From the IMG/VR virus record IMGVR_UViG_3300022936_000002, positions 1 to 54,142 of that record: a stretch of DNA of 54,142 nucleotides; one strand, written 5' to 3'. The translations under genes and the position numbers were made by a program. The DNA is from a virus. Taxonomy: Duplodnaviria; Caudoviricetes. Shown one piece after another: positions 1-54,142 of this stretch. The notes under the pieces are model-generated. The model did not search any database. It was not told the DNA's origin and saw only the letters and a program-made list of their open reading frames with translations. Positions within the stretch are counted from its first letter, which is position 1; each line of letters starts with the position of its first letter.

Positions 1-127
1 CCTGCCCGCCGGTGACAGCTTTCAGGTTGATCACTTCGCCGATATCTTCCTTCTCGAGCTCGAAGAATCTTAATGCAGGAGTGACGAGGGCCGCATATTC
101 GTCGGTACCATGCCCGACCATCGCATC
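1..127. repeat. 127-bp terminal direct repeat (copy 1); circular assembly overlap
   Basis: 1-127 is identical to 54016-54142, and an ORF reads in frame across the join. Confidence 0.97.
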
Positions 128-2482
128 ATCGGTTAAAAACCGGCCGCGCATAAAGTTCGACACCCGCCATTTCGAGCGATACGGTGAATCGTCTTCGAGT
201 GTTTGCGCTTCTGCCGTTCTAAACTGGAGCCATTCATTGCCCACTCGCAGTAAATTAACCGTGGGATAGCGTGCGATGTCGTCAGATGTCACCGTTTCCA
301 GTTCGATCTCATCGAAAAACCAGATATCGAGAGTGTTGTCTGTATCTTCATCTCCCTTCGAGTTTTCCCAATCTGCGAGCACTTCCGCGCATAACCCCAA
401 CGGGGAGGATGAGTCGATCACCGACTGCAGCACATAGTTTTCGTCGCCGATCTCACGGTACAATGCCGCGTTTTCGTGATAACCCCGGCCTCGTCCCGAG
501 ATAGCAAGGTAAACGCCGAGCTTCCCGTGGTCTCTTTCGAGGATCGGCAGGGACGGGATAACGAATATCACCGTATTGCGCGGGAAGGGTACCGTTGACA
601 GCATGTTTTCACGGATGTTCGGCGCCATGTTCGCTATCGGCGGAATCTCGTTGACCGTGATAAATGCTATCGGGTCTCGGAGCACAGCTTGAAAGCGTAT
701 CTTCCCGATCGGCAGCGTCATTACCTTTTTCTCGATGCGGATCTCGTAAGTAAGGCCGTTCAGCGGCAGCGGGATAACATCGCCGATAGCCCACTTTGCG
801 ATTGACGGCATTCCCCAGAACTCGAACGCCTTGCTTTCGGCATGCTCTTTCCTGAGCAGGACTTCCGCGACCTGTCGCAGTCGGTCTTTGCTATCGACTA
901 TCGGGAACGTGTACTCCTTGCTCTCGGTCGATTTTATGCCGGCGAAAAACTGTGCGGTGACAGCCTCATTGTGGTATTCGAGCTCAGGTATCATCCCCGA
1001 TACCCTGACTTCCCGCGGCATTAGCGATTCTTCCTTTAGAAGCACTTCAGCATCGAACGCGGGCATTTCTTCCCCGTCATTATGCGCGCGAAGATCGTCT
1101 GCACTGATCGTTCCGACTGTCGGGCCGTTATCGAGTACGGTTATCAGCTTCCCGTCAACTTCCGCGAGCCTGAATTGATGGTACCGCTGAAGATGTTCGA
1201 TCAGAGCCTTCCGGGTCGTCGCTGTGTGCTCCAAGAAGCCTACCTGGGTTAATCCGGCAGTGTTCGACAGGTCGTAGTCCTCGATACCGACGTCGTTAAA
1301 TAACTCTTCAAGAATGTCGTTAACATCGCTGAATATGTACTCCTGCTCAACCGTGTAGTTCGGCAAATGACCTTGCTTCAGCGTTGTGTCCTGCAGCACG
1401 AATACAGAACATCCGCGCATTGCCGATGTTCTGGAGATACCGACACCGGTTCCCCACCGGCTATCGAGCCACGATATAATTCTGGAGTCCTGGGTCTGCG
1501 TTTCGGTTCCTGTGTAATACCTGATCTCCTCCCCTGGGATAGGAGTGGTCATCATCGTTTCGCCTGTCGCGTCGTCCTTCACCGGTTGGAAGTTGTAGTA
1601 TTCCGATGGGTCGTCGAGGTCTGTCGGATAGCCGATGAATGGATTTACGGCCGACGACATCCGATAGGTGCTATCGGGCCTTGCGAGATTCAGGTACGAG
1701 AAGTAAACACCAATCTTGTCGATATCGGGGATCGCGCTTGACGGGTTGCCGAGCTCGATAGAATTGACGTGCCCGCGCACCAGCACCGTCCGGACCGACC
1801 ACGCGCCATCTGTCGAATGAAATAAAACGGTCTGAGTAGTTAATCCCAGATCACTGTTCGTTTTCACTTCGACGTTTAGATTAGTGGCGCATTTATAGAA
1901 TACTGCAATACGGGTTGTGTCGATCGGTTCGACGGGCTCAACAGGGACGGCCGGGAGTGCTCCTGCAGGGGAAAAGGTTATCGTCCCGCCGTTTCCCAGA
2001 TTAGTGACGGCCAAGCCTTCCGATGCCTCTACATCCGGGAAGATCGCCGCGCCTCCCGCGAGAAATGCGTCTTCCGCCTCGTAGAACTGCTGAGTGTTAA
2101 CCCCGCCGCCGTTTACGCCAGCGAGGATGTCGGTATCGGCCCAGACTCGGAGAAAGTTCGTCACACGTCGCGATACAAGCACGGCAACCGATGTTTTATA
2201 TACGTGCGTCCTTGTCGCCGGCGCCTGCGGGACGCCACCCTTGCCGCCGCTCGAAGGCGTCTCGATGATGTAGTGGTCGATGCCCGTGGAAACCACGACG
2301 TTCCCGCCTAGCCTGACCTTTCCCCAGATGCGAGGGATAAACGCGCCGTAATCCGAGCCGGTGATCCGAATATCGTCGAATTTGCCTTTATCGACAGGCG
2401 GATTCTTGACCTTCGGCGCAAAGATGTACTGAAGGGCCATTGAGCCCGCCATTATCCCGACTTGTATAGCTATTTGAGGCAT
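1..2482 (-). CDS. Large tail tip / host-specificity protein, N-terminal part (continues across the origin into 54015..53852; about 881 aa in total)
   Basis: ATG at 2482 gives MPQIAIQVGIMAGSMALQYIFAPKVK..RITGSDYGAFIPRIWGKVRLGGNVV, a typical tail-tip N-terminus. In frame with ORF 53852..54136. Follows DUF2460-DUF2163-NlpC genes. Missing from the ORF track because it has no stop before the window edge. Confidence 0.85.
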   Translation of the reverse strand, partial: MPQIAIQVGIMAGSMALQYIFAPKVKNPPVDKGKFDDIRITGSDYGAFIPRIWGKVRLGGNVVVSTGIDHYIIETPSSGGKGGVPQAPATRTHVYKTSVAVLVSRRVTNFLRVWADTDILAGVNGGGVNTQQFYEAEDAFLAGGAAIFPDVEASEGLAVTNLGNGGTITFSPAGALPAVPVEPVEPIDTTRIAVFYKCATNLNVEVKTNSDLGLTTQTVLFHSTDGAWSVRTVLVRGHVNSIELGNPSSAIPDIDKIGVYFSYLNLARPDSTYRMSSAVNPFIGYPTDLDDPSEYYNFQPVKDDATGETMMTTPIPGEEIRYYTGTETQTQDSRIISWLDSRWGTGVGISRTSAMRGCSVFVLQDTTLKQGHLPNYTVEQEYIFSDVNDILEELFNDVGIEDYDLSNTAGLTQVGFLEHTATTRKALIEHLQRYHQFRLAEVDGKLITVLDNGPTVGTISADDLRAHNDGEEMPAFDAEVLLKEESLMPREVRVSGMIPELEYHNEAVTAQFFAGIKSTESKEYTFPIVDSKDRLRQVAEVLLRKEHAESKAFEFWGMPSIAKWAIGDVIPLPLNGLTYEIRIEKKVMTLPIGKIRFQAVLRDPIAFITVNEIPPIANMAPNIRENMLSTVPFPRNTVIFVIPSLPILERDHGKLGVYLAISGRGRGYHENAALYREIGDENYVLQSVIDSSSPLGLCAEVLADWENSKGDEDTDNTLDIWFFDEIELETVTSDDIARYPTVNLLRVGNEWLQFRTAEAQTLEDDSPYRSKWRVSNFMRGRFLTDDAMVGHGTDEYAALVTPALRFFELEKEDIGEVINLKAVTGGQ

Positions 2483-2547
2483 TTATTTACTACTCGTTTC
2501 AGTCATATTTTGGCCGTTTTTGCGAGACGGCCTTTAATTACAAGTAT

Positions 2548-3015
2548 TTAATCCACCAATCCCCTGATCCTGAACGCCGCCGCAATATCGTCCTTCCGCT
2601 GCCTGACACTCTCTATCCGTACCGTCCCGCCCTTTCCAAGAGCGAACGCGTGTATCAGCTGCGGTTCGATGCCCTTTTTCAAATCCGTTTCATCCGATAT
2701 CCTGATGGCGGCGTGTCGAGGCTTTATTCCACCGAGGCGCATAAGGTAGATATCGCCGCGCCTCGCTTCTGCTACGGGTATTTCGTCGAGGTTCTTTTCG
2801 AGAGTGGTCCTGATCACGTTCGCGCTCGGCACTCTCCGGTATCCTTCAACGTCAAATATCTCGGGGTATTTGATTCTCTGCCCGACGACGACGAGCAGGC
2901 CCACGCAGTCTATTTCGTGGTTCTCGTCCTTGTTGCGGCCCTGATGCCGGAACTTCCACCCCAGGCACTCCATTGCTGCGGCAACGATCTGATCTCTGGT
3001 AACTTTATAAGCCAT
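2548..3015 (-). CDS. NlpC/P60-family tail-associated peptidase
   Basis: LGWKFRHQGR..IDCVGL..HAAI motifs; position after DUF2163-like gene. Confidence 0.88.
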   Translation of the reverse strand: MAYKVTRDQIVAAAMECLGWKFRHQGRNKDENHEIDCVGLLVVVGQRIKYPEIFDVEGYRRVPSANVIRTTLEKNLDEIPVAEARRGDIYLMRLGGIKPRHAAIRISDETDLKKGIEPQLIHAFALGKGGTVRIESVRQRKDDIAAAFRIRGLVD

Positions 3016-3959
3016 TAGTTTGCTGATGGGACGCGGTTTGCGGCTTCAATGCCGGGCACGTAATCTTCGGCGCGACGGTTGATCACGTTGTCGTAGAGCA
3101 CGCACCTTTCAATTGTTCTGTCGCACCCCGCGGTAAAGGTGAAAGTGTCGTTACCCTCGATCGGCAGCGGAAACCGTCGCCGTAACGAAACGCGGTAGCC
3201 GGGGAACACTGTGTTGATCGTCGATATCTCGCGTGCGATGCCTTCGTTCTGCCCGGAAGTGCATTCGAGCTTCCCGTTTGCGAATAATCCGGATGTGTCG
3301 CAGTTTGCAGGGAGATCGCCTGACGAGAAATCTATCTCACCTTCCCCGGCAGCGAGTACGCACGGCACATCGGGATAAACAAGGTCGAAAGTATCGCCGT
3401 TGATAGTTACCGGCTCGCCTAAGTCTCTACCGCACTCCTCGTCCCCGAACTCCCTGCACCGGCAGAGCCTCGATGTAACTTTATTGACGTTGTTCGATAG
3501 CCTGGCGATAGCTCCGCGCCCTTCCGCCGTGAAAAACGTCTGATAGTCCTTGAACTCGCCCAGATTCCCCTTAAAATGAACGAATTCCCCGAGATCGGTG
3601 TTATCCCAACAGGCCGATAAAACCTCGACCGTCGCAAAGTCCCACTTCCCCGCCAATACCTCGATCTGATCGAACGAATCCGAGTTATAGATACCCGTCA
3701 TTTCGAGATTTGACGCCTCATCGAGCCCCGATTCGATCGTTGTGGGAGTGATAGCAGGGGTAGCCTTGAAAACCACGCCCGGACGCCCGGGAAGCGTCAT
3801 ATCCCGCGAGTTGGACGTAAACGCTACTATGTCCGGCCCATACTCCGGTCGGGTCGTTATCTGGATGAGCAGAGCCATACGAGGAGTGGGACTCGACCAC
3901 TGGCCCCAGAAGTCGTCCTGCGTATATGAACCCTGTATATTTTGGATTTCGTGGGGCAT
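3015..3959 (-). CDS. Tail hub protein, DUF2163/BR0599-like
   Basis: CRCREFGDEECG and AGCDRTIERC..NVINRRAE cysteine motifs; synteny. Confidence 0.85.
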   Translation of the reverse strand: MPHEIQNIQGSYTQDDFWGQWSSPTPRMALLIQITTRPEYGPDIVAFTSNSRDMTLPGRPGVVFKATPAITPTTIESGLDEASNLEMTGIYNSDSFDQIEVLAGKWDFATVEVLSACWDNTDLGEFVHFKGNLGEFKDYQTFFTAEGRGAIARLSNNVNKVTSRLCRCREFGDEECGRDLGEPVTINGDTFDLVYPDVPCVLAAGEGEIDFSSGDLPANCDTSGLFANGKLECTSGQNEGIAREISTINTVFPGYRVSLRRRFPLPIEGNDTFTFTAGCDRTIERCVLYDNVINRRAEDYVPGIEAANRVPSAN

Positions 3960-4610
3960 CTATTCGCCTCTTACCTCGACCATCGGAACATCCGGAAGCT
4001 CGATGCGGTAGTGCTCGACCGATCCCGCATCTACCCATTGGTGAAAAGCTTCTGCGCGAAACTCGTCGGTAGCGAACCGCGCAGGAGTATAAAATTCGAA
4101 CGTCGCGAGGATTGAGGCATCCGCAGCCGGCGCGCTCGTAAAGGTAGCGATTCCCGTCGCATAGTTCACGCTGTAATTTGCTTCCGGAACAGGTGTTCCG
4201 TTGATCGCAAAGAACACCGTTCCCGACTTCGGATAGGTGATGACGCGCTTGATCACGCCTCCGACTCCATCGTCGTAATATTTGTAGATCTGGAACTGAG
4301 TCTTTACGCCGTCGGCCTCATCACCGTCGAAGAGCACGATGGAACTGCCCGATACCTTGTAATCCATCCAATCTTTGACCAGAAATGCCGTTTCCCTGCC
4401 CCTGACGGTGTGGAAAAACGCGATAAGCGCGTCAACATCCGCCTTCGTCTTTACCGAGTATTTTGCATCGAAGGATCGAAGCGCGTCCTGCCAGTTGGCA
4501 TTTCTCGATTCGTGGCCGCTCGCACCCGTCGTGATGGTCGTGTTATAACGAACCGTATGACCCCAACGCCCCACCGAAAGCGGATATATTTTATCTAGCT
4601 GAAGACTCAT
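3960..4610 (-). CDS. Distal tail protein, DUF2460-like
   Basis: SGHESRNANW, FFHTVRGR..FLVKDWMDY, FEFYTPARF motifs; directly after tape measure. Confidence 0.88.
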   Translation of the reverse strand: MSLQLDKIYPLSVGRWGHTVRYNTTITTGASGHESRNANWQDALRSFDAKYSVKTKADVDALIAFFHTVRGRETAFLVKDWMDYKVSGSSIVLFDGDEADGVKTQFQIYKYYDDGVGGVIKRVITYPKSGTVFFAINGTPVPEANYSVNYATGIATFTSAPAADASILATFEFYTPARFATDEFRAEAFHQWVDAGSVEHYRIELPDVPMVEVRGE

Positions 4611-7600
4611 GAATTACGCCTTTCCTCCCACCTTGCTTTTGCCATTCCGTCACGAACCCCCCGGCTTGCTGCATCCTGGACCTGACGGGGGTTGCCGCCG
4701 GGCGCGTTAACGTTTACGTGGATCGTCGGGCCGTAGGTCGTGTTATTGTTCGTCGAGGACATGCCCGAGTACGCGCCGACCATTCCACCGCCCGCAAATG
4801 CAGGCATTTGAAGATTGTTCACTTTTTCGAAAAAGTCTCTGCCCCAGAACCGGACGGCGCGGGCGGTGTTCACGAACTCGCCGTTAGATAACCGGGCGAA
4901 TATTGAATCGGACGTTCCGCTGCCAGGTCCCGAGATAAGTCCGCCGGATGCATGGCCGATGAGACCACCGAGCCCGCCAAGCGCGCCCTCTCCAACAGAA
5001 TGCGCCCCTGTTCCTAAACTAGTGGTCGTGGGCGTGCTTGCTGCCGCGCTAATGATCTTCATAATGGCCTGATAGACCATGACTTTTATGAGCTCCTGAA
5101 TGATACCTTGAACGAGTTGAGCAAATCCCTGAAGCATCGAAGTAAAGAACCCTTTGAATGTTCCGTCCCATTTTGCGACGCTGGTCGAGATAACATCAGC
5201 AACGCCAGACACGGCATCCGCCATACTGTCCTTGAAAGCCGTCGAAAATGAGACGGATCGCGCTTGCATCATCCCTATCCGATCCATAAATGTTTCGCTA
5301 TCGGCAATCGTTTTCTCAGTAATTGCTTGACGTATTTCAAGGATGCGCTGCAATTGCGCCGCTTCAAGGATTAATGGTTCCAACGTAGAATAATTGGCTA
5401 TGCGTTGCTTTAAGTCGGCGATGGACTGATAGGTGCCGATTTGATTCAATAGCGCGTCGCTCTCCGTCTTAACGGCAAAAAACTTTTCGGCTCCCACCGC
5501 CTTGATTTGATCGATGGTCGCCTGCAAGCCTTCCGGGCTTCCAAAGAAGGAAGCTAGATCATCCTTATCCTTGCCCTGCTTGAGAGCTTCGCGGGATTGG
5601 CTGAGCTGTTTGATAGCGCCGTTGAGTTGCAGAATCGCCGCGCTCGTTTTGGGTGCTCCGTTTTGCTCAAGATCAGCGAGGTTTTTCTGAAGAGATTGAA
5701 TCACCTCGTCATATTGCGTAACGGCATCGGTACCTTCTCCGCCTCGACTAATTGCGGCGCTCCGGTTAGCCATTTGCGCCGCTATGGCCGATTTCATCTT
5801 AACTTTCTCTAATTCGTAGGCATTGTTAATACGAATTTTCTCGGCTGCAATCAAATCGTTCGTCGTGCCAAGCTCGGTATCGAGTTGCCCGATCTGCGTG
5901 TCATAGCGCAGATTCGCACTTAGCTTCTGAGCTTCGTAAAACCCTTTAGCCCCTTTGGTCCCGTCTCCGATAGCAGATGCAAGTTGCAGAAACTGAATTT
6001 TCACTTTATCGGACAGCGTGGTAGACGCGCGGAAAAATTCAACTAGCTTCGTGGTAGATTTGCTGCCAAAAGTGTCGGGGTTAAAATAAATGTCCGCGAG
6101 ATTGCCTCCTAGATCGCCAATGGCTTTCAACGTGCTGTTAAACGCGTCTCTCCTGGATTGTAAACTGCGTACAAGTTGGTCGTTCTGCTTCTCGGATATA
6201 TCAAGCAATCGACGCCCGCCTTCTTCTGCGAGCTTCGCGACGTCAAGGTTCATTCTAGCGTTGATATTTACACGCTCTTCCGCTGAGAGCGACTCGTCTT
6301 GAAGTTGGAGCGAAGTTTGTTCGCGGATTATGGCGCCGATCTTTGCGTAGGCGCGCTGCGTCTCGTCCGTAATTCGAGAAAATGCCTCCGTTGTTGCCGT
6401 GCCCAGAGAAATGGACGAATCGAAATTAAACGCGGAAGTATCGAGATTAAAGGAGACGGATTCAGACGCAATCTGCTTGAATTCCAGTAGGGCAGACCGG
6501 CGTTGCTTTAGAATTTTGTCTTCCGCTTCTGCTATCTGTTTCGCTGTATTGATCTCATGGAGAGCAAGGTCGGTACTGATCTTCCCAATAGTGCGCGCTT
6601 TATCGTCTTCGATCGCCTCTCGCTGCTTTGACGTCAATCCCAAGATCGCAAGCTCGCTCCGGAAAAATCTTGTCGCTTCCGCTAACTGTTTTTCAAGTCC
6701 CTGTTTTTTTACTTTTGCCAGCTCCCTTACGCCGTCGAGCTCGTCTTGCGATGTCTTTCGTACGCGAGCCGACACCATGGCTTCGTTAACCCGGTTAAAG
6801 CTGTCCGTAATCGCCGACTGAGCGGAGTAACCCCTTTTCCATGTTTCCAATATTTCGGCCGCCGTCTGCTTTGCGCTCTGAGCGGCCTTACTGTCCGCAT
6901 CCTTTAGTTTTTGGGCCTTTTCTAACGCCGTGGTGATCATCTTGTCACCTTCTGTCCGCATCATATTGCCTGCGTCACGCATTGCCTGCCCGGCTTTCGG
7001 ACCGAACATAAAATCATCGCCCGCGTCCTTCAGTCCTCGCATGACGACTAAAAACGGTTGCAGGATGGGCGAAACGTCACCCCGGAAATTCTTCTTGAGC
7101 TCTTCGATGATGATTCCGCCGATGCCCTCAAGTCCTTTCCCAATACCCTCGCCGATTTTCTCGCCGATTACCTGACCCGCCGCATGCCAATCACCGCCCC
7201 GGCTTTGTATTTCGCCGATGGTATCGCTTAAGGCATTATTAATGGCATTTCCCCATGCCGCAAACGTAGCCTGGTTGTCCGTGAGCGCCTTGGATGCAAG
7301 GTTCATCCCTGTGGTGATCGCGGGCGCGAAAGCGAGCGTGAATCTGGCTGCACTGGTTTTTGCCTGCAGGCCAACCATGTCAAGTGTATCGCCGAATTTA
7401 TCTGCTGCGACTATCGTTTCTTTATCAAGAATCAGTCCGAGATCGCGAGCACGTTTGATCACGTCCGGAATACTTCCGCCGAATTCCTTAAGAAAGGGAA
7501 TCATATCGGCACCGGAACGACCAAACCCCTCCTGCGAGGCCTTCATCTGCTCTATGCCTTCGGGGTATTTGAGAATTGTCTGATAAGCCTGCCCCAGTGC

Positions 7601-8326
7601 AGTTTCGAGGTCGTTAGACGTGACGCCAAGGCCAGCCATGGTCTTCTTAGCCTCTTCGTTTCCTTTTTTAGCACTACCGAGCACGCGCACGAACTTGTCG
7701 ATCGATCCGGACACCTCGTCGAAAGATACTCCGCCTTGCGTTGCCGCAAAATTCAACGCTTGCAGTGTGTCAGTAGAGAGGCCCGTCTTCGCTGCTGCAT
7801 CATTGATCATCGACCCGAAGTCTGCGGAAGCCTTTGTTAGCGTGAAAAGCGCGCCGGCGGTAGACTCGAATATCTGCGCGGCCTGGCCCGCCACTTGTGA
7901 TACAGCACTAAAGGCAGCGCCAACACCTGTTAAGACTTGACCTATCTGCGCGAACTTGCCTAGCTGTGACGGGGGCTTGAAGTCTGCGAGACGCGCAGCC
8001 GAATCCTTTAATCGGGTATTGAGCGCATTAGTCGCCCTTTCGGTAGAATTGATCGCACTCTGAAATTGTTTACTATTAATTGCACCACGCGAAAATGCAT
8101 CGGCCGCCGAGCTGAGTTTTTTCTGGGTTTCCGATACCCTCTCTGTCAGCTTCTCATACGATCTAGCTGTGACTGCGGTGGTTTTCCCCAGGTGAACGGC
8201 TTCAGCTTCCTGCTCAGTGATAGCGCGCCCCGTCCTTCGCAATGCCGCCTCGGCATCCCTCAGCGAACCCTCAAACGAATTGGTGTCGGTTCGGAATTCT
8301 GCAAATATTTCGAAAGCGTTTGCCAT
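4607..8326 (-). CDS. Tail tape measure protein (1239 aa)
   Basis: Long Ala-rich helical ORF; C-terminal ASGGLISGPGSGTSDSIFARLSNGEFV motif. Confidence 0.92.
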   Translation of the reverse strand: MANAFEIFAEFRTDTNSFEGSLRDAEAALRRTGRAITEQEAEAVHLGKTTAVTARSYEKLTERVSETQKKLSSAADAFSRGAINSKQFQSAINSTERATNALNTRLKDSAARLADFKPPSQLGKFAQIGQVLTGVGAAFSAVSQVAGQAAQIFESTAGALFTLTKASADFGSMINDAAAKTGLSTDTLQALNFAATQGGVSFDEVSGSIDKFVRVLGSAKKGNEEAKKTMAGLGVTSNDLETALGQAYQTILKYPEGIEQMKASQEGFGRSGADMIPFLKEFGGSIPDVIKRARDLGLILDKETIVAADKFGDTLDMVGLQAKTSAARFTLAFAPAITTGMNLASKALTDNQATFAAWGNAINNALSDTIGEIQSRGGDWHAAGQVIGEKIGEGIGKGLEGIGGIIIEELKKNFRGDVSPILQPFLVVMRGLKDAGDDFMFGPKAGQAMRDAGNMMRTEGDKMITTALEKAQKLKDADSKAAQSAKQTAAEILETWKRGYSAQSAITDSFNRVNEAMVSARVRKTSQDELDGVRELAKVKKQGLEKQLAEATRFFRSELAILGLTSKQREAIEDDKARTIGKISTDLALHEINTAKQIAEAEDKILKQRRSALLEFKQIASESVSFNLDTSAFNFDSSISLGTATTEAFSRITDETQRAYAKIGAIIREQTSLQLQDESLSAEERVNINARMNLDVAKLAEEGGRRLLDISEKQNDQLVRSLQSRRDAFNSTLKAIGDLGGNLADIYFNPDTFGSKSTTKLVEFFRASTTLSDKVKIQFLQLASAIGDGTKGAKGFYEAQKLSANLRYDTQIGQLDTELGTTNDLIAAEKIRINNAYELEKVKMKSAIAAQMANRSAAISRGGEGTDAVTQYDEVIQSLQKNLADLEQNGAPKTSAAILQLNGAIKQLSQSREALKQGKDKDDLASFFGSPEGLQATIDQIKAVGAEKFFAVKTESDALLNQIGTYQSIADLKQRIANYSTLEPLILEAAQLQRILEIRQAITEKTIADSETFMDRIGMMQARSVSFSTAFKDSMADAVSGVADVISTSVAKWDGTFKGFFTSMLQGFAQLVQGIIQELIKVMVYQAIMKIISAAASTPTTTSLGTGAHSVGEGALGGLGGLIGHASGGLISGPGSGTSDSIFARLSNGEFVNTARAVRFWGRDFFEKVNNLQMPAFAGGGMVGAYSGMSSTNNNTTYGPTIHVNVNAPGGNPRQVQDAASRGVRDGMAKARWEERRNS

Positions 8327-8334
8327 TTTAAAAG

Positions 8335-8422
8335 AAAAAAGCCCGCCGAAAAGATCATCATCTTTCTAGCGGGTGGTTGGCCTGAATTACAGGCGACGGC
8401 CCAGTGAGCGGTATTAAATTGT
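8335..8422 (-). promoter_or_regulatory. Conserved late leader/hairpin element upstream of tape measure (copy 1 of 2)
   Basis: Minus strand ACAATTT..GGGCCGTCGC..GCCAACCACCCGCTAGAAA..TTTTCGGCGGGCTTTTTT; similar element at 17478-17559. Confidence 0.6.
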
Positions 8423-8461
8423 CAGTTATATTCTACATCAACCGCGGGAGATTTCAATCAT

Positions 8462-8803
8462 TTATTCGATGCCCCACACGCGAATATAGTACTTCCCCTT
8501 TCCGTCAATCGTAATATTGACCGACTCTGGCGGCACATCAATAAGAAACGTTCTGCTGAGAAACGCCTCGTCGGTATATAGCAACTGAAAAGAAAATCCT
8601 CCGTCCCATCCATTAATGTGAATGCTTTGACTCGAACCTACATTATTACTACTAATGCCGATACGAATCTGCTTGTATTTTGCTGCATTAAAACTCGCGA
8701 CTTCAACGAAGGTCCCAGGCGTTAAATCTTTAAATCCCTTGAAGATTAAGGGTGCCGCCACGCAGTTTGCCGCAAGCAACAAGCTAAGAAAAAGAGCTTT
8801 CAT
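8462..8803 (-). CDS. Small secreted hypothetical protein
   Basis: Signal-peptide-like MKALFLSLLLAANCVAA; AGGAGG RBS upstream. Confidence 0.7.
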   Translation of the reverse strand: MKALFLSLLLAANCVAAPLIFKGFKDLTPGTFVEVASFNAAKYKQIRIGISSNNVGSSQSIHINGWDGGFSFQLLYTDEAFLSRTFLIDVPPESVNITIDGKGKYYIRVWGIE

Positions 8804-8840
8804 AAATCAGCCTCCTAAAAGTGCAACCGATTATAAACTA

Positions 8841-8868
8841 AAAAGGCGGCTAATTAAAGCCGCCTTTT
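8841..8868. terminator. Intrinsic (likely bidirectional) terminator directly after GGY-NN array 1
   Basis: AAAAGGCGGC-TAATTAAA-GCCGCCTTTT perfect stem with A/T tails. Confidence 0.85.
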
Positions 8869-8871
8869 CCC

Positions 8872-8961
8872 TTGCCCTACCTCGCCTGACCAAGCCTGAC
8901 CAAGCCTAACCAAGCCGTGCCCCGCCATTCCGTACCATGGCGCGCCCCGACTCACCAGGCC
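8872..8961 (-). ncRNA. (GGY-NN)18 pentamer array 1; putative guide RNA
   Basis: GGCct GGTga GTCgg GGCgc GCCat GGTac GGAat GGCgg GGCac GGCtt GGTta GGCtt GGTca GGCtt GGTca GGCga GGTag GGCaa; strict 5-nt phase, between the HNH stop and a terminator. Confidence 0.85.
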
Positions 8962-8979
8962 GTATACCCCTTGATAAGC

Positions 8980-9273
8980 TTACTCCCACAGGTGTTTACG
9001 CCAGTCCGGCCCAATTATACCCTTTTTTAGCGCGTTCGCGATCATCCCCCTGTGTCTATGATCGAGCCTCAAAACATGATGCATGCGGCAAAGCACCCGC
9101 AGGTTCGATATATGATTCGTGCCCAGCTTACCAGATCGAATATGGTCACAGTGGAACTCTTCAAAGGTGACGGGATGCTTGCCATAGGGGTACTGGCACA
9201 TCCCGCCATCCCGCTCATAGACGGCCTTTCTCATTTCTTGCCAGATCTCTCGCGGCGGTCGTTGTCGCGGCAT
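8980..9273 (-). CDS. HNH endonuclease
   Basis: VYERDGGMCQY..HCDHI..GTNHISNLRVLCRMHH; start overlaps stop of the RAMP-like gene (TAATG). Confidence 0.9.
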   Translation of the reverse strand: MPRQRPPREIWQEMRKAVYERDGGMCQYPYGKHPVTFEEFHCDHIRSGKLGTNHISNLRVLCRMHHVLRLDHRHRGMIANALKKGIIGPDWRKHLWE

Positions 9274-9956
9274 TATTCCTCAATCTCAAACGAAACGGTC
9301 TGGAAACGGCCGAACCCGATAGCCCGGGCATCCCCAAGACCAACTAGGACTCCGGCATCATTTAGCACACTTTCCATTTGCGCCCGGTTAACCAGCGTTT
9401 TATCCCAGAGAATCTTAAAGGTACACTCCCACCCCGGCGAAGCGGCCAAACGATAACGCACGTTTCGTCCTTTGGTGCTAGGGTTACGAACAGAGCGCAC
9501 ATCGAGATAAACAGGTGCGCTCGTATCGCGTGACGGATCTTCGGCCTTCGTGATATCGAATTTGGCCTCAAGGTCGCCTGCTTCATACAGCCCGATACGG
9601 GGTATCTGCAACCCACCCTCCTTGTTTGCGAACACGGGATAACCGGGCATAAACCTATCGAGCAAAATCTGATCATCCAAAACTTGAAGTGTTGCGGCAA
9701 CGTCTGTCTGAATCGACCCCTTTCCCTTTTTCGTATATTTTGCCGCATTACGCAAGCACGAAAAGATATACGACCCATCGACAAAAAGCTGCCCGGTTTC
9801 TGTAACCATTGCCGATTTTTTCCACTCTTCGGGATCGTTTCCGGCAACGCCCGTGCGTTCCTGTTTTTCGAGAGGCAGTGATGCCTCGGTGAATCTGTGT
9901 TGTAGCAGGGGCCTTACGCCCCTGATCGTGATTGCTGCTCTAATAATATTCGACAT
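9273..9956 (-). CDS. Solo Cas7/RAMP-like protein (Vipr-like putative RNA-guided effector)
   Basis: N-terminal ITIRGVRPLLQH strand, LFVDGSYIFSCL, GWECTFKI, C-terminal G-rich loop AGVLVGLGDARAIGFGRF; no cas1/cas operon nearby. Confidence 0.8.
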   Translation of the reverse strand: MSNIIRAAITIRGVRPLLQHRFTEASLPLEKQERTGVAGNDPEEWKKSAMVTETGQLFVDGSYIFSCLRNAAKYTKKGKGSIQTDVAATLQVLDDQILLDRFMPGYPVFANKEGGLQIPRIGLYEAGDLEAKFDITKAEDPSRDTSAPVYLDVRSVRNPSTKGRNVRYRLAASPGWECTFKILWDKTLVNRAQMESVLNDAGVLVGLGDARAIGFGRFQTVSFEIEE

Positions 9957-9979
9957 ATTTTATTCTCCTTTCCTTAGTT

Positions 9980-10588
9980 TTACCAACATTCTGGACATTT
10001 TGTGCGTTTCTCTCTGATTAACCATCGCACCGACGAAAGGAACGGCTTACTGCCCTTTCGCGTTGCCGAGCACACGCTGCACGTTGCCTCTATTTCGTTA
10101 ATACCCATCCCCAATTCCTCATCTGCCTTCGCACTCGACGGGAATTCGGTGTAGGCAATACTTCCCGCTATAACGCCTAGAAGAACCCATTTGCATCTAT
10201 TTCGATACGGCCCGCGGCGCTTATTAAGAACGGCAGTTGTCCCGTTCGGCTTCGCGATACACGTATCCCCAAAATTGTCGTACGCGTAACCCACCAACAC
10301 TGGCGGGCGCACATCAGCTGATAATTCCACGTCCTGACGCTGCCAAATCGTGAGCGGTTCGCTATCACCGATGCGATCTGAGTACCCCGGCCTCATCAAT
10401 AAGCACGTTCCGTTTTCAATGCCGACGGCGCGCAAGCTATCGTCCTCGATTTGTACTACAGCGTGCAGGCCTTGCGCCTTCAAGACCGAATCGCTTGACT
10501 GATTAGTTGCACCAATATCTTTACCGTGCCGCCGAATAAAGCCGTTTTCAATCTTTGTGACTTTTTCTTTTGTGGTAATATTTCTCAT
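9980..10588 (-). CDS. Hypothetical protein: degenerate S24/LexA-like domain plus C-terminal Zn ribbon
   Basis: VQIEDDSLRAVGIENGTCLLM resembles V.GDSM..GI..GD; CSVC..CPEC. Confidence 0.55.
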   Translation of the reverse strand: MRNITTKEKVTKIENGFIRRHGKDIGATNQSSDSVLKAQGLHAVVQIEDDSLRAVGIENGTCLLMRPGYSDRIGDSEPLTIWQRQDVELSADVRPPVLVGYAYDNFGDTCIAKPNGTTAVLNKRRGPYRNRCKWVLLGVIAGSIAYTEFPSSAKADEELGMGINEIEATCSVCSATRKGSKPFLSSVRWLIREKRTKCPECW

Positions 10589-10658
10589 ATATTTAGTTCC
10601 TTTCCTAGGGATTAAATGAAGGGCTTTCCAGGTTTGCGCTTTGGAAAGCCTTTCGCCA

Positions 10659-10901
10659 TTAACCGAATAGCTCCTTAATCATCCCGGCCAGTTTAAGAAA
10701 TGCCGTTGAAGGCATATAGCCGTAAGCAATGCGTTTTACATTATTAGGATCGACGTGCTCAGCGACAAATCCGTGATGACGTGTTGAGTGGACAACAACG
10801 GAACCATATTGCGTTTCGATTTCCCCTGCTCGACCAGAGCCGACAACTTGATCTAACTTTCGTAGTGTCGGCCAGTGCTCCATGTCTATGTTATTTATCA
10901 T
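10659..10901 (-). CDS. Hypothetical protein, first gene of the leftward cassette operon
   Basis: 80-aa ORF with GAGG RBS downstream of a consensus promoter. Confidence 0.7.
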   Translation of the reverse strand: MINNIDMEHWPTLRKLDQVVGSGRAGEIETQYGSVVVHSTRHHGFVAEHVDPNNVKRIAYGYMPSTAFLKLAGMIKELFG

Positions 10902-10946
10902 ACTTACCTCACCGTATTTGTTTAGTTAATTACTTAACTAATAATG

Positions 10947-11039
10947 ATTTTACATTACGCGTATATACTTGTCAATAGTATATCGTATAGATATATCATT
11001 TATTTTCTTGACGCGTATATACGTGTTGTGCTATACAAT
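10947..11039. promoter_or_regulatory. Divergent sigma70 promoters, each containing ACGCGTATATAC (putative RHH operator)
   Basis: Minus strand TTGACA(10975-10970)-17-TAAAAT(10952-10947); plus strand TTGACG(11008-11013) then TATACAAT; 12-mer at 10957-10968 and 11011-11022. Confidence 0.75.
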
Positions 11040-11043
11040 AGGT

Positions 11044-11208
11044 ATGGCGAATAAAGGGAAAGAAAAACTGGAGAACGACGCCAATGTTTCGGTAAAGCTC
11101 CCATCCGCGCTGCTTGAAAAAGCGCGGGCGAAGTCTCGGGAAACAGGCGTGTCCATATCTTTTATTGTCCGGAAGGCTTTAGAGGAATGGGTAGCTAAAA
11201 GTAATTAG
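11044..11208 (+). CDS. Ribbon-helix-helix (CopG/Arc-like) regulator
   Basis: NVSVKLPSALLEKARAKSRETGVSISFIVRKALEEW; probable ATG at 11044. Confidence 0.85.
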   Translation: MANKGKEKLENDANVSVKLPSALLEKARAKSRETGVSISFIVRKALEEWVAKSN

Positions 11209-11226
11209 GTTCTATCGATCTTTTGC

Positions 11227-11296
11227 GGCGTGGTACAGCCAGGCTGGGAGAGGCGGGGCACGTTGTGGTGGGGCGGGGTTTGGTTTGGCAAGGTTT
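11227..11296 (+). ncRNA. (GGY-NN)14 pentamer array 2; putative guide RNA
   Basis: GGCgt GGTac AGCca GGCtg GGAga GGCgg GGCac GTTgt GGTgg GGCgg GGTtt GGTtt GGCaa GGTtt then T-rich tract; same GGCAAGG 3' end as array 1. Confidence 0.82.
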
Positions 11297-11309
11297 TTAT
11301 TTTGATGCC

Positions 11310-11627
11310 CTACTCTAGCTTCTTTAGCTTTTCTAGTATTTTTTTGCGGAGCGTTTCTTTACCCTGCCACGCCGCGGGTATAAGATAGGGCTGTGACGCC
11401 ATGCGGCTTGTGCCGAATTCCACGAATCCGGCGTGGGGGGCCGTGAACCCAACGCGTGATACATTGCCTTCGTGCTCTACCTGCATAGAATCGCGTAGTT
11501 CCCCTGTTCGTACAGGTGCGTTGCGCTGAGCGGTCACGCCAACCTCTTCGGCGGTTTCTACGCGCGCTTCATCTACCGCCGCCTTCGCCGCCGCCGTGAT
11601 CACGCGGATCCTGCTTACGATTCTCAT
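11310..11627 (-). CDS. HK97 gp10-like tail completion protein
   Basis: APVRTGELRDS..HAGFVEFGTSRMASQPYLIPA. Confidence 0.9.
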   Translation of the reverse strand: MRIVSRIRVITAAAKAAVDEARVETAEEVGVTAQRNAPVRTGELRDSMQVEHEGNVSRVGFTAPHAGFVEFGTSRMASQPYLIPAAWQGKETLRKKILEKLKKLE

Positions 11628-11875
11628 TTATCATTCCCGCTTCGTTTCTGCTCGATTTCCACTCGCGCATTATGCCCGCGGATTTCGCCCTGTTCGCACG
11701 TCAGGGCCATAGACTGCCACTTCGCTCTATCCGGCCGCGCCGCCAGCTCCCAGACCGGGACATTTAAGTAGCGGGCCGCGCGAACCAGATAGTAGTAAGG
11801 AGGCGGAGAACCTATTTCGCCTTCGCTGCCGAGCCACTGGCTGATTGCTCGGACGTCTGCGACTTTCCCTGCCAA
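11624..11875 (-). CDS. Tail assembly chaperone -1 frameshift extension (gpT-like)
   Basis: Lies in the -1 frame after the GGGAAAG slippery site. Confidence 0.75.
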   Translation of the reverse strand: MAGKVADVRAISQWLGSEGEIGSPPPYYYLVRAARYLNVPVWELAARPDRAKWQSMALTCEQGEIRGHNARVEIEQKRSGNDK

Positions 11876-12156
11876 TTCTCCGATACGAGCTCAAGAATAT
11901 GACCCAGGAAATCTGCCGGGCATTTAGACAGGTTTTCGAAGTTTGGCGGGAACGGCTCCCCGTTCATGTCGATGTCCCACCCCTTGATGATCTTGGAAAG
12001 CGCCGTTGCAAATTCTATCGGCTTTTCTTTGACATCCTGAAAGCACTGCATGATCTGGGGCGAGAGGGCGTTGTCGTAGACCTCGACCTGATATTTATGG
12101 CCTTTGTACTCGCTCGACAACGTTACAAACGATTCTGTTATTTCTGCGATATTCAT
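11812..12156 (-). CDS. Tail assembly chaperone (gpG-like)
   Basis: After tail tube; IIKGWDI..GEPFP motif; slippery site near the 3' end. Confidence 0.8.
   Translation of the reverse strand: MNIAEITESFVTLSSEYKGHKYQVEVYDNALSPQIMQCFQDVKEKPIEFATALSKIIKGWDIDMNGEPFPPNFENLSKCPADFLGHILELVSENWQGKSQTSEQSASGSAAKAK
11863..11869 (-). other. Programmed -1 frameshift heptamer G GGA AAG
   Basis: CAG GGA AAG in frame 0; identical to the lambda G/GT slippery sequence; -1 frame is open. Confidence 0.8.
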
Positions 12157-12165
12157 GTAAATTTC

Positions 12166-12582
12166 TTAGTAGGTCGAAGTTGCAATAGCGCCGTCCAGGG
12201 TGATCTCGGCCGTCAGTTCCATTACCGAATTGATCTCGATAGGATTGCCCACCTTGTGAATATGGACCGCGCCGGTGTACTTCGGATTGCCGCCCGTGCT
12301 GCCGATCGGGCCGAACTGGATGTTAACGGTGTTATCGCCGAGCAGGGCAGCGTGCAGCTGCGTAAAGATCGCGGCACTGTAGTAAAACGTCACCGAGAAC
12401 GTGGCACCGTACAGCCCTTTAAGGTTCGCCTTCGAGCCGTTGTTATTGAAGGTGTTCGCTTCCAGTAAGTCGCGCTCGATGTCATATCCTGCGCTCTTTA
12501 CGCTATTGGATAAATCAACGAGGGTTGAGGGTGTTCCGGTCGATCCCAGACGAAAATCTAAATTCTTTCCAACTGTAGGCAT
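12166..12582 (-). CDS. Major tail (tube) protein
   Basis: 138 aa directly upstream of chaperones; QFGPIGSTGGNPKYTG, ends LDGAIATSTY. Confidence 0.75.
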   Translation of the reverse strand: MPTVGKNLDFRLGSTGTPSTLVDLSNSVKSAGYDIERDLLEANTFNNNGSKANLKGLYGATFSVTFYYSAAIFTQLHAALLGDNTVNIQFGPIGSTGGNPKYTGAVHIHKVGNPIEINSVMELTAEITLDGAIATSTY

Positions 12583-12591
12583 AATATCTCC

Positions 12592-13332
12592 TTAAGATCC
12601 TGTGTAATTAAAGCTCATCGCGACTGCGACGGTATTCGTAGTTCCATCCGGGTTAGCGGCAACGCGCACGTAGCGGTTAACTGTGTCGTCCGTTTCTATG
12701 ATCTGCGTGCCGGTGTTGATCTCGTAGGTCGTATTTGTGATCAGGTCCACCCATACCGAGTTATTTGTCGAGTGCTGAATAACAACGTTTGCAACGTCAT
12801 CGCCGGCGAGAACATGAATTTGGGCGGTAAAGCCCGTAGATGATGCGCCGTTGTCGTAACTCGCGCCGTTCGTTGCGCCCGTTACAGTCTGGTTGAAGAG
12901 CCACACCCCATGCTGATAAGCCACTTTCCCGGCGCTCTGCGTGGAACTACCCGAAAGGCTCGCCATGATCAGACTGCCGGCCTCAATACCATCGATCGAA
13001 TACTTCGCGGTGTTGAGGTTGAGCATTACCGCTAAATCGCCGATAGTGAAACCGTCACCGATACTGAACATCATTAACTGCTCGTCATCGCTTGAAACGG
13101 CGCCTTGGAAGATGGAGTTGATCAGCACTTCAGCGTCGGGGTCGAACTCGTTGAACCCTTCGGCGGTCATTTCAACCGCATGCAGGCCCTTGGCGTTCTT
13201 CTTCGCTCCTGCACCGCAGAAGACATTTGCATCCATCAGGTCGCGCGATGCGTCGAGGCCGACCTTCTTGAGATAACAAGATAGGTCCCACCCGTTCAAA
13301 ATTACTTTTTCGCTTAAGCTTACCTGTGGCAT
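12592..13332 (-). CDS. Tail-tube-like paralog with C-terminal extension
   Basis: DLSCYLKKVGLDASRDLMDANVF..KGL aligns with DLSNSVKSAGYDIERDLLEANTF..KGL of the next gene. Confidence 0.65.
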   Translation of the reverse strand: MPQVSLSEKVILNGWDLSCYLKKVGLDASRDLMDANVFCGAGAKKNAKGLHAVEMTAEGFNEFDPDAEVLINSIFQGAVSSDDEQLMMFSIGDGFTIGDLAVMLNLNTAKYSIDGIEAGSLIMASLSGSSTQSAGKVAYQHGVWLFNQTVTGATNGASYDNGASSTGFTAQIHVLAGDDVANVVIQHSTNNSVWVDLITNTTYEINTGTQIIETDDTVNRYVRVAANPDGTTNTVAVAMSFNYTGS

Positions 13333-13335
13333 ATT

Positions 13336-13599
13336 TTATTCGTCCTTATGGATGATCTCGGCAACGACTATCTCGCCTTCCTTCGGAAGCGTGGGATCCT
13401 CGAAGTGCTTAATCGCCCCGCTCGCGAGCAATGCCTTCCAGACCGTGGGAGCAAAGTCTTCTTCCATTACGAAACGCGGCTTGGTCTTACCAGGATCGTA
13501 ACGACGCTCGCCGTCACCGTCCGGCACGTTAAAGCCCTTCACCACTTCATACGTTCGGGCAATCTGTTTCTCGGTTAGCGTGTCGGTTTTCTTTGCCAT
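13336..13599 (-). CDS. Hypothetical virion-region protein
   Basis: Tightly packed 87-aa ORF in the late operon. Confidence 0.7.
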   Translation of the reverse strand: MAKKTDTLTEKQIARTYEVVKGFNVPDGDGERRYDPGKTKPRFVMEEDFAPTVWKALLASGAIKHFEDPTLPKEGEIVVAEIIHKDE

Positions 13600-13601
13600 A
13601 A

Positions 13602-14030
13602 CTACTCTGTGAAAATATCTAAAAAGAATCCCTGGTGATAAATACTGCGGTCGCTCAATTTCTCCGTATATGACGGTATATCCTGCGTTCTGCGAACCAT
13701 TCGAACCGTGTTGCCCGTAAGGGTCATTGAATCGCCTATTGCGGTCTCACAAGCTGCAAGGATGGCCTCTCCCAACGCCTCCGGCTCGAGAGTTTGCGAA
13801 CTATCTTCGTCCGTCAGAGCCTTGATCATCCAAAGATCGCGTTCAGCAGCAAGGTTATTGCCTAGGGCGTAAATCGCGGGTCCCGGCGCCTGCCTCTGGA
13901 ATATCACATAGGGCCGTGCCGTGCCTTCGGGAGCCTGCTTGTGAAATATCCCCGTTACGAGGCCCGTCACATCGGAGACGTTTAGCTTCGCGAAAAGGGC
14001 AACTCGTACTTTCTCGGAAATGGCCGACAT
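13602..14030 (-). CDS. Tail terminator (DUF3168/gp17-like)
   Basis: QAPEGTARPYVIF motif; synteny. Confidence 0.75.
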   Translation of the reverse strand: MSAISEKVRVALFAKLNVSDVTGLVTGIFHKQAPEGTARPYVIFQRQAPGPAIYALGNNLAAERDLWMIKALTDEDSSQTLEPEALGEAILAACETAIGDSMTLTGNTVRMVRRTQDIPSYTEKLSDRSIYHQGFFLDIFTE

Positions 14031-14443
14031 TAGTTTTCCCTTTCTGCGATAACCTCAAAGACCACGCCGGACACGTCGCCGACCGCTAAAATTCTAAATA
14101 CCTTTACAGGCTCGTTTCCCCGTGCGTTTACGCTCAATCTGTGCAGCGAGGGGTCTAAATTGATCCTCGTGCCGTTCTGGTGCGTCGGGAGCGTCAATAC
14201 ATACTGCTGAGACGATACGTCCTGATCTCCCGCTGCTATCCGCTTCCCTGCACTGGCAGGCTCGTAAGATACAGGAACGTTCGAATAGACCGCGGGCGCC
14301 GATCCTTTAACCATTCCGCCGCCCGGACCCTGTACTTTTCCTTCGCCTAGAATGCTCATCGTATCGACGAGTCCTTTAGCGGCGAGCTTGGCGAAAATCT
14401 TTGGCGCTGTGCGCTGGCCCAGATTGTTTAGAATTCCGGCCAT
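14030..14443 (-). CDS. Head closure protein
   Basis: Synteny; QGPGGG and YVLTLP..FRILAV features. Confidence 0.65.
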   Translation of the reverse strand: MAGILNNLGQRTAPKIFAKLAAKGLVDTMSILGEGKVQGPGGGMVKGSAPAVYSNVPVSYEPASAGKRIAAGDQDVSSQQYVLTLPTHQNGTRINLDPSLHRLSVNARGNEPVKVFRILAVGDVSGVVFEVIAEREN

Positions 14444-14444
14444 G

Positions 14445-14780
14445 TCAGTACCATCTCAAAGAACTGAATCCCAACTCATTGCCGCCGTTCGCCGCATAAT
14501 CCCCTGCTGTTCCAGTAAGTGCGGGTAAGCCGAAGCGAAGTCGCGATCGATTCCGAATGCGGCCGATCGTCTCTTCAACACTGATCTGCGCGCCGAGCAA
14601 GGCGTTACTACCTCCGATATCAACGCCGTCCTTTTCGTCTGCGTACAAGCCGTTATCGACGAGCTGCGCGTCCCACTGAGCCTCTTCCAGAGATTCAATC
14701 CGGCCCTGGGCGTCACTATAGGAGTTAAGCCCCAGGACTTCGCGCGTGCTCTCGATTTGTTCCGGTGTCGGTGTCGGCAT
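14445..14780 (-). CDS. Putative head-tail adaptor
   Basis: Position between capsid and head closure; 111 aa, helical. Confidence 0.55.
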   Translation of the reverse strand: MPTPTPEQIESTREVLGLNSYSDAQGRIESLEEAQWDAQLVDNGLYADEKDGVDIGGSNALLGAQISVEETIGRIRNRSRLRFGLPALTGTAGDYAANGGNELGFSSLRWY

Positions 14781-15158
14781 TTACTTCTTTCGTTTCTTCG
14801 TCTCGACGTCCGGCAGCGAAACCCTCTCCGTGTCGTCAGCAGGTGGTAGGGCTTCCCCGGTGCCGTCGCCGGTGATCTCCTCTGGTACCTCCACGACCTC
14901 TTCGGGCGCGTCCTCGAGCACTTCTTCCAGAGATTCCGCTTTGGGTGCCGCTTCCGCGCCTGTTGCATCTGCGATCCTCGTTAAAAGATCGCCGAGATAT
15001 TCGAGCTGTACGGCCCGCCCGTGAGCAGGGTCCATACGGCCGATATTCGGCAGCCCCGTAACGTCGAGGTTGAATTTAGCCGCGAGTGCGGTGCTCGCCG
15101 TTTCAATGGTCTGCACCGCTATCGCTGTTTTCTTGGCTGTCTGAGCTTCACTTGCCAT
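14781..15158 (-). CDS. Hypothetical acidic protein after major capsid
   Basis: Probable start MASEAQ at 15158; coupled to neighbours. Confidence 0.6.
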   Translation of the reverse strand: MASEAQTAKKTAIAVQTIETASTALAAKFNLDVTGLPNIGRMDPAHGRAVQLEYLGDLLTRIADATGAEAAPKAESLEEVLEDAPEEVVEVPEEITGDGTGEALPPADDTERVSLPDVETKKRKK

Positions 15159-15162
15159 AGTT

Positions 15163-16236
15163 TTAGTACATCGGCGAACCGTAGTTCGTCGGGATTGCAT
15201 AAGTACCGTTGCCGATACGCGCTACGACGGCACCGACACGATTCCACGCACCGAAACCGGCACGACGGATGTACTGGCTCTCGTAGAAGGGGTGGTCATT
15301 GCGCTCCGCGACCTTGTTGAAACCGCGCAGGCTGTCTTCCACGTCCTCACGCATCGCAAGCGGACGATCGCCGCCCGTGGTAGTTGCGACCATGTAGCTA
15401 TCCGGCAGGCTCTTCCATTCCACGATCCAGCACTTGTCGGTGTAGCCGATAACGCGGCCCGGAACCTGGGCATCGAGATTGCCGACGAGGGTCGAAGTGT
15501 TCACACCTTCGCGGATGTTGGGATCGCCCTTTTCCTTGAAGTTCGCCAGCGCCTCAATCGAAGCCGTCAGATTTGACGGTACGAGCACAATGACCTCGCC
15601 CGAGTTCTCCGGGTGGGACATCAGCGCGTTATAGATGCCGGGGAAGGGATTGGTAGCATCCGCGATACCCGAAGCCTGCGCGATATAGTTCGTTGCGGTT
15701 GTCGGGGCATCTGCGCCGGTTAGCACGTTGTACACGGTCGAATCGCCGTTCGCAAGGCCCTGAATGGTCAGGCTTCCCCACTCTTCGTCGATAAACGTCC
15801 ATCCGTTGGTCGTGCTGAAAAACAGCGCGGCGAGGATGTGATCGCGGACCCATCGAGCATCGGCCATAATGAGCGTGCTTACTGCGTCGTTCACGTCCTG
15901 GACCCGCATTTTCTGCGAGGTGACGTAATCCGCGCCCCATGCTCCGCCTGCCATCTGAATCGGATAACCGACATCATACGAGCCCGCGGGCTTGATCGGC
16001 AGCGCGCGGCCGTTATTGTCGAGCGGCTGCAGACGGGCAGCGCTTACGGTCTTGAACCGGGTCTTATGCGCCGTTGTCCGGGTAGCGAACATCGAAATGA
16101 GCGCGTCAATCTGACGGTTGTGCTCATTGAGCGTGGTTACGATCGCTTTATCCATAACCTGAACGCCGACCTCAGTAACGCGCTTCGCCATGAGGTCCTT
16201 CATATTGTGAAATCCGTATAGGATCTGATTAGCCAT
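15163..16236 (-). CDS. Major capsid protein
   Basis: 357 aa after scaffold/decoration genes; C-terminal RRAGFGAWNRVGAVVARIG. Confidence 0.85.
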   Translation of the reverse strand: MANQILYGFHNMKDLMAKRVTEVGVQVMDKAIVTTLNEHNRQIDALISMFATRTTAHKTRFKTVSAARLQPLDNNGRALPIKPAGSYDVGYPIQMAGGAWGADYVTSQKMRVQDVNDAVSTLIMADARWVRDHILAALFFSTTNGWTFIDEEWGSLTIQGLANGDSTVYNVLTGADAPTTATNYIAQASGIADATNPFPGIYNALMSHPENSGEVIVLVPSNLTASIEALANFKEKGDPNIREGVNTSTLVGNLDAQVPGRVIGYTDKCWIVEWKSLPDSYMVATTTGGDRPLAMREDVEDSLRGFNKVAERNDHPFYESQYIRRAGFGAWNRVGAVVARIGNGTYAIPTNYGSPMY

Positions 16237-16254
16237 AGTAAAAGAACCTCCTGA

Positions 16255-16659
16255 TTACAACTCCACCGAAAGAATCTTATCGGCTGCTACGCCGAGCGTT
16301 TGAGCCCACCCCGGAAGCACCCGGCCTACCCTGACGCTCACGGTACCAGCGGCATCGCCAAGACGCGCGTCGGTGTCCGAAACGTAGATCGCGGCGTTAT
16401 AAGCCTGTGTAAACGTAAAGCCGTCCAGTTTTCCGCGACGGATCGCAGTTACCGGCTCGTTAGCGGCAACAGTTTTCGTCGCGATGCCGTAGATATTCGA
16501 CTCCGTGGCGTCCGTGCCGTTTCCGTTCACGAACTTGCCGCTTGTGTCGATGCGCACGGGAGCGCCGGCGGAAATCGCTTCTCCGGCGGGCGCGGTGTGC
16601 TGTTGAATTGATTCGACGACCTCGATTCTGTCGGCGGTCGCAACTGCGATGTTTGCCAT
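16255..16659 (-). CDS. Capsid decoration/cement protein
   Basis: AGEAISAGAPVRI..YGIA..ANEPVT motif. Confidence 0.75.
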   Translation of the reverse strand: MANIAVATADRIEVVESIQQHTAPAGEAISAGAPVRIDTSGKFVNGNGTDATESNIYGIATKTVAANEPVTAIRRGKLDGFTFTQAYNAAIYVSDTDARLGDAAGTVSVRVGRVLPGWAQTLGVAADKILSVEL

Positions 16660-16675
16660 ATTATTTGGACTCCAG

Positions 16676-17431
16676 TTAGAAAATATTGAGCGTTGACGCC
16701 GACTGTCTCGCCTGCGCGGCCTTCTCGGCCTCTATATCCGACGGCGGGCCTGTCGGTGTCGGGCCTCCGTTGAAGCCTGCCTTGGTATCGCTCTTCGCGT
16801 CGAGCGCGTTAGCGAAATCCCCCCAATGCTTGGTTTTGTAGTCGGCGTAAGGATGATCGGTTTCAGTCTCACCGTCTTTAGCGACGAGAATGCCCTTCTT
16901 CACCTTTTTGCCGTCTTCCTCGACCTCGACAACCTTCGGCGTTAAGCCGTCCTGTTTTATCAAGCGCGTTAATGCGCCCACGTTTTGAACTTCGACCGCC
17001 CGGGCGAATTCACCGATAGACTTCTCAAGCTTGAACCCTTCGTTTTCCTTGCGGATCGTTTCGACTTCCTCAAGCGTCTTACCGACAGTCTCGGGGTCGA
17101 GGTTCTTTTCCTTGAGCCTGGTTATCAACTCGGCTTCTTTCTTCGGCACCGTCACATACCCGTTGGGCACTGCTTTCGATTGCGCTGCGCTTAGATCTCC
17201 TGCCAGCTTGCCGATCTCGCCGTTCATGCGGGCGGTTTCGGATGTTAGGCGGTCGATCTCGGCCTTATCGGTCTTCTGTTTGGTGATAAGCTCGGTATTC
17301 TTTGCGAGTACCCCGGTAACAGACTCGAAGCCTTCGACCTGTAACTCGTACTTACCATCTTTCAAAACGTAAAATGCTTTTTGTTCCGTAGGAACTTCCG
17401 CTTCGGTAGCGTAAAACTGTTTCAATGCCAT
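16676..17431 (-). CDS. Capsid scaffolding protein
   Basis: MALKQFY..FYVLKDGKYELQVEG N-terminus, coiled coil, Pro/Gly tail. Confidence 0.75.
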   Translation of the reverse strand: MALKQFYATEAEVPTEQKAFYVLKDGKYELQVEGFESVTGVLAKNTELITKQKTDKAEIDRLTSETARMNGEIGKLAGDLSAAQSKAVPNGYVTVPKKEAELITRLKEKNLDPETVGKTLEEVETIRKENEGFKLEKSIGEFARAVEVQNVGALTRLIKQDGLTPKVVEVEEDGKKVKKGILVAKDGETETDHPYADYKTKHWGDFANALDAKSDTKAGFNGGPTPTGPPSDIEAEKAAQARQSASTLNIF

Positions 17432-17477
17432 CCGTTGGACTCCATTGTTCTGGGCGTTGCCCGTGGTGTGTAAAAAC

Positions 17478-17559
17478 AAAAAATCCCGCCGGAAACCTAA
17501 GTTTCTAGCGGGCGATTGGCTCGTAAGAGCGATTGACCCGTCCTAAGACGTAAAATTGT
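17478..17559 (-). promoter_or_regulatory. Conserved late leader/hairpin element upstream of scaffold (copy 2 of 2)
   Basis: Minus strand ACAATTT..GGGTCAATCGC..GCCAATCGCCCGCTAGAAA..TTTCCGGCGGGATTTTTT. Confidence 0.6.
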
Positions 17560-17624
17560 TAAGCGGACGAATCCGCTTTCAAGTAAATGCTACACCATAT
17601 CTAGTAGTGATGCAACATAAATTA

Positions 17625-17906
17625 TTAACAAGTTCTGAGGTTAGTCACGAGCCAGTTATTGGTGGCATCATTGCCCTGGCCTGCCACCGGCTTATGCAAT
17701 TGGATAATATAAAGCGAGTCGTTGCCGTCGAGGTACTGCCTAACTCGCTCGTATACGACTGCCGGTTGCTCATTCGTATTTAGTGCATACGACGATTCGG
17801 ATAGCTTCATAAAATCGTAGCTGTCGCGAACCTTGTAAAGTCCGTTATAGTCGCCTTTTTTGTGGCGTTCTGCGTTAAGGTCGTAGGTCATTAAAAGAAC
17901 TGACAT
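17625..17906 (-). CDS. Cas2/VapD-like ferredoxin-fold small protein (moron)
   Basis: LLMTYDL..YNGLYK..LSESSYAL..DGNDSLYIIQL; AGGAG RBS before ATG at 17906. Confidence 0.6.
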   Translation of the reverse strand: MSVLLMTYDLNAERHKKGDYNGLYKVRDSYDFMKLSESSYALNTNEQPAVVYERVRQYLDGNDSLYIIQLHKPVAGQGNDATNNWLVTNLRTC

Positions 17907-18349
17907 TGTTATTCTCCTGTATAAGTCAAATAGGTTAAGTAACGGCACTATTGACTTATCCAGTTGAGGCGTCGTATATTAGACACAGTTAGAGCGTCTG
18001 TTCGGCCTCTTCCAAGTCAACAGCATTTACGGTTCGCCTGCCAGCGAGCCGTTTTCATTTTACTAGAAAGTTAAGTTTTTACCTAATAAAATTAAATCCT
18101 CCTGTAGTAGCTATACTCTCCGTTGACAATCACTTGGAACGAGAAACTTAAGGTAGAATGTCATACTACCAATTCCCTCAATTCCGGTAGAAACTCTTTA
18201 TAAACATCCGGACTATCCTTCGCCACGGATCGCAGGCCGTTCGCATAAGCACGAAGGGCGCGCTCCGCCCTTTTGCGGCGAGACTCCTCGGCTACTTCAG
18301 CCAGCTTCTTAACTTTGATTGGACGCTTTAGAGACATTCAAAAAAACTT

Positions 18350-18697
18350 TCAGCAGTAGCCGGTGCGGAGCGCCTTCTGCATCCGTTCGATCAACAGGCT
18401 TACATCTCCTGCCTCCCAGACCGCGAATAGATCGGTATGATCGAAAAGACCGTCTCGCGTTTCGCATTCTAGGTCCAAACGAATTGACCTCCCGTTTGCT
18501 TGTGCGTCGGTAAGGATTTCATAAAACTCGGTGTCGTTATTGAACTCAATCGCGTCGGATATAGGCTGCACGTTCCAGTCCGCCTCGGATACAGTCTCAC
18601 CTTTGATCGCGAGGGGCCCGAAGATGCAGGGCGTGTATTTGGAGTAGACAGTCCCCGGCGGCATCTTGAGAAATTGTTCGCGGTTGATAATTTTCAT
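18350..18697 (-). CDS. Conserved phage hypothetical protein
   Basis: MKIINREQFLKMPPGTVYSKY..RDGLFD..FAVWE. Confidence 0.7.
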   Translation of the reverse strand: MKIINREQFLKMPPGTVYSKYTPCIFGPLAIKGETVSEADWNVQPISDAIEFNNDTEFYEILTDAQANGRSIRLDLECETRDGLFDHTDLFAVWEAGDVSLLIERMQKALRTGYC

Positions 18698-18715
18698 AGC
18701 TTAAATATATCGCAC

Positions 18716-18907
18716 TCACTTCCCTTTATTCTTTACGTGCGACGTCGAAATTCGCACCTTTCCGTTTCCCTGCTTGACGCCCTTAACGGCTACCTGTTGG
18801 CCGCGATAGCCGAATTCCCAGGTTGATTTGCCATTCTGTGCCGCCTTCTCGCGAACGATATCGACGGTCTTGGCGTGGATAGCTTCGTAATCGGTTGTTT
18901 TGCTCAT
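18716..18907 (-). CDS. Small basic hypothetical protein
   Basis: Coupled 63-aa ORF. Confidence 0.55.
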   Translation of the reverse strand: MSKTTDYEAIHAKTVDIVREKAAQNGKSTWEFGYRGQQVAVKGVKQGNGKVRISTSHVKNKGK

Positions 18908-18908
18908 A

Positions 18909-19274
18909 CTATCGCCTCTCTATCTCTACATCCTTTAGCCAGTCTGCTAATTGTCCTAAGACTGTCGCTACTCCATTGCCCATTCCCTGTTGTCGCGGGC
19001 TTAGTTCCTTTAACGGTTTCTCCAAGATGATGATCTTATCGACCGGCGGCGGCTGTCCTGGGTTCTGCGCCTGCCACTTGCGGAGCGCGCGCGGAATAGT
19101 CACGCCTTCGATGATCCCGTAATCGCCGTCAAACCACTTCGCTACCTCTGCGGATGCGTCAGACCACGGGAGATGCTTCGTTTCGTCGGTCGAGCGGCCA
19201 CCGCCAAGGGATGCGGCTAAAGTGGTCTTGCCGGTGCCTGGACCGCCGATGATCAACGTTCTATTTCCCGACAT
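18909..19274 (-). CDS. Small P-loop NTPase/kinase-like protein
   Basis: TLIIGGPGTGKTT Walker A; GIIEG Walker-B-like; overlaps portal 3' end. Confidence 0.75.
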   Translation of the reverse strand: MSGNRTLIIGGPGTGKTTLAASLGGGRSTDETKHLPWSDASAEVAKWFDGDYGIIEGVTIPRALRKWQAQNPGQPPPVDKIIILEKPLKELSPRQQGMGNGVATVLGQLADWLKDVEIERR

Positions 19275-20760
19275 AAGCCTCCGTTGCCAATTCGGTCGCT
19301 ATCTCGCTCCGGCGCTTCTCGTCTATCCCGAGGTACATTAGCCGGTCGTCAAGCGGTAGTATCCCCGTCGCTTTTGCCACATTATCTAGCTTCTTGCCGT
19401 ACAGTTCCGCGTCTTCCACCTCCGTATTCTGTACGAGTACGCTGCGCTTAATGTGGAAATCAAGCTGCCCTTGGCTGTACGAGTCGAGGTTAAACGGCGC
19501 GAATACGGACTGCTGCTTCGTGCCCTGCTTCCAGTCCTTGGTACGCATACCGGCCACGGCGATCCCCATCTGCCTTAGTTTGGTCAGTTGGTTGTTATAG
19601 CCGGATTGCACGCCGTCGAGGCGGTTCTGGGCGGGCCCAAGCATCCTTTCGAGTGCGGCGCCGGACAGTTGCGAGTTCTCGCGGATGATCGAGTTAGCCT
19701 GGAGTTCGGGGTAGTCGTTTTCGAAGCTGTCGAGCTGACGCTTTAGCTCCGGCGATGCGGCCGTGATATCGAGCAGGCCCGAAAGGTCGGACACGCTCGC
19801 GCCCTCTTCTGTTTTGAGCACTACCCAATTTAACCGGGGGTCTTCGGGCGTGATGATACCGGTTTCCTTATTTCTCGTACCGCCGATAATCGGCACGATC
19901 TCACCCTTCGTAGAAATGACCTTCGGTGATTCAATAGCCTTATGGATGTAATCGTCGAGGTGGCTCGCGAGTGAATTGACGTTATCGATCTTGTTGTAGT
20001 CCTTGCACGCCGGCAGTCCGTTGTCGGCGCCGTCGTCGTTGTGCTTTATCCAGACCGCGAACACGAAGCCGTAGGGATTCTCCTCGACCGCTTCAGTCTG
20101 CCCGGGCGGGACAAAAGGTTTATCGTTCCGGAAGTACGCGCGCTTCTCCTTATCGACTACCTGTTTATAGCGATAGGTCTTTTTCAGATCGGAATCCCAT
20201 ACGTCATATTCGAGTGTATAAGCCAGAACGTCGCCCGATGCCGATAACTCCAATTCCTTCACATATCCCGGCCAGATGGTCTTATGCGTGACCTTCTCGC
20301 GGTCGAGATCATCTATCCCCTCGATGAGCACGTTGCCGGTTGCTGCGGCGTACCGCTTCACGATCTGCATATCTGACAGCCAGTTTCCCCACTGGTCCAG
20401 TTGTGCGACCGCGCCCTTGATCTTATCGTCGGTGTTATTGGTCAGCGGCGTAACGAGTGATTCGAATACTGGATCATTCGCGGGTTGCCAGATGTTATCA
20501 ACGTAGAAATCGACGATCTGCGGCACCGGGTTATAGATGAGCCGGGTATGCTTGTACAGTTCCCTTGCCGCGAGATACGCCACCCACGCCGTCACATCGT
20601 CCCGTCGGGAAAACATCGTCGAGCGGTAATACGCCCAGCACATCGAAAAGAATTCGATCTTCTGCTCCTGCGACATATTACGAATGACGCTCTCGGGGTC
20701 GGTAAACGCCTTATACGCTGCTTGAAATGCCATAGTTGTCCTTTGCCAAAGTGTTGCCAT
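19261..20760 (-). CDS. Portal protein
   Basis: 499 aa directly after TerL; YNPVPQIVD, ENPYGFV, LSGAAL motifs (SPP1-like). Confidence 0.85.
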   Translation of the reverse strand: MATLWQRTTMAFQAAYKAFTDPESVIRNMSQEQKIEFFSMCWAYYRSTMFSRRDDVTAWVAYLAARELYKHTRLIYNPVPQIVDFYVDNIWQPANDPVFESLVTPLTNNTDDKIKGAVAQLDQWGNWLSDMQIVKRYAAATGNVLIEGIDDLDREKVTHKTIWPGYVKELELSASGDVLAYTLEYDVWDSDLKKTYRYKQVVDKEKRAYFRNDKPFVPPGQTEAVEENPYGFVFAVWIKHNDDGADNGLPACKDYNKIDNVNSLASHLDDYIHKAIESPKVISTKGEIVPIIGGTRNKETGIITPEDPRLNWVVLKTEEGASVSDLSGLLDITAASPELKRQLDSFENDYPELQANSIIRENSQLSGAALERMLGPAQNRLDGVQSGYNNQLTKLRQMGIAVAGMRTKDWKQGTKQQSVFAPFNLDSYSQGQLDFHIKRSVLVQNTEVEDAELYGKKLDNVAKATGILPLDDRLMYLGIDEKRRSEIATELATEAYVGK

Positions 20761-22044
20761 TTAGTTCATGCTCATTCCGCGAAATGCGGCTTGCTCGCGG
20801 TCGGTGACTTCGAAGGGCCGAAGCTGTGTCTCTATCCCGTATCTCATGGCATCCATAAGATGGTTAACCGCGTCGACGGGTTCATCGTCCATAAATCGAC
20901 CGTCCTTTTCCTTCCACGAATAATTTTGGATCTCGCGGAATAAGTCTTTCCCGCCAGCGACGAGTTTCAGGTTGTACTTCTTGACTGCGTTAATGCCCTC
21001 GACTACCGATCCTTTGTATTTCGTGCAGGCCTTTACGTTGAATCCCGCCTGTTTCAGGTCCTCGATCATCTCCGGCCGTGACGAGTCCGCGATGATATAT
21101 TTCTTGCGGTCGACGCCAAGGTTATTCATTCTGTCGATCAACATGGTCGACGTCAGGTGCGTCTCGTATAAGAGCTCTTTTACGAAGTAATCCTTTTTGA
21201 GCGAATTGAAGTTATCCTGCACGGCACCGGCGATAAGCGCACAAGGATGGTTGAAGCCAAAGTCCAGGCCGTAGAATTGAGCCTCGGGCATATCCGACTC
21301 GGGCGCATAGTCCGGATATATAAGGCCTTCCGAGTTCTGTCCCCATTCTCCAAGTCCATAGACCTTGTAATAGTTCGGATTCGTGTCTTTAAGAGCCTCG
21401 ATGGCGGGCGCATAGTTCGGGTCAACGGCCAGCATCTTTTCGTTATCGCGATAGGTCGATTTGAAAATGTAGTGTGCCGCCGGCCGGTTCTGGTGTATCT
21501 CGGTATTCAGCCAGTGATGGACGTTTATAGGGTTATAGCTGAGCGTGATCTGCACTTCATCGAATCCGCGAAGCCTTAGCCGAAGCTGGTCCAATTCGTT
21601 CTGCGATGTGAGCTCCGTAGCCTCCTCGATCCAGATACGATCGACTCCGGAGATAGACTTCACCTTTTCGATATCGTCGAGCCCCAGGAAGATGAACGTA
21701 ACACCGGTTATCTTATTCGTGATCTGCAGCGGGCTTTTCAGGATATCGAAACAGTCGTCGAGATTCCATTCGTAGATAACGGTTTTAAGCTCCGAATAGC
21801 AGCTATCCTTGAGCGTATTGAAGACTTTGCGGACAACAAGGGTCTTACGGTTCCTTCGGTGAGACTGGAAGCTTAGAGCGGTCTCCTTTTGGGCTTCGAA
21901 ACGCGACTTACCCGAACCCGCCGAACCGAACAGGTGAAGGAATTCCGACTTGTTTGCAAACAGCGGGATATACGCGCGGTTGTAGTTGCGCGGGTCGCTG
22001 AAGTCGAAGGTCTTCACTTTCTCTATTTGGGCGTTTTGGGTCAT
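20761..22044 (-). CDS. terL: Terminase large subunit (PBSX family)
   Basis: GSAGSGKS, GLDDIEKVKS, IWIEEATE, GLDFGFNHP, NHLMDAMRY. Confidence 0.95.
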   Translation of the reverse strand: MTQNAQIEKVKTFDFSDPRNYNRAYIPLFANKSEFLHLFGSAGSGKSRFEAQKETALSFQSHRRNRKTLVVRKVFNTLKDSCYSELKTVIYEWNLDDCFDILKSPLQITNKITGVTFIFLGLDDIEKVKSISGVDRIWIEEATELTSQNELDQLRLRLRGFDEVQITLSYNPINVHHWLNTEIHQNRPAAHYIFKSTYRDNEKMLAVDPNYAPAIEALKDTNPNYYKVYGLGEWGQNSEGLIYPDYAPESDMPEAQFYGLDFGFNHPCALIAGAVQDNFNSLKKDYFVKELLYETHLTSTMLIDRMNNLGVDRKKYIIADSSRPEMIEDLKQAGFNVKACTKYKGSVVEGINAVKKYNLKLVAGGKDLFREIQNYSWKEKDGRFMDDEPVDAVNHLMDAMRYGIETQLRPFEVTDREQAAFRGMSMN

Positions 22045-22090
22045 TTGTTAAACACTTAAAAGTGTTTTGCCGTGTTTCTGAGCACTTGTG

Positions 22091-22567
22091 TTAAACATTT
22101 TCGCTGTTTTCGGTCGTATCAGTGGGTAGAATTACCCGCGTTGCCGTCTCTATCGGCCCGCCGTCCTTGCCGGTATGCTCTAAAGTTTCCTTCGGCTTGC
22201 CGAGCGTTCGGTTAAGCATTGAATCGATCGCGCGATTGTCCGGCGGTATTTCTGTAATACTGTAGTAGCTTTCTCCCACCATCCCGCTGCCGCCGTCGTT
22301 CCCGTCGAGTACGCTCTTGATTTCGTCGGCGTTGGTAACAAGCGTGTGGACCCGTTTCTTCTTGCCGTTGTCATCTTCCTCTTCATCTACCCGAAAGATG
22401 CGCACAGAGCCCACAGCAAGCGACAACTGAGCCGTGAACAATGCGTCGGCATGGGTAAGCACGCGCTGGTTGAAAGCCTCGGCAACCTTAAGTTTCTCCA
22501 AGGTCTTTCGGCTCTTCCGGCCCTTCGGTCGTCCGGCGTTCGCTCTTTGTCCTCCGTGTTCACTCAT
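22091..22567 (-). CDS. terS: Terminase small subunit
   Basis: GGQRANAGRPKG N-terminus; EHTGKDGGPI C-terminus; upstream of terL. Confidence 0.75.
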   Translation of the reverse strand: MSEHGGQRANAGRPKGRKSRKTLEKLKVAEAFNQRVLTHADALFTAQLSLAVGSVRIFRVDEEEDDNGKKKRVHTLVTNADEIKSVLDGNDGGSGMVGESYYSITEIPPDNRAIDSMLNRTLGKPKETLEHTGKDGGPIETATRVILPTDTTENSENV

Positions 22568-22716
22568 AATCTAAACTTGAATCTATTTTCAAGAATTCAA
22601 TCGGCGTCGAAACTCCTTGTAGCTCACCTTCCCGCACCGGCTGCAGACCGTTAGATTGGACTTGCCTACCCTTCTCAACATTCCCTTGCAGTGTCCGTAG
22701 GTCGTCGGGCTGTTAT

Positions 22717-23097
22717 TTATGTTCTCCACGTCTTTACCTCTTGAATCAGCTTCTCGAGGTCGTAAGGCTTCTGGTAGATCTTTCTTACGCCTACCCTGTC
22801 GGCCACGTTTTGAACCGTCGCATCAACTTCGCATCCGGTAATAAAGGCGATATCAACCGGCCTGCGTGTCGGGTGGATCTCCTCGTTAAGCCTGATCTGC
22901 TCCGCGATGGTGAGGCCGTCGAGGATCGGCAGCGACAGGTCGAGCAGTATCACGTCGATATCGGCCTGGTCCGTGTCGAGATACCGAAGTGCTTTGAGGC
23001 CATCCGTGTAAACGACAGTTTCGACGCCTTCACTTTCCGCGATGTGGCGGAATAAAACAGATAGATCGTTATCGTCGTCAACAAATACTACTTTCAC
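22717..23097 (-). CDS. Single-domain response regulator (CheY-like receiver)
   Basis: FVDDD, ILLDLSLPILDG (phospho-Asp), FITG, QKPY all intact. Confidence 0.92.
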   Translation of the reverse strand: MKVVFVDDDNDLSVLFRHIAESEGVETVVYTDGLKALRYLDTDQADIDVILLDLSLPILDGLTIAEQIRLNEEIHPTRRPVDIAFITGCEVDATVQNVADRVGVRKIYQKPYDLEKLIQEVKTWRT

Positions 23098-23495
23098 TTT
23101 TTGCCCTCTAATTCTGCCTGGAGCCGGAAGTTCGCTTTCTTGATCTGCTCGTTGTCGCGTTCAAGATCCTTCTTCGCTTCCTTGTACTCATTGTTCGAGT
23201 TCTTCAAGTCGATGATCTGCGATGCGCGGGCATCTGCCAGATCTTTCCAGGTATCGCGGTTCTGTTTGACCTGCTCAATATCCTTTGCTTTGAACACGTA
23301 CCAGACCACGCCTGCCACGATAACCAGCCACCCGATTATTTGAGCGATTAGGTTGATCGTGTGCAGGGATTGTTCTGTCTGGTTGACGGCCGGCGGGCCC
23401 TGCCCGATCACGATCGAGCGGAACGCCAGTATAAAGACGCCCGACAAAAACAGGGCCCAGGGTTTACGTAGGAGTTTTTTCATTAGTAGCTTCAT
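23094..23495 (-). CDS. Membrane protein with coiled coil (holin/spanin-like)
   Basis: Two hydrophobic segments followed by a coiled coil; in the lysis region. Confidence 0.55.
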   Translation of the reverse strand: MKLLMKKLLRKPWALFLSGVFILAFRSIVIGQGPPAVNQTEQSLHTINLIAQIIGWLVIVAGVVWYVFKAKDIEQVKQNRDTWKDLADARASQIIDLKNSNNEYKEAKKDLERDNEQIKKANFRLQAELEGKK

Positions 23496-23517
23496 TCTGC
23501 TCGGCTCTTGCTTTGGG

Positions 23518-23709
23518 CTATCTCAATACTTCCGGCGCCTTCGGTAAGTCTTTGCCGGTTAAGATGGCCTTGAGCAGTTGTGCCGCGTAAACGAGCGATG
23601 CACCGATAGCGTCATCCTTGCCCGTGTCGTTCTCGTCGCGGTTCTTGTATTCGATCCCTGCCATTTCGAGCATCGGGAGTAGGAATGTTAAAAGGGTTTT
23701 CCAGTTCAT
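23518..23709 (-). CDS. Hypothetical protein
   Basis: AGGAG RBS; 63 aa. Confidence 0.6.
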   Translation of the reverse strand: MNWKTLLTFLLPMLEMAGIEYKNRDENDTGKDDAIGASLVYAAQLLKAILTGKDLPKAPEVLR

Positions 23710-23873
23710 AGTTGTTATCTCCTGTTAGTTAGTTAAAAGTCTGTAAGCCAAAAATATTAGTAGCCCGATCACGAACACCGCCCCTGCGACAAAGACCTTC
23801 TGCCCCACCGTCAGGTCGTGGTAGAGGCTGAATATCTTTTGTATTGTTGTAGGGTTGGTCAAACTCATCGGTT

Positions 23874-23945
23874 TATTTAGGAGCGGGTCTTATCGCTCGC
23901 CTCGGTCGCTCGTCTGCTCAATTTGCGCCTCTCAAGGCGCTCACC
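23874..23945 (+). repeat. Dispersed ~70-bp cassette-end-like element
   Basis: TATTTAGGAGC..GCGCC-TCTCAA-GGCGC-TCACC. Confidence 0.7.
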
Positions 23946-24158
23946 TCAGTTCTGCGCCTGCTCGCCCTTCCGTCGCCAGTACGGATTGACCATCGAAAAA
24001 TAATGCTGAAATGACGAATGTTCCGGGCAGAAATACGTGACGTTCCCGCGATAATTAAACGCCTCTTTTTCTTTTCCGCAGTGGCCGCAGACCGTTTGGC
24101 GCATAAACGCTTCGGCCTCGTTCTCTGCTGTTGCTTGTTTACTTAAGTTTCTCGCCAT
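23946..24158 (-). CDS. Small Zn-finger hypothetical protein
   Basis: CGHC..CPEH; GGAG RBS. Confidence 0.55.
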   Translation of the reverse strand: MARNLSKQATAENEAEAFMRQTVCGHCGKEKEAFNYRGNVTYFCPEHSSFQHYFSMVNPYWRRKGEQAQN

Positions 24159-25078
24159 TCTCCCTCTCGCCTCCTACAAAACGTCGGCGTCTAAAATATC
24201 CAGATCATCGTGCGGTATGGTCATCACAGCTTCACCCGTATCCGAATTTACCAGTGATACACTGATTTGAAGTGATGGGTATTTAGCCGCCAAATTTGCG
24301 AGCTTTACCGTAAATTCTTCGTCTTCTTTTGAAGGTGCCATAGTTTCCCTCTCGTCTCTTTTTAACCGAGTAACCATAAAGGCCAGCAAAATATCCAGAA
24401 TATCCGCTCTTTATGCGTGAACGGTTCCTTTATCCACCGTGCCTCTTCGTGCTGTTTTCTCGCCTCCCCTGATATGCAAAGACCGAAAAACAAATAACCC
24501 ATAATCGCCACGCTCAATAAGATGGTATTGCCCATATTCTCCTTTTTATGTACCGCCGGGAATTCTCGACCAAGACAACCCCGGCGGCACGGCACAACGC
24601 TGTATCGTTGCCTCTCTCTGGCTTTCCAGAAGTGAATTGAGGAAGGGGCTCACGGCTGCTGTCCTGTCGGGGTGCCGTTGCTCATCCTTACGGGGTAGAG
24701 CCTTCCTCAAACTTGTTAAACTTTTTTAATTGGCTATTGAAATATTCCTGCTCTTCTTTCGAGTAGGTTCGCTCAGCGATAACCTTGCCGCCGACCGCAG
24801 TTTTTCTCGTCACAGTTCCATCGGCGTTCGCTTCGAAGGAAAAGGTGCGAACGGACTCTCCTTCTTTTGAATGGCCGTCCCGTATCAATCGAATTTTTAG
24901 CCACATTAGAGCGATAACGTATAGCCCGATCAATAAGGTGATTGTGATTAATGCGTTTCGTGCTTCTTGGTTCATCTTCTCTCTCCAAATATCCCCTCTA
25001 TCATCCTGTACGCCAGTTCCGGCATCATCGGTAAGCAGGCGATGAAAAGTAAAAGTAATATGGCGGGGGTGTGGTTCA

Positions 25079-26059
25079 TTATTTTTGGTATTTTGTCTCG
25101 GGTTCCTCGCCGATCTCTGCCACAAGTTCTGCTCTTAAATCTCTCCGCATTAGCGATGTCGGTATCGTCTCGCCGTCCAGTACGGTCTTGTCGGTTGTAA
25201 GTACGGGGCTGTTTCGGGTCGGGTCCGATTTCAGGTGCATCGCCTCGGTGACGAACGCCCAGACCTTCTCGCGGTTGGAGATAATCAATTTGCCGAATTG
25301 CCACAGAGCAATGCCGAGGATCGCGCCCAGTACGAACTTCGCCCAATCGGGAATGCCTGAAACCCACGCCGTGACATTTGCAAGGCTTATCCCGCCGACA
25401 ATACGCAGCCAAAGACTTTTATCCTTGGCGGCATCGGGGATGTACTGGATAAACGGCTTATCTTCGACCGGAGGCGTTATATCTCCAGTATTGATGATCT
25501 GGTCAGCGTTTTGTTCCAATGGAGTTGCGCCTGCCTCGGGGGTCTCGTCAGAAGATTCGGGCAAGATTTCTGCGGGAGTATTTGCGGTTGCTGCGGGGGC
25601 AGGCGCGGAGATTTTTACGGTTTCTTTGACCGCTTTATCGAAGCCCAGGCTCCACGGCTTTGTCGAGTCGTAGAGTTTCGGGTCAGAGTTAACCGAGATA
25701 TGCGCGTGATGGTCGTGCGGGTTCTTTCCGGTGTACGGCTTCCACCTTTGGAGGTCGCTTCCCGCCACGGTTATACGCTTTTCGTAAATGATGTACTTTA
25801 CCCGCGGGTCTTTGCTTGCGCGGATCGCGGACACGATAGCTTCGATAGAATGAATGTTGCTTGCCAGATCCTCGTCGATGTCGATCGCCGTCACTACTCC
25901 CACGCCGTGCTTATCCTTTACCCACGGATTATGGTCCGAGTTTCGAGAGGCGTGCGCGGCGTCGCCTATGCCGCCGTCACTCGACTTGTCGCGGTTGGGA
26001 TATTGCTCATTTATTTGAGCGCGTAATTGTTTGAGCGATTCTGCGATTCTCCAAGCCAT
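25079..26059 (-). CDS. Endolysin-like peptidase with C-terminal transmembrane segments
   Basis: DGGIGDAAH..SDHNP..AIDID..YTGKNPHDHHAHISV Zn-peptidase motifs, Pro/Ala linker, two hydrophobic helices. Confidence 0.75.
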   Translation of the reverse strand: MAWRIAESLKQLRAQINEQYPNRDKSSDGGIGDAAHASRNSDHNPWVKDKHGVGVVTAIDIDEDLASNIHSIEAIVSAIRASKDPRVKYIIYEKRITVAGSDLQRWKPYTGKNPHDHHAHISVNSDPKLYDSTKPWSLGFDKAVKETVKISAPAPAATANTPAEILPESSDETPEAGATPLEQNADQIINTGDITPPVEDKPFIQYIPDAAKDKSLWLRIVGGISLANVTAWVSGIPDWAKFVLGAILGIALWQFGKLIISNREKVWAFVTEAMHLKSDPTRNSPVLTTDKTVLDGETIPTSLMRRDLRAELVAEIGEEPETKYQK

Positions 26060-26234
26060 AATGTTGATTCCAATAAAAAAGACACCAAACGATCCCCTTC
26101 GGTTTTGAAGGTTCTCGCAAGGTGCCGTGGTCTTGCACGCGCCTTCCATCTTCTCTAGGGGGCGCATCAGCGAACTGAATTAATTAATATAATATCGTTT
26201 TACACTATATAATGTCTATCAAATTTTCTCGGGC

Positions 26235-26624
26235 TCAATCCATTGTGCTTACCACTCCCGGAAACTTCGCGGTGGGACTTGGCAGGTAGTCGTCCGGTAT
26301 GTCAGAAAAACTAACTGCGTACACTTTGGCCTTTTGGTCATCGTCGAAACGGACGTTATAAATATTCCTTGCTTTTTTCAGCATCTCCCTGTACGAAATT
26401 GTCTGATTCTCGAATTGGCAATAGATCATATCGTCAACCACGGAATATAGGTAAACATCGACATCATTCAAATGCTCGACAAATGAACCTACAATCGTGG
26501 CGTTCTGCGAGTTCTTGCCAACGAAAAGTATGGGATAATCGTGATACAGAAGTTCCTCATAATCTTTAGCAATAAGCGCGGTCTTATGATCGGAAATGAG
26601 TTGGTTTTCAGCAGGAATCCACAT
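26235..26624 (-). CDS. Hypothetical protein (DUF6575-like), AT-rich moron
   Basis: YHDYPILF..IPDDYLP. Confidence 0.55.
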   Translation of the reverse strand: MWIPAENQLISDHKTALIAKDYEELLYHDYPILFVGKNSQNATIVGSFVEHLNDVDVYLYSVVDDMIYCQFENQTISYREMLKKARNIYNVRFDDDQKAKVYAVSFSDIPDDYLPSPTAKFPGVVSTMD

Positions 26625-26647
26625 AGCTTATTATCTCACAAAACCCT

Positions 26648-26851
26648 TTATTTATCTAGGTTTAATGGCTTTTCTATCTTTCCGTGAGGAAAGTAATCGC
26701 TAGGAAAAACCCTCTTACAAATCGGACATAAAAGTTTGACCGAAACTTGTACAATCGCAGTCCCGCGCTCCAACGCCGCTACCGAGTCGGCAGACGGCGG
26801 GATTATTTCGTGCTCGCATTTGGAGCATTTGAAGGGGCGGGGGTCGGGCAT
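26648..26851 (-). CDS. Small Zn-ribbon protein (possible late regulator)
   Basis: CSKC..CPIC; last gene of the early leftward operon. Confidence 0.5.
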   Translation of the reverse strand: MPDPRPFKCSKCEHEIIPPSADSVAALERGTAIVQVSVKLLCPICKRVFPSDYFPHGKIEKPLNLDK

Positions 26852-26856
26852 AAAAA

Positions 26857-27210
26857 TTAGATAGTTTTCACGTATTCAATTATTGCTTTACAAGTCTCGA
26901 TGTCGGACTGTCCGATGTGGATCTCGCGCCCGAATTTCTCCATCAGCCAGATATAGACTTCCTTTCGTTTCTTCTTACCGGACTGCCATATCGGGTCGAT
27001 AGCTTCGTGCGCCTTTTTCCGCAAGTCTCGCAGCTCCTTGTTCGCTAACGTGCCGAGAGGTTTGGTCGTATTGTTGTGACAGCCAACGTATGCACCGCAC
27101 GGGCGGCATAGCCAGATCATCGAACTCTTACCGTAGCTGCGCCCGTACACTTCGGCGTTATCCACCCATTCGGCAGGGTTCGAGCAATAAGGGCAAATTA
27201 CTTCTTCCAT
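26857..27210 (-). CDS. DUF3268-like zinc-finger protein
   Basis: CPYC..WLCRPCGAYVGCH..PLGTLANKELR. Confidence 0.85.
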   Translation of the reverse strand: MEEVICPYCSNPAEWVDNAEVYGRSYGKSSMIWLCRPCGAYVGCHNNTTKPLGTLANKELRDLRKKAHEAIDPIWQSGKKKRKEVYIWLMEKFGREIHIGQSDIETCKAIIEYVKTI

Positions 27211-27212
27211 CG

Positions 27213-27593
27213 TTAGTTCCTCAACTCTCCCATCAGCGCCGCCGTCGGCAGGATCGCTTTCGTGGGTTCCTTGTAAAAGATCGCGGATGTGGTTTCGTCG
27301 TGCGTCTTTGCCCTGTTCGGGACGATCCTCGGTGCCGGTTCGCGGTAGAAGTATCGCTCCGGTATCTTTAGTTCGGGTATGATCCGGTCGGATAGCCACC
27401 TTAAAGCGGTGTAGGTCCATTCAATGCGCGTTTTCTTGCCCAGTGCTCTATGTATGTCGCCTATTGTCATTGAAGGCTTGCTGCGCTTGATTATGGTCTC
27501 TATCAGCTTGGCGTAGGCTTTGAAGTCCTTACGCTCGAAGATTGTTTCTGATATTTCTAGGTCGTGGTTCATTTTGTTGGGTATGTGTCCCAT
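27213..27593 (-). CDS. Hypothetical protein
   Basis: ATG at 27593 with GGAG RBS. Confidence 0.55.
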   Translation of the reverse strand: MGHIPNKMNHDLEISETIFERKDFKAYAKLIETIIKRSKPSMTIGDIHRALGKKTRIEWTYTALRWLSDRIIPELKIPERYFYREPAPRIVPNRAKTHDETTSAIFYKEPTKAILPTAALMGELRN

Positions 27594-27614
27594 AATTCTG
27601 TTTCTCCAAAGGGT

Positions 27615-27685
27615 GATGTCTGAGCTTGATCTACCGCTCGTCCGTCTCGCTAGACTTGGCGGATTTGGGCGTCTCAACGCCCTCC
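27615..27685 (+). repeat. Dispersed ~70-bp element (left of YopX gene)
   Basis: GATGTCTGAGCTTG..GGGCG-TCTCAA-CGCCC-TCC. Confidence 0.7.
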
Positions 27686-28116
27686 ACGGCGAGTAGTTCG
27701 GGGTTCGCAAAAATATTCCCCAATACTGTTGTGCCGGTCTGGTCGATCCAGTCCTGAGTTAGCCCACCTTGTAGCCCCTGCAGCCGATTTGCTGTACTGT
27801 CCGCCCAACGGAGCGCATACGACCCCCATTTGTCGTTCCATTCGACAATGCGAACATATTCGCGAGTACCGAGAATATCGCCCTCGTAGATCTCCACGCC
27901 GTTCTTGTCTATGATCCCCGTGAACTGCGTAATTTTGAATTGTTGAGCGAAATAAGGGTTCTGCGTCCAATCGATTTCGCCGCCTATAGGCTGTAAATCG
28001 GACGTAAACAATATCCAGTCATTACCCTCCCCGCCGCTCCTGATGAACTGGAACAGGTGGTGCATCACCTTTTTCCCCTCATCCCAACCTCTAAATTTTC
28101 TCAATATCTTTGTCAT
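27631..28116 (-). CDS. YopX-family protein
   Basis: KFRGWD..QFTGIIDKNGVEIYEGDIL..VLGNIFANPELL. Confidence 0.9.
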   Translation of the reverse strand: MTKILRKFRGWDEGKKVMHHLFQFIRSGGEGNDWILFTSDLQPIGGEIDWTQNPYFAQQFKITQFTGIIDKNGVEIYEGDILGTREYVRIVEWNDKWGSYALRWADSTANRLQGLQGGLTQDWIDQTGTTVLGNIFANPELLAVEGVETPKSAKSSETDER

Positions 28117-28130
28117 AACTTTTCTCCTAA

Positions 28131-28201
28131 GTAGAGCGGCTTGAAAGCCGCCCATCCGAACGATTAGCGGTCGAGGTGGATATGTCGATCGCTCTTGGAT
28201 G
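28131..28201 (-). repeat. Dispersed ~70-bp element (right of YopX gene)
   Basis: CATCCAAGAGC..GCGGC-TTTCAA-GCCGC-TCTAC. Confidence 0.7.
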
Positions 28202-28206
28202 CCCCT

Positions 28207-28485
28207 TTATCCGTCAGCTTCCGCTATCGCATAATCAGACAAATGCTTACACCGTTCGCACCCCTCCCCGGCTATACAGGGGGAAGATTCGGCGTGAGCG
28301 TTGATTGCTTGGGCTATGAATTGACCGATGTTATCAATCTCGGATTCAGGCGGTGAATCGTTGTTATAAACAAGGCTCGCTATCGATACCCCGTCTGCGG
28401 TTACGATGTACCCGAACTGATCGTCAAATCGTACCGGGTACTCTAAATCGGGTCGTTTCAGCCCGTCCCCTTTCTCGCTGTTCAT
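28207..28485 (-). CDS. Hypothetical protein
   Basis: AGGAG RBS; shares CERCKHL with the next gene. Confidence 0.6.
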   Translation of the reverse strand: MNSEKGDGLKRPDLEYPVRFDDQFGYIVTADGVSIASLVYNNDSPPESEIDNIGQFIAQAINAHAESSPCIAGEGCERCKHLSDYAIAEADG

Positions 28486-28509
28486 AAAAAATAATCTCCT
28501 TTTTCCTGT

Positions 28510-28579
28510 CATTTCAGAGCGGGTCAATCGCTAATCTCGGTGCGCCACGGTTCGGGTGGGCCGATCTCAATCGGCTCCC
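28510..28579 (+). repeat. Dispersed ~70-bp element
   Basis: CATTTCAGAGC..GCCGA-TCTCAA-TCGGC-TCCC. Confidence 0.75.
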
Positions 28580-28585
28580 GTGCGG

Positions 28586-28936
28586 TTAAAACGGTGTCTT
28601 CTGTGCGTCTCGGAGTTCGTCATCGTCCAGATGTTTGCATCTTTCACAGTTCTCGGCGTTCAGCTTCGCGACGACGAGATTGCACCATTGCTCCTGCGTA
28701 TCGATCGCCTGTTCGTCTGGAACTTTCGAAGAGGTTAGCGCTCCCCACCCGCGCACTTGGAATAACATCTTTCCGTCGGCATCGTGAATCGTCTGTCCGT
28801 CCGTAGAAACCGGCAAAACTATTTCGAGCACCCTTTGACGCCAGCTTACGCACGTATCGTTCGGCTCCGGTGCGTCAGTTTTAATCTCCATCATTCTCGG
28901 CTTCGTGCCTGCTACTGCTAGTTTTTTACTCATCAT
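28586..28936 (-). CDS. Hypothetical protein
   Basis: AGGAG RBS; QVRGWG motif; CERCKHL. Confidence 0.6.
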   Translation of the reverse strand: MMSKKLAVAGTKPRMMEIKTDAPEPNDTCVSWRQRVLEIVLPVSTDGQTIHDADGKMLFQVRGWGALTSSKVPDEQAIDTQEQWCNLVVAKLNAENCERCKHLDDDELRDAQKTPF

Positions 28937-28946
28937 TTCTCTCCTG

Positions 28947-29011
28947 TTGGCGGCTCCCCAGAGCCGGAATCCGATACTCGTCCTACGACCGCGCTTCGCG
29001 GCTCCTCATTT
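28947..29011 (-). repeat. Dispersed ~65-bp element
   Basis: AAATGAGGAGC..CGGCTC-TGGG-GAGCCG. Confidence 0.55.
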
Positions 29012-29746
29012 CCCTAAATCTTCCGTTTTCTGCTCCTCCACTCCTACTAGGTGGCGGGCGAGATTTAGCGGCACGTTTAAGGGCGTCTCTGCTAGATACA
29101 CGTCTACGCTATCTGAATACCAATGTCCTATACCTCTTTCATCCACGATCCGCCATCCGTTTCGCTCAGGGCGGCCTAACCGAATGCCTTCAACTCCGTC
29201 CTTGTCTTTCATCAGAAGCCACCGCAGACTGTGGTTTTCACGATTGATCGGCAACCACTTCGCTTCTTTCACCCGTTCCTCGGCTAGGGCAAGGGCTTGG
29301 CGGAGGCGGGCGGTTTCGGCGAGTAACTTTGGAATGTCATCGAGACTTGCGCCGATGACTAGATCGGGGTCGTGGTCGGGACGCGCGGGAATTGACATTT
29401 CCCACTCACGCGATTCTTTGCTACCTTTTCGAGCGCATAAGGCCGTCACCAATTTGCACGCATTTTCGTAGCGGCGGATAACGTCTTTGCTCTTGACCGT
29501 TTCGGGCTCACGGGCAGGACAGACCGATTGATTCCAAGCCTTTATCGAGAGAATATCGGCTATGTAGCCGCCTACCTCAAATTCGCAGTCGTGGCATTTC
29601 ACGAACCACTGCCCCATTCTGTCCACGCGGTTATCATCTCGTCGCCGATATACCTCGACGTTCTGGCTTCCACATTTGCAATCCGCCATTACGGGCGCCT
29701 CCCCCGCGTCCGCTACGGTGTGTGTGCTAGTTGTTTCGTTGGTCAT
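29006..29746 (-). CDS. Mosaic hypothetical protein with Lar-like Zn domain
   Basis: CKCGS..WFVKCHDC..KAWN. Confidence 0.55.
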   Translation of the reverse strand: MTNETTSTHTVADAGEAPVMADCKCGSQNVEVYRRRDDNRVDRMGQWFVKCHDCEFEVGGYIADILSIKAWNQSVCPAREPETVKSKDVIRRYENACKLVTALCARKGSKESREWEMSIPARPDHDPDLVIGASLDDIPKLLAETARLRQALALAEERVKEAKWLPINRENHSLRWLLMKDKDGVEGIRLGRPERNGWRIVDERGIGHWYSDSVDVYLAETPLNVPLNLARHLVGVEEQKTEDLGK

Positions 29747-30006
29747 AATTTTGTGCCTCCGTCTTTCCAGTCGATTTGATCTGGCTGAATATCCGCGCAT
29801 TCGTCGCAGACCCACGTCACTTCATCGTCTATTTTCGTTCTTTCGGCAATTTCGCCGTTCGTTATAAAACAACCGCAAAGCTGGCATTCGTTATCCCATC
29901 TACTGCCCGTCGGTTCGTGCTTTTGAATCGTCGTATGCGTCTGCGTTTCGATTTGTTCGCTCATTTTTTGTATTAAGTACTCCTCCCGAAAAACGGGGTT
30001 TAGGAT

Positions 30007-30076
30007 TATGCCGGAGCGGATCAACCGCTAGGGGCGGGGGCTTAGGTCCGGATGGGCGGTCTGGTGACCGCTCCCC
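30007..30076 (+). repeat. Dispersed ~70-bp element
   Basis: TATGCCGGAGC..GCGGTC-TGGT-GACCGC-TCCCC. Confidence 0.7.
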
Positions 30077-30297
30077 TTGTTACCGCGCAGCGCCTGAGCA
30101 ACAAGCAATTTCACGAGTTCCTGTATCGCCTGTTCCTCGGTTTCGCAGTTATTGACCATCAGCCCTGCATCTGCCATTTCGTCGAAACTTTGCGTCGCGT
30201 TCCCATCCGGGCAGGGATAAGCGAACCATCCGCCCTCGTCGGAACAACAATTTGTGTGAATGTATTTTTCGTATTTCGATAATCTAAACTTGCTCAT
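30028..30297 (-). CDS. Hypothetical protein
   Basis: GGGAG RBS; lies between an inverted pair of elements. Confidence 0.55.
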   Translation of the reverse strand: MSKFRLSKYEKYIHTNCCSDEGGWFAYPCPDGNATQSFDEMADAGLMVNNCETEEQAIQELVKLLVAQALRGNKGSGHQTAHPDLSPRP

Positions 30298-30308
30298 TTC
30301 CGTCTCCC

Positions 30309-30377
30309 GTAGACGCCCTTGAGAGGGCGCATCTGCTTACTCGTCGTCCGTCGTAGGCTGGCTCAAGCTCTGAAATG
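30309..30377 (-). repeat. Dispersed ~70-bp element
   Basis: CATTTCAGAGCTTGAGC..ACGGACGACGAG..CGCCC-TCTCAA-GGGCG-TCTAC; first 17 nt identical to 48108-48124. Confidence 0.8.
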
Positions 30378-30896
30378 ACCTGAAACCGCGCTCGCCTTCC
30401 TTGTCTCTGGGGTGGAGAAGGGCACGGGCACTGTAGAATCTTTCAGGTAAAGCGGATGCCACGGCTCTTTCGATCCCATTTTCAGCATGTGAACATCGAG
30501 GCCGGTTAATATCTCCCGTACCTGTTTCGACCGCTCCAAGTGCGTACCGTGCTGACTCCACGCCGCTACGACCAGGGCCGCGTTATGAGCGATATTGTGA
30601 ATGTAGTAGTCGTTGCTTTCGCCGATCGGCTCCGCCTGCCGTTTCATCTCTTTTGGATCCGTGGCGCGGTAAGCGAAGATATTCGTTGCGCACATCGCGT
30701 CATATCCCCAGGCTTTGGCGAACTTGATGCACTTGCGCATCGTCGGGTCGTCGTTCGTCTCGTCCGCGGTCGAAGGATTGAGGCATATGAAATTCACGTA
30801 CCGGCCGCCGTCGGACCAGTTACGCCAAAGCGTGTAGCGGTATTTGCGGCAGGCCGAAAAGTCGGCGGTTCGCATTATCATTTGAGAAAGTGCCAT
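30363..30896 (-). CDS. DUF1643 domain protein
   Basis: YRYTLWR..LNPSTAD..DDPT..NIFAYRATDP..HPLY. Confidence 0.9.
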   Translation of the reverse strand: MALSQMIMRTADFSACRKYRYTLWRNWSDGGRYVNFICLNPSTADETNDDPTMRKCIKFAKAWGYDAMCATNIFAYRATDPKEMKRQAEPIGESNDYYIHNIAHNAALVVAAWSQHGTHLERSKQVREILTGLDVHMLKMGSKEPWHPLYLKDSTVPVPFSTPETRKASAVSGHFRA

Positions 30897-31132
30897 AAGT
30901 ATTTATCCAATCCTCTCTCGGTGAACGCGATCCTTAACTTCCGCATCGCTTTCGCCTCGATCTTCTTGATGTTGTTCTGGCTGCACCCGCAAGCATCGGC
31001 TATTTCCTGTTGCGTTCGCGTCTCCCCTCGAGGTGTCGCCAGGTGCAGCAGAAGCAGCCCCGCGTCTATGGACCCGTCCGTAAGGTCCGAGAACCCAGAA
31101 ATCGATATCGCCGATGTATCCCTGTCCTTCAT
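30878..31132 (-). CDS. Sigma-70 region-4-like HTH protein
   Basis: TQQEIADACGCSQNNIKKIEAKAMRKLR. Confidence 0.75.
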   Translation of the reverse strand: MKDRDTSAISISGFSDLTDGSIDAGLLLLHLATPRGETRTQQEIADACGCSQNNIKKIEAKAMRKLRIAFTERGLDKYLWHFLK

Positions 31133-31164
31133 AGGCTTTTTGCATTAATTCTCCGATGGCAGTT

Positions 31165-31929
31165 CTAGTAAGGGTTTTCATAAGCGTATTTCCACGCCCC
31201 GGTTAGAATCTTTTGCGCCCGGCGCCATACCTCGTTATCAGGATCGGAGAATAACTCACGGCCGACATCGTTTCTCGCTCGCACAAGGATCTCGGGTGCG
31301 GTCTCCGGTATCGAAAGGCGGTCTGGTTTCTTACTCACCGTCTGCTCGAGCGCGCGGAGAACTTCGGTCGGCTTTGGATCGTAACCGCCGTTTTTCTCGA
31401 TCCACCGCGCACGGGCTGCGTCATGTGCTTTCGGCCGGCAAAAGCGGCAAGGAAGTCTGATCAACTCGGACGGGTTTTTGAAGTTAACGATATCGACCTC
31501 TCCGTCGTCGGTGACGTGCTCGCCTTTCTTTTCGCAAAACTGTGTAGGATTCGCCTTGCGCTCTTCCTGGTCGGCCGCGGCCGCTCTCTCGCGATCTTCG
31601 GACCTGATCTTTTCCCACGCCGCTTTTATCTCGTAAGCGTTAACCGGGAAAACGCTTTCGTGCTCCGCAAAGGCGCGATCGAACGCGTCCTGCAGCCGGT
31701 GGGCCGGTATCAGCCCGAACAGCACCCGCGCCCAAATATCCGCACGCGCCGCCTTGTCCGCCAGCGAAGCGTTTTGGGAAGAGAGCGAGAAGGAATCACT
31801 CACGATTAACAACATTCTCTCTCTGAACTCGGTCTCGTTCTGCGATACTCGCTCTAAGCTGCTCGAGCTTCCGGTGCTCATCGATGACCTGCTCATCCCG
31901 TTGTTGGCGATAGTTATTGCTCTTTCCAT
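31165..31929 (-). CDS. Replication-associated protein (possible helicase loader)
   Basis: Overlaps 3' end of the initiator gene; PCRFC Zn motif. Confidence 0.5.
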   Translation of the reverse strand: MERAITIANNGMSRSSMSTGSSSSLERVSQNETEFRERMLLIVSDSFSLSSQNASLADKAARADIWARVLFGLIPAHRLQDAFDRAFAEHESVFPVNAYEIKAAWEKIRSEDRERAAAADQEERKANPTQFCEKKGEHVTDDGEVDIVNFKNPSELIRLPCRFCRPKAHDAARARWIEKNGGYDPKPTEVLRALEQTVSKKPDRLSIPETAPEILVRARNDVGRELFSDPDNEVWRRAQKILTGAWKYAYENPY

Positions 31930-32617
31930 TTGCGTTTCCGTTTTTCCTGTTTTTCAGCGTGCCGATTAAAAATTCGTCCGGGTTGACCGGGTTAGCGGCC
32001 TGGGTAGCGGCGATGCACTCGCCTAAAAGCTCGCGGCCGTACTCTTTCCCGAGCTTGCCGAGAAGCGACCGGGCGGAATGGTCCGCAATGCCCCCGGATT
32101 TGAGAAGGTCGAGCCCGTCCGTCCAGATTCGTCGAGAAACCGGATCGACCACTTTCGACGGTGCAGCCGTCTGCGTAGCAGGTTCTTCTCTTTTCTTGTT
32201 CTCTTCTCTAGTTCCCTTATCCTTATAGGCAGTCGAGTTTCCGACTGGGGAGTCGAGATCCTGACTCTGTATCCTGACTGCCGACTGTGCAGTCGAGTTT
32301 CCGACTTCCGACTGGGGGTTTTCAGCGCCCTTTTCGGCCTGTAACTGACCGATAATCTCCGCAAATGTTTTCAGGACGCGGATAGAAAAAGCGTACTTTT
32401 CTTCTATCCAACCTCTCAATTTGAGCTTCTGCCTGGCCTCACATACACCGCTGCGCGAGCGCCCGATCTTCTCGGCCACTTCTTCATCTGGACAGTGCCA
32501 GCGGCCGTTCTCGTTACCCGTAGAGGAGACGTAGTACAAAAACACGTCTTTCTCCGCCGGGGTGAGTTTCTCGGCGTTAGCAACCTTTATAAATTTGCGA
32601 AGTTCAATAAAATTCAT
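31796..32617 (-). CDS. Phage replication initiator (winged HTH)
   Basis: LTPAEK..EVAEKIGRSRSGVCEARQKLKLRGWI; repeated VGNSTA linker. Confidence 0.7.
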   Translation of the reverse strand: MNFIELRKFIKVANAEKLTPAEKDVFLYYVSSTGNENGRWHCPDEEVAEKIGRSRSGVCEARQKLKLRGWIEEKYAFSIRVLKTFAEIIGQLQAEKGAENPQSEVGNSTAQSAVRIQSQDLDSPVGNSTAYKDKGTREENKKREEPATQTAAPSKVVDPVSRRIWTDGLDLLKSGGIADHSARSLLGKLGKEYGRELLGECIAATQAANPVNPDEFLIGTLKNRKNGNANGKSNNYRQQRDEQVIDEHRKLEQLRASIAERDRVQRENVVNRE

Positions 32618-32622
32618 TGATT

Positions 32623-33297
32623 TTAGGAGATGTATTTCCCCTCTTCCGCGACGTAGTTTGCTGAAATATACTCGAGATCCTCTGCTGACAAATCGAACCA
32701 TTCGCCTCGAACCCGCTTGTCCGCATAAACTCGATGCAGCATCCGCTCTTTATGAGGAATATCGGGCCATACCCAGACGATTACGAAGTTGTTAGGTGTG
32801 GGTAAAAGAGTGTCCTGTTTGACGAGTTGCCGCAGTCTCGCCTCCGGGTCGTTGCTACGTCCGATTTTGTGGTAGCCGGTATCCTGGTCGCGGATAATAT
32901 AAATGTTCGTAAAGGCGGAGAGGCGGGCTTCGACAATCTGCCGCTCGCGAGCATTGAGCGGTACCTGGAGAAGCTGTTCGATCGCCCATTTCGAGTAAGG
33001 GAATCCCTGCTCCCCGATAACGGTTAACGCATAGTAGATTAAGATTAGCGTGTAAAACTCGTCGTAAGCCTTGTCGATAATAAGCAGATCGTCAGGCGAG
33101 CATCTCGTCACGGCCGCATCCAAGCCGATCCCCTCTATCCCGCCGGAAACGAGAGAATATACTGGCACAAAAAATATATGTTTTTCTCCACCCAACGCCT
33201 TCGGGTCCGGTATCGCGACATAGAACTCGAGTGCGGTGTCCGGGTTCGTGCCGCGGCCCGCGTGAAGTCTTCCGTTAAATAAGCTGTAATATTCCAT
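32623..33297 (-). CDS. GIY-YIG (T5orf172/Mug113-like) nuclease-domain protein
   Basis: IYII..HKIGRSNDPEARL..ERMLH..RVRGEWF. Confidence 0.85.
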   Translation of the reverse strand: MEYYSLFNGRLHAGRGTNPDTALEFYVAIPDPKALGGEKHIFFVPVYSLVSGGIEGIGLDAAVTRCSPDDLLIIDKAYDEFYTLILIYYALTVIGEQGFPYSKWAIEQLLQVPLNARERQIVEARLSAFTNIYIIRDQDTGYHKIGRSNDPEARLRQLVKQDTLLPTPNNFVIVWVWPDIPHKERMLHRVYADKRVRGEWFDLSAEDLEYISANYVAEEGKYIS

Positions 33298-33371
33298 TTC
33301 TCTTTATTCCTTGATCCCCCGACCCCATCCCCTGTTTTTATATTTCAGAGAAGGATTTGATTTACCGTCCT

Positions 33372-34472
33372 CTAACGTAAGCAGCCTTTTTCTATCATCC
33401 GGCTGACTATCGCTTCGATAACGCTTGCCGTGAACGCATTGCCGAGCATTTTGTATCTCTGGGTGTCGCTTATCTCTACCAGCCTCCCGTCGAACATCCC
33501 GTACTCCGTCCAGTTGTCGGGTAGCGCTTGTAACCGTTCGCACTCTATCGGCGTTAGCCGGCGGATGCTGCCGTCCTGCCGCGCCCTCGCGTTCAAGGTA
33601 GGTGATACATCGCTTTGCATTTCCCGAAAGCCCTCGCCGTCCTTATGCGTTCTCAAAGTGCCTACCCGGTAAAAATTATTCTTTGCTCCGCCGGTAGCCG
33701 CTAATCCTTCGGCGTCGTAAACCCTCGAACCCTGCTTACCTTCGGCTACCTGTAAAAGCGTCATTGAACTGTGCATCCCTCCGCTGTGTCCGCCTGCTGT
33801 AAGGCAATTAACTGCGGTTTGCTCTGACCTTTCAACAACCCTTGCATCGTCTTTTCCGACAGAAAGTATTTCTCGCTCACATCGCTCTGCAAGATGTCCG
33901 ATAAAGAACACTCGCTCCCTGTTTTGGGGAACCCCGTAGTCCTTTGAGTTAAGTAAAGGGACTTCCACGAAATAACCGAGGTCGGCGAGAACCCCAAGGA
34001 TTCGCTGCATAGTTTTTCCGCCGTCGTGACTGCGTAGGCCTCCAACATTTTCGAGTAGAAAATGTGGCGGTCTTTTGTGTGATAGAATCCGTGCGATCTC
34101 AAAAAACAAAGTGCCTCGGGCTTCATCAAATCCGCGTCGTTTTCCAGCAATTGAGAAAGCCTGGCAAGGAAATCCCGCGATGAGAAAGTCGAAGTCCGCG
34201 AGCTCGCCGGGAACAATCCGAGTTGCGTCGCCGAAGTTCCTGTGTCCGGGGAAGTGGCGGGAATAGACGGCTGATGCGTATTTGTCGATCTCGGCGAATC
34301 CAACACAATGAGCGTGTTGTGGTCGTAGGATGACTTGCTCATTGTCGGCGCTATTTTCGTGTCCAGAATTCCGCCCGGATTGTTGCCCCGCCCTCTCTGT
34401 AGTATTTGCATACGCATCTCCAATCCCTTGCTCTCCCGTGCCGCAACCGCTAAATATCGAAAAATATTTCAT
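33372..34472 (-). CDS. dcm: C5-cytosine DNA methyltransferase
   Basis: FSGCG, AGFPCQAFS, LLENV, PQNRERVF, RRLTPIECERLQ, LGNA. Confidence 0.93.
   Translation of the reverse strand: MKYFSIFSGCGTGEQGIGDAYANTTERAGQQSGRNSGHENSADNEQVILRPQHAHCVGFAEIDKYASAVYSRHFPGHRNFGDATRIVPGELADFDFLIAGFPCQAFSIAGKRRGFDEARGTLFFEIARILSHKRPPHFLLENVGGLRSHDGGKTMQRILGVLADLGYFVEVPLLNSKDYGVPQNRERVFFIGHLAERCEREILSVGKDDARVVERSEQTAVNCLTAGGHSGGMHSSMTLLQVAEGKQGSRVYDAEGLAATGGAKNNFYRVGTLRTHKDGEGFREMQSDVSPTLNARARQDGSIRRLTPIECERLQALPDNWTEYGMFDGRLVEISDTQRYKMLGNAFTASVIEAIVSRMIEKGCLR
33761..34423 (-). CDS. Alternative-frame ORF nested in dcm (M.EcoHK31I beta-like)
   Basis: 220 open codons in another frame of the same strand; ends in CSLSDILQSDVSEKYFLSEK. 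Confidence 0.55.
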   Translation of the reverse strand: MEMRMQILQRGRGNNPGGILDTKIAPTMSKSSYDHNTLIVLDSPRSTNTHQPSIPATSPDTGTSATQLGLFPASSRTSTFSSRDFLARLSQLLENDADLMKPEALCFLRSHGFYHTKDRHIFYSKMLEAYAVTTAEKLCSESLGFSPTSVISWKSLYLTQRTTGFPKTGSECSLSDILQSDVSEKYFLSEKTMQGLLKGQSKPQLIALQQADTAEGCTVQ

Positions 34473-34486
34473 CGAATTTTAAAAAC

Positions 34487-34652
34487 GAAAAAGCCCTCGT
34501 AGCTTTCACCGTGTGACATTTTGCTTAGGAACGTCAGAAACGAGAATAGCTACGAGAGCCTTTTGTATTAGACCTGATTGAAAATAACCAGTCAAACGAT
34601 GCGCACTCCGCGCCCGTTTCTGATCCGTTCCTAAGCAGTTCCAATTATAGCA
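34487..34652 (-). promoter_or_regulatory. Promoter plus structured attenuator-like leader upstream of dcm
   Basis: TGcTATAAT at 34652-34644; 34615-34637 complementary to 34522-34542; stem 34496-34504/34548-34556 followed by a U-tract. Confidence 0.6.
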
Positions 34653-34720
34653 AATTCCAGTCATTTTTCCTAACCTTTTTTCACGTTTCGCCCTGTAAAA
34701 TGCAGGGTTTTTCTCACTTT

Positions 34721-35104
34721 TTAACGCTCCGCCAGCATCTTAAAAACCGTGTTCGATTTGACCTGCGCTTTCATCTCCCGGTGATGGATTAAAAGGCGGT
34801 CTTTTTGCGCCTGAGACAGCCCGTAACCTTCCGGGTCGGTGGCGATCTTGTACGCTTCATCTTCCGTCCGGGCGATCCCGCAGTAGCCGGGGAACTCGCC
34901 TAAAAACTTCATCTGCGTTTTTTCTATATGCGAATGCCTTCCTTCGGCTTTGATCTCGATAAAGACCGTTCGTCCTTTGTGATGGGTGACGATATCTGTT
35001 ACGCCGCCGCCGCTTGTCGCCAGATCCAGAACGTACACGCCGCGCTGTTGAAGCGCCTTGGCGATCTCGACGTGATTTTTATCTCTGCGAATGTATTTCC
35101 TCAT
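34721..35104 (-). CDS. VRR-NUC/PD-(D/E)xK nuclease (resolvase-like)
   Basis: RRDKNHVEI..GGVTDIV..FIEIK. Confidence 0.8.
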   Translation of the reverse strand: MRKYIRRDKNHVEIAKALQQRGVYVLDLATSGGGVTDIVTHHKGRTVFIEIKAEGRHSHIEKTQMKFLGEFPGYCGIARTEDEAYKIATDPEGYGLSQAQKDRLLIHHREMKAQVKSNTVFKMLAER

Positions 35105-35391
35105 TTACAGTTCTCTTCCAGCTCCTTCCACAGTGACGGGATATCGAAACAGATCGGCTCACCGTCTTGCGTTGCTACATGGTCCGCACGTCCGAAGTCC
35201 TTTTCGAACGCATACCACGAAATCCAGTCGTAGCCTTCCGTGCTGTAGATCGCCTTGAACAGCTCGTTGATAATGCCGTGAAAATCATCGGTGAAATTCG
35301 AGAGGTCGATGCCGAGCTTATACGCGGCTGACTGTCGCTCCTGAAGTTTCTCCAGGGTGTTGATGATCTCTGTGAATTTCTCTAATTCCAT
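35101..35391 (-). CDS. Hypothetical protein
   Basis: DWISWYAFEKDFG motif seen in phage hypotheticals. Confidence 0.65.
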   Translation of the reverse strand: MELEKFTEIINTLEKLQERQSAAYKLGIDLSNFTDDFHGIINELFKAIYSTEGYDWISWYAFEKDFGRADHVATQDGEPICFDIPSLWKELEENCK

Positions 35392-35396
35392 GACAT

Positions 35397-35465
35397 TGGG
35401 ACGGCCCTAGCCGTCGAACTGGAGCGACGAGCGATCGTGATAAGCGAGGCTCAAGCTCCTGGATT
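35397..35465 (-). repeat. Dispersed ~70-bp element
   Basis: AATCCAGGAGCTTGAGC..GACGGC-TAGG-GCCGTC-CC. Confidence 0.7.
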
Positions 35466-36255
35466 AATTCTTTTTGTAAAGGTTGAGAAAAAATACCGCC
35501 ACTATCCCTAGTAGTAATCCGAATGTGTGTTTGTTCATTTGATCCTCAAGACTTTGAAAATAAAGAAAATTACTCTCTGCATATTGCTTGGTAAGTAGTG
35601 CTTCATACCGATTCGATCTCCATCCTTCGTTTAGCGGCGTATTCTCGCCAATATCTTGTCCGTCCGGTTTCCGTTGCTCGTTTAGCCGCCTTCTTTTTCT
35701 CCGCCGCGATCTTGCGCTTCTGGTTGTAGTTCGGCTTCGTATTCCACCGAAACAGGCAATGCAGCGACTGTTCGTCACAGACCTTCAAGATGCACTGGGT
35801 ACAAATTAGGTCGAGTTGATCATTCTTCATCGTCATTACCGAGTGCGGCCTTCAGCGATTCGATTTGAGTCCGCTTTTTATCTGCTTCTTCCTCAAGCGC
35901 GAATATCTTGTCCTCGATGTGTTCCACGTCGCCTTCAAGACGCTCTATGCGCGATTCCAAGGTTTTCTTAACCAGCCGTTCTTTCGCCTGAATGTAGTCG
36001 TCAAGGCTCGTAAACGTCGGTCGGTATGTGACGGAATGTCTGCAACCAGTCCCGACAGATCACTACTAAAGACGGTCGGATACGTGTTCTGGATATGTTG
36101 TGCTACTGCCTTCTGTGCAAAGTTCATCTCGTTTCTCCGCAGCCTTAAGCTGCCCTTTTAGCGTGCCGTAAAGACCGATCTGGACCACTGCCGCGCCCTT
36201 TACTTCTTCGAGCTGTTCCTTAATATCGAGAGTGGTCATAGAATCCGGTTTAGGT

Positions 36256-36326
36256 TCATTAAGAGCTTGTTTCATCGCCCGCCTGTATCGACGAGTTTTG
36301 GATGGGCGGCTCTCAAGCCGCTCTAC
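36256..36326 (+). repeat. Dispersed ~70-bp element
   Basis: TCATTAAGAGCTTG..GGATGG-GCGGC-TCTCAA-GCCGC-TCTAC; 3' 27 nt differ at one base from the 28131-28201 copy. Confidence 0.75.
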
Positions 36327-36679
36327 CATTTCGATCCCCACTGATAAGGCTGTACGGCTAATCCGGTAATAACTTCCATAATCTCCATCGCCTGGATTTT
36401 CTCGCACGCAGCTTGCGCCTCTTCGTGGGTAAACATATCTTCTTCATCGTCGGAATCGTGTCCGAAAAAGTAATTGGGCGTGCCCTGCCTATCATTCGGA
36501 AACTCATCAAAATCAAGCACTACCTCAAACCCGAAGAGCTTTTCGATTTCGCGCTGCTCCTCGCTGGTAAAAGCGCGTTTTGTGCACATAGCTACTTCCG
36601 CCATATTCGCTCCGGTGACGCGCTTGAGAGCGCGAATCTCGATAGACTGGCGAGCGTCGTGGTCATCTCGAACGCTCAT
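36323..36679 (-). CDS. Hypothetical protein
   Basis: 118-aa ORF with GAGG RBS. Confidence 0.55.
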   Translation of the reverse strand: MSVRDDHDARQSIEIRALKRVTGANMAEVAMCTKRAFTSEEQREIEKLFGFEVVLDFDEFPNDRQGTPNYFFGHDSDDEEDMFTHEEAQAACEKIQAMEIMEVITGLAVQPYQWGSKW

Positions 36680-36840
36680 AAATAACTTTCCCTCTCTAAA
36701 ATTCGACCGCCTTAGTTACCCCGGCGGTCAGCACTTCAAGTGTCAAGAGGAGGACTGTTTTCAAATATTGCCCCCGACAGAGAAGACGGCTTCCATGACC
36801 TACAACGCTGCCGGGGGTCTTCGGGGCTTAGCCCGGAAGG

Positions 36841-37254
36841 TCAAGTCGTAAATCTGTTTACTTCGTTCTCCACCCTCAACAGGGTCTGGTGATACGAAAG
36901 CTGTGCGGCGAACATCTTGAAGGCTGTATCGGACGTTTCGCACGCGAGCTTGAGAACCTGGTATTCCTCGTACTCTTTTTCGCACTCGAGCTCGATCAGC
37001 GCCTTTACGTCGTCCGCTAAGAGCTTCTTGGTCTTTACTTCCTTGGCGTACTCCAACGTTGCCGGGTTCTCAAGTTTCTCCGGCAATCCGAACGCGAGAT
37101 AGAGGCGGGTCTTACGCTGTTTCTTGTGCCACGCCTCGGACGCTTTAGCGAGCTCCTGGCGTTCTGACTGGTAGCCCTGGGAAATGCTCGCCATATTCTG
37201 AAGCAGTTCGTCCGGCGTCATCTTCTCTACAATTTCTTCTGTCAGCTTTTCCAT
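36841..37254 (-). CDS. Hypothetical coiled-coil protein (recombination module)
   Basis: 137 aa, helical, after the Sak4-like gene. Confidence 0.6.
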   Translation of the reverse strand: MEKLTEEIVEKMTPDELLQNMASISQGYQSERQELAKASEAWHKKQRKTRLYLAFGLPEKLENPATLEYAKEVKTKKLLADDVKALIELECEKEYEEYQVLKLACETSDTAFKMFAAQLSYHQTLLRVENEVNRFTT

Positions 37255-37355
37255 ATCGTTATTAAAGGTTCGGGGTCGTGCGTATCACTTCAGTTTTTGC
37301 TTTGCCTAGTAACGGTCCGCGCTTCCTCGCGGTCGGTGCCGTACCCCGAATGTTG

Positions 37356-38249
37356 TTATTTCTTTAGTACCAGTAAGCGTTCGTTCAGATCGATCGCCAG
37401 CTTCTTCAGCGTGTCGTAGCCGAGTTCGCTAAATGCCGCGCCGTAGCTATGGTTCGTGTATTCGTCGAGCTGTACTTTGTTCCAAGTAATCGAATCGCCT
37501 TCCGTATTTAGCGACTTGCAGGTTTCGAGGATCTTCGCTTGAAGTTCCGAGCGCGGGGCGTCGTCCACTTGCTTCCCGTTGGGCGATAACCACGCCTTTA
37601 AGGTCGCCGCTACTTCCTTCCCTGCCTTGGGGTAGGTCTTGTCCAAAAGGTCGATACAACGGGTCTTAATGATGCTGAGATTGTTGTTTTGGTCGAGGTC
37701 GCCGAGCACGTCGAATTCGTACTCGATGCCGTCACGCTGGACGGGCGCCATACCTACTTTACGGATGGTGGTTTTGTTACCGTCCTTTTCGACCGAGTAT
37801 TCCGATTTACTGCGGATAGTCGCGATAACGTGGCATCTCGATCCCAGAATCGCGTTAAGCACGGCGTTATGTTTCGGCGTCGCTGCGCCCCAAGCTCTGA
37901 AGCTGTCCTTCAGCCTGGCGGATTCCTTGTCGTGCAGTTCGAGAATCCCGCCTGTGCCAGACCATTCGTGAGTAAGCGAGTCGATAATAAGCACGTCGTA
38001 CCCTGCTTCCTCTGCGGCGTGTACCGCGGCGATGTAGTTCTCCGGCGAAAACTTCTCTAACTCCAAAACATCGAAGCCGAATATGTCCGCATACTTCGAA
38101 GCCGATCCGCGCTCCGTGTCGATCACCGCTACCTTTTCTCCAAGGTTGGAGCCGATAGCTAAAGCCGTGTATGTTTTCCCGCTTCCCGATATTCCGGTTA
38201 AGGCCATTCTTAGGCGGGCATTTTCTTTTGTTGCTTTCTTGAATTCCAT
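37356..38249 (-). CDS. Sak4-like/AAA_24 ATPase recombinase
   Basis: GISGSGKT, VIDTERGSA, LIIDSLTHEW, RDGIEYEFD; adjacent to ssb. Confidence 0.88.
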   Translation of the reverse strand: MEFKKATKENARLRMALTGISGSGKTYTALAIGSNLGEKVAVIDTERGSASKYADIFGFDVLELEKFSPENYIAAVHAAEEAGYDVLIIDSLTHEWSGTGGILELHDKESARLKDSFRAWGAATPKHNAVLNAILGSRCHVIATIRSKSEYSVEKDGNKTTIRKVGMAPVQRDGIEYEFDVLGDLDQNNNLSIIKTRCIDLLDKTYPKAGKEVAATLKAWLSPNGKQVDDAPRSELQAKILETCKSLNTEGDSITWNKVQLDEYTNHSYGAAFSELGYDTLKKLAIDLNERLLVLKK

Positions 38250-38258
38250 AATGCCTCC

Positions 38259-38681
38259 TTAAAATGGGATGTCGTCCTCAGTGTTTGGTGGTCCCGAAAA
38301 TTCCTGTGGCGTGTTTGGATTCTCACGTTGTGCGGGCTGTTCGTCGCGCTGTGCGGGAGTGCCGAGAAACTTCATATCCGAAGCCGAAACTTCCAAGGTG
38401 AAGCGATTGTTGCCGTCGCGATCCTGCCACTCTTCGATTCGAAGTCTGCCTTCGACGTAAACCTGTGAACCTTTGTCGAGATACTTCGAAGCGTTCTCCG
38501 CCATCTTTTCCCAAAGGGTCACGCGGAACCACGTCGTTACGTCCTGCGCATCGCCGGACTTATCACGCCTCTTTTCATTCGAGGCCATAGTAAAGCTGCA
38601 TACAGCCTTACCCTGCGGCGTGTAGCGCAACTCAGGCTCGCGCCCTAGGTTGCCCACTACGATAATTTTGTTGAAACTCAT
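38259..38681 (-). CDS. ssb: Single-stranded DNA-binding protein
   Basis: NKIIVVGNLGREPELRYT..KGSQVYVEGRL..DDIPF. Confidence 0.97.
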   Translation of the reverse strand: MSFNKIIVVGNLGREPELRYTPQGKAVCSFTMASNEKRRDKSGDAQDVTTWFRVTLWEKMAENASKYLDKGSQVYVEGRLRIEEWQDRDGNNRFTLEVSASDMKFLGTPAQRDEQPAQRENPNTPQEFSGPPNTEDDIPF

Positions 38682-39297
38682 TATTTGCTCCTGTGTCTAA
38701 ATTTTCGATCAGAGCGATTCGCTCAGGAAGAGGCCCGCGGCCCCTGGTCTCAGTGAATCGGTCGGGTCAGCGGTTTTTCTCCACGATCTGCTGACAGCGT
38801 TCGGCTGCTTGTTCGTACCCGATGGATGCGCCTACAAGGACGGCGATGATAAGGAATGCTATAAAGCCGAGTAGTTGTTTCATTTCGATTCCTCCTTGCG
38901 TTCAGCCTTTTCTTCCGGCGTCTCGTCGCGATACAGACCGATATAGCCGTGCTTATCTAAGACTTCGACACTTGTGCCGTCGGCGCTGGTCTGCTGCGGT
39001 TTGCCCACTTCGAACTTGCTCGCCCATTCGTTTATGTCCGGGTCGGTGTTAAGCGCGACGTGATGGTTAGCTACCCAAACTTTCATTTCGCCTCCAATAT
39101 CTCGACAACATCGCCGGGGAGTATCTCGCTGTCCGGTCTCAGTGCCTGAGCAAGCCATTCGTCCGATCTGTCCGGCCCTACGACCACGGGAGAGCAGTGC
39201 TCAGCCTGGCGCGAGACGGAGTTAACGATGTGGTTCATTCCGTTGTCGTATCCGAGATGGACGGTTACGGTTGGTTCGTCGTCGGTTAAGATCATTG

Positions 39298-39537
39298 TTA
39301 TTTGTTCTCCCGGTTGAGTTCGTCTATGAGAGCGTCGGCGGTCTTAATCGCATATTCAGCGAGTAGGCTGTCCGGCTCGGTGGCGAGCGATGAGTTTGCG
39401 CAATAGCCCTGCATCGCCAGTCCTGCGAAGTATTCCCGTTTAGTTAGCGGCGTGTTCGGCACATTGCTAATCGTGTCGTGTCCGCTTATAAAATCGTTTC
39501 CATCTGTTTTCACATCTATTCCTCCGTAACTGTCCAA
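39298..39537 (-). CDS. Conserved phage hypothetical protein
   Basis: LTKREYFAGLAMQG..ADALI motif. Confidence 0.75.
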   Translation of the reverse strand: MDSYGGIDVKTDGNDFISGHDTISNVPNTPLTKREYFAGLAMQGYCANSSLATEPDSLLAEYAIKTADALIDELNRENK

Positions 39538-40130
39538 ACTTTTTTACCGTCCGTGCCTACCTCGTCCAGATTTATCGGATAGGGCCGCGGGTCTTGGAAC
39601 GTAACGTCGAAGTGCATGAAGCGCGGTCGCTTTGATTGAGCGTCCAGTTCCTGGATCTCGTCGGCACATTCGATCAGTAGTTCCTTTATTGCTCTGTCGT
39701 CCATATCTACCGCTCTGAACATCCGCTTAATGAAGCGTTCTATTAACCTCTCGGCTCTCCGTCGTCCGCGCTTGTCTATCGCGAAGTGGCAATTCCTGCC
39801 TGCCGGTAACACTCTGAATATCGACCACCAGTCCTCAATATTTATTTCGGGCCTGCGCTTCGAGTGAGCGCGGTCGATATCCCCGCAATAGTTCCGTCCG
39901 TAGCAGACGTGACAGGTGCGCTCGATCCCCGATTTGATAAAGAACAGCTCCAGTACCTGATTCATAAACAGGTTGAGCACGCCCCGCTTCCCTACCTGCC
40001 TCAACCCCTTCCGCTTCTTCTCCACGACCTTCTCTGCGCGATTGTTGGTGTAGCGGCACGGCAGCTTTACCGTTCTATCGTTCCGGTACTTGTCCGAGGT
40101 CGGGCGTTCCTTTGTGCGGGTGCGAATCAT
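39516..40130 (-). CDS. Hypothetical protein, HNH/NinG-like
   Basis: CHVC..DRAHSKRR..RNCH. Confidence 0.5.
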   Translation of the reverse strand: MIRTRTKERPTSDKYRNDRTVKLPCRYTNNRAEKVVEKKRKGLRQVGKRGVLNLFMNQVLELFFIKSGIERTCHVCYGRNYCGDIDRAHSKRRPEINIEDWWSIFRVLPAGRNCHFAIDKRGRRRAERLIERFIKRMFRAVDMDDRAIKELLIECADEIQELDAQSKRPRFMHFDVTFQDPRPYPINLDEVGTDGKKVWTVTEE

Positions 40131-40347
40131 CGTAAATGCGCTCTCCGAATATCTTCGTGCTGTAAAGGCTTGCCGCTTATCTTTCCGCCGTAAGCGTTCC
40201 GACGGGTTCCGCATAAGTCGCCCGAATCGTGAGTGCAGCGGCAGTGCTTACAGTCAACCCGGTAGTAGTCGGCGCAAACATCATCTCGGTCGTGAATCCA
40301 TCCGCAAAACCGGCATCGCTTGGAATTGTTCGCCATAATCCCCTCCC

Positions 40348-40800
40348 TTAAGCCGCCTGCTCCGCGACGATCGCGTGTTGTTCCGCCGTCCATTCTCCCG
40401 GTGCCGTGCAGGCGGCGTGCTGCTTTTTCCAGTTATGAAGATTGCCGGAGCATACGGCGTGAGTTTCGTTGCAGATGCAGATAAGGCGTTTGCAGTTCGG
40501 CATTTCGCAGTAAGGGTTGCTCTGGACCTGGAAGTGGGTGCCGCGTATGTTTTCCTGACCGCTCCAGATACGAACATCAACGGTGTGCTTACCGCAGGCG
40601 AAGTGAACCACTTTCTTATCGAGAAATACCGCTTCCGTACCGGCTTTAATCGAGTTGTTGCAAACTTTGCAATAACTGGAGAATCTCGCGGGGAAGGATG
40701 AGTTTAGGTATTCCTGGGGATGGTTCGGCATAGCTGCTAAACGCTTGCCGGCTTCCATAATCTCGTTCCACCGTTCTATTGTTTCTGGTGATGTGGTCAT
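40348..40800 (-). CDS. Cys-rich hypothetical protein
   Basis: ARFSSYCKVC..HFAC; start MTTSPE. Confidence 0.55.
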   Translation of the reverse strand: MTTSPETIERWNEIMEAGKRLAAMPNHPQEYLNSSFPARFSSYCKVCNNSIKAGTEAVFLDKKVVHFACGKHTVDVRIWSGQENIRGTHFQVQSNPYCEMPNCKRLICICNETHAVCSGNLHNWKKQHAACTAPGEWTAEQHAIVAEQAA

Positions 40801-41716
40801 AATGGTTATCCTTTTAGTCCTGAAATCGTGCGGGGTTGCGACGCTCCAATTCCTCAACAATCGCGCCTACTCGATCATCGATAGCGAGCTGCCGGGCCGG
40901 ATCCTCGTTGAATTGACTCGCTAGAGTCGAATTGTGGTTCGCGGCCTCGTATTCCTCTTCCAGTGCCGCATCCGATAGTGTTGAATAATCTGTGGTCATA
41001 ATCGTTTCCTCTCTAAGCCGCTATAAGCTGTAAAAATCTCTCTACATCTTCCATCGCTGCCGACGTGTCGATGACCTGAATGTTCGTTCGTACCGAGTAG
41101 GTGTAATGTTGGAGCTGTGAATGCCTGATCGCGCTCATCGCTCTCGATCCGTCCGACCATTCAATGATGTAGGCTCTCTGCCCGTCTCTCTCTGTTACTT
41201 CCGCGACCTTGTACCAGTTGGTTGCATCCGAATCGTCTATGCCGTCCGCAAGGTTGGTTATGCCGATCTCGTCGCCGGTGTGGAGGTAGGGGATGAAGCC
41301 GTTCATTGCCCTTCCTCCTGGATGTGGGCTTCGAGTCTCGTCAAAGCCTTTTGCAGCCACTGGATCGCTTCGAGCGGTAAGATCGCCATTCCGTTAGCGA
41401 GCATCAAGCAAAGCCGTCCGTTCTCGATTTCGACCGATACCGTCTCGCCCTCGAATTCTGTTTTTAAGGTGATGTCTGTGGTCGTCATTTGAACTCCTCT
41501 CAAAAAAGTTGATAAACCCGCCCGTGATCGTTCCCGCTTGTTCGTTGGGGTGAGAAAAGTTAAATGAAAGGTATCTAATCACTCAAATAACCAAACTCGC
41601 CCCCGTTATGTTTTCAATTCCCCTGCTTGATCGGCCTCGGCGATGTGTTTATTTATCTTTTAGCAGTTCTCTCTGCGCGTTATCGTTTCGGCCTGCGTTC
41701 CTTTGAACTGATTCCA

Positions 41717-41745
41717 ATATTATCGCATCATCGATCTAATGTCAA
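41717..41745 (-). promoter_or_regulatory. Early leftward sigma70 promoter
   Basis: TTGACA(41745-41740)-17-TAATAT(41722-41717); ATTCCAAT motif at 41711, 41761 and inverted near 42043. Confidence 0.65.
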
Positions 41746-41770
41746 ATCTAATTTGAATGTATTCCAATTC

Positions 41771-42022
41771 TTACGATGTCGCCGCCGATAGATCGGTAGC
41801 TTCGTAAGGAACTGAAATTTTCTCATAGCTATCGACGCCAAGAGCAAGGACAAGCGCGGCCTGTTTGCGCGGGTTTGTCGGCGTGAAATCGCCTGATTCC
41901 CACTGTTGATAAGATGTCAGCGAGAAAACGCCGTTACTATTACGCACAATATCCATAGGCTTTCGGTCGCCTCGGGCTGCCCTTACCAGGGCCGGTGATA
42001 GAACTCTTACGCCTGTGATCAT
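41771..42022 (-). CDS. Cro-like HTH regulator
   Basis: SYQQWESGDFTP XRE-like motif; divergent from the repressor. Confidence 0.7.
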   Translation of the reverse strand: MITGVRVLSPALVRAARGDRKPMDIVRNSNGVFSLTSYQQWESGDFTPTNPRKQAALVLALGVDSYEKISVPYEATDLSAATS

Positions 42023-42201
42023 ATGAGTCTATTATCCATATTATTGGAATGCAGTCAAATGATATTTATGGACTACATGCCAGATTTTGACTATGAGGGG
42101 TTGACGGGAAGGATTATTTGCGCCTATAGTAGGCACGTACTCAAAACAAATTTGAGTTTAAGGCGTTGACTATGACCATTCTTTTGGAAAGAATAGGGCT
42201 A

Positions 42202-42732
42202 ATGCCCGGCACAGACCCTAAAACTGAATACAAGAACCTCTTCGGCGAAGAGCTTCACCGCTTGCGAACGGCCGTGGCAAAAGTGTCGCTAAAAACTCTT
42301 GCTCAGCGTGTTGCGGATGCCGGGGAACCGATCGATTTGTCGTATATTGCGAAACTTGAGAAAGGGACCGTGCGATCACCCGACGGCAGAATTAACGTTT
42401 CCCACCAAAAGGCGAGAGCGTTATTCAAGGCTGCTGGCGGAAAGCCTTACGATGCGATTAGGCTCTTGCGAGAGTCGGGGCCGTCTAGCGCTGCGGTATC
42501 CACGCCTGACATTGACGATCTGATATCGGGAATGGAGGTATTAACGCCGGTAGGACAAGACTTTGTGCGCCGACAGATCGAGCAGCTGATCAATAGTACA
42601 GAGGAATTCGAGCGAAAAATGAAAGAACATGGGGCGGTGGAAGAAGATTCCAGGCCGTCTCTTAAAGATGTTAACGATGAGGTTATTTCGCTTGCCGCGG
42701 CGTTGGAGATTCAGGACGATGACGAAGAGTAA
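42202..42732 (+). CDS. CI-like XRE repressor (no C-terminal S24 domain)
   Basis: FGEELHRLR..SLKTLAQRV..SYIAKLEKG; start uncertain (42166-42202). Confidence 0.8.
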   Translation: MPGTDPKTEYKNLFGEELHRLRTAVAKVSLKTLAQRVADAGEPIDLSYIAKLEKGTVRSPDGRINVSHQKARALFKAAGGKPYDAIRLLRESGPSSAAVSTPDIDDLISGMEVLTPVGQDFVRRQIEQLINSTEEFERKMKEHGAVEEDSRPSLKDVNDEVISLAAALEIQDDDEE

Positions 42733-42781
42733 AAATCTTAAAAATTATAAAAAATGGGGCGCATTGAACACCCCATCAAGA

Positions 42782-43066
42782 TTACTTGTTGATTTTGAAA
42801 GTATCTTGTGAGAAGATTGCAAACCTTTTCGGAAAAAGGAATACTTCCACAATTGTTATGTCCTTATCAACTTTCGTTATAAGGAGCGTACGGGCCTCGG
42901 GGCAGACTTCACCCTGAGGGCAGCAATAATCTACAGTGTCCGGCTCATAGGCCTGCCAGTAGATGCCCGGGGCGCATCCAGCGACGTTAACGATCGGCAC
43001 ATGGCCCGCAAAAGCAAACGCAGATAGACCGAGCACAAGCCCGATCAAAAGAATCAGATGTTTCAT
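42782..43066 (-). CDS. Small secreted peptide precursor
   Basis: Signal peptide MKHLILLIGLVLGLSAFAFA then GHVPIVN; AGGAG RBS. Confidence 0.7.
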   Translation of the reverse strand: MKHLILLIGLVLGLSAFAFAGHVPIVNVAGCAPGIYWQAYEPDTVDYCCPQGEVCPEARTLLITKVDKDITIVEVFLFPKRFAIFSQDTFKINK

Positions 43067-43139
43067 AAATTTCTCCTAATATTGGCTGAGAAGCGATACA
43101 AAATGGTATCCGTAATACTTTAACAGAAGGTTGTCTCCT

Positions 43140-44540
43140 ATGTCAGTACCCCTGAATACACTAACCGATGCAGTAACAATCATTCTCCAGGCGCGAGATG
43201 CGGAGCTAAGCGGTAATTTCTCTTCAATCAAAGACGTACTAGAGCCTATTTGGGACTCCGCAACGCCCCCCGACTTCGCGGAATATGAGCCGGCGATTCG
43301 CGCTGAGTTGATTAAGTACGCGGGGTTATATCTTAATCATGCGGGATGGGCTGAAGGTCGCGTTGGGTACCAGTTGCGCGCGAAAGACGCCCTTACTAAT
43401 GCGGTTGATTTATTCACATCTCTCGACGACGCAGAGAAAACCGCCGATGCCCAGATCCTTCTTGCGAAATGCTATTACTATCTAGGGGAATTGGAGGAAT
43501 TCCGGGACCTTCTAACCATGGTCTCAGGGCGATTCGGGGCCGCGCACCCGGCTACCATCCGAATCCAGCTCAACCAGATCAGCGTACTTCATTTTCAGGG
43601 CGATTATGACTCAGCCGCGGCCGTTCTTCAGTCAGTCGGCGAATCTATCCCGGATTGCGCCGAAGAGCGTCTTGTAATCCAATACCATAACCTCGCAGGC
43701 ATTGTTTTTCAGCATGTTGAGCAATCTGACCGCAGCCTTGCCCACCTTAACAAGGCGGTAGCGTTATCAAAGCATGCCCAAAATCGTACTTATCTTGGAT
43801 TGAATCTCAACGAGATAGCGATTTGGAATCGCCGGCACAAACATTATGCAACGGCTCATGATTACGCCGACCGTGCGATTAAGGTTTTGCCCGATGGACT
43901 GACCGCTCACGCGCACGAAACGCACGCATTGACCTATCTGGACGAAGGGCGCCTCGCGCAAGCTCTTCAGTCTATAGACTTGGCACTCCGTTTCTTATTA
44001 AAAACCGAGAATCACGACGCTCAGATGGAGGCCCTTCTTACTAAATGCCGATGCCTAGCTAAGCTCCGCCGATTTCCCGAATCGATGCGCGTGTACGCAC
44101 AGCTGTCTCAGATTGCGAACGAATGTGGCGGGCATGTTATTGATAAGTACACGCAGGCCTTCTGTGAAATCCTCAGCCTTGGAAAGCCTGAGATCACAGG
44201 CGTAAGAGTGCCGCGGTTTGAGTGCGAATTCTCATACTCGGGCAGGCCCTTATTTTTTAGTGTTAATCGCCGTACAATGCGAGATATGAACATTGAGGCT
44301 TCGAGCGTGGTGCTTACATCCCGGCTTTACACGCCGGTCGATGGACTCAATATCCTTGTCCACGGTGAGAACGGCTTAGAAACCGCCCGCTTGGTTCACA
44401 ATGACCTCTGCACGATCATACAGCGAGCTGATGGCGAGTTTGTTGCTCAAGATGGTCCCGAGGCTGTTGGCGCTATCTTGGGTTACTGCCCCCTCTCTGA
44501 GGCCCAGGGCGACGTAGTTACATTTAAGAAACTTCCATAA
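43140..44540 (+). CDS. TPR-repeat protein with degenerate S24-like C-terminal domain
   Basis: Repeated helical TPR-like motifs (AQILLAKCYYYLGE, YHNLAGIVF, HETHALTYLDEG); beta-rich C-terminus. Confidence 0.75.
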   Translation: MSVPLNTLTDAVTIILQARDAELSGNFSSIKDVLEPIWDSATPPDFAEYEPAIRAELIKYAGLYLNHAGWAEGRVGYQLRAKDALTNAVDLFTSLDDAEKTADAQILLAKCYYYLGELEEFRDLLTMVSGRFGAAHPATIRIQLNQISVLHFQGDYDSAAAVLQSVGESIPDCAEERLVIQYHNLAGIVFQHVEQSDRSLAHLNKAVALSKHAQNRTYLGLNLNEIAIWNRRHKHYATAHDYADRAIKVLPDGLTAHAHETHALTYLDEGRLAQALQSIDLALRFLLKTENHDAQMEALLTKCRCLAKLRRFPESMRVYAQLSQIANECGGHVIDKYTQAFCEILSLGKPEITGVRVPRFECEFSYSGRPLFFSVNRRTMRDMNIEASSVVLTSRLYTPVDGLNILVHGENGLETARLVHNDLCTIIQRADGEFVAQDGPEAVGAILGYCPLSEAQGDVVTFKKLP

Positions 44541-44547
44541 GAATATT

Positions 44548-45006
44548 GTGAAAAATAATATAAACCTCGTCGCAGTTATCTTGATTCTGATCGTTATCGG
44601 CTGTAAATGCCCGGACCCGAAAGACGGATCTTCAACTGGCAGCACTCCGACCGCATCGGATTCGAGCACCCCCAAACTCGAACTGCTTTCGAGCCGCGGC
44701 GAACGCAATAGCTTCAGTCTTAAGATCACCGGGCAGGTGAAAAACATAAGCGGCGAGAAACTTGAGACCGTTAATGTCGTGGTGGACAGCTACGGCGCTA
44801 ATGGCGAGCTCATTTCAAGCGAAACGTCGTTTCTGGAATACAATCCGCTTATGCCCGGACAAACTTCGCCGTTCACAGCTATCGTTCAGGAAAACCCGTT
44901 AATTAAAAACTATAAGATCAATTTCAAGCATTTCGCCGGTGAGCAGATACCACATACCGACTCTCGGCCTAAAGAAAGTCCGAAAGAAACAAAGAAAAAG
45001 AAATAG
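44548..45006 (+). CDS. FxLYD-like lipoprotein
   Basis: Lipobox VIGC; ITGQVKN..DSYGANGELI..LMPGQTSPF. Confidence 0.8.
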   Translation: MKNNINLVAVILILIVIGCKCPDPKDGSSTGSTPTASDSSTPKLELLSSRGERNSFSLKITGQVKNISGEKLETVNVVVDSYGANGELISSETSFLEYNPLMPGQTSPFTAIVQENPLIKNYKINFKHFAGEQIPHTDSRPKESPKETKKKK

Positions 45007-45016
45007 GAGTAAAACA

Positions 45017-45154
45017 ATGAAAGGATTCGTACCAATAGCCGGGATAACCGGGCATACGCCGGTAGTCGGAATAAAAGGGTGGGTGCCGATCAGCAGCTTC
45101 ATCGGATGGGTCCACGACTCCGGGTTCGCCGGTAATACTCCGATAGGTGGATGA
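45017..45154 (+). CDS. 45-aa peptide of five 9-residue GxxP-type repeats
   Basis: AGGAG RBS; KGFVPIAGI/TGHTPVVGI/KGWVPISSF/IGWVHDSGF/AGNTPIGG. Confidence 0.7.
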   Translation: MKGFVPIAGITGHTPVVGIKGWVPISSFIGWVHDSGFAGNTPIGG

Positions 45155-45279
45155 ATTCAGAGATCGAAACAATACGCCGTCATAACGAACGGTTCAATAG
45201 ACGAATGGCGTCGAGGCTCGGCGCTATTTTCGTTGGTGCCGTGGCGTTAGCATGGTATTTGATGGAGTGGCGGTTTTAA
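45151..45279 (+). CDS. 42-aa membrane peptide
   Basis: ATGA overlap with the previous gene; LGAIFVGAVALAWYLM transmembrane-like segment. Confidence 0.5.
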   Translation: MNSEIETIRRHNERFNRRMASRLGAIFVGAVALAWYLMEWRF

Positions 45280-45292
45280 GCGAGATTAAATT

Positions 45293-46132
45293 ATGAAGAA
45301 GTCTATACAGGTCCAAGGAAAAACGATCAATGTTATCCCGCACGGCGAGGCTGACTATATCTGTCTGACGGATATGGTTAAGAGCTTCAAGGGCGGGGAT
45401 CAGCTTATAAAGAATTGGCTGCAAAACAAAAACACCCTCGAATACTTAGGGATTTGGGAGGAATTAAACAATCCAGATTTTAAAATGGTGGAATTCCACC
45501 TAATTAGAACTGAGGCCGGATCTAATAAATTTCTCCTATCCGCCAAGCAATGGACGGAGCGGACGGGCGCGATCGGACTAGAGGCACGGGCCGGCCGCTA
45601 TGGTGGCACGTATGCGCATAAGGACATCGCTCTCGAGTTCGCATCGTGGCTCTCGCCGGCGTTTCGATTGTATGTAATAAAAGAGTTCCAGCGTCTTAAG
45701 GAAGAAGAGACGAAGGGGCGTCAGCCCGGGTGGGACATTAACCGCACACTGGCTAAGGTGAATTACCGTCTGCACACGGATGCCGTTAAAAAACGGTTAG
45801 TGCCGCCGACCGTCACAGCTAAACAGGCCGGTTTTATATATGCCAATGAGGCAGATGTTATTAACGTCGCGGTATTCGGTCAAACGTCCAAGGAATGGCG
45901 AGACGCCAACGCAGCACTCCCCGGCAATATCCGCGACCACGCGTCCGTCGAGCAGCTCTTGGTGCTCGCAAACATTGAGAGCTATAACGCTATACTGATC
46001 GATCAAGGCGTGTCGCAAGCTGCCCGCATACAAGAACTGAATAAGCGCGCCAGGTCTAACTTCAAGTCGCTTACTAGCACGCCGTCGGTAAAGGCCCTAA
46101 AACCGCCTCCATTGCTCCGCTTGAAGGAATAA
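45293..46132 (+). CDS. KilA-N domain protein
   Basis: YICLTDM..GRYGGTYAHKDIALEFASWLSP. Confidence 0.92.
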   Translation: MKKSIQVQGKTINVIPHGEADYICLTDMVKSFKGGDQLIKNWLQNKNTLEYLGIWEELNNPDFKMVEFHLIRTEAGSNKFLLSAKQWTERTGAIGLEARAGRYGGTYAHKDIALEFASWLSPAFRLYVIKEFQRLKEEETKGRQPGWDINRTLAKVNYRLHTDAVKKRLVPPTVTAKQAGFIYANEADVINVAVFGQTSKEWRDANAALPGNIRDHASVEQLLVLANIESYNAILIDQGVSQAARIQELNKRARSNFKSLTSTPSVKALKPPPLLRLKE

Positions 46133-46202
46133 GGGATGGCTCCCCAGAGCCGAAACTGGGACGACGGGCGAGCGTGGCTAATATCTCGAACGCTCATAAA
46201 TC
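46133..46202 (-). repeat. Dispersed ~70-bp element
   Basis: GATTTATGAGC..GGCTC-TGGG-GAGCC-ATCCC. Confidence 0.65.
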
Positions 46203-46366
46203 ATCTTGCAAAAGTCTTCAAAATAGTGTAGATTTAGACCATCTAATCATTCAAATAATCAAACTCCCTAAAAACCTAATCTAGAAAAAGTTTTAACTTT
46301 CTTCAAAGGCCCGTTATGTCTATCAAACGACAGAAGCGGGCTTTTTCGCGTCTGCGGAGTAAGGAT

Positions 46367-46435
46367 TATTTCGGAGCGTGAATTATCGCTAACCACGGTG
46401 CTCACGTTCTCAGTCCGCCGCCAGTGGGCGGGCTC
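46367..46435 (+). repeat. Dispersed ~70-bp element (left of HD gene)
   Basis: TATTTCGGAGC..ATCGCTAACCACGGTGC..CCGCC/GGCGG hairpin; resembles the 28510 copy. Confidence 0.7.
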
Positions 46436-46449
46436 AACGGGGGAGATTA

Positions 46450-47100
46450 ATGATTACACAATCGGGAGTTCATATTCAGAAACAAGGCGGTGAAACGGGC
46501 ACGCCGACCGCCGAGGATATTGCTGTCCATATGGGTCGTATTTGTCGCTATGGCGGGGCTGTCTGGTACACGCTCTTGCCGCACTCTATATTCGTCGGGC
46601 TAATGGCGTACAGGCGTTCCGGTGACGTGCAAAACCTTGTCTGGGGCTTGCTCCACGATGCGCACGAAGTGGTCACGAGCGACGTGCCGCGTCCGTTCAA
46701 ATGCCAGTGTATGAAAGACGAGCAAACTTTCATCGACCAACGTATATATGAGAAGTTTTGCCTGCACGAAACCTTTCCGACGCCGATCAATATGGCGCTC
46801 ATAAAACAGTGCGATAAAGACGCGCTTCACATCGAGGCCGCCGAATTACGGTTGCCGGGCTTTGCCGAGATCGAACTGAAATACGCGAAAGACTACCTAA
46901 ACGAAACCGAGATTTATAACGGCGACGAGGATAGATATTTATTTCAGCGGATCAAAAACAGCGTCTTTCACAAAAACACAATTTACGGGATGGAATCGGC
47001 GGGTGTTCGGATGTTCGCCGAAGTCTTACGAGAAGCGGAAAAGGGTAACTACCGATTAGCGAAAAGAATCGTTGATGGATGGGGATTGCTCGACGGCTAA
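46450..47100 (+). CDS. HD-domain phosphohydrolase (YfbR-like)
   Basis: DIAVHMGRICRYGG..HS..LLHDAHE..DVPRPFK. Confidence 0.85.
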   Translation: MITQSGVHIQKQGGETGTPTAEDIAVHMGRICRYGGAVWYTLLPHSIFVGLMAYRRSGDVQNLVWGLLHDAHEVVTSDVPRPFKCQCMKDEQTFIDQRIYEKFCLHETFPTPINMALIKQCDKDALHIEAAELRLPGFAEIELKYAKDYLNETEIYNGDEDRYLFQRIKNSVFHKNTIYGMESAGVRMFAEVLREAEKGNYRLAKRIVDGWGLLDG

Positions 47101-47103
47101 CAA

Positions 47104-47171
47104 GGGAGGCGCGATAGCGTCAGGCTGAGCACGTCGCCCCCGAGACAAGCGATAGGCCAAGCTCCGAAATG
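47104..47171 (-). repeat. Dispersed ~70-bp element (right of HD gene)
   Basis: CATTTCGGAGCTTGG..TATCGCT..GCTCAG..TCCC; imperfect hairpin. Confidence 0.7.
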
Positions 47172-47210
47172 ATCCTAAACCGGCCCCCGGCAGGAAGAGA
47201 GAAACAAAGT

Positions 47211-47645
47211 ATGGAAAACGAATCATCATTACCCGATACATTTGAAGCGCCGGCCGGAGTGATCTGGACGGTACAAAAAGGCGAGTACGCTAGCACGAAT
47301 GTTAAGACAACGTATATTCGGGTGGATAGAAGCGTATATGGATGGCGCTACATCTGCGTCGCGTTGAACGTCTTTGAAGATTTGCTTACCGCCAAAACAA
47401 TGGAAGCCGCCGCCCTCGAAGCCTTCGACCTGTGCCACAAGAAAGCATCGGATCTGTGTGCCGCATTTGCCGAGGCAAGAACTCAGACACCACTTCCCGC
47501 CGCTCTGACGGAACCGCCGGACGATGATCCTGAATCTCACGCCTGCAGTGGGTGCCAGACTCCGTGCGGATGCTCGAACGGCGTTTGTATGGGGTGTGGA
47601 GATTGTCAGGATCGAGGGGATTGGGGGTATAGACCGAAGAGGTAA
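47211..47645 (+). CDS. Hypothetical protein with Cys-rich C-terminus
   Basis: CSGC..CGC..CMGCGDC. Confidence 0.5.
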   Translation: MENESSLPDTFEAPAGVIWTVQKGEYASTNVKTTYIRVDRSVYGWRYICVALNVFEDLLTAKTMEAAALEAFDLCHKKASDLCAAFAEARTQTPLPAALTEPPDDDPESHACSGCQTPCGCSNGVCMGCGDCQDRGDWGYRPKR

Positions 47646-47648
47646 TTT

Positions 47649-48104
47649 ATGCACGACGTACATTTTTCAAGTGAGACGGTCGAGTGGGCGACGCCTCAGT
47701 ATCTTTTCGACGAGCTGAATAGAGAGTTCGGCTTTACCCTCGATCCGTGTGCAACGCCTGAAAATGCGAAGTGCGACAAGTTTTACACGATCCACGATGA
47801 CGGACTGGTACAGGACTGGTCGGGCGAAACAGTTTACGTTAATCCGCCTTACGGACGAAAGACTGGAGATTGGATTGAGAAGGCTATCGTCGAATCGAGA
47901 AAAGGATCCACGGTCGTCTGTCTGATACCGGCTAAGACCGAAACGCGGTGGTGGGCAAGGTTCTGGGATTACGAACGGCACAGACCTGTCCACGGTGTCC
48001 AAGTGAGATTCATTTTCAAGCGGGTAAAGTTCGGCGAATCAAAGATCAATGCGCCTTTCCCCTGCGCGGTAGTTATTTTTCGGGGGAAGGAATCGAAGAG
48101 GTAG
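47649..48104 (+). CDS. Phage N6-adenine DNA methyltransferase (Dam family)
   Basis: EWATPQ..FTLDPCA..DDGL..VNPPY. Confidence 0.92.
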   Translation: MHDVHFSSETVEWATPQYLFDELNREFGFTLDPCATPENAKCDKFYTIHDDGLVQDWSGETVYVNPPYGRKTGDWIEKAIVESRKGSTVVCLIPAKTETRWWARFWDYERHRPVHGVQVRFIFKRVKFGESKINAPFPCAVVIFRGKESKR

Positions 48105-48107
48105 GAA

Positions 48108-48178
48108 CATTTCAGAGCTTGAGCAATCGCTCAGCACGGACGACGAGGGAGCAACTGGCGCGTTGGTACGCGCTCTAC
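48108..48178 (+). repeat. Dispersed ~70-bp element (left of SPFH gene)
   Basis: CATTTCAGAGCTTGAGC..ACGGACGACGAG..GCGCGT-TGGT-ACGCGC-TCTAC. Confidence 0.8.
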
Positions 48179-48194
48179 AAAACCAAAGGAGAAT

Positions 48195-48989
48195 ATGAAA
48201 AATAAACTATTACTTTTAACAATTATCGGAATGAGTTTTTTAATGACCGGATGTTGGCAGACCGCCAAGGAAGGCACGGTTGAGATTCAAACGATCTGGG
48301 ACAAAATGACCAAGATTATCCGTGCATCCGACGGCGGCGTTTCGTCCTGGAGTACGATTGGCGACGATTACTACACCGTCTCGCTTTTGTCGCAAACCAC
48401 GGAAGCCGACGTGCAGGCGTCGTCGAAGGATAACGCAGGACTCTCTATCAAAATCGCGGTCACGTACCATCTGAAAAATTCGGATGAGGCAATAGAAAAC
48501 CACGTTCGGAAGTTCGGCCTTGTAGAGAAAACCCGCAACGAGCAGTTTTCCCGCGTCCTTGTCGGACAACTTAATACCGAGACAAAGAACGCTATTGCCG
48601 AATACGACGCGTATGGCATTCTCGCGAATCAAGAAGCTATTCAATCTCGAATATCGGAGAAAATGAAGCCGATACTCGAAACGCAGCTCGGACAGGAAAT
48701 CGAATCTATCCAGATAATCGGACGGCCGGATTTTGTCGATGATCGAATCGAACAGGCCGCGTCACAGGTTGTTGCTAATCAGAAACTCAAGCAAGCCGCC
48801 GAAGCCGGACTGGAGGCGTCGAAGGTTAATGCTCAACAGAAACAGGTCGAGGCCGCGACTTATGCGAACCCCGCGCTGTTAGAGATTCGCAAACTCGAAT
48901 TACAGGTGGAGATAGCCCGCGAATGGCGGCAGCATTCTGGCACGCTCGTATTCGGCGGGAACAGTCCTGTAATGGTGGGAGATAAATAG
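48195..48989 (+). CDS. SPFH/band-7 domain lipoprotein
   Basis: Lipobox MTGC; ASSKDNAGLSIKIAVTY; C-terminal Ala/Gln/Glu coiled coil. Confidence 0.75.
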   Translation: MKNKLLLLTIIGMSFLMTGCWQTAKEGTVEIQTIWDKMTKIIRASDGGVSSWSTIGDDYYTVSLLSQTTEADVQASSKDNAGLSIKIAVTYHLKNSDEAIENHVRKFGLVEKTRNEQFSRVLVGQLNTETKNAIAEYDAYGILANQEAIQSRISEKMKPILETQLGQEIESIQIIGRPDFVDDRIEQAASQVVANQKLKQAAEAGLEASKVNAQQKQVEAATYANPALLEIRKLELQVEIAREWRQHSGTLVFGGNSPVMVGDK

Positions 48990-49335
48990 TATGGGCAAGA
49001 TTGTATTGTTCTGGCTCATTGGAGTACTTAGCCTTGTAATCCTTTTCGGCGGGGGTGGGTACTACTTTTTCTGGCTATTCCGAAAAGGCAAAAAGGAGAA
49101 ATTATGGTAGAAGAAACCGACGATATTCACACTACGCTCGAGACTGAGCCGGAAACAAAGGTAATGGATGTGACCGACAAGGACGAGGCGACGGACTGCA
49201 TTCCGAACTCATTTACCGGCTCGATCTACGACAAGAAACCGGCGGCAGGAGAAGCTGATGGTGAAGCCGGTCAAGCGGTAGCATAAAGGCAAGGAGGCGG
49301 GAGGCGTCTAAAACGGCGTCTCCATTCTCTACGAG

Positions 49336-49406
49336 CGGAGCCGTCACCAGACGGCAAACTGAGCAGATTAGCGAGCGTCGTGGTCATCTCAGGGCGCTCA
49401 GAAATG
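49336..49406 (-). repeat. Dispersed ~70-bp element
   Basis: CATTTCTGAGC..GCTCAGTTT-GCCGTC-TGGT-GACGGC-TCCG. Confidence 0.75.
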
Positions 49407-49456
49407 AATAAAAACGGGACCAAAGCAGCCCGTCCAGAACCAGGGGGGAGTAAAGT

Positions 49457-49867
49457 ATGATCGCAGGACAAAAAATTAATCCGTCGGATATAGATAATTA
49501 CCGATACCGGAAATCCCGCTGCGGAGATTGTGGATTTACCCAGGGAACGAAAGCGAACCTATCCGGTCTGACGGCGATCAAGGCCGCGCTCTGCGCCGAC
49601 ATTCCGACACCGTTTCTCTGCCATTTCAACGCGGAAGGCAATGAAGTACCGGACGGCAAGGAAGTTCTCTGCCAAGGATGGGTCGAGGCGTGCAACGAAC
49701 TCGAATCTATCGGTCACTACGAGAAACAGCCCGACTGGCTGCGGGATCACAAACTAGCGATCACCGACATTATTTCAGAGATCGAATCGATGGACTTCGG
49801 CGGCGACGAATCGGGACCTACAAGATATTTTGCGTACCGGATGACGGAAGTTATGGAAAAGGGGTAA
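49457..49867 (+). CDS. Cys/His-motif hypothetical protein
   Basis: CGDCGF..PFLCH..LCQGW. Confidence 0.6.
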   Translation: MIAGQKINPSDIDNYRYRKSRCGDCGFTQGTKANLSGLTAIKAALCADIPTPFLCHFNAEGNEVPDGKEVLCQGWVEACNELESIGHYEKQPDWLRDHKLAITDIISEIESMDFGGDESGPTRYFAYRMTEVMEKG

Positions 49868-49873
49868 AGAAGT

Positions 49874-50116
49874 ATGAGCACGGACGACGAAAAACGATTA
49901 GAAGAGAAATTGGACCAAGTTATCGACGCTCTGCCGATCATCTACGCCTTGGGGGATCTTCTTGTCACCCGGGGAGAGGTAAACCGCACCCGGGGGCTGA
50001 ATAAGAATACCATCGCCCAGAACGATGGAATCGCCACATTCGAGCCGGTCGGTATTCGTAAGACCCTGATCGAAATAAAAGATATTACTGTGCTGCGAAA
50101 AAAGCGCAAACGCTAA
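49874..50116 (+). CDS. Putative excisionase / recombination directionality factor
   Basis: 80-aa ORF with basic C-terminus converging on the integrase. Confidence 0.45.
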   Translation: MSTDDEKRLEEKLDQVIDALPIIYALGDLLVTRGEVNRTRGLNKNTIAQNDGIATFEPVGIRKTLIEIKDITVLRKKRKR

Positions 50117-51237
50117 TTGATCGAATCCGTCTCTATTATCGGCCCGCTTATCACTTCCCTGTACTTCTTCACAAAAGCCTCGTCTAAATGCGAATATCGA
50201 ACGTTTGTCGAAAGGTGCACCTGCCCGAGCAATAACATTCTTTCCATGTCATTAAATTGAGGCATGAGCAGGATCTTCGAATTATAGTAGTGCCGAAAAT
50301 CTCGCAGCCATATACCCTTCACGCCGATCGATCGACAAAGCGTTGCCCACGACCGCCGAAAGGTGGTAATCGGAAATATAATATCTTCCGGTGAAGGGTT
50401 TGTGCGGAGATGCAGCGCTCTTAATCCAGTCTCAAGCTCCCGCGATGCCGGCACAACCCTTTCCTTGCGAATTCTTCCTTTATAAGAAACTAACCTGACG
50501 GCTTTGAAGTCGAACTCGAGAACGTGCGCCCACGTTAACGGCTCCCGGATCACGCTATCGTCAGAAGCATTGAACGGATGGATCTCCGACGGTCTGGCGC
50601 CGGTGTGCATGGCAACAAGTATTAGATAATGCAAAAGGGGCTGCTCGGACTTCCGGGACCGCGCGAGCAGGCGTTTAGCGATCCTGTCCGTTAGAGGTGA
50701 TTGCCGCGGCAGCTCCAAGGCGATCTCAATAAGATTCTCCCCAAAATCGAACGGACTTTCTTTTACCCATTTTCGAGACAACGCTTTTTTAAACATCGTC
50801 CGCATTAAAGCAAACTCGCGGTTTACGGTGGCGATAGATACGTGCTTCAGTCTTTCCCTTTTATACCGCCTTAAGGTGTCCACGGAGATCGTAGTGAGCT
50901 GATGCAGGCCGAACTGCTTTACCAGGTGCGCCAAGGTGTACCGCTGCGCCTTCCACGTCCGCACGCCGATCAGCCGCTTCCCTGTTTGATAGACCGGGGG
51001 TATCAAAAATTCTCGCTCGTACCACTCTGCCAGCCAAGTAAAGGTTTTATTCGAAACATTCTCAGCCTGTGGGTTATCGAGCATGGCAAGTGCCCATTGC
51101 CGAGCCTCGGTTTTGCTCGAAACTTTTTTTCTTTTTTTCTTATATTTGCCGTTTCCGAGAGGAATATTTACAACCGCGTATAGATCTCCGTCTATGATCG
51201 CGGTGTAATCCCCGTACCGGCCTCGTTTCTTAGGCAT
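50113..51237 (-). CDS. int: Tyrosine integrase
   Basis: ATVNRE, TGARPSEI, RDFRH, LGQ..TNVRY; adjacent attP. Confidence 0.92.
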   Translation of the reverse strand: MPKKRGRYGDYTAIIDGDLYAVVNIPLGNGKYKKKRKKVSSKTEARQWALAMLDNPQAENVSNKTFTWLAEWYEREFLIPPVYQTGKRLIGVRTWKAQRYTLAHLVKQFGLHQLTTISVDTLRRYKRERLKHVSIATVNREFALMRTMFKKALSRKWVKESPFDFGENLIEIALELPRQSPLTDRIAKRLLARSRKSEQPLLHYLILVAMHTGARPSEIHPFNASDDSVIREPLTWAHVLEFDFKAVRLVSYKGRIRKERVVPASRELETGLRALHLRTNPSPEDIIFPITTFRRSWATLCRSIGVKGIWLRDFRHYYNSKILLMPQFNDMERMLLLGQVHLSTNVRYSHLDEAFVKKYREVISGPIIETDSIN

Positions 51238-51240
51238 AAG

Positions 51241-51483
51241 TTACTGTCCAACTACTGACTATTTGAGGTAGGATTCTAGCCCCTTTCCCGTCCTATTGCA
51301 AGAACAAAATAAAAAAGCAGAGTCCGTATGGCCCCGCTATTTGCTTGATTTTATTGGTGCACCCTGAAAGACTCAAACTTTCGTCCTTCTGATCCGAAGA
51401 AGGAAGTGCTGCCGGGGTCGCGTCCAGTGTTTACAGGCTTTCGACCTATCATTGCGAATTTTACTGTCCATTTTACTGACTAT
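51241..51483. other. attP region: core plus flanking arm-type repeats
   Basis: TTACTGTCCA-n-TACTGACTAT at 51241-51262 and 51461-51483 flank the tRNA-derived core. Confidence 0.8.
51355..51399 (-). other. att core: 3' half of tRNA-Arg(UCG)
   Basis: CT-TCG-GA-TCAGA-AGGAC-GAAAG-TTTGAGT-CTTTC-AGGGTGC-A-CCA; 5' half absent. Confidence 0.8.
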
Positions 51484-51551
51484 GTGATTACGAATAGACA
51501 GTATTTTAACCGTTTCACCTGTGCAACAGAATCTGCTATCCTGTTCGTCCG

Positions 51552-51944
51552 ATGCCCCGATACCGCTACACCTCACCTTTTCAGCTTTGGTATATGTACG
51601 ACTGTGAATGGTGGCCGACCACTTACGACCTCACCGAGGCCAGGCAGCTTGCCGAGGCAAAGCATCCGGACGCAACTATCGGCGTTCACGCGGAATGTCT
51701 GATCGAAGGTGTTCAGCAGACCGCGAAAGTGTTGATCTATGTAAAGGGAACTATCGGAAAAACGAACGATGAAGTTTGCGAGCTGCTGGATAGGGAGATC
51801 GACGCGTTCATAGTGTTTCGAGACAGGACCGGCCCTATACCATTCGTGCCAAAGCAGCGATGGGATAATTATAGGAAACGAACCGGCAAATCTTTATATC
51901 CGCTTGTAGAAGAGTTTATTAAGAGGACGCAGAAGGTTATTTAG
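51552..51944 (+). CDS. Hypothetical protein
   Basis: 130-aa ORF beside attP. Confidence 0.5.
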   Translation: MPRYRYTSPFQLWYMYDCEWWPTTYDLTEARQLAEAKHPDATIGVHAECLIEGVQQTAKVLIYVKGTIGKTNDEVCELLDREIDAFIVFRDRTGPIPFVPKQRWDNYRKRTGKSLYPLVEEFIKRTQKVI

Positions 51945-52034
51945 AAAAAAGCTGTGATATAATGTCTGGGCGAAGCGAGGGGATGCGTCAACACTACCTC
52001 GCTTCTTACACAATCTACTTTCTAGGAGTAAATC

Positions 52035-52358
52035 ATGTCCCAGTTAAGACTAACAAATAGCCGTACTGCGTCCAAACGCAGTTTTCTTGTCCTTCTTTTA
52101 ACGATCCTTTTAACACCGATCATCTCCCTGGCCTGCGGAGTCCCGCAACCTATCTACGGCACCGCGCCCGCCGGGTCCATCATCGAGTTAGAATTCTTTA
52201 CCTATACCCGTACAACACCGTTCGGTTACTTCTTTTTTGAACCGGTCCTGCCGTGCTCGAGCTACACCGTCATAATGCGCAGTAAGCGGGCCGGTACTAT
52301 GACGGTCGTTGTCGAGCCTCCCGACTTCCAAGGCAAGGGCGTCGAGATAAACTTTTAG
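52035..52358 (+). CDS. Small exported protein, carboxypeptidase-regulatory-like domain
   Basis: Hydrophobic leader (ISLAC); RTTPFGYFFF..YTVIMRSKR. Confidence 0.6.
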   Translation: MSQLRLTNSRTASKRSFLVLLLTILLTPIISLACGVPQPIYGTAPAGSIIELEFFTYTRTTPFGYFFFEPVLPCSSYTVIMRSKRAGTMTVVVEPPDFQGKGVEINF

Positions 52359-52361
52359 ATT

Positions 52362-52553
52362 CTATTTATCTTTCGACTTCGCTGCGGAGGCTAGTTTCTC
52401 CGCTGGATTGTTCGCCTCGATAATGGACTCGCACTTAACCAGTACCGAGTCCATTATCATTGCCGTTTTCAAAAACCCCGGCTGTCCGCACTGGATCTGC
52501 TGCTGCCCGAGCACTGCCTTTATCAAACTTGCCTCTTCAAATGTGAATTCCAT
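52362..52553 (-). CDS. Small protein after tail fibre (chaperone-like)
   Basis: AGGAG RBS; position. Confidence 0.5.
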   Translation of the reverse strand: MEFTFEEASLIKAVLGQQQIQCGQPGFLKTAMIMDSVLVKCESIIEANNPAEKLASAAKSKDK

Positions 52554-52562
52554 ATTTTCTCC

Positions 52563-53852
52563 TTATGCTATTAATCCTAAGTTTTTTAATCGCGTCCTAA
52601 CCTCTTCGATCATCAGTACAATTTTCGCAAAGTTATCGTTTGCGTCCGAATCCCCCGTTGCGACCAGTGCCGGGATCATCGTGTTACCACCTGTGCTGTC
52701 GGTAAAGGTCGAGAAGTCCGATGGCTGAGAAATGGGAGTGACGCCGTAGAAAGATAGTTTCTGCGTCGAGCCCGTGCCGATCTTCGTGCCGGTCGTTGTG
52801 CCGAATATCAGATTCCCGGCATTTGCGATATTCAGATGAAAGTTATGATCTACCCAGACTTTTGGCGTAAAGCTCGGATTACATACTTCGAACACCGGAA
52901 CGCTTTGAGAAGCATCAGATAATAGTGTTAACGCTCTCCCCGCCCCGCCGGACGTGGGAATAATCTTAAAAGGGTAATTCGGCGAGTGGTCAAATCGCAA
53001 TTGCGCAGTGCTGTTCGTAGTGCTCGCGATGTAATTCACAGACAAACCATTCGGGAAGTAAGGCTGATTGCCGGAGCGGCGGATGATTGCCGAGCCTCCC
53101 TCGATGTCGGTGATTATTCCGTCCTTATCGACGCGAAAATACGCGCCATTCCCGTTCTTTCCCAGTTGAAGCAAATAGCCAGTATGCGATGCCGTGCCGT
53201 CTCCAAATATCACCGCGTCGGAATTATTCTGTGCTTTGAAATGCCCAATCGCTGCGGGCGACGTTGCTCCGACACCTATACGGCTGTTGGTTGCGTCCCA
53301 GACTAAGCCCGTGCCGGTAACGATGCCCGTACCGTTAAAGTAGGCCACGCCGTTCGTTGTCTGGCTCGTCGCGTTTGTTCCGCCGTTAGCTATCGGTAAC
53401 TGACCTGAAACCCCCGTTCCGAGTGCTACCTGCGCCCACGCCGGATTATTCGATGTACCTGTATTCGAGAGGTACCGCGTCGCACTCGTACTTTTCGCCA
53501 GCACCGCCGCTGTGCCTGCTCCCGTGCCGTAGATAAGATCACCCTGAGCGATAACGAGTCCTACGAGCGCGAGACCGCTGTCGGTGATGGTCTTGGCTAC
53601 GAGGTTTCCGGTCGATGCGCGCGCGGGGAAGGTATTGGCGGCAAATGACGTCTGGCTGAAGGCGTCCGCACCTGTGCCGATGGTTAAAGTATTAGCGGCG
53701 ATGGTGAGGCCTGCGAGGGCGGTGAGGGTGGCATCGACCGGCTGAAACAGGGATGACGGGGAGTATGCCTCATAAGCTGTACCCGCGGCATTCACACGCA
53801 CCGATTGGAGGGCGCTCAAAGCTAATCCTGTACTTAATTCGCCTATTCTCAT
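52563..53852 (-). CDS. Tail fibre protein
   Basis: QPVDATLTALAGL, LPIANGGT, GTTTGTKIGT..QKLSFYG fibre motifs; Gly/Thr/Ala-rich. Confidence 0.8.
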   Translation of the reverse strand: MRIGELSTGLALSALQSVRVNAAGTAYEAYSPSSLFQPVDATLTALAGLTIAANTLTIGTGADAFSQTSFAANTFPARASTGNLVAKTITDSGLALVGLVIAQGDLIYGTGAGTAAVLAKSTSATRYLSNTGTSNNPAWAQVALGTGVSGQLPIANGGTNATSQTTNGVAYFNGTGIVTGTGLVWDATNSRIGVGATSPAAIGHFKAQNNSDAVIFGDGTASHTGYLLQLGKNGNGAYFRVDKDGIITDIEGGSAIIRRSGNQPYFPNGLSVNYIASTTNSTAQLRFDHSPNYPFKIIPTSGGAGRALTLLSDASQSVPVFEVCNPSFTPKVWVDHNFHLNIANAGNLIFGTTTGTKIGTGSTQKLSFYGVTPISQPSDFSTFTDSTGGNTMIPALVATGDSDANDNFAKIVLMIEEVRTRLKNLGLIA

Positions 53853-54142
53853 TACAGATTCAAGTCCTTTTTAACCAGGGTTCCTAATACGTCGCCGAGC
53901 TCGTCAAACGTGTAGCTTTCCGCGTTAATCGTGCGGTCTTCCGTATAGTTACCAATCTCCCACCTGCCGATCGCTCCATCGAACTCGAAACTTGCTATCG
54001 GCGCGACTTCGAGCGCCTGCCCGCCGGTGACAGCTTTCAGGTTGATCACTTCGCCGATATCTTCCTTCTCGAGCTCGAAGAATCTTAATGCAGGAGTGAC
54101 GAGGGCCGCATATTCGTCGGTACCATGCCCGACCATCGCATC
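53852..54142 (-). CDS. C-terminal end of the tail tip protein that starts at 2482
   Basis: In frame across the circular join (2482-121 = 787 codons). Confidence 0.8.
   Translation of the reverse strand, partial: DAMVGHGTDEYAALVTPALRFFELEKEDIGEVINLKAVTGGQALEVAPIASFEFDGAIGRWEIGNYTEDRTINAESYTFDELGDVLGTLVKKDLNL
54016..54142. repeat. 127-bp terminal direct repeat (copy 2)
   Basis: Identical to 1-127. Confidence 0.97.

Follow-up and report, generated by a model that had tools for sequence, protein, structure and literature searches.

A probable HNH-armed VIPR moron among the tail genes of a temperate siphophage, with one guide probably directed at sister-phage tape measures

Layout of the inserted cassette

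The window, the whole stretch of 54,142 bases that was analysed, is a complete 54-kb temperate siphophage. Its tape measure gene and an HK97-gp10-like gene flank a segment that carries a RAMP/Cas7-like gene (vipr), a predicted HNH nuclease gene, and two arrays of pentameric units (vrRNA1 and vrRNA2). In the syntenic sister phage G001, which has no cassette, the tape measure gene (6480-8912) and the gp10-like gene (8920-9252) are separated by a gap of only 7 bp. The entire segment from 8327 to 11309 is therefore an insertion, as the original prediction had proposed for a cassette between these two genes. The features named in that prediction were all present, and its inventory needed only small corrections: the cassette also holds orf80, orf202, and a gene for a ribbon-helix-helix (RHH) protein ahead of the second array. 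The features are as follows.

4607-8326, tape measure gene, bordering the cassette
5141-5182, minus strand, site in the own tape measure gene, homologue of the predicted target of vrRNA2 (8/14 NN pairs; best self match)
8327-11309, full insertion, bounded by the tape measure start and the gp10-like gene
8462-8803, minus strand, orf113, inside the inserted segment
8840-8869, minus strand, intrinsic terminator at the end of the vipr operon and of vrRNA1 (12-bp stem, 6 of its pairs GC, followed by a T-run, T5)
8870-8974, minus strand, vrRNA1 array, 21 YNNGG units, ending GGCAAGG
8980-9273, minus strand, predicted HNH nuclease, 97 aa, Vipr accessory protein (Vap)
9273-9956, minus strand, vipr, predicted RAMP/Cas7-like guide-binding protein, 227 aa
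9980-10588, minus strand, orf202, same operon as vipr, function unassigned
10659-10901, minus strand, orf80, first gene of the minus-strand operon, function unassigned
10947-10975, minus strand, sigma-70-like promoter of the minus-strand operon (TTGACA-17-TAAAAT, 11/12; a consensus match only)
10949-10972 and 11003-11026, two operator-like 24-nt repeats between the divergent genes
11044-11208, plus strand, RHH (Arc/CopG-like) protein, 54 aa, divergent from the vipr operon
11224-11293, plus strand, vrRNA2 array, 14 YNNGG units, 11 of them strict, ending GGCAAGG, then TTTTTATTTT
11310-11627, HK97-gp10-like gene (Pfam E 5.6e-9)

Beyond the vipr-hnh pair, the copy in the window has three extra genes that are not conserved. 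Neither orf80 nor orf202 accompanied vipr at any of 53 related viral loci (0/53 for each), and neither gave a match in Pfam, PHROG, or PADLOC. The structural model of orf202 (pLDDT 0.55) yielded a weak LexA/S24-like lead (TM ~0.5). The RHH protein was assigned to Pfam RHH_1 (4.6e-6, above the cut-off) and to a PHROG Arc-like repressor family (3.3e-4). It may bind the two operator-like repeats (10949-11026), which share a palindromic core (ACGCGTATATAC / GTATATACGTGT, 92% complementary). The vrRNA2 array begins 15 nt after the RHH gene. At least two other loci likewise have a guide placed behind a small regulator gene, there an HTH_17 gene.

The cassette had been described as free of cas1 and CRISPR arrays, and searches of the phage agreed. 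Cas1 (PF01867) was absent from the whole phage record (the same search matched 7 of 14 control genomes), and a search for CRISPR-like spaced repeats found none in the phage. No Cas protein was detected among 38 large open reading frames scanned against PHROGs. An Rfam search returned nothing but STnc250 at E 0.7, and PADLOC returned only a weak ZorE-type HNH match (E 0.0027). The cassette differs from class 1 CRISPR systems in having no Cas5, Cas6, Cas8, Cas10, Cas1-Cas2, or CRISPR array. It resembles the type II VIPR (Viral Interference Programmable Repeat) system of Escherichia phage SUSP1, which is likewise phage-borne and without cas1 or a CRISPR array.

The Vipr protein and its pentamer arrays

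Sequence comparison connects the 227-aa protein to the Vipr of SUSP1, whose system comprises Vipr, Vap1, and vrRNAs and is the subject of three preprints (10.64898/2026.04.26.720920, 10.64898/2026.04.26.720927, and 10.64898/2026.10.15.759431). When all PDB sequences were searched with phmmer, the only match was the entry named "SUSP1 Vipr protein" (36pp_D), at a single-sequence E of 2.7e-4 that marks the two proteins as distant. A profile of 37 close homologues again had this entry as its single PDB match (E 6.5e-8). With a profile of 50 diverse homologues, the E value fell to 2.3e-29 over residues 1-190 of 202, and the next-best PDB matches were to Csm5 (4.4e-4). We conclude with strong support that the protein is a homologue of the characterized Vipr with a RAMP fold.

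The structural model pointed in the same direction. It was predicted by AF2 with pLDDT 84.7 and pTM 0.81, and its best Foldseek matches were Csm3 subunits (top 2.1e-8). VIA-align also placed Csm3 first, with a Z of 11.0 (9g9a_D, rmsd 4.3 over 160 aligned residues; 6ae2_B, rmsd 3.8 over 151), and the top 36 rows were CRISPR RAMPs throughout. The original prediction of a solo Cas7/RAMP-like protein with a G-rich loop, and the structure comparison suggested for checking it, are upheld by this agreement and by the alignment of the loop GLGDARAIGFGRF to the G-loop of SUSP1 Vipr. The open reading frame ends in ...GLGDARAIGFGRFQTVSFEIEE; the G-loop spans residues 206-218, and a 21-residue insertion lies at about 108-128. 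The RAMP fold expected of a Vipr is a minimal one, made up of a single RRM core, a G-loop, and a thumb hairpin. Members of the Cas7 family (Csm3, Cmr4, and Csf2) share this fold at Z 9-11 and also carry a glycine-rich loop near the C terminus.

In SUSP1 Vipr, the residues reported to hold the GGY bases are H17, R138, D177, W178, and R179 (bioRxiv 10.64898/2026.04.26.720927). We mapped these contacts using the phmmer and 50-homologue profile alignments. Four of the five are kept (H17 as H20, R138 as R169, D177 as D209, and R179 as R211), and R169 and R211 are invariant across the 50 homologues. The G-loop tryptophan W178 is lost here, being replaced by A210. Because R138 of SUSP1 maps to R169, the hairpin at residues 149-172 is probably the thumb.

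The two arrays are the only runs of five or more YNNGG units in the window, and both surpass the four tandem units taken as the minimum for a VIPR array. Among 200 dinucleotide-preserving shuffles, the longest run was three units in 107, four in 85, five in 7, and six in 1; none exceeded six, in line with the earlier description of two strictly periodic arrays. That description counted 18 and 14 units. The second count was borne out, and the first is corrected to 19-21 units: positions 8870-8964 hold 19 units, 16 of them strict, and the array reaches 8974 (21 units) with the inclusion of two degenerate 5' units. GGCAAGG closes both arrays ahead of a terminator or T-tract, as had been noted. 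In vrRNA1 this sequence is followed by GAAAA and the 12-bp hairpin with T5 (8869-8840), and in vrRNA2 by TTTTTATTTT. As in SUSP1, the YNNGG arrays adjoin vipr and one of them is upstream or divergent. SUSP1 type II arrays are reported to have 9-16 units, compared with up to 21 here, and the SUSP1 clade has a pseudoknotted 3' tail of ~40 nt in place of the GGCAAGG unit and plain terminator or T-tract.

The same repeat form recurs beside related genes. We compiled 53 viral loci (IMG/VR contigs) and 64 genomic loci, 117 in all. Arrays of at least six units lay beside vipr at 80 of the 117 (35/53 viral and 45/64 genomic), which answers the proposed search for homologues with adjacent GGY-NN arrays in the affirmative. 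By the strict rule, no array was found at 18/53 viral and 19/64 genomic loci, at least one of which (L011) has arrays broken in register. All but one of 171 arrays in the related loci adjoin vipr or hnh. Across 115 distinct arrays, positions 4-5 were 95% G, position 1 was 96% C or T, and positions 2-3 were mixed.

Array 1 with its hairpin folds at -64.4 kcal/mol (z -5.2). The arrays could instead be features of the DNA (G-rich repeats, protein-binding sites, or recombination scars), with the RAMP-like protein using some other RNA. The one sequencing run listed with this stretch is a DNA run, perhaps the source sample, and no RNA run is listed with it. In favour of this reading, array 2 folds no better than its shuffles (z -0.84). 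Terminator-like sites past the last array were barely commoner on the array strand than on the opposite strand (15/73 versus 9/73), a difference that is not decisive. Against this reading, 164 of 171 arrays have the same strand relation to vipr, the GGY-holding residues are conserved, and the fixed GG and Y with free NN are the published signature. Furthermore, in the preprints, repeats of this form are transcribed and co-purify with Vipr (bioRxiv 10.64898/2026.04.26.720920), and their complex has been solved (10.64898/2026.04.26.720927). We consider the DNA-feature explanation very improbable. That the two flanking arrays are of the published vrRNA form is strongly supported.

The HNH partner and the class of the system

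The HNH gene is joined to vipr by a one-base overlap between the vipr stop codon TAA and the HNH start codon ATG (TAATG, 9271-9275), a shared base that substantiates the earlier claim of translational coupling. Its product matches PHROG HNH families (best 2.3e-11). Against Pfam HNH it scores 17.9 bits, under the 21.4-bit cut-off, and 35 of 35 aligned members of its family match that Pfam entry. Residues C26, D43, H44, N53, C62, and H66 are invariant and include the catalytic D-H...N...H. The AF2 model (pLDDT 92.9) found nothing in the PDB at E 0.001 or better, and its weak top rows were almost all HNH nucleases. Among them were the HNH Cascade entries 8yb6_A, 8zlu_B, 9siu_A, and 8z0l_F (E 0.26-1.3).

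It is possible that the cassette acts by silencing only, through a transcription block as in type II VIPR, and that the HNH gene is a homing- or packaging-type passenger with no effector role. Phages often carry small, free-standing HNH genes, as the PHROG HNH families attest; the cassette is itself an insertion; the HNH protein scores below the Pfam cut-off; and none of eight longer homologues inspected was a Vipr-HNH fusion. However, HNH adjoins vipr at 90 of the 117 related loci (31/53 viral and 59/64 genomic), and the vipr-hnh pair is their conserved core. Such pairs occur in Acidobacteriota, Bacillota, Chloroflexota, Cyanobacteria, Chlamydiota, and others. Moreover, the arrays lie between vipr and hnh at 33 loci, the two genes overlap in the window, and the preprint gives types III and V nuclease accessory genes that it reads as serving target destruction. 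A passenger role is improbable on this evidence. The conclusion that the HNH gene is a conserved partner of vipr has strong support.

The cassette belongs to the VIPR class as published (bioRxiv 10.64898/2026.04.26.720920). It is probably a nuclease-bearing type III VIPR because its accessory gene encodes a nuclease, a label reached not from a tree and by elimination from the text of that preprint, in which only types III and V carry nucleases and an HNH Vap is shown among examples of types II, III, and VII (bioRxiv 10.64898/2026.04.26.720920). Like type III, the cassette pairs vipr with a predicted nuclease accessory gene; SUSP1 type II has the DNA-binding Vap1 in that place. In the preprint, types III and V show enrichment in the defence islands of cells (bioRxiv 10.64898/2026.04.26.720920), whereas a complete temperate phage carries the present copy, in its tail-gene region, and its clade is found on 53 IMG/VR contigs.

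According to the preprints, Vipr forms a helical filament on guide RNA with periodic base flipping, as Cas7 proteins do, with one protomer per repeat and every third target base skipped (bioRxiv 10.64898/2026.04.26.720927). The VIPR step is 5 nt of guide for 3 of target, compared with 6/6 in the Cas7 family, and the VIPR guide is an array of fixed trinucleotides with no spacer. The closest parallel for the nuclease may be the HNH Cascade variants (Cas5-HNH and Cas8-HNH, types I-E and I-F), in which, as we propose here, a RAMP filament is combined with an HNH domain that cuts the bound DNA. Those variants carry the HNH as a fusion to a Cascade subunit, and here it is a separate 97-aa protein.

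A candidate target in a sister phage

The first eight units of vrRNA2 matched seven places in IMG/VR, and one of these extended to 12 of 14 units. This site (AVTQWDGTAKGFFK, L089) lies in the tape-measure gene of G001, whose complete 39.8-kb genome is collinear with that of the window phage and lacks Vipr. The match of 12/14 NN pairs is obtained with a skip of one base; skips of 0, 2, or 3 bases gave only 6-7. At 86%, it is above the target rule of at least 80% NN match stated in the preprint (bioRxiv 10.64898/2026.04.26.720920), and 2,000 permutations of the unit order never produced more than 9 matches. The site is in frame, with the NN pairs at codon positions 1-2 and the skipped base at the wobble position. 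A candidate target that obeys the one-base skip, with the wobble base skipped, would be a further likeness to SUSP1 type II. The homology to SUSP1 Vipr, the RAMP fold, and the arrays and HNH genes at homologous loci, with this candidate target beside them, support the resemblance to VIPR systems named in the original prediction.

The window phage's own tape-measure site matches at 8/14, under the 80% rule, and is therefore no self-target. Part of the vrRNA2 match falls on a WDGT.KGFF motif that is conserved among tape measures, including that of the window phage. Because the own gene already reaches 8/14 through this motif, the discriminating evidence consists of the four extra units.

A seed of vrRNA2 units 5-13 had no match in IMG/VR, and the gapped vrRNA2 pattern had none in genome_contigs and none in metagenome_contigs. 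The tape-measure C terminus found no relative when used as a single protein query; used as an alignment, it detected G001 as its only IMG/VR relative. In a set of 5.8 billion proteins it found two others. For vrRNA1, no candidate target emerged from three seeds run against IMG/VR and one against metagenomes, and none of their matches extended. The seed of units 12-20 had no IMG/VR match, units 8-15 had 34 (best total 11/21, including the seed), and units 3-10 had two (9/21 and 8/21); units 8-17 had one match in metagenomes, over the seed only. Such seeds can miss targets with two or more well-placed mismatches. Type III guides match viral sequences, as vrRNA2 would, 44 of 63 having IMG/VR matches in the preprint (bioRxiv 10.64898/2026.04.26.720920). 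We also considered whether guides of related loci favour tape-measure genes. The guide of locus L026 reached 10/15 on the core motif of the G001 tape measure, in frame, but it was one result in 222 tests, the rest of which were noise-like, and the idea was rejected.

The VIPR system could be genuine and the tape-measure match a coincidence aided by a conserved protein motif, both guides having their real targets in unsampled elements such as satellites, unrelated prophages, or further VIPR loci. Owing to the conservation of W-D-G-T and G-F-F, the window phage's own gene fits eight of the 12 matched units too, a single target-bearing genome was found in the IMG/VR, genome, and metagenome collections, and vrRNA1 has no target at all among its searches. 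In addition, the preprints have type II guides mostly hitting satellites or lysis-lysogeny regulators and not structural genes. Yet the match exceeds the 80% rule, no permuted guide rose above 9, alternative skip lengths fell well short, the site is in frame with its skip at the wobble position, and among 2.9 million viral contigs the match lands on the one detectable sister. We regard coincidence as unlikely, though it deserves more weight than a silencing-only role. The cassette is very probably an HNH-armed VIPR moron of the tail-gene region, and its vrRNA2 would be directed against sister tape measures. Like SUSP1 type II, it would act on a rival mobile element; its predicted target belongs to the structural genes of a sister phage, and that of SUSP1 is a satellite recombinase.

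On this main reading, both arrays would be transcribed, vrRNA1 from the vipr operon to its terminator and vrRNA2 from behind the divergent RHH gene. By analogy with the published complex, each pentamer would be bound by one Vipr protomer with GGY sequestered, and the exposed NN pairs would read double-stranded DNA as NNx NNx, every third base being skipped. Because vrRNA2 has mRNA sense, its pairing partner would be the template strand of the DNA, not the transcript. Its aim would be the conserved tape-measure stretch in sister phages that lack the system. The carrier's own gene, which differs at 6 of 14 units, would be spared. The small HNH protein, with no DNA-binding domain of its own, may be recruited to the bound site to cut the rival genome, and related phages would then be excluded or outcompeted in the lysogen or in mixed infection. 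Tentatively, and at somewhat less than even chances, we propose further that this cassette in a temperate-phage tail operon provides RNA-guided, DNA-cutting exclusion of sister phages, with a guide that reads codon positions 1-2 and a carrier protected by a few amino-acid differences at the site. If this is true, synonymous escape would be impossible and nonsynonymous escape costly, since the guide skips the wobble base in a functionally constrained motif. As a second layer, transcription of the guide behind a small repressor gene could place guide supply under the cassette's own switch. The cassette resembles prophage superinfection-exclusion and tail-operon morons in being self-contained, with its own promoter, regulator, and terminator, and in being absent from a sister phage. 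In those superinfection-exclusion morons, specificity comes from a membrane or repressor protein, and here it is predicted to come from guide RNAs.

The VIPR class has already been described, so the value of this case is in its detail. What is new is the insertion of the cassette relative to a sister phage and the match of vrRNA2 to that sister's tape-measure gene. What the preprint gives for the nuclease-bearing branch, its only description to date, comes from genomics and small-RNA sequencing (bioRxiv 10.64898/2026.04.26.720920). The carrier phage and its cassette-free sister, with a 12/14 site in an essential structural gene, offer a testable natural pair for that branch. The HNH branch is common in viruses (53 IMG/VR contigs) and in at least eight bacterial phyla, beyond cellular defence islands, and the candidate target would lend independent support to the one-base skip and wobble-aligned code in a Vipr clade distant from SUSP1. 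If the HNH protein is shown to cut where Vipr is bound, a 227-aa filament protein and a 97-aa nuclease would together make up a very small RNA-guided DNA nuclease.

Layout of the cassette and its insertion site

The window's 54,142 bases make up a complete virus record that carries direct terminal repeats, and PHROG scans identify the phage as temperate and siphovirus-like. A mostly minus-strand cassette lies between an HK97-gp10-like gene and the tape measure gene, with its minus-strand elements in the order promoter, orf80, orf202, vipr, hnh, array 1, and terminator.

Features of the window phage and its cassette
4607-8326, tape measure gene, 1239 aa (PHROG)
8869-8840, minus strand, strong terminator directly after array 1
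8974-8870, minus strand, array 1, pentamers
8980-9273, minus strand, hnh, 97 aa; its ATG has one base in common with the preceding TAA
9273-9956, minus strand, vipr, 227 aa
10975-10947, minus strand, sigma-70-like promoter (11/12), first element of the minus-strand series
11044-11208, ribbon-helix-helix (RHH) gene, 54 aa, divergent from the vipr operon
11224-11293, array 2, 15 nt past the RHH gene and followed by a T-tract
11310-11627, HK97-gp10-like gene, the cassette flank opposite the tape measure
12166-13332, major tail proteins (PHROG)
15163-16236, major head protein (PHROG)
20761-22044, large terminase (PHROG)
50113-51237, integrase (PHROG)

The original prediction had described the cassette as inserted between gp10 and the tape measure gene. 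This is borne out by G001, a complete 39.8-kb IMG/VR phage that is collinear with the window phage at the protein level, in which Vipr is absent and the gp10-like and tape measure genes are 7 bp apart. Judged by this gene order, the cassette is an insertion between the two genes. A 113-aa open reading frame with a hydrophobic, signal-peptide-like N terminus (8462-8803, minus strand), between the cassette terminator and the tape measure gene, is likewise absent from G001. A promoter-like site (8430-8457, minus strand; TTGAAA-16-TAGAAT) closely precedes the start of the tape measure gene and might restore expression of that gene behind the terminator.

Over the 31 nt that cover their ribosome sites and starts (9944-9974 and 10576-10606), vipr and orf202 are 74% alike, and the encoded proteins start with MSNII and MRNIT, respectively. 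At the homologous locus L011 (3724-4001), orf80 and orf202 are absent and the RHH and vipr starts are just 143 bp apart. Because the start regions are alike and L011 lacks both genes, orf80 and orf202 appear to have been inserted into the cassette at a later stage. No family was found for orf202 (9980-10588, minus strand) in Pfam, PHROGs, or PADLOC, and in a protein atlas its low-confidence model resembles LexA/peptidase S24-like structures only weakly (TM about 0.5). Between orf80 and orf202, an inverted repeat of 13 bp (10618-10654; 92% complementary, 11-nt loop, no T-run) may serve in RNA processing or attenuation. The region separating the vipr operon from the divergent RHH gene contains two 24-nt repeats (10949-11026) that are 83% alike and have a palindromic core (ACGCGTATATAC / GTATATACGTGT, 92% complementary). 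They overlap with the minus-strand promoter and resemble operators for the RHH protein.

The Vipr protein, its HNH partner, and the pentamer arrays

The 227-aa protein has no Pfam family, and its PHROGs match is a single unnamed family. Among its 1579 word-indexed homologues, the few named ones are labelled hypothetical; an exhaustive search yielded 432 cluster representatives. Structure prediction supported the earlier reading of a Cas7/RAMP-like protein. The AlphaFold model is a RAMP (pLDDT 84.7), with Csm3 as its best match in both Foldseek (2.1e-8) and VIA-align (Z 11.0, rows 1-36 all being CRISPR RAMPs). The suggested match to VIPR, a published RNA-guided class, also held. Against all PDB sequences, the sole match of the single sequence was the solved Vipr of Escherichia phage SUSP1 (E 2.7e-4), which was also the only match of a profile of 37 close homologues (E 6.5e-8). 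A profile of 50 diverse homologues matched it over nearly its full length at E 2.3e-29, with Csm5 second at 4.4e-4. One preprint lists H17, R138, D177, W178, and R179 as the residues that grip the GGY bases in SUSP1 Vipr (10.64898/2026.04.26.720927). By the single-sequence and profile alignments, four of these are kept (window H20, R169, D209, and R211), and W178 is changed to A210. Relative to homologues of roughly 207 aa, the window Vipr has 21 residues inserted in a variable loop (residues ~108-128; 9573-9635, minus strand), and this insertion is modelled at low confidence. Two homologues (P0124 and P0139) have different insertions in the same loop.

Translational coupling of the HNH gene to vipr was confirmed by the base shared between start and stop codons. 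The catalytic residues of the HNH protein are intact and conserved, and it has no further domain. The Cys-pair motifs of most HNH relatives read C...H and C..H in the window (CQYPYGKH and CRMHH; residues 26-32 and 62-66). The same pair of changes occurs at three homologous loci (L001, L108, and L117), which suggests that the window type is a conserved Cys-His variant of a presumed metal-binding site. No Vipr-HNH fusion was found among eight longer homologues.

Both described arrays of near-constant GGY plus variable NN are present, with 16/19 strict YNNGG units in array 1 and 11/14 in array 2. They are more than a product of chance: no other run of at least five YNNGG units occurs in the window, and the longest run in 200 dinucleotide-preserving shuffles was 3 to 6 units. 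As the original prediction had stated, neither Cas1 nor a CRISPR-like spaced repeat was found in the whole record. Taken over 115 distinct arrays, G accounts for 95% of the bases at positions 4-5 and pyrimidines for 96% at position 1, and the bases at positions 2-3 are mixed. The GGCAAGG ending is a clade tendency, since CAAGG is the last unit in 29 of these arrays versus 8.2% of internal units.

Homologous loci and a candidate target in the sister phage

The proposed search for homologues with adjacent GGY-NN arrays covered 53 loci in IMG/VR and 64 in bacterial genomes, the latter spanning Acidobacteriota, Armatimonadota, Bacillota, Chloroflexota, Chlamydiota, Cyanobacteria, Verrucomicrobia, and Actinomycetota. 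An HNH homologue adjoins vipr at 31 viral and 59 genomic loci, and arrays of at least six strict units occur at 35 and 45, respectively; the array counts are lower bounds because the arrays of L011 are broken in register. All but one of 171 arrays directly adjoin vipr or hnh, and seven lie upstream on the opposite strand, as array 2 does. Neither orf80 nor orf202 was found at any of the 53 viral loci.

At L002 (2105-2305, minus strand) and L003 (2689-2904, minus strand), small HTH_17 genes (Pfam 1.6e-11 and 3.3e-6) stop 5-6 nt ahead of opposite-strand YNNGG arrays upstream of vipr, the same arrangement as the RHH gene and array 2. L002 also encodes, directly upstream of vipr (3502-3957, plus strand), a protein of 151 aa whose HExxH motif (EFHELGHYF) we take to resemble that of ImmA/IrrE-type metallopeptidases; this VIPR system would then adjoin a prophage immunity region.

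We searched for targets by replacing each GGY with one free base, following the rule in a preprint (10.64898/2026.04.26.720920). No self-target was found in the window, where the best matches (8/21 for vrRNA1 and 8/14 for vrRNA2) were no better than with other skips. Seed searches of IMG/VR and metagenomes found no vrRNA1 target. The first eight units of vrRNA2 matched seven places in IMG/VR, one of which, in G001, extends to 12/14. This site lies in frame in the tape-measure gene, with the NN pairs on the first two codon positions (AVTQWDGTAKGFFK); its homologue in the tape-measure gene of the window phage itself (SVAKWDGTFKGFFT) matches vrRNA2 at 8/14. Against G001, skips of 0, 2, and 3 gave 6-7 matches, 2000 permutations of vrRNA2 gave at most 9, and 58 natural guides of like length from other loci reached at most 10/15. 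W-D-G-T and G-F-F are conserved within the tape-measure family, so the discriminating signal comes down to four units. vrRNA2 has the same sense as the mRNA, which would make the template strand of the DNA its pairing partner. Tape-measure searches found no relatives of the window phage beyond G001.

An unrelated VIPR-HNH locus has a 15-unit guide (L026:4748-4822) that matches G001 8337-8381 at 10/15, in frame, on the conserved tape-measure core motif (QIQSKGKISAEEINQ). Given 222 guide-genome tests, this match is suggestive only.

Predicted action and class

As two preprints describe, one Vipr protomer coats each vrRNA pentamer, gripping GGY and presenting the NN pairs, and the filament binds double-stranded DNA through a gapped R-loop that blocks transcription (10.64898/2026.04.26.720920, 10.64898/2026.04.26.720927). 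The window filament would most likely act in the same way, and the predicted HNH would cut DNA at the Vipr-bound site. Because hnh is conserved and translationally coupled, with intact catalytic residues and no other domain, its features suggest that the bound site is cut in the HNH clade. The first preprint likewise reads nuclease-bearing types as cutting the bound target (10.64898/2026.04.26.720920).

The locus is most likely a type III VIPR. It differs from type II, whose clade-specific pseudoknotted tail and accessory protein Vap1 are both missing. A literature search on vrRNA, Vipr, and HNH found nothing specific to HNH-type VIPR systems. The class itself has already been published (10.64898/2026.04.26.720920, 10.64898/2026.04.26.720927, 10.64898/2026.10.15.759431, 10.64898/2026.10.21.760802). 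The feature is real, of a known kind, and was correctly read at the outset. What it adds to the class is modest: a phage context, an insertion site, and a testable candidate target in a sister phage.

Follow-up and report, generated by a model that had tools for sequence, protein, structure and literature searches.

VIPR (for Viral Interference Programmable Repeat) systems are CRISPR-like systems described in two preprints of 2026 (bioRxiv 10.64898/2026.04.26.720920, 10.64898/2026.04.26.720927). Their reported parts are a small RAMP protein with an RRM core, a G-loop and a thumb (Vipr), an accessory gene (vap) and vrRNAs of alternating GGY and NN, and the reported code is one in which successive NN pair with DNA while one base is skipped per unit, mostly the wobble base of a codon (bioRxiv 10.64898/2026.04.26.720920). 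The reference system is that of the Escherichia phage SUSP1, a VIPR of type II comprising vipr, vap1 and vrRNA1-4 (bioRxiv 10.64898/2026.04.26.720920). SUSP1 Vipr is reported to hold G1, G2 and Y3 of each repeat through residues H17, R138, D177, W178 and R179, and engagement of DNA is described in the VIPR preprints as starting at the 3′ end of the guide and spreading to the 5′ end. In the published accounts the vrRNA 3′ tail is invariable and structured, being a pseudoknot in the SUSP1 clade, and ‘staggered arrays’ are described in which one array is processed into two vrRNAs. A vrRNA is expected to be a small RNA of roughly 100 nt that co-purifies with Vipr. Natural targets are reported to follow a threshold of at least 80% NN identity, and the published systems are described as having no self matches above it.

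Other VIPR systems are associated with nucleases. Types III-V, which belong to this group, are reported to be enriched in defence islands, and in the legend of fig. S21, which lists Vap domains for types II, III and VII, HNH is one of those named (bioRxiv 10.64898/2026.04.26.720920). SUSP1 guides are reported to target a satellite that carries tape-measure and baseplate genes, the key mapped target being an excision recombinase (bioRxiv 10.64898/2026.10.15.759431). Here we describe a phage locus in which two arrays of GGYNN pentamers accompany a distant Vipr homolog and an HNH endonuclease gene, and we examine what the guides encode.

Results

Two pentamer arrays bracket a cassette in the tail module

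The window, by which we mean the whole stretch of 54,142 bp that was analysed, is a complete virus record with direct terminal repeats. Within its tail module two pentamer arrays, inverted relative to each other, bracket a small cassette of genes (Table 1). The NN list of array 1 is CT GA GG GC AT AC AT GG AC TT TA TT CA TT CA GA AG AA, in exact agreement with the NN given in the earlier note that first drew attention to this array. Two of its scaffolds are degenerate (GTC in unit 3 and GCC in unit 5), the GGY scaffold is retained across the whole 3′ half, and the last unit is GGCAA-GG, the constant end in the clade. When the window was searched for four pentamers plus a closing GG with one mismatch allowed (the GGNNN pattern), 25 matches were found, 12 of them in array 1, 10 in array 2 and 3 elsewhere, whereas 100 shuffles gave a mean of 3.5 and a maximum of 12. 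The period-5 GG pattern is far beyond chance. The hairpin that directly follows array 1 probably forms the 3′ tail of vrRNA-1 and serves as its intrinsic terminator.

At 8884-8916, array 1 contains a tandem repeat of 10 nt that spans units 10-15 (plus-strand sequence GCCTGACCAA; 3.3 copies, 95% identical), which suggests local duplication as one way for guide units to arise.

On one side the cassette is flanked by the gp10-like gene, with the putative chaperone and the tail-tube genes beyond it, and on the other side by the tape-measure gene. The tape-measure reading is drawn from PF20155 in two of four homologs (P0007 and P0010) and from a PHROG tape-measure match for the long open reading frame (ORF) of a syntenic related locus, L010. 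A place after the tube and putative chaperone genes is unusual for a gp10-like gene in a siphovirus-type tail module. The 202-aa protein reached Atlas feature scores of at most 0.82 and a TM of about 0.5 to S24/LexA-like peptidase models, a weak lead. The N-terminus of the 113-aa protein is hydrophobic and, judged by eye, signal-peptide-like; at the equivalent position L010 has an unrelated 93-aa ORF. A blastn search of the cassette against cultured phages gave no match, and an Rfam search of the cassette gave a single sub-threshold match (E 0.7). Among sequencing runs, one alone was listed as containing this DNA, probably the metagenome it came from, and no RNA run was.

Table 1. Positions of the arrays, genes and near-cognate sites in the window, and near-cognate sites in related records
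Feature	Position	Strand	Description
Tape-measure gene	4607..8326	-	1239 aa; large tail-module gene; read via homologs and synteny
Near-cognate self site for vrRNA-2	5142..5179	-	20/26; tape-measure residues 1050-1062, WDGTFKGFF; skipped bases at codon position 3
113-aa protein	8462..8803	-	Between vrRNA-1 terminator and tape-measure gene; no family match
Hairpin	8840..8869	-	12 pairs and T-run; directly 3′ of array 1
vrRNA-1 repeat tract (array 1)	8870..8961	-	18 GGYNN units and closing GG, read 8961 to 8870
HNH endonuclease	8980..9273	-	97 aa; accessory (vap) gene; overlaps vipr stop codon
vipr	9273..9956	-	227 aa; RAMP-type RNA-binding protein; C-terminal G-loop GLGDARAIGFG
202-aa protein	9980..10588	-	Same operon; C-terminal CxxC...CxxC; no Pfam or PHROG match
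80-aa protein	10659..10901	-	First gene of minus-strand operon; no family match
Sigma-70-like promoter site	10947..10975	-	TTGACA, 17-nt spacer, TAAAAT; 11/12 positions; upstream of operon
Ribbon-helix-helix (CopG/Arc-like) gene	11044..11208	+	Divergent transcription; vrRNA-2 just downstream
vrRNA-2 repeat tract (array 2)	11227..11293	+	13 GGYNN units; ends GGCAA-GG, then T-run
HK97 gp10-like tail-completion/neck gene	11310..11627	-	Directly adjoins cassette, after tube and putative chaperone genes
Tail-tube gene (major tail protein)	12166..12582	-	138 aa; PHROG major-tail-protein family matches
Near-cognate self site for vrRNA-1 units 1-11	12167..12198	-	17/22; last ten tail-tube codons and stop
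Near-cognate site in relative	284 bp from array		22/34; antisense in large-terminase gene
Near-cognate site in relative	0.9 kb from array		21/32
Near-cognate site in relative	2.6 kb from array		17/24; antisense in tape-measure gene
Near-cognate site in G003	0.8 kb from array		23/30, reached by 0 of 100 shuffles; just upstream of vipr

Identification of the locus as VIPR

A profile of 14 members of the 227-aa protein's family matched PDB 36pp_D, ‘SUSP1 Vipr protein’, with an E value of 1.5e-9 over residues 6-190 of 202, and this was the sole profile match at E<=10. As a single sequence the 227-aa protein matched SUSP1 Vipr at E 2.7e-4 (24 bits). Residues H20, R169, D209 and R211 align with the published SUSP1 GGY contacts H17, R138, D177 and R179, respectively. 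H20 and R169 are invariant in all 14 sequences, and 90% or more of the sequences, among them the window protein, retain D209 and R211, while the position of SUSP1 W178 is occupied by Ala in the window protein and by Gly in most relatives. The AlphaFold model of the window Vipr was poor (mean pLDDT 57.9).

A VIPR locus is expected to have at least four tandem GGY/NN pentamers beside vipr, an accessory gene, and no self-targeting at 80% or above. The window has 18 and 13 units in its two arrays and an HNH gene in the accessory position, and, scored at full length against the phage's own genome, array 1 reaches at most 21/36 and array 2 at most 20/26 (77%). At the 3′ ends a constant (GGYAA)n-GG is common in the clade; a hairpin and T-run follow array 1, and there is no clear hairpin after array 2. 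A CRISPR-Cas system would instead be recognised by an array of 25-40 nt repeats and spacers together with cas genes. Tandem Repeats Finder detected no CRISPR repeat-spacer array in the cassette, and Pfam and PHROGs gave no Cas family among the ten proteins tested. Every structural feature of a VIPR that was amenable to test is present at this locus. Because Vipr homology, the GGY contacts, an HNH Vap and the GGY/NN code are found together, array 1 is almost certainly a vrRNA of a VIPR system. On the same grounds the earlier reading of the array, as a guide RNA whose NN are read with one skipped base per unit, coincides with the published VIPR code.

On paper, tracts of GG with a period of 5 would also be compatible with something other than a guide, such as a two-tier G-quadruplex, a Rho-loading C-rich tract on the opposite strand, a TRAP-like protein-binding RNA or the terminal repeats of a mobile cassette, and the two arrays are indeed inverted and flank the cassette. 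We consider the probability of any such reading practically negligible, since the neighbouring gene shows sequence homology to the Vipr of known structure, its repeats are built of the very GGY/NN unit described in the preprints, arrays accompany the gene in related loci as set out below, and the NN carry codon-phased information. TRAP-like RNA, a Rho-loading tract, a G-quadruplex, telomere-like ends, Chi-like sites and TIGR-Tas had been dropped as candidates, the neighbouring protein having matched the solved Vipr.

Compared with type II of SUSP1, the window likewise has a small RAMP homolog with His, Arg, Asp and Arg as GGY contacts, is borne by a phage, and carries GGY/NN pentamer guides on both sides of the genes; its near-cognate sites are codon-phased with the skipped base at the wobble position, and no self site reaches 80%. 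It differs from SUSP1 in several ways. The accessory gene encodes an HNH nuclease and not the DNA-binding vap1, the arrays have 13 and 18 units (up to about 20 in relatives) compared with the 9-16 reported for SUSP1, and the 3′ end appears to be a constant GGCAA-GG with a plain terminator hairpin, the pseudoknot tail conserved in SUSP1 not having been seen. W178 is replaced by Ala or Gly, and the direct pairwise similarity is only 24 bits. By sequence, the locus is a distant member of a kind already described.

The locus resembles types III-V in combining Vipr with a predicted nuclease and with guides pointing at viral sequences, but it is set within the tail operon of a phage whose genome is complete, with terminal repeats, and not in a cellular defence island. 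With Cas7 of Class 1 CRISPR-Cas it would share, going by the published descriptions, the RAMP fold, a G-rich loop, one protomer per repeat unit and periodic base flipping. Unlike the Cas7 systems, it has no CRISPR repeat-spacer array in the window, no other cas genes were seen, and its code is noncontiguous, with a period of 5 nt on the guide and 3 nt on the target.

Vipr, HNH and the arrays in related loci

We found 13 homologs of the 227-aa Vipr in the viral contig collection, with 47-56% identity. GGYNN arrays lie beside vipr in 12 of these 13 loci, one to three in each, the exception being the 4.9-kb contig L018, and an HNH homolog is next to vipr in all 13. The related arrays are close to the gene and nearly all on its strand; they reach up to about 20 units, 17-20 being the norm in the clade, and commonly end in GGCAA-GGCAA-GG. 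Their NN differ from locus to locus while the GG are conserved. The 80-aa, 202-aa and 113-aa proteins of the window have no homolog in the 13 related loci.

In some relatives there are three arrays, of which one separates vipr from the HNH gene and the other two follow the latter. Arrays were located at 3975-4076, 4520-4596 and 4663-4719 in L013 and at 2631-2702 and 2760-2816 in L017, and the spacers of about 60 nt between arrays in these two loci may be structured tails.

Units 1-10 of array 1 spell a tail-tube end that fits a relative better than self

The earlier note had matched the first 11 NN of array 1 to the 3′ end of the phage's own tail-tube gene. This match was confirmed on the minus strand (12198-12167) with 17/22 positions, in codon phase, with the skipped base at codon position 3 and the match ending on the stop codon. 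It is the best site in the window for the sub-pattern of the first 11 units, the runner-up scoring 15. With the full 18 units the same site scores 20/36, and another site in the window reaches 21. The chance expectation of about 0.04 that had been attached to the match is arithmetically right (P(>=17/22) of 4.0e-7 times 108,284 positions gives 0.043) but ignores that the first 11 units were chosen post hoc. When a local score over any contiguous run was used, 144 of 300 unit-shuffled and 141 of 300 letter-shuffled guides reached the observed value. The self match alone is no more than chance, because about half of the shuffled guides score equally. What stood of the earlier observation was therefore the array, its NN list and the in-phase 17/22 match, and what fell was the significance of the self match taken by itself. 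The remaining units had been said not to match self, and this was also the case; at shifts from −4 to +4, units 11-18 score 2-8 of 16 at the tube site and have no match anywhere in the phage's own genome. That they cover divergent intergenic DNA, as put forward in the note, is an assumption.

The support for the tail-tube match stems from orthologs and not from the self match. Four close tail-tube orthologs (P0002-P0005, 69-78% identity) were found in the protein database, and their C-termini are LDGPVTPGTYA, LDGPITIGVY (P0003), LDGAITVGTFA (P0004) and LDGVLSTGTYA. The peptide encoded by units 1-10 is L-[D/E]-G-A-[I/M]-T-[I/M]-G-T-[F/L]. For scoring, ortholog residues were converted to the first two bases of their codons, so that the comparison is one at the protein level and not with ortholog DNA. 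On this basis P0004 scored 19/20 (or 18 with a Leu codon of the form TTR), whereas the phage's own C-terminus, LDGAIATSTY, scores 15/20 against the same ten units. Among 1000 shuffled guides placed on the four orthologs, the best 10-unit run never exceeded 16. P0004 and self differ at six bases within the ten codons, and five of these differences shift towards the guide. A look-elsewhere bound, made generous by allowing four orthologs of every position, both strands and nine offsets, was 2e-4 for 19/20 and 6e-3 for 18/20.

A profile search widened the tail-tube family to 18 members. The best placement of units 1-10 was the homologous C-terminal site in 17 of them, and P0004 remained the best-scoring member. 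P0004 has an extra Ala codon where unit 11 (TA) would face the stop codon. It had been predicted that a tail-tube ortholog would end in a sequence resembling LDGAITIGTF, and since P0004 ends in LDGAITVGTFA at 19/20, this prediction was essentially borne out; the end of P0003 can be compared with it as well. Collectively, these data point to units 1-10 as spelling the last ten tail-tube codons of a P0004-like allele of a close relative, and the 3′ end of the tail-tube gene of such a relative is probably the present-day target of vrRNA-1. As in the case of SUSP1 and its satellite, the guide would be directed against an element whose structural genes are homologous to those of the carrier and would leave a codon-periodic footprint; unlike in that case, the sites decoded here are themselves tail structural genes, and the element that is targeted is unsampled.

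Array 2 matches the tape-measure gene

Array 2 had been cited as parallel support for array 1, and its self match proved the stronger of the two. The in-phase match to the tape-measure gene lies over the motif VAKWDGTFKGFFT, and its score of 20/26 was reached by no more than 4 of 300 unit-shuffled and 6 of 300 letter-shuffled guides. Array 2 decodes to V-T-[H/Q]-W-[D/E]-G-T-V-G-G-[F/L]-[F/L]. The motif WDGTFKGFF is kept in all four tape-measure orthologs, and the Val-Gly that array 2 encodes occurs in none of the four. In scans of the viral collection, exact seeds of units 4-12 gave no stretches and those of units 1-8 gave six, the best scoring 18/26.

With both guides at hand, it can be asked whether they act on the phage's own tail genes, tuning or timing expression of the tail operon through partial matches (77% each). 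For each guide the best or nearly best site in the whole genome falls in these genes, in phase, at distances of about 0.9 and 3.3 kb from the cassette. However, both sites lie below the 80% threshold of natural targets, above which the published systems are described as free of self matches, and the phage would presumably be harmed if its HNH partner acted on its own DNA. The ortholog allele also fits far better than the phage's own, at 19/20 versus 15/20, which is the signature of aiming at non-self. We regard regulation of self as very unlikely.

Full-length searches and the 3′ half of array 1

Searches of the viral, metagenome and genome collections, made with exact seeds and hence of limited sensitivity, yielded no target that has at least 80% NN identity along the entire guide. 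In the viral collection, exact 8-unit seeds of array 1 retrieved 6 stretches for units 1-8, 15 for units 6-13 and 57 for units 10-17 (78 in total), the best full score being 23/34. A 10-unit pattern (units 1-10, YT being allowed in unit 1 and RT in unit 7) retrieved 6 metagenome and 11 genome stretches, none of them tail-tube, with a best score of 24/36. The peptide context of several of these stretches is one that we take to be typical of ABC-exporter membrane domains. The earlier note had proposed a search of related phage genomes with the array written as a regular expression, expecting hits across a tail-tube stop codon; in the DNA collections this approach returned solely chance, non-tail matches. 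None of the three contig collections (viral, metagenome, genome) contained a tail-tube ortholog, and neither the tube protein nor Vipr had a tblastn match in cultured phages.

The 17 exact 10-unit matches in the metagenome and genome collections all lie in open frames, as they would if the guide targeted a host gene, the motif L-D/E-G-A-I/M-T-I/V-G-T-F/L being found in bacterial genes too. However, a handful of host matches is expected by chance, because an exact pattern was forced over hundreds of billions of bases (596 billion in the genome contigs). None of the matches extends past its seed, 24/36 being the best, while the tube gave 19/20 among only four orthologs. A host target is thus extremely unlikely.

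Another reading accepts array 1 as a VIPR vrRNA but takes the tube resemblance to be a relic or a partial, non-functional match, or places the true target in an unsampled sequence other than the tube; as a relic, the guide would have decayed and its 3′ half would have been overwritten by tandem duplication. The unexplained 3′ half matters because engagement in SUSP1 is reported to run from 3′ to 5′, so that its 3′ units are important. By analogy with SUSP1, a match confined to the 5′ ten units would be at the wrong end for the start of engagement. The tandemly repeated units 10-15 may represent a recent duplication rather than guide, the phage's own genome holds no match to the 3′ units, the collections scanned yielded no full-length target, and the self match is at the level of chance. 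On the other hand, chance cannot account for a score of 19/20 against an ortholog allele at the homologous position; the 5′ half at least was derived from, or selected against, a tube allele. The GGY scaffold is also intact through the 3′ half, and an array of 17-20 units is usual in the clade. We consider this reading doubtful, though a real possibility. As for the earlier interpretation as a whole, the guide code and the fit to a tube ortholog were upheld, and the regular-expression test, units 11-18 and a full-length target did not bear it out.

Near-cognate sites in relatives lie near the cassette in some cases

Whole records of five carriers (G001-G005, the records behind L010, L014, L015, L012 and L009), with 11 arrays in all, were scanned for near-cognate sites. 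In 4 of the 11 arrays the best genome-wide site was within 3 kb of the array (Table 1), and the remaining 7 gave nothing beyond shuffles. The array of G003 that scored 23/30 may be directed at the VIPR loci of rivals. The skipped base falls on codon position 3 in each of the five coding near-matches checked, two in the window, two in L010 and one in L014. The cassette adjoins the tape-measure gene in the window, L010 and L012 and the large-terminase gene in L014 and L018, and it is near an integrase gene in L019.

Discussion

We propose the following model for vrRNA-1. It would form the 3′ end of a minus-strand operon containing p80, p202, vipr and the HNH gene, and the hairpin terminator directly after GGCAA-GG would close the transcript. 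Array 1 may give one long vrRNA or, like the published staggered arrays, be processed into two. By homology with the SUSP1 complex, one Vipr protomer would sit on each GGY and display the adjacent NN, and the resulting filament would read double-stranded DNA with one base skipped per unit; its footprint would therefore follow codon periodicity. Most probably the guide would recognise the tail operon of a close relative that competes with the carrier, or that of a satellite with such tail genes, and the target DNA would then be silenced or be cut by the HNH partner. The carrier would escape its own guides via NN mismatches, its own tube allele differing at 5 of 20 positions. Guides written against tail-gene alleles of close relatives or satellites are the best-supported account of the locus. 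What is observed are the homology to Vipr, the repeat architecture and its conservation in relatives, the codon-phased near-matches and the fit to an ortholog, whereas transcription and processing of the RNA, the filament, silencing or cutting and the identity of the rival are inferred.

A more far-reaching possibility is that the VIPR-HNH cassettes of this clade are RNA-guided homing elements, a natural gene drive among phages. Guides would then be aimed at the flanking genes, in the alleles carried by close relatives that lack the cassette. When both phages infect one cell, the HNH partner would cut the rival's genome close to the empty site, and recombinational repair from the carrier would copy the cassette, along with the carrier's flanking markers, into the rival. 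Homing would fit the finding that the near-cognate self sites of both window guides lie in tail genes on either side of the cassette, as well as the 4 of 11 relative arrays with a best site within 3 kb and the wobble-phased skip in each of the five coding cases. The varied genomic contexts of the cassette are those expected of a mobile unit. The main text of two VIPR preprints never uses the word ‘homing’. We put this idea forward as a speculative and rather unlikely one.

The VIPR concept is months old, and according to the preprints its experiments rest on two clades, enterobacterial and Pseudomonas. The present locus adds a distant VIPR from an uncultured leaf-litter phage, with an HNH partner and a position inside the tail operon of a complete genome, and its guides appear to decode to the carrier's own tail genes as found in close relatives. 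The pairing of one guide with a self and a non-self allele (15/20 versus 19/20) could be used to measure how many NN mismatches are needed for self-immunity. The locus also raises the question of whether nuclease-type VIPR cassettes may spread by cutting next to their own insertion site.

Follow-up and report, generated by a model that had tools for sequence, protein, structure and literature searches.

Introduction

Beside the tape-measure protein (TMP) gene of a temperate phage lie two arrays of five-base GGYNN units, and the question that this locus raises is whether the two variable bases (NN) of each unit are a guide and, if so, against whose DNA the guide is directed. The original prediction, which concerned array 2, held that its NN pairs, read with one base skipped after each pair (NN-x), spell a diverged copy of the phage's own TMP gene and that the true target is the orthologous TMP gene of a related, competing phage. 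In this report we compare array 2 with the window (the whole stretch of 54,142 nucleotides, IMG/VR record IMGVR_UViG_3300022936_000002) and with the TMPs of other phages. The features discussed are collected in Table 1.

A VIPR (Viral Interference Programmable Repeat) system, a kind described in 2026, has a small RAMP of about 20 kDa with a single RRM, a G-loop and a thumb (Vipr), a neighbouring vap accessory gene that acts on DNA, and a tract of 9-16 repeat units capped by a conserved 3' tail. Vipr protomers are reported to bind one GGY each and to form a filament that displays the NN pairs for pairing with double-stranded DNA, every third (wobble) base being skipped (bioRxiv 10.64898/2026.04.26.720920, 10.64898/2026.04.26.720927, 10.64898/2026.10.15.759431). 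The NN-x decoding of the original prediction is the same as the '1-nt skip rule' published for VIPR, in which NN pairs and every third base is skipped (10.64898/2026.04.26.720920). Self-matches are reported to score lower than non-self matches in VIPR, and satellites that carry tape-measure genes are also reported (10.64898/2026.10.15.759431). In the 2026 preprints, natural VIPR targets are known mainly for two clades.

Table 1. Coordinates of the features of the locus, in order along the window
Feature	Position	Strand	Description
Tape-measure protein (TMP) gene	4607..8326	-	1239 aa; PHROG tape-measure families; 181 C-terminal-region homologues
Near-cognate site in own TMP gene	5144..5179	-	codons 1050-1061 (VAKWDGTFKGFF); 19/24 with guide
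vrRNA-1 tail and terminator	8838..8876	-	GGCAA GGGAA; intrinsic terminator hairpin 8869-8840 with T-run
vrRNA-1 (array 1) guide region	8877..8961	-	17 GGYNN units, read 8961 down to 8877
vap accessory gene	8980..9273	-	97-aa HNH nuclease (predicted)
vipr	9273..9956	-	227-aa Cas7-like RAMP
Two cassette genes upstream of vipr	9980..10901	-	202 aa (9980-10588), 80 aa (10659-10901)
Divergent control region	10947..11026	.	promoter and two box copies
Ribbon-helix-helix (RHH; CopG/Arc-like) gene	11044..11208	+	54 aa; directly upstream of array 2
Array 2 (vrRNA-2)	11227-11296	+	14 five-base GGYNN units
vrRNA-2 guide region	11227..11286	+	12 GGYNN units; basis: NN series and GGY/NN unit logo of related arrays
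vrRNA-2 3' tail	11287..11303	+	GGCAA GGTTT then T-run (TTATTTT); basis: array 3' ends, 28 loci and window

Results

A VIPR cassette in a phage tail module

The cassette (8.8-11.3 kb) is inserted beside the tape-measure gene, among the tail genes of a phage genome that is complete and has terminal repeats. An integrase at 50113-51237 marks the phage as temperate. The AF2 model of Vipr (pLDDT 80.4) finds Csm3, Cmr4 and type VII Cas7 as its top Foldseek matches (best E 2.8e-8; 132 matches at E <= 0.001), and CRISPR RAMPs also come first in an independent all-against-all structural search with VIA-align (Z 11.0 for 6s6b_I and 10.8 for 9g9a_D). Residues G214, G216, R217 and F218 of the G-loop are invariant in 30 sequences. 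Vipr carries a 21-residue insertion that is absent from 29 aligned homologues, and its conserved, low-confidence loop at residues 27-45 is a candidate for the thumb. A protein search with Vipr returns 1579 proteins at E <= 0.001; the best 119 of these (own protein excluded) are mostly about 207 aa long and 53-71% identical. This 207-aa family is PHROG 4652 and has no Pfam entry. RAMPs are reported to share little sequence similarity (10.64898/2026.04.26.720920). A tblastn search with Vipr of 50,697 phage records, a collection that may not include SUSP1, gives no match at E <= 1e-3, and the cassette DNA has no match in the phage collection either. PADLOC, NCBIfam and Pfam return no match for the 227-, 202-, 80- and 113-aa proteins.

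All 28 related loci (two of which, L012 and L018, have the same sequence) have an HNH homologue downstream of vipr, and 27/28 have GGYNN arrays on the strand of the vipr gene. The trio of RAMP, HNH and GGY/NN arrays is shared by phages and by bacteria from many phyla. In the predicted HNH nuclease, C26, C31, D43, H44, N53, N57, C62 and H66 are each retained in at least 26 of 27 homologues, and the catalytic and zinc residues are conserved. The 202-aa protein has a C-terminal CxxC...CxxC; neither it nor the 80-aa protein matches any family or is conserved in the 28 related loci. On the other strand, the RHH gene ends 18 nt before array 2, for which we looked for a separate promoter and found none, and the gene and array are probably co-transcribed. 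The divergent control region contains a minus-strand sigma-70-like promoter (10975-10947, 11/12 matches). A 24-nt box containing ACGCGTATATAC occurs there twice, at 10949-10972 and, with a palindrome, at 11003-11026; the two copies are candidate operators for the RHH protein. No RNA sequencing run containing this stretch is listed; the sole listed run is DNA, from the probable source metagenome.

Based on these features, we conclude that the locus is a member of VIPR, a kind of system that is already known from the preprints, whose locus tables might already include this family and type. Predicted nucleases or helicases are reported for VIPR types III-V, and HNH is one of the vap domains listed for types II, III and VII in the legend of fig. 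S21 (10.64898/2026.04.26.720920); together these would point to type III for a system with an HNH vap. The VIPRs of coliphage SUSP1 and of a Pseudomonas fulva prophage (type II) likewise are phage-borne, combine a small RAMP with adjacent GGY/NN arrays of about 9-16 units, and read NN with a 1-nt skip at the wobble position. Their arrays have a conserved 3' end, a feature that the endings here may share, and their targets are homologous genes of rival elements, with self-match below non-self, as is probable here. In contrast, their vap1 is a DNA-binding protein, whereas the accessory gene here encodes an HNH nuclease. The SUSP1 tail is a pseudoknot and the tail here a short GGCAAGG with a T-run or hairpin, and one array here is divergent and stands behind an RHH gene. 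With 17-22 units, and 28 in one run, some arrays here and at related loci are longer than the published VIPR range of 9-16. The nuclease-bearing types III and V are reported to be enriched in bacterial defence islands and to act in host immunity (10.64898/2026.04.26.720920), whereas the locus here is in a phage tail module.

Class 1 CRISPR Cas7, Csm3 and Cmr4 share the fold, the G-loop, the single protomer per guide repeat and the periodic unpaired bases, but their period is 6 nt, whereas the array here has a period of 5 nt with a fixed GGY for each protomer and, unlike class 1 CRISPR, a gapped target in which 2 of every 3 bases are paired. Neither a CRISPR repeat-spacer array nor further cas genes occur in the cassette, and searches of Pfam, NCBIfam and PADLOC with the neighbouring ORFs hit no cas family. 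In the 8.3-11.7 kb region the sole CRISPR match in Rfam is within vipr and is at chance level (E 1.4; 18.1 bits, threshold 35); nothing is above threshold for the array, which has no Rfam family.

The NN positions of the related arrays are nearly free of information. A logo of 507 units shows C or T at position 3 in 91% of them, and the information content of the NN positions is 0.07 bits at position 4 and 0.03 bits at position 5. At positions 1-2, some 5% of the bases differ from G; the GG conservation of the logo is circular because these positions served to find the arrays. Of six codon registers, the composition of NN agrees best with positions 1-2 of sense codons (r = +0.44; range of the remaining five, -0.64 to +0.12). 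A G-rich 5-nt repeat with NN as mere spacers could be a G-quadruplex, a terminator-like element or a TRAP/CsrB-type sponge, and the scarcity of information in NN and the lack of an Rfam family would be consistent with this. In TRAP, a protein oligomer likewise reads a fixed triplet every 5 nt of RNA, the trp leader RNA having 11 (G/U)AG triplets with 2-3-nt spacers; the TRAP spacers are without information, whereas the two 'spacer' bases here are the guide. We regard a non-guide role as extremely unlikely, since the arrays always accompany a Cas7-like RAMP, the VIPR preprints report guide function in other VIPR types by biochemistry, reporters and cryo-EM, and array 2 holds information on the TMP family in its NN series (see below). 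The TRAP- or CsrB-like protein-binding RNA and the G-quadruplex were dropped as candidates given the RAMP fold and the VIPR preprints.

Array 2 and the phage's own tape-measure gene

Units 1-12 of array 2 have the NN series GT AC CA TG GA GG AC GT GG GG TT TT, exactly as originally written, and units 13-14 have AA TT. By the NN-x rule the 12 units decode to V-T-(Q/H)-(W/C)-(D/E)-G-T-V-G-G-(F/L)-(F/L). GG stands at the start of 12/14 units, the exceptions being unit 3 (AGCCA) and unit 8 (GTTGT), and the third base is C or T in 13/14. The 3' end of most related arrays is GGCAAGGCAAGG or a close variant of it, with a T-run or hairpin next, and the ending GGCAAGG (with T-run or hairpin) closes most arrays of related loci as it does vrRNA-2. 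The bases GATGCCC after the T-run of array 2 resemble the junction between array and HNH start at other loci.

Array 2 might instead be a vrRNA, now decayed or orphaned, whose earlier match was a TMP gene, whether the phage's own ancestral one or one that was recombined in, and no longer works. The loss of GG in 2/14 units, the position on the strand opposite vipr without a hairpin terminator, and the likeness of GATGCCC to an array-to-HNH junction, which hints at a recombined fragment, are consistent with such a relic. However, internal degenerate units are reported to be common in working vrRNAs (10.64898/2026.04.26.720920), the related arrays also lack G at some of positions 1-2 (see above), divergent arrays are also present in L002 and L008, the conserved tail and T-run of array 2 are intact, and its 12 guide units agree with the 11-12 protomers of the filaments solved in the VIPR preprints. 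We therefore think it quite improbable that array 2 is a relic.

Read by the NN-x rule, units 1-12 match 19/24 bases of 5179..5144 (-), which bears out the original score, and all 14 units match 21/28. This site in the TMP gene is the top match for array 2 in the window on either strand, and the skipped base is codon position 3 (wobble) throughout, as had been claimed. With gaps of 0 or 2 nt in place of 1 nt, the highest score in the window is 16/24. Shuffling the order of the 12 NN gives 19/24 or better in the window for 1/500 shuffles; NN drawn at random from both arrays reach >=19/24 in 21/3000 and >=21/28 in 16/3000; and codon-shuffled windows are matched at >=19/24 in 2/1500 and at >=21/28 in 4/1500. 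None of 158 twelve-unit windows from real arrays of other loci, used as decoys, reaches 19/24 in the window (maximum 18). Thus the shuffle and gap check proposed at the outset comes out in favor of the match. The four null models put the chance of 19/24 in this genome at about 0.001-0.007, so the earlier binomial estimate of about 0.004 is of the right order.

The five mismatches fall in units 2, 3, 8 and 9, with three of them in units 8-9. A near-self match is not a general property of such arrays: for 9 other arrays in 6 VIPR phage genomes, the best self scores are 17-18/24 (one 11-unit guide scored 17 of 22), like the non-self scores. Array 1 has no comparable match, with a best score of only 20/34 in the self search, a maximum of 18/24 against 396 proteins in either orientation, and 0 matches in viral_contigs to the exact patterns of units 1-10 and 8-17.

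Array 2 and the tape-measure genes of other phages

Because the NN pairs correspond to codon positions 1-2, TMP sites can be scored from protein. We compared array 2 with 143 gapless sites of the TMP family, which were scored from protein sequence and not from DNA; the representatives are one per 50% cluster, from phages that may not meet this phage in one host. Scores of >=20/24 are found in 38/143 sites and of >=21 in 10/143, with a maximum of 22/24, compared with 19/24 for self. One of the proteins that score >=21 is from an Acidobacteriota MAG. The top-scoring protein, P0319, has the site ITQWDGTIGGFF and is a PHROG and Pfam tail protein that is 37% identical to the C-terminus of the phage's own TMP; its 22/24 is read from protein, and the first two codon bases are unambiguous for all 12 residues. 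Decoy guides (n=105) compared with the same 149 proteins have a top score of 20, which is reached once, and none scores above it. The consensus of this motif in the TMP family is V-[ATS]-Q-W-D-G-T-x-K-G-F-F, and it is the family's most conserved motif. At the level of sequence, we show that array 2 encodes in its NN pairs the first two codon bases of the best-conserved TMP-family motif.

The five self-mismatches point towards the TMPs of other phages, which is the new observation of this analysis. When the self-site is given five random substitutions, the observed mean score is reached in 1/5000 trials, the observed count at >=20 in 2/5000, the observed count at >=21 in 4/5000 and the observed maximum in 52/5000. 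Among the 243 combinations of bases at the same five mismatch positions, the observed one ranks 2nd. The V-G of guide units 8-9 is rare in the gapless TMP sites (V8 in 3, G9 in 7, together in 0).

These results bear on the possibility that array 2 is a real vrRNA whose true target is not yet sequenced and that the 19/24 in its own TMP gene is a coincidence. By chance the best score is usually 16-18, just one or two below this one; the match was noticed post hoc, the exact-pattern scans (see below) find no perfect target in a TMP gene, and array 2 also scores 19/24 once in an unrelated record, a foreign 81-kb phage; among 114 decoy windows, 12 reach 19 somewhere in 770 kb of DNA, and 0 reach 20. 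On the other hand, the skipped base of the foreign match is codon position 1, whereas the wobble register is right at the phage's own site. Moreover, the mismatches sit at variable residues of the family with substitutions that lean to the orthologues (by three of the measures above and by rank), and more than a quarter of the orthologue sites beat self, which argues against coincidence. A chance match is therefore, in our view, distinctly unlikely.

The same lean bears on the possibility that Vipr and vrRNA-2 bind the phage's own TMP gene and damp or time its late-gene expression, for instance during lysogeny. No site in the genome matches array 2 better than the own site, whose 79% is barely below the 80% convention of the authors (10.64898/2026.04.26.720920), an RHH regulator is linked to array 2, and the phage is temperate. 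However, the substitutions lean away from self and towards other TMPs, and with a conserved HNH nuclease, self-binding would risk self-cutting. In the published work, perturbed NN pairing abolished silencing, and the own-contig controls described there gave no self-hit at 80% (10.64898/2026.04.26.720920). The 9 other arrays without a near-self match also argue against self-regulation, to which we give little credence.

Searches for target DNA

The perfect pattern hits in phage and metagenome data that the original prediction had hoped for are not found: neither viral_contigs nor metagenome_contigs contains a match to the exact 12-unit pattern of array 2, and viral_contigs contains none to the exact pattern of units 4-12. 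Because these scans demand exact matches, a target with one mismatch would escape them. In the phage's own record, the target pattern has 0 matches with up to 3 mismatches. TMP orthologue DNA is found at 1 locus, L029, which scores 17/24, with an alignment as the query; a single-protein query finds none in viral_contigs, and there is none in metagenome_contigs or in the phage collection. At the 12 loci of major-capsid relatives, scores are 14-17/24 and no TMP homologue lies closer than 10 kb. The claim that the target is an orthologous TMP gene is supported, with limits: sites scoring above self are enriched in the family, but the three nearest TMP relatives, which retain WDGTFKGFF, score 17/24, below self. 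In a test of the skip rule in a relative, the Bacillus array L021 has 3 hits with <=3 mismatches in 269 genomes of its own family, compared with 4 for the reversed control, and these hits are chance.

Discussion

Based on the cassette, the fit to the TMP family and comparisons with published VIPRs, we consider it probable that array 2 is a VIPR vrRNA of a complete temperate siphovirus that is aimed at the TMPs of other phages or satellites and spares self. By analogy with the published systems, Vipr protomers would bind the GGYs of vrRNA-2, and the NN pairs of the filament would pair with double-stranded DNA, skipping the wobble base. The natural targets would be motif-bearing TMP genes of other phages or of satellites, and at these genes the complex may repress or, via HNH, cut the DNA. 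The phage's own TMP gene would escape through its five mismatches, of which the three in adjoining units 8-9 would lie near the 3' end, from which the R-loop reportedly grows. Since the 80% criterion of the VIPR authors is a convention and not a measured tolerance, however, 19/24 may be unsafe for self. The proposed competing phage as the target and the proposed protection of self, both of which were part of the original prediction, agree with the VIPR preprints.

A further reading is that the near-self match is a trace of how the guide was born: codon positions 1-2 of a conserved structural gene common to carrier and rivals would have been copied into the GGY scaffold, and self-tolerance would have come from later divergence at a few units. 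The source may have been the phage's own ancestral TMP gene or that of a recombining relative. In a weaker variant, the 79% self-match is functional and an HNH-armed VIPR tunes the phage's own tail genes. We regard this account of the origin as unlikely.

If array 2 is, as we consider probable, aimed at the TMPs of other elements, this HNH-armed VIPR in a complete temperate phage is a natural test case for mismatch tolerance. The phage's own copy is just under the 80% convention and would show how many mismatches, and where, split self from non-self, which matters where the effector may cut DNA, beyond mere repression. Since the guide reads codon positions 1-2 only, candidate targets can be found from protein databases without the target DNA. 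Many phage and bacterial genomes contain the 207-aa family (PHROG 4652) and its HNH partner, and both can now be annotated by name.

Composition and conservation of the cassette

The window, which has direct terminal repeats, is a complete virus record. The virus is a temperate siphovirus that encodes an integrase, a large terminase, a major head protein and a tape measure. The cassette (see the table) is located between a tail-completion gene and the tape-measure protein (TMP) gene. On the minus strand, the promoter-like site is followed by genes of 80, 202, 227 (vipr) and 97 amino acids and then by array 1. The two 24-nt boxes, which overlap the promoter-like site, are likely operators of the ribbon-helix-helix (RHH) protein, judging from their sequence and position; the second contains the palindrome ACGCGTATATACGTGT. 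No homologues of the 80-, 202- and 113-aa proteins were found in 28 related vipr loci, and these proteins are not conserved. In phages whose major head protein is 41 to 59% identical to that of the window (L050 to L061), no homologue of the window tape measure is detectable within 10 kb of the head gene. By sequence comparison, the tail module looks mosaic.

Features of the cassette and its surroundings
Feature	Position	Strand	Remarks
TMP gene	4607-8326	-	1239 aa
113-aa ORF	8462-8803	-	hydrophobic N-terminus; downstream of array 1; no family match
Hairpin terminator	8869-8840		after array 1
Array 1 (vrRNA-1)	8857-8961	-	second, longer array, similar to array 2; GG in 18/21 units
HNH vap gene	8980-9273	-	97 aa
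vipr	9273-9956	-	227 aa
202-aa ORF	9980-10588	-	C-terminal CxxC...CxxC; no family match
80-aa ORF	10659-10901	-	no family match
24-nt box, two copies with ACGCGTATATAC	10949-10972, 11003-11026		between divergent RHH gene and vipr operon
Promoter-like site	10975-10947	-	ahead of minus-strand cassette genes
RHH gene	11044-11208	+	54 aa; then 18 nt, then array 2
Array 2 (vrRNA-2)	11227-11296	+	14 five-base units
Tail-completion gene	11310-11627

The only family match of the 227-aa protein is PHROG 4652, of unknown function. A search with this protein found 1,579 proteins at E ≤ 0.001; the best 119 of these (the window's own aside) are mostly ~207 aa long and 53 to 71% identical; they come from several phyla and are without functional names. 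Its AF2 model (pLDDT 80.4) resembles CRISPR backbone RAMPs, with Csm3, Cmr4 and type VII Cas7 as the top Foldseek matches (best E value, 2.8e-8), and a structure search independent of Foldseek gave Z scores of 11.0 and 10.8 to the CRISPR RAMPs that Foldseek ranked best. All 30 aligned sequences have the same G-loop residues, G214, G216, R217 and F218. The window protein also has a 21-residue insertion (residues about 107 to 127, after FMPGYPV) that has no counterpart in 29 aligned homologues and is modelled at a pLDDT below 50. The 97-aa protein is an HNH nuclease by family match.

Of the 28 related loci, 13 were taken from viral contigs and 15 from genomes (Armatimonadota, Bacillota, Cyanobacteria, Chlamydiales and others). 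Two loci, L012 and L018, are identical in sequence. An HNH homologue lies just downstream of vipr in all 28, and each of C26, C31, D43-H44, N53, N57, C62 and H66 is shared by at least 26 of 27 HNH sequences. Between one and five GGYNN arrays occur on the strand of the gene in 27/28 loci. Of 507 guide units, 91% have C or T at position 3, and their NN is close to random. NN composition correlates with sense codon positions 1 and 2 of phage ORFs (r = +0.44) and with none of the other five registers. As judged by composition, this suggests in-frame reading of the coding strand as the usual mode for guides of this clade.

These features correspond to VIPR, described in the available text of a 2026 preprint as a ~20-kDa ancestral RAMP (Vipr) with an accessory vap gene and vrRNAs of 9 to 16 YNNGG repeats and a conserved tail (10.64898/2026.04.26.720920). 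According to that text, NN pairs with double-stranded DNA, one base (generally the wobble base) is skipped, targets lie in competing phages and satellites, and seven types are distinguished, of which some have nuclease vaps. The original prediction had decoded array 2 by this same rule. The window cassette has the defining features of VIPR, of those that could be tested, and the HNH vap suggests type III, going by the preprint's text and its fig. S21 legend. The accessible portions of two later preprints (10.64898/2026.10.15.759431 and 10.64898/2026.10.21.760802) do not mention HNH; in the latter, a language model is reported to have found 99 VIPR-like clusters of 5-nt period.

The guide of array 2

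GG opens 12 of the 14 units of array 2 (the exceptions are unit 3, AGCCA, and unit 8, GTTGT), and position 3 is a pyrimidine in 13. Re-reading the units gave exactly the predicted NN series. Across related loci, arrays typically end in GGCAAGG(CAAGG), followed in most by a T-run or hairpin. Based on this common ending, units 13 and 14 belong to the tail, which leaves a guide of 12 units, as originally assumed.

Several other features of the arrays were observed. GATGCCC, directly 3' of the array 2 T-run (11297-11310), resembles the "T-run + ATGCC..." junction that in L012, L020 and others joins an array directly to the start of the HNH gene. Recombination with another VIPR locus may have brought in array 2. 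Many related-locus arrays (L004, L017, L019, L021, L023 and L024) have a TATAAT-like hexamer within ~10 nt upstream, as though every vrRNA were transcribed from a promoter of its own; no such hexamer was found before the window's two arrays. A run of 28 units in L006 (4871-5010) may be two vrRNAs, fused or staggered. One array of L005 is homologous to one of L007, with drift at both GG and NN positions. Outside the window's cassette, a short run of six five-base units, five with GG (16302-16331, minus strand), was judged to be chance.

Array 2 matches the phage's own tape-measure gene

With one base skipped after each NN, units 1 to 12 match the minus strand at 5179..5144 at 19/24 positions (21/28 for all 14 units), which is the top-scoring match of array 2 in the whole window. 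The site is codons 1050 to 1061 (VAKWDGTFKGFF) of the tape-measure ORF, and the skipped base is the wobble base at every unit, as predicted. With gaps of 0 or 2, array 2 tops out at 16/24. A score of at least 19/24 in the window was reached by 1/500 order shuffles of NN, 21/3,000 random NN series and none of 158 twelve-unit stretches of other loci's arrays, and in 2/1,500 codon-shuffled versions of the window; the proposed shuffle test thus came out in favor of the match. One further 19/24 match of array 2 is in an 81-kb record of a foreign phage, with codon position 1 of an ORF as the skipped base, and 12/114 decoy windows reach 19 somewhere in 770 kb, with none reaching 20. The self score is therefore rare, not extreme. 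Near-self matching is not a general property, as it was not found for nine other arrays of six VIPR phage genomes.

The guide matches some other tape measures better

Exact-pattern scans of viral_contigs and metagenome_contigs found no perfect array 2 target, and the perfect hits expected in tape-measure genes of related phages did not appear. Since NN corresponds to codon positions 1 and 2, guide matches can be scored from protein sequence. Searching 1.84 billion representative proteins with a profile yielded 181 homologues of the TMP C-terminal region. The family consensus at the aligned site is V-[ATS]-Q-W-D-G-T-x-K-G-F-F, and the guide spells V-T-Q-W-D-G-T-V-G-G-F-F. The anticipated enrichment in orthologues holds for the wider family: by protein-based scores, 38/143 gapless non-self sites reach at least 20/24, above self, and 10/143 at least 21/24. 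It does not hold for the three nearest relatives (two of which are listings of one 1037-aa protein), which keep WDGTFKGFF and score 17/24. The best site (ITQWDGTIGGFF), scored from protein sequence at 22/24 (92%), is in P0319, a 976-aa tape-measure protein that is 37% identical to the window's at the C-terminus and 30% at the N-terminus. The better-matching tape measures come from one Acidobacteriota MAG and otherwise from metagenomes.

Of 5,000 versions of the own site with five random substitutions each, 1 reached the observed mean score, 2 the number of sites at ≥20, 4 the number at ≥21 and 52 the maximum. With the five mismatch positions fixed, the observed combination ranks second among all 243 base combinations. 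When 105 decoy guides, taken from other arrays, were scored along the same 149 proteins (full length, both orientations), the highest score was 20, obtained a single time. Based on these controls, we conclude that the guide/self differences are not random; they lie at variable residues and go towards the states of other tape measures. Within the family, few members have V at position 8 and few have G at position 9, and no representative combines the two. For array 1, no recognizable target was found in the window, in a set of 396 proteins or by exact patterns in viral_contigs.

Proposed mode of action

Our observations cover which parts are present and how well they are conserved, the fold, the reading register and how the guide relates to the tape-measure family. 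By analogy with the VIPR preprints, as far as their available text goes, Vipr protomers would bind GGY, display NN and make a gapped R-loop with double-stranded DNA. The filament is described as having one protomer per repeat, 11 to 12 subunits when complete, with R-loop growth 3' to 5' along the vrRNA; mismatch is not mentioned in the accessible part of that text (10.64898/2026.04.26.720927). vrRNA-2 would be cotranscribed with the RHH gene, ending at the T-run, its targets would be tape-measure genes of rival phages or satellites with the V/I-T-Q...G-G variant, and HNH may add cleavage. The phage's own gene would be spared because of its five mismatches. Three of these are in adjacent units 8 and 9, the fourth and fifth units from the guide 3' end, where pairing reportedly starts. 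The excerpted reports place natural targets at ≥80% NN match, with no self hit that high in own-contig controls (10.64898/2026.04.26.720920), and describe guides scoring lower on self than on rivals, as well as SUSP1 satellites that bear tape-measure and baseplate genes (10.64898/2026.10.15.759431). In the available text of the VIPR preprints, tape measures appear as satellite cargo only; supplementary lists may add this family.

VIPR as a kind is already known from the 2026 preprints, and the decoding is no surprise to a specialist. Particular to this case are the location of an HNH-type VIPR within the tail module of a phage that is complete and temperate, the placing of a divergent vrRNA downstream of an RHH gene, and a guide on a conserved tape-measure motif that matches self at 79% and other phages' genes at up to 92%.

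Follow-up and report, generated by a model that had tools for sequence, protein, structure and literature searches.

A complete temperate phage genome, analysed as a window of 54,142 nt, carries 15 diverged copies of a 78-base intergenic element whose features suggest a so far undescribed type of site for insertion or recombination at the DNA level, the evidence coming from this one genome. A covariance model (R1) was made from the aligned copies, and both strands of the full window were searched with it, filtering being disabled. This gave 15 full-length matches, with scores of 48.0-74.7 bits and E-values of 3e-20 to 1.7e-12, while the next-best score was 9.9 bits, indicating that the copies form a real homologous family. 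All 14 copies listed in the initial annotation were recovered at 48 bits or more, and a 15th at 36612-36688(-), absent from that list, was matched by R1 and independently by a repeat search (family D7). The copies occupy the range 23.9-49.4 kb, always between genes and in the non-structural half of the genome. R1 found none in positions 1-23869 and 49411-54142, and none in the structural genes, in agreement with the absence from the head and tail operon reported earlier. The 11-mer YATTTCRGAGC by itself has 10 matches with at most one mismatch, versus 4.15 ± 2.08 in shuffled sequences, which is only weakly above chance; the case for a family rests on the whole-element model. Pairwise identity among the copies is 45-69% with a mean of 58.6%, compared to 49.5% for shuffled sequences.

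From 5' to 3', the element consists of a 5' box (..TTTAGGATYATTTCRGAGC) that is conserved over some 20-25 bp, approximately 38 semi-conserved bases, a hairpin and a TC-rich tail. The hairpin measures 16 nt in all and its stem varies in sequence yet stays paired, as had been claimed, but the claimed 6-nt loop TCTCAA has to be revised, since the structure comprises a 6-bp stem and a 4-nt loop. Pairing was observed in 86 of the 90 pair cells, with covariation at all six pairs and without a single G.U pair among the paired cells. Both sides were altered in 36 stem cells, versus 13.0 ± 2.5 in 500 shuffles, none of which reached 36, and no stem cell was altered on one side only; when the partner columns were slid by 1-3 positions as a control, 36-50% were paired. 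This compensatory change on both sides of the stem indicates that the hairpin is kept despite its varying sequence. RNA helices usually contain wobble pairs and their total lack is unusual; the absence of G.U pairs from the element stem fits a DNA hairpin. Two copies, 46130(-) and 47099(-), both antisense, contain an A.C mismatch on the element strand. The loop is of class YTCA in 7 copies and TRGK in 6. Sense and antisense copies alike conserve the loop classes and the 5' box as read along the element itself. As loop and box follow the orientation of the element in both groups, selection is not tied to the mRNA strand, and we infer that it most likely acts at the level of DNA rather than mRNA. 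On the complementary strand the tail gives GTAGA in 4 of the 15 copies and a GNRGA-like sequence in most others. End-to-end pairing of RGAGC with GCTCY amounted to 70.7% versus 67.0 ± 2.7 in shuffles, a value reached by 62 of 500, and single-copy folds showed no long hairpin in common.

Each of the 15 copies occupies an intergenic spacer that is transcribed, and most are found inside operons between co-transcribed genes. Three are solitary. Copy 1 (23870..23947, +, 74.7 bits with R1), with loop CTCA and tail TCACC, is antisense to the local (-) transcription and located between 23946..24158(-) and the next downstream gene; copy 8 (35393..35469, -, 55.7 bits) is sense; and copy 11 (46130..46206, -, 59.9 bits), antisense to the local (+) transcription, adjoins a KilA-N gene, directly after it. 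The remaining copies form six pairs with their 5' ends outward and hairpins inward, each enclosing one or two accessory genes. Such hairpin-inward pairs around accessory genes had been described before; all were confirmed by R1, and the pair 36252+/36612- was added as the sixth.

Module 1 (27611..28205) contains a YopX gene (27631..28116(-), Pfam) with copy 2 (27611..27689, +, antisense, 61.2 bits) at its left end and copy 3 (28129..28205, -, sense, 58.1 bits) at its right end, the hairpin of the latter being immediately upstream of the YopX ribosome-binding site. Module 2 (28506..29024) runs from copy 4 (28506..28582, +, antisense, 58.6 bits) to the most divergent copy, copy 5 (28944..29024, -, sense, 48.0 bits), and module 3 (30003..30381) from copy 6 (30003..30078, +, antisense, 58.9 bits) to copy 7 (30307..30381, -, sense, 57.3 bits); they hold the ORFs 28586..28936(-) and 30028..30297(-), respectively, neither of which has a known family. 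Module 4 (36252..36688), between copy 9 (36252..36328, +, antisense, 58.9 bits) and copy 10 (36612..36688, -, sense, 62.6 bits), comprises a small ORF without family inside 36323..36679(-), whose start codon likely lies after the element. In module 5 (46363..47175), copy 12 (46363..46440, +, sense, 56.5 bits) on the left and copy 13 (47099..47175, -, antisense, 50.3 bits), which has the weakest hairpin, on the right enclose a gene similar to HD-type deoxyribonucleoside 5'-monophosphate phosphatases (46450..47100(+), phrog_318, E 3.9e-17); these two copies make up the 60-nt inverted repeat I1, which is 72% complementary. Module 6 (48104..49410) carries an SPFH/Band 7 gene (48195..48989(+), Pfam) and the ORF 49104..49286(+), between copy 14 (48104..48180, +, sense, 66.6 bits) on the left and copy 15 (49333..49410, -, antisense, 56.2 bits) on the right. 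For 4 of the 7 enclosed genes no Pfam or PHROG family was found. All enclosed genes are co-oriented with their operon, which speaks against frequent inversion.

The elements sit exactly at gene boundaries, and four ORFs extend 19-59 nt into them. The YopX ORF runs 59 nt into the antisense copy 2 and has its stop codon inside it, and in this 174-amino-acid ORF the Pfam match extends to residue 155, which is the element border. Similarly, ORF 30028..30297 runs 51 nt into the antisense copy 6, and the stop codons of a DUF1643 gene and of the ORF at 29006 and onwards, upstream of copy 5, fall within the 5' boxes of the sense copies 7 and 5, respectively. In antisense copies the hairpin directly follows the stop codon, and in sense copies it lies 8-15 nt before the ribosome-binding site. 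The junctions between genes and elements are abrupt, and removal of an element would leave an ordinary spacer of stop codon, ribosome-binding site and start codon.

Relative to local transcription, 7 copies are sense and 8 antisense, bearing out the earlier suggestion that element orientation is independent of the direction of transcription. The alternation of orientation proposed in the initial annotation applies to 11 of the 14 neighbour pairs, but it breaks at 36612(-)/46130(-), which have the same orientation once copy 10 is counted. The pattern follows distance: neighbours separated by gaps of 156-1152 nt are inverted in 11 of 11 cases, and those separated by 3663, 5011 and 9441 nt are direct in 3 of 3. 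Random orientation would give 11 inverted pairs out of 11 with a probability of 2^-11 = 0.0005, in what is a post-hoc test. The partners of an inverted pair are about 56% identical versus 58.6% overall, so that they are no more alike than non-partners.

A cmscan of the whole window against Rfam at E <= 1 gave no match on any element, and of the sites at 23500-37500 that resemble promoters (9) or terminators (12), not one lies inside an element. The elements were thus correctly described as resembling no known sequence, as far as Rfam families and promoter or terminator consensus sequences are concerned. A tRNA and tmRNA search of the window was likewise negative. It had also been proposed to look for the elements in other phages and genomes with a covariance model; the model was built, and no further copy was confirmed in IMG/VR, GTDB genomes, JGI metagenomes and GenBank phages, nor were close relatives, or any relative carrying the elements, found in these collections. 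A pattern scan of 185,579 GTDB species genomes, with a pattern matched by just 5 of the 15 copies in the window, gave 7 loci, all at or below 18.6 bits with R1, which is chance level. The element family is known from a single genome.

With respect to mobility, no instance of an element moving, inverting, being excised or being replaced was observed. No target-site duplication of at least 4 nt was found in two or more copies at any of the boundary offsets tested, and the copies share no long identical core. Pfam was run on 40 ORFs, PHROGs on 20 and NCBIfam on 10; they yielded no gene for a transposase, HUH nuclease or serine invertase and none resembling IntI, and the 40 phage ORFs scanned with Pfam included no Y1/HUH transposase and no RAYT (tnpA_REP) gene. 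A search for a co-occurring recombinase, suggested earlier, did reveal one divergent tyrosine recombinase, the only one on the genome, although none is dedicated or linked to the elements. Its gene (50113..51237) lies 0.7 kb past the last copy, and the protein has N-terminal Pfam matches only, a weak XerC match (28.6 bits) and no PDB sequence match.

The explanation that we prefer, tentatively, is that the elements are folded-DNA recombination or insertion sites bounding accessory modules. They would be DNA-level, strand-asymmetric sites that are recognized by the conserved 5' box and the short hairpin. This hairpin would have to fold whatever its stem sequence, presumably in single-stranded DNA, which has to be assumed because a 6-bp stem is too short for extrusion from a duplex. 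Insertion, or recombination specific to a site or a structure, may have brought the elements to the gene boundaries or exchanged them there, and they would now delimit accessory modules of one or two genes in the two early operons. That close neighbours are inverted could mean that the unit is the module, with the element as terminal inverted repeat, or that direct neighbours recombine and delete the intervening DNA, so that only inverted ones survive. Candidate enzymes on the genome are the divergent tyrosine recombinase, an Hjc-like resolvase, and the T5orf172 and KilA-N proteins, besides which the host might supply the enzyme; both the recombination or insertion and the enzyme behind it are what we infer. 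The claim of the initial annotation that recombination or insertion at these sites shuffles genes is supported in part, by a DNA-level family at gene boundaries that matches no known RNA family, by its bracketing of one or two accessory genes and by the inversion of all close neighbours. The lack of a linked recombinase, of target-site duplications and of a higher similarity between partners speaks against it, and the shuffling itself is at present a hypothesis. A more specific version seems rather unlikely to us, namely a phage gene-cassette system with shape-defined folded-DNA sites of attC-like logic, in which an unrelated, asymmetric 78-nt site in inverted pairs around single accessory genes is served by the divergent tyrosine recombinase or another structure-specific enzyme.

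To our knowledge, outside a few cases such as PeSLs (promoter-early stem-loops) in T4-like phages and homing endonucleases, it is still largely unexplained in what way phages acquire or lose individual accessory genes precisely at gene boundaries. Hairpins that are conserved in shape and free in sequence, together with asymmetric boxes and inverted close neighbours around ORFan-rich modules, make the elements a boundary-site candidate that is concrete and can be tested. Should they recombine, they would define a cassette mechanism not described before, along with a signature by which exchangeable genes could be found in viral metagenomes, and the folded-DNA cassette reading, if true, would add a new class of cassette recombination site that is specific to viruses.

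The location of all copies in transcribed spacers, with the hairpin either after a stop codon or shortly before a ribosome-binding site, and the covarying stem would also suit RNA hairpins in polycistronic early mRNAs that act as stabilisers, processing sites or translational insulators and fold in either orientation, as described for REP sequences. In line with this, the A.C mismatches of the antisense copies 46130(-) and 47099(-) would become G.U pairs on the mRNA strand, although two out of two is not significant. However, conservation of loop classes and 5' box in the element frame instead of the mRNA frame, the missing wobble pairs, and the lack of a U-tract or terminator-like match in the scan of 23500-37500 and of an Rfam match at E <= 1 make such a function rather unlikely, and it would leave some 60 further homologous bases and the constant inversion of close neighbours unexplained. 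This inversion is also not expected from the random insertion of a selfish MITE- or REP-like element, moved by a host enzyme and tolerated in intergenic sites, for which the association with accessory genes would be incidental and no genes would be shuffled. The copies are indeed discrete units in otherwise short spacers, lie in either orientation with ORFs running into them, and have no cognate enzyme among the scanned phage ORFs, and the GTAGA that precedes the hairpin on the complementary strand in some copies recalls the GTAG-plus-palindrome layout of REPs as outlined in PMC8266576. Nevertheless, we consider a selfish origin unlikely, given a divergence between copies that greatly exceeds the one in active MITE or REP populations, a stem sequence that is not conserved whereas REP families keep theirs, the absence of target-site duplications and of a significant terminal inverted repeat, and the chance-level matches in 185,579 species genomes with the pattern that fits 5 of the 15 copies.

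Dispersed duplex protein-binding sites, either operators of a master regulator, such as the SPBRE sites bound by MrpR in phage SPbeta, or architectural sites, such as BIMEs binding IHF or gyrase, would account for a conserved box of roughly 20-25 bp that is confined to the early/accessory half of this temperate genome. Such sites can work in either orientation, and the 15 intergenic copies resemble in number the roughly 9-10 SPBRE sites given in PMC10516654. This explanation also appears unlikely, as it does not address the compensatory change in a hairpin about 40 nt away from the box, no element overlaps a promoter-like site in the scan of 23500-37500, and most elements lie inside operons and some inside ORF ends. 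Should an RNA or operator function prove correct, the elements would nonetheless constitute a new structured regulatory motif. Finally, inverted sites 0.16-1.15 kb apart in runs of 3-6, with a tyrosine recombinase gene 0.7 kb past the last copy, could be taken for a shufflon-like system in which the recombinase flips the segments in between. This is very improbable, since each segment consists of complete genes co-oriented with the operon and offers no alternative ORF on the other strand, and a long identical core is missing from the copies.

Among DNA sites with a covarying stem, the foremost precedent is the integron attC site, a long imperfect palindrome with R and L boxes (R''/L'' pairing with L'/R') that is found in one orientation, one per cassette, downstream of an ORF and next to attI, Pc and intI, whose integrase has a specific extra domain; attC sites in phages have reportedly been the topic of a published study. 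Like attC, the element is defined by folded shape with little sequence conservation and is tied to single accessory genes, but its ends pair no better than chance, its orientation is mixed, and no gene recognizable as IntI-type appeared among the scanned ORFs. Small accessory modules bounded by inverted, alternating 28-bp XerC/XerD sites are known as pdif modules in Acinetobacter plasmids. Accessory-gene modules between inverted sites whose orientation alternates along the replicon are shared with this system; the elements are set apart by description, as pdif sites are not known to have a covarying hairpin. The likeness to pdif or attC is one of logic only. MITEs differ in another way, the elements having no target-site duplications, a 5-nt end complementarity not above that of shuffles, and copies that are not near-identical.

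In T4-type phages, PeSL cassettes are described as composite intergenic stem-loop repeats that flank ORFan genes and are shown points of exchange, combining a strong sigma-70-like promoter with a working terminator, co-oriented with transcription (Arbiol et al. 2010, PMC2839356; Comeau et al. 2014, PMC4122927). The elements resemble what is described there in being short stem-loop repeats that flank ORFan or accessory genes in a plastic, accessory part of the genome. They differ in their mixed orientation, in the absence of promoter- or terminator-like matches in the scan of 23500-37500, and in a stem that covaries, where the PeSL stem of these descriptions is polyG/polyC. REPs, as introduced in PMC8266576, are 20-50 nt palindromes preceded by a conserved GTAG, with a palindrome sequence conserved within the family, hundreds of copies per bacterial chromosome and a link to tnpA_REP (RAYT). 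Judged by that outline, the elements share with REPs and BIMEs, in which REP and inverted REP alternate, the small extragenic hairpins in transcribed spacers in both orientations, and may share the short motif at the hairpin foot. In contrast, the element is 78 nt long with a large non-palindromic part and a free stem sequence, occurs in 15 phage copies, and is not accompanied by a RAYT gene among the scanned phage ORFs. SPBRE operators are presented in PMC10516654 as a 15-bp duplex motif in SPbeta promoters, with about 10 copies bound by MrpR, a protein with a tyrosine-recombinase fold. In these operators, too, a conserved motif recurs at scattered sites between the genes of a temperate phage, but they lack a hairpin and covariation, and this account of them mentions no alternation.

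Two minor observations can be added. The sole Rfam match in the window, to symR at 51969-52040, scores 35.4 bits, below the gathering score of 61, and is unrelated to the elements. Among the copies, all four pairwise combinations are present for mid-region type, pre-hairpin motif and loop class, which is compatible with exchange between copies, as it is with independent recurrence of short motifs.

Alignment of the 14 copies listed in the initial annotation, with a 15th at 36612-36688(-) that came from the repeat family, was used to build a covariance model of the element (R1). Run over the whole window on both strands with filters off, R1 gave 15 full-length matches of 48.0-74.7 bits, and everything else scored 9.9 bits or less. 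This establishes the element as a real family of exactly 15 members, restricted to 23870-49410; all 14 listed copies were recovered besides the extra one. The absence of copies from the head/tail operon, noted initially, was confirmed, and intergenic gaps of comparable size elsewhere, in the structural and early regions, carry no copy. The 11-mer consensus proposed at the outset is enriched in the window, although weakly (10 matches versus 4.15 ± 2.08 in shuffles).

Each element starts with a 5' box, at its best (C)GGTTTAGGATYATTTCRGAGC, in which GAGC is almost invariant, followed by 34-41 semi-conserved bases of two mid-region types, with a CAGTTT-like or a CGGATGG-like ending, a hairpin with a 6-bp stem and a 4-nt loop, and a tail reading TC(T/C)(A/C)C. 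The stem had been described as varying in sequence while staying paired, and this is what the alignment shows: 86 of the 90 pair cells are Watson-Crick, and all six stem pairs covary, with 36 cells changed on both sides versus 13.0 ± 2.5 in shuffles (0 of 500 shuffles reached 36). When the stem partners were slid by 1-3 columns as a control, pairing was just 36-50%. One-sided changes are absent from the stem, which therefore has no G.U pair. The loop is YTCA in seven copies, TRGK in six, and odd in two. A closing helix RGAGC/GCTCY was rejected, as its pairing was not above that of shuffles. By eye, a first hairpin GAGCG..CGCTC, with sequence-conserved arms, is possible in about 11 of the 15 copies. 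On the complementary strand the 5' box is (C/A)GCTCYGAAATGA, which has some resemblance to boxA/nut; this reading was dropped, as the mixed orientation of the copies speaks against it. A coding role was also rejected, as 1-nt indels between copies destroy a common frame (judged by eye) and the stem covaries.

Pairwise identity between copies is 45-69% (mean 58.6%, versus 49.5% when shuffled), and the copies are old or of diverse origin. AGAGC co-occurs with the tail TCTAC in four of five copies versus none of the 10 others (Fisher ~0.004, own calculation); the AGAGC copies are somewhat more similar to each other overall, so shared ancestry explains the association.

All 15 copies fill intergenic spacers, of 63-317 nt. 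Their orientation is independent of the direction of transcription, as had been claimed, with seven copies running with the surrounding operon (sense) and eight against it (antisense). The hairpin of sense copies ends 8-15 nt ahead of the next ribosome-binding site, and that of antisense copies directly follows the upstream stop codon. Several element-gene junctions are abrupt. The YopX ORF, whose Pfam match ends at the border of the element, extends 59 nt into copy 2 (27611-27689, +); ORF 30028..30297 extends 51 nt into copy 6 (30003-30078, +); and the stop codons of the DUF1643 gene and of ORF 29006.. lie inside the 5' boxes of copy 7 (30307-30381, -) and copy 5 (28944-29024, -), respectively. 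The enclosed genes and their neighbours showed no difference in GC or GC3. Two adjacent small genes, 28207-28485 and 28586-28936, each followed by an element copy, have in common a 17-residue C-terminal stretch (59% identity, E 6e-4) that contains a CERCKHL motif; these are probably paralogous zinc-ribbon ends, and no paralogy between the two genes was found beyond this match.

Along the genome the copies are oriented + + - + - + - - + - - + - + -. Neighbours separated by 156-1152 nt are inverted in 11 of 11 cases, which under random orientation has p = 0.0005 in a test chosen after seeing the data, and the three larger gaps (3663, 5011, and 9441 nt) are all direct. The alternation described initially holds for the copies from 27611 to 30307, but not throughout the stretch from 35393 to 49333, where 36612(-) and 46130(-) agree. 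The copies are most economically described as three solos and six pairs in which the 5' boxes point outward and the hairpins inward; if the hairpins are instead taken to face outward, the result is five pairs and five solos. Between the partners of the six pairs lie YopX, three ORFs without a family, one per pair (28586..28936, 30028..30297, and one within 36323..36679), a gene for an HD-type phosphatase-like protein, and an SPFH gene with a 60-aa ORF. Five of these modules had been recognized before, and the sixth is that at 36323..36679. Pairwise identities were not higher between pair partners than with other copies, and there was no strand bias relative to the likely origin (iterons at 32229-32306), with 4+/3- copies to its left and 3+/5- to its right.

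Sense and antisense copies alike conserve the 5' box, loop class, and tail in the frame of the element itself, so the mRNAs of the two groups would show complementary, unrelated loops and boxes. This argues against hairpins acting at the RNA level, as do the zero wobble pairs among 86 paired cells and the lack of known RNA or regulatory signals: an Rfam scan at E <= 1 gave no match on any element, and no promoter or terminator consensus site overlaps one. These features point to selection at the DNA level, and we consider an RNA role unlikely. Because the loops are kept while the stems vary freely, something presumably reads loop and shape together, which on DNA would mean a folded single strand. 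Duplex protein-binding sites seem rather improbable, and so, to the same degree, does a purely selfish MITE- or REP-like element. An inversion system is very improbable. Signatures of mobility were absent: no target-site duplications, no significant terminal inverted repeats within an element, and no near-identical copies were found, and searches of 40 ORFs against Pfam, 20 against PHROGs, and 10 against NCBIfam gave no transposase, HUH nuclease, serine invertase, or IntI-like gene. The initial annotation had proposed recombination or insertion sites that shuffle accessory genes, which is consistent with the anatomy described here. Selection at the level of DNA, the abrupt junctions, and the strict inversion of close neighbours lend this indirect support without proving it; the reading we tentatively favour is that the elements could be sites on folded DNA at which recombination or insertion takes place and which bound accessory modules.

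The family does not appear to belong to any of PeSL, attC, REP/BIME, pdif, or SPBRE, and word searches of the open-access literature returned no description of such an element, which is not proof of its absence. Closest in logic is the integron attC site, a shape-defined DNA site whose stem is free in sequence and which goes with a single gene. Hallmarks of attC are a long palindrome, uniform orientation, and an IntI context; the element differs in the first two, and no IntI-like gene was found among the ORFs searched. A layout of inverted sites around a module is also that of pdif modules. Closest in biology are the PeSLs of T4-type phages, composite intergenic stem-loop repeats around ORFans, which mediate modular exchange but are promoter-terminator units co-oriented with transcription (PMC2839356, PMC4122927). 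REP/BIME sequences resemble the element as small extragenic hairpins in alternating orientation, and their GTAG foot has a possible counterpart in 4 of the 15 element copies, but REP palindromes are sequence-conserved, chromosomal, and accompanied by a RAYT gene (PMC8266576). The SPBRE operators, also scattered between the genes of a temperate phage, differ in being duplex motifs of 15 bp (PMC10516654).

The phage is temperate and siphovirus-like, with two divergent early/accessory operons; genes lie on the minus strand up to ~42.0 kb, on the plus strand at 42.2-50.1 kb, and beyond 50.1 kb on the minus strand again. The first and last 127 bases (1-127 and 54016-54142) are identical, and the IMG/VR record lists direct terminal repeats and a completeness rating of 100%. 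Since the genome is also represented by a circularly permuted Logan contig of 54,045 nt, this exact repeat may be an assembly overlap and not physical terminal redundancy. The gene at 50113..51237 (-) was annotated as a divergent tyrosine integrase from Pfam, NCBIfam, and motifs found by eye. Pfam matches its N-terminal domain only, PF00589 being absent even at E <= 10, NCBIfam gives a weak XerC match, and ARPSE, RDFRH, and RYSH occur at the expected catalytic Arg, HxxR, and Tyr positions; the product is a divergent tyrosine recombinase. Other annotated genes encode KilA-N, Dam-like and C5 DNA methylases, YopX and DUF1643 proteins, a T5orf172/MUG113 protein, an Hjc-like resolvase, SSB, an AAA_24 (Sak4-like) ATPase, and an O/DnaD-like initiator. 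The initiator gene (31796..32701) contains tandem repeats at 32186-32313, namely 3.9 copies of the 20-nt unit GCAGTCGAGTTTCCGACTGT (32229-32306) and 2.5 copies of a 13-nt unit (32186-32218), which are probably replication-origin iterons.

As no transposase-type gene was found and the two largest unknown ORFs look tail-fibre- or lysin-like, the phage's own candidates for an enzyme acting on the elements are its tyrosine recombinase, its Hjc-like resolvase, and its T5orf172 and KilA-N proteins, none of which is linked to them. The two large ORFs, neither of them recombinase-like, look like a tail fibre (52563..53852, atlas score 0.91, no match in a PDB sequence search) and an M15 lysin (25079..26167, atlas score 0.80, marginal PDB matches only, E 0.28 or more), both as leads only. 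Nine of the 10 ORFs scanned with NCBIfam had no match, the tenth being the integrase. No tRNA genes were found in the window. Near the integrase, between 51552..51944 and 52035..52358, a sub-threshold Rfam match to the SymR antitoxin RNA (51969-52040, -; 35.4 bits versus a gathering score of 61, E 0.005) may reflect a small structured or antisense RNA, or chance. The tail region contains a 47-nt inverted repeat (8884-8931 / 11247-11293, 70% complementary, arms 2.3 kb apart), one arm of which is a 10-nt tandem repeat, GCCTGACCAA, in 3.3 copies.

The phage has no known relatives close enough for breakpoint mapping. For TerL, a single IMG/VR relative was found, at 34% identity, and matches in GenBank phages are at 42% or less; its AAA_24 protein has 73 IMG/VR loci at 51% identity or less, and IMG/VR gave no close relatives for the proteins of the SPFH and HD modules. 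R1 found nothing better than 13.4 bits in 1.29 Mb around the 73 AAA_24 loci (default filters), GenBank phages (megablast and blastn) gave YopX coding matches only and none to the element, and E. coli genomes gave no element match. Pattern scans returned 6, 1, and 0 loci in IMG/VR, seven in GTDB (185,579 species genomes), and six in JGI metagenomes, five of which were rescored with R1, while the sixth (L020) equals the R1-scored L009 in length and match position. All these loci scored 18.6 bits or less except one at 28.8 bits (L021), which falls within long ORFs on a bacterial contig of high GC, has no hairpin, and was judged and rejected as a chance match inflated by the pattern. The counts are chance-level and none was confirmed by R1; since no more than 5 of the 15 copies in the window fit the main exact pattern, and near-identical records may be missing from what was searched, absence elsewhere is not proven.

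The sequence occurs in one public DNA run, a leaf litter metagenome that is possibly the source sample, available as contigs; no RNA run carrying it is listed. One 54,045-nt contig (depth 15.9) spans 27500-47499 with no joint at any element, and is neutral on recombination because contigs drop rare variants. Two single contigs of low depth lose their match, one at 36254, on the outer (5') border of copy 9 (36252-36328, +), the other at 46175, inside copy 11 (46130-46206, -), and go on with unlike sequence; these breaks may represent mosaic junctions in minor relatives that the sample also contained, and are leads only. A depth-2 contig of the same run skips 65 nt at 40029-40095, inside gene 39516..40214, which may represent a minor deletion variant or a different organism.
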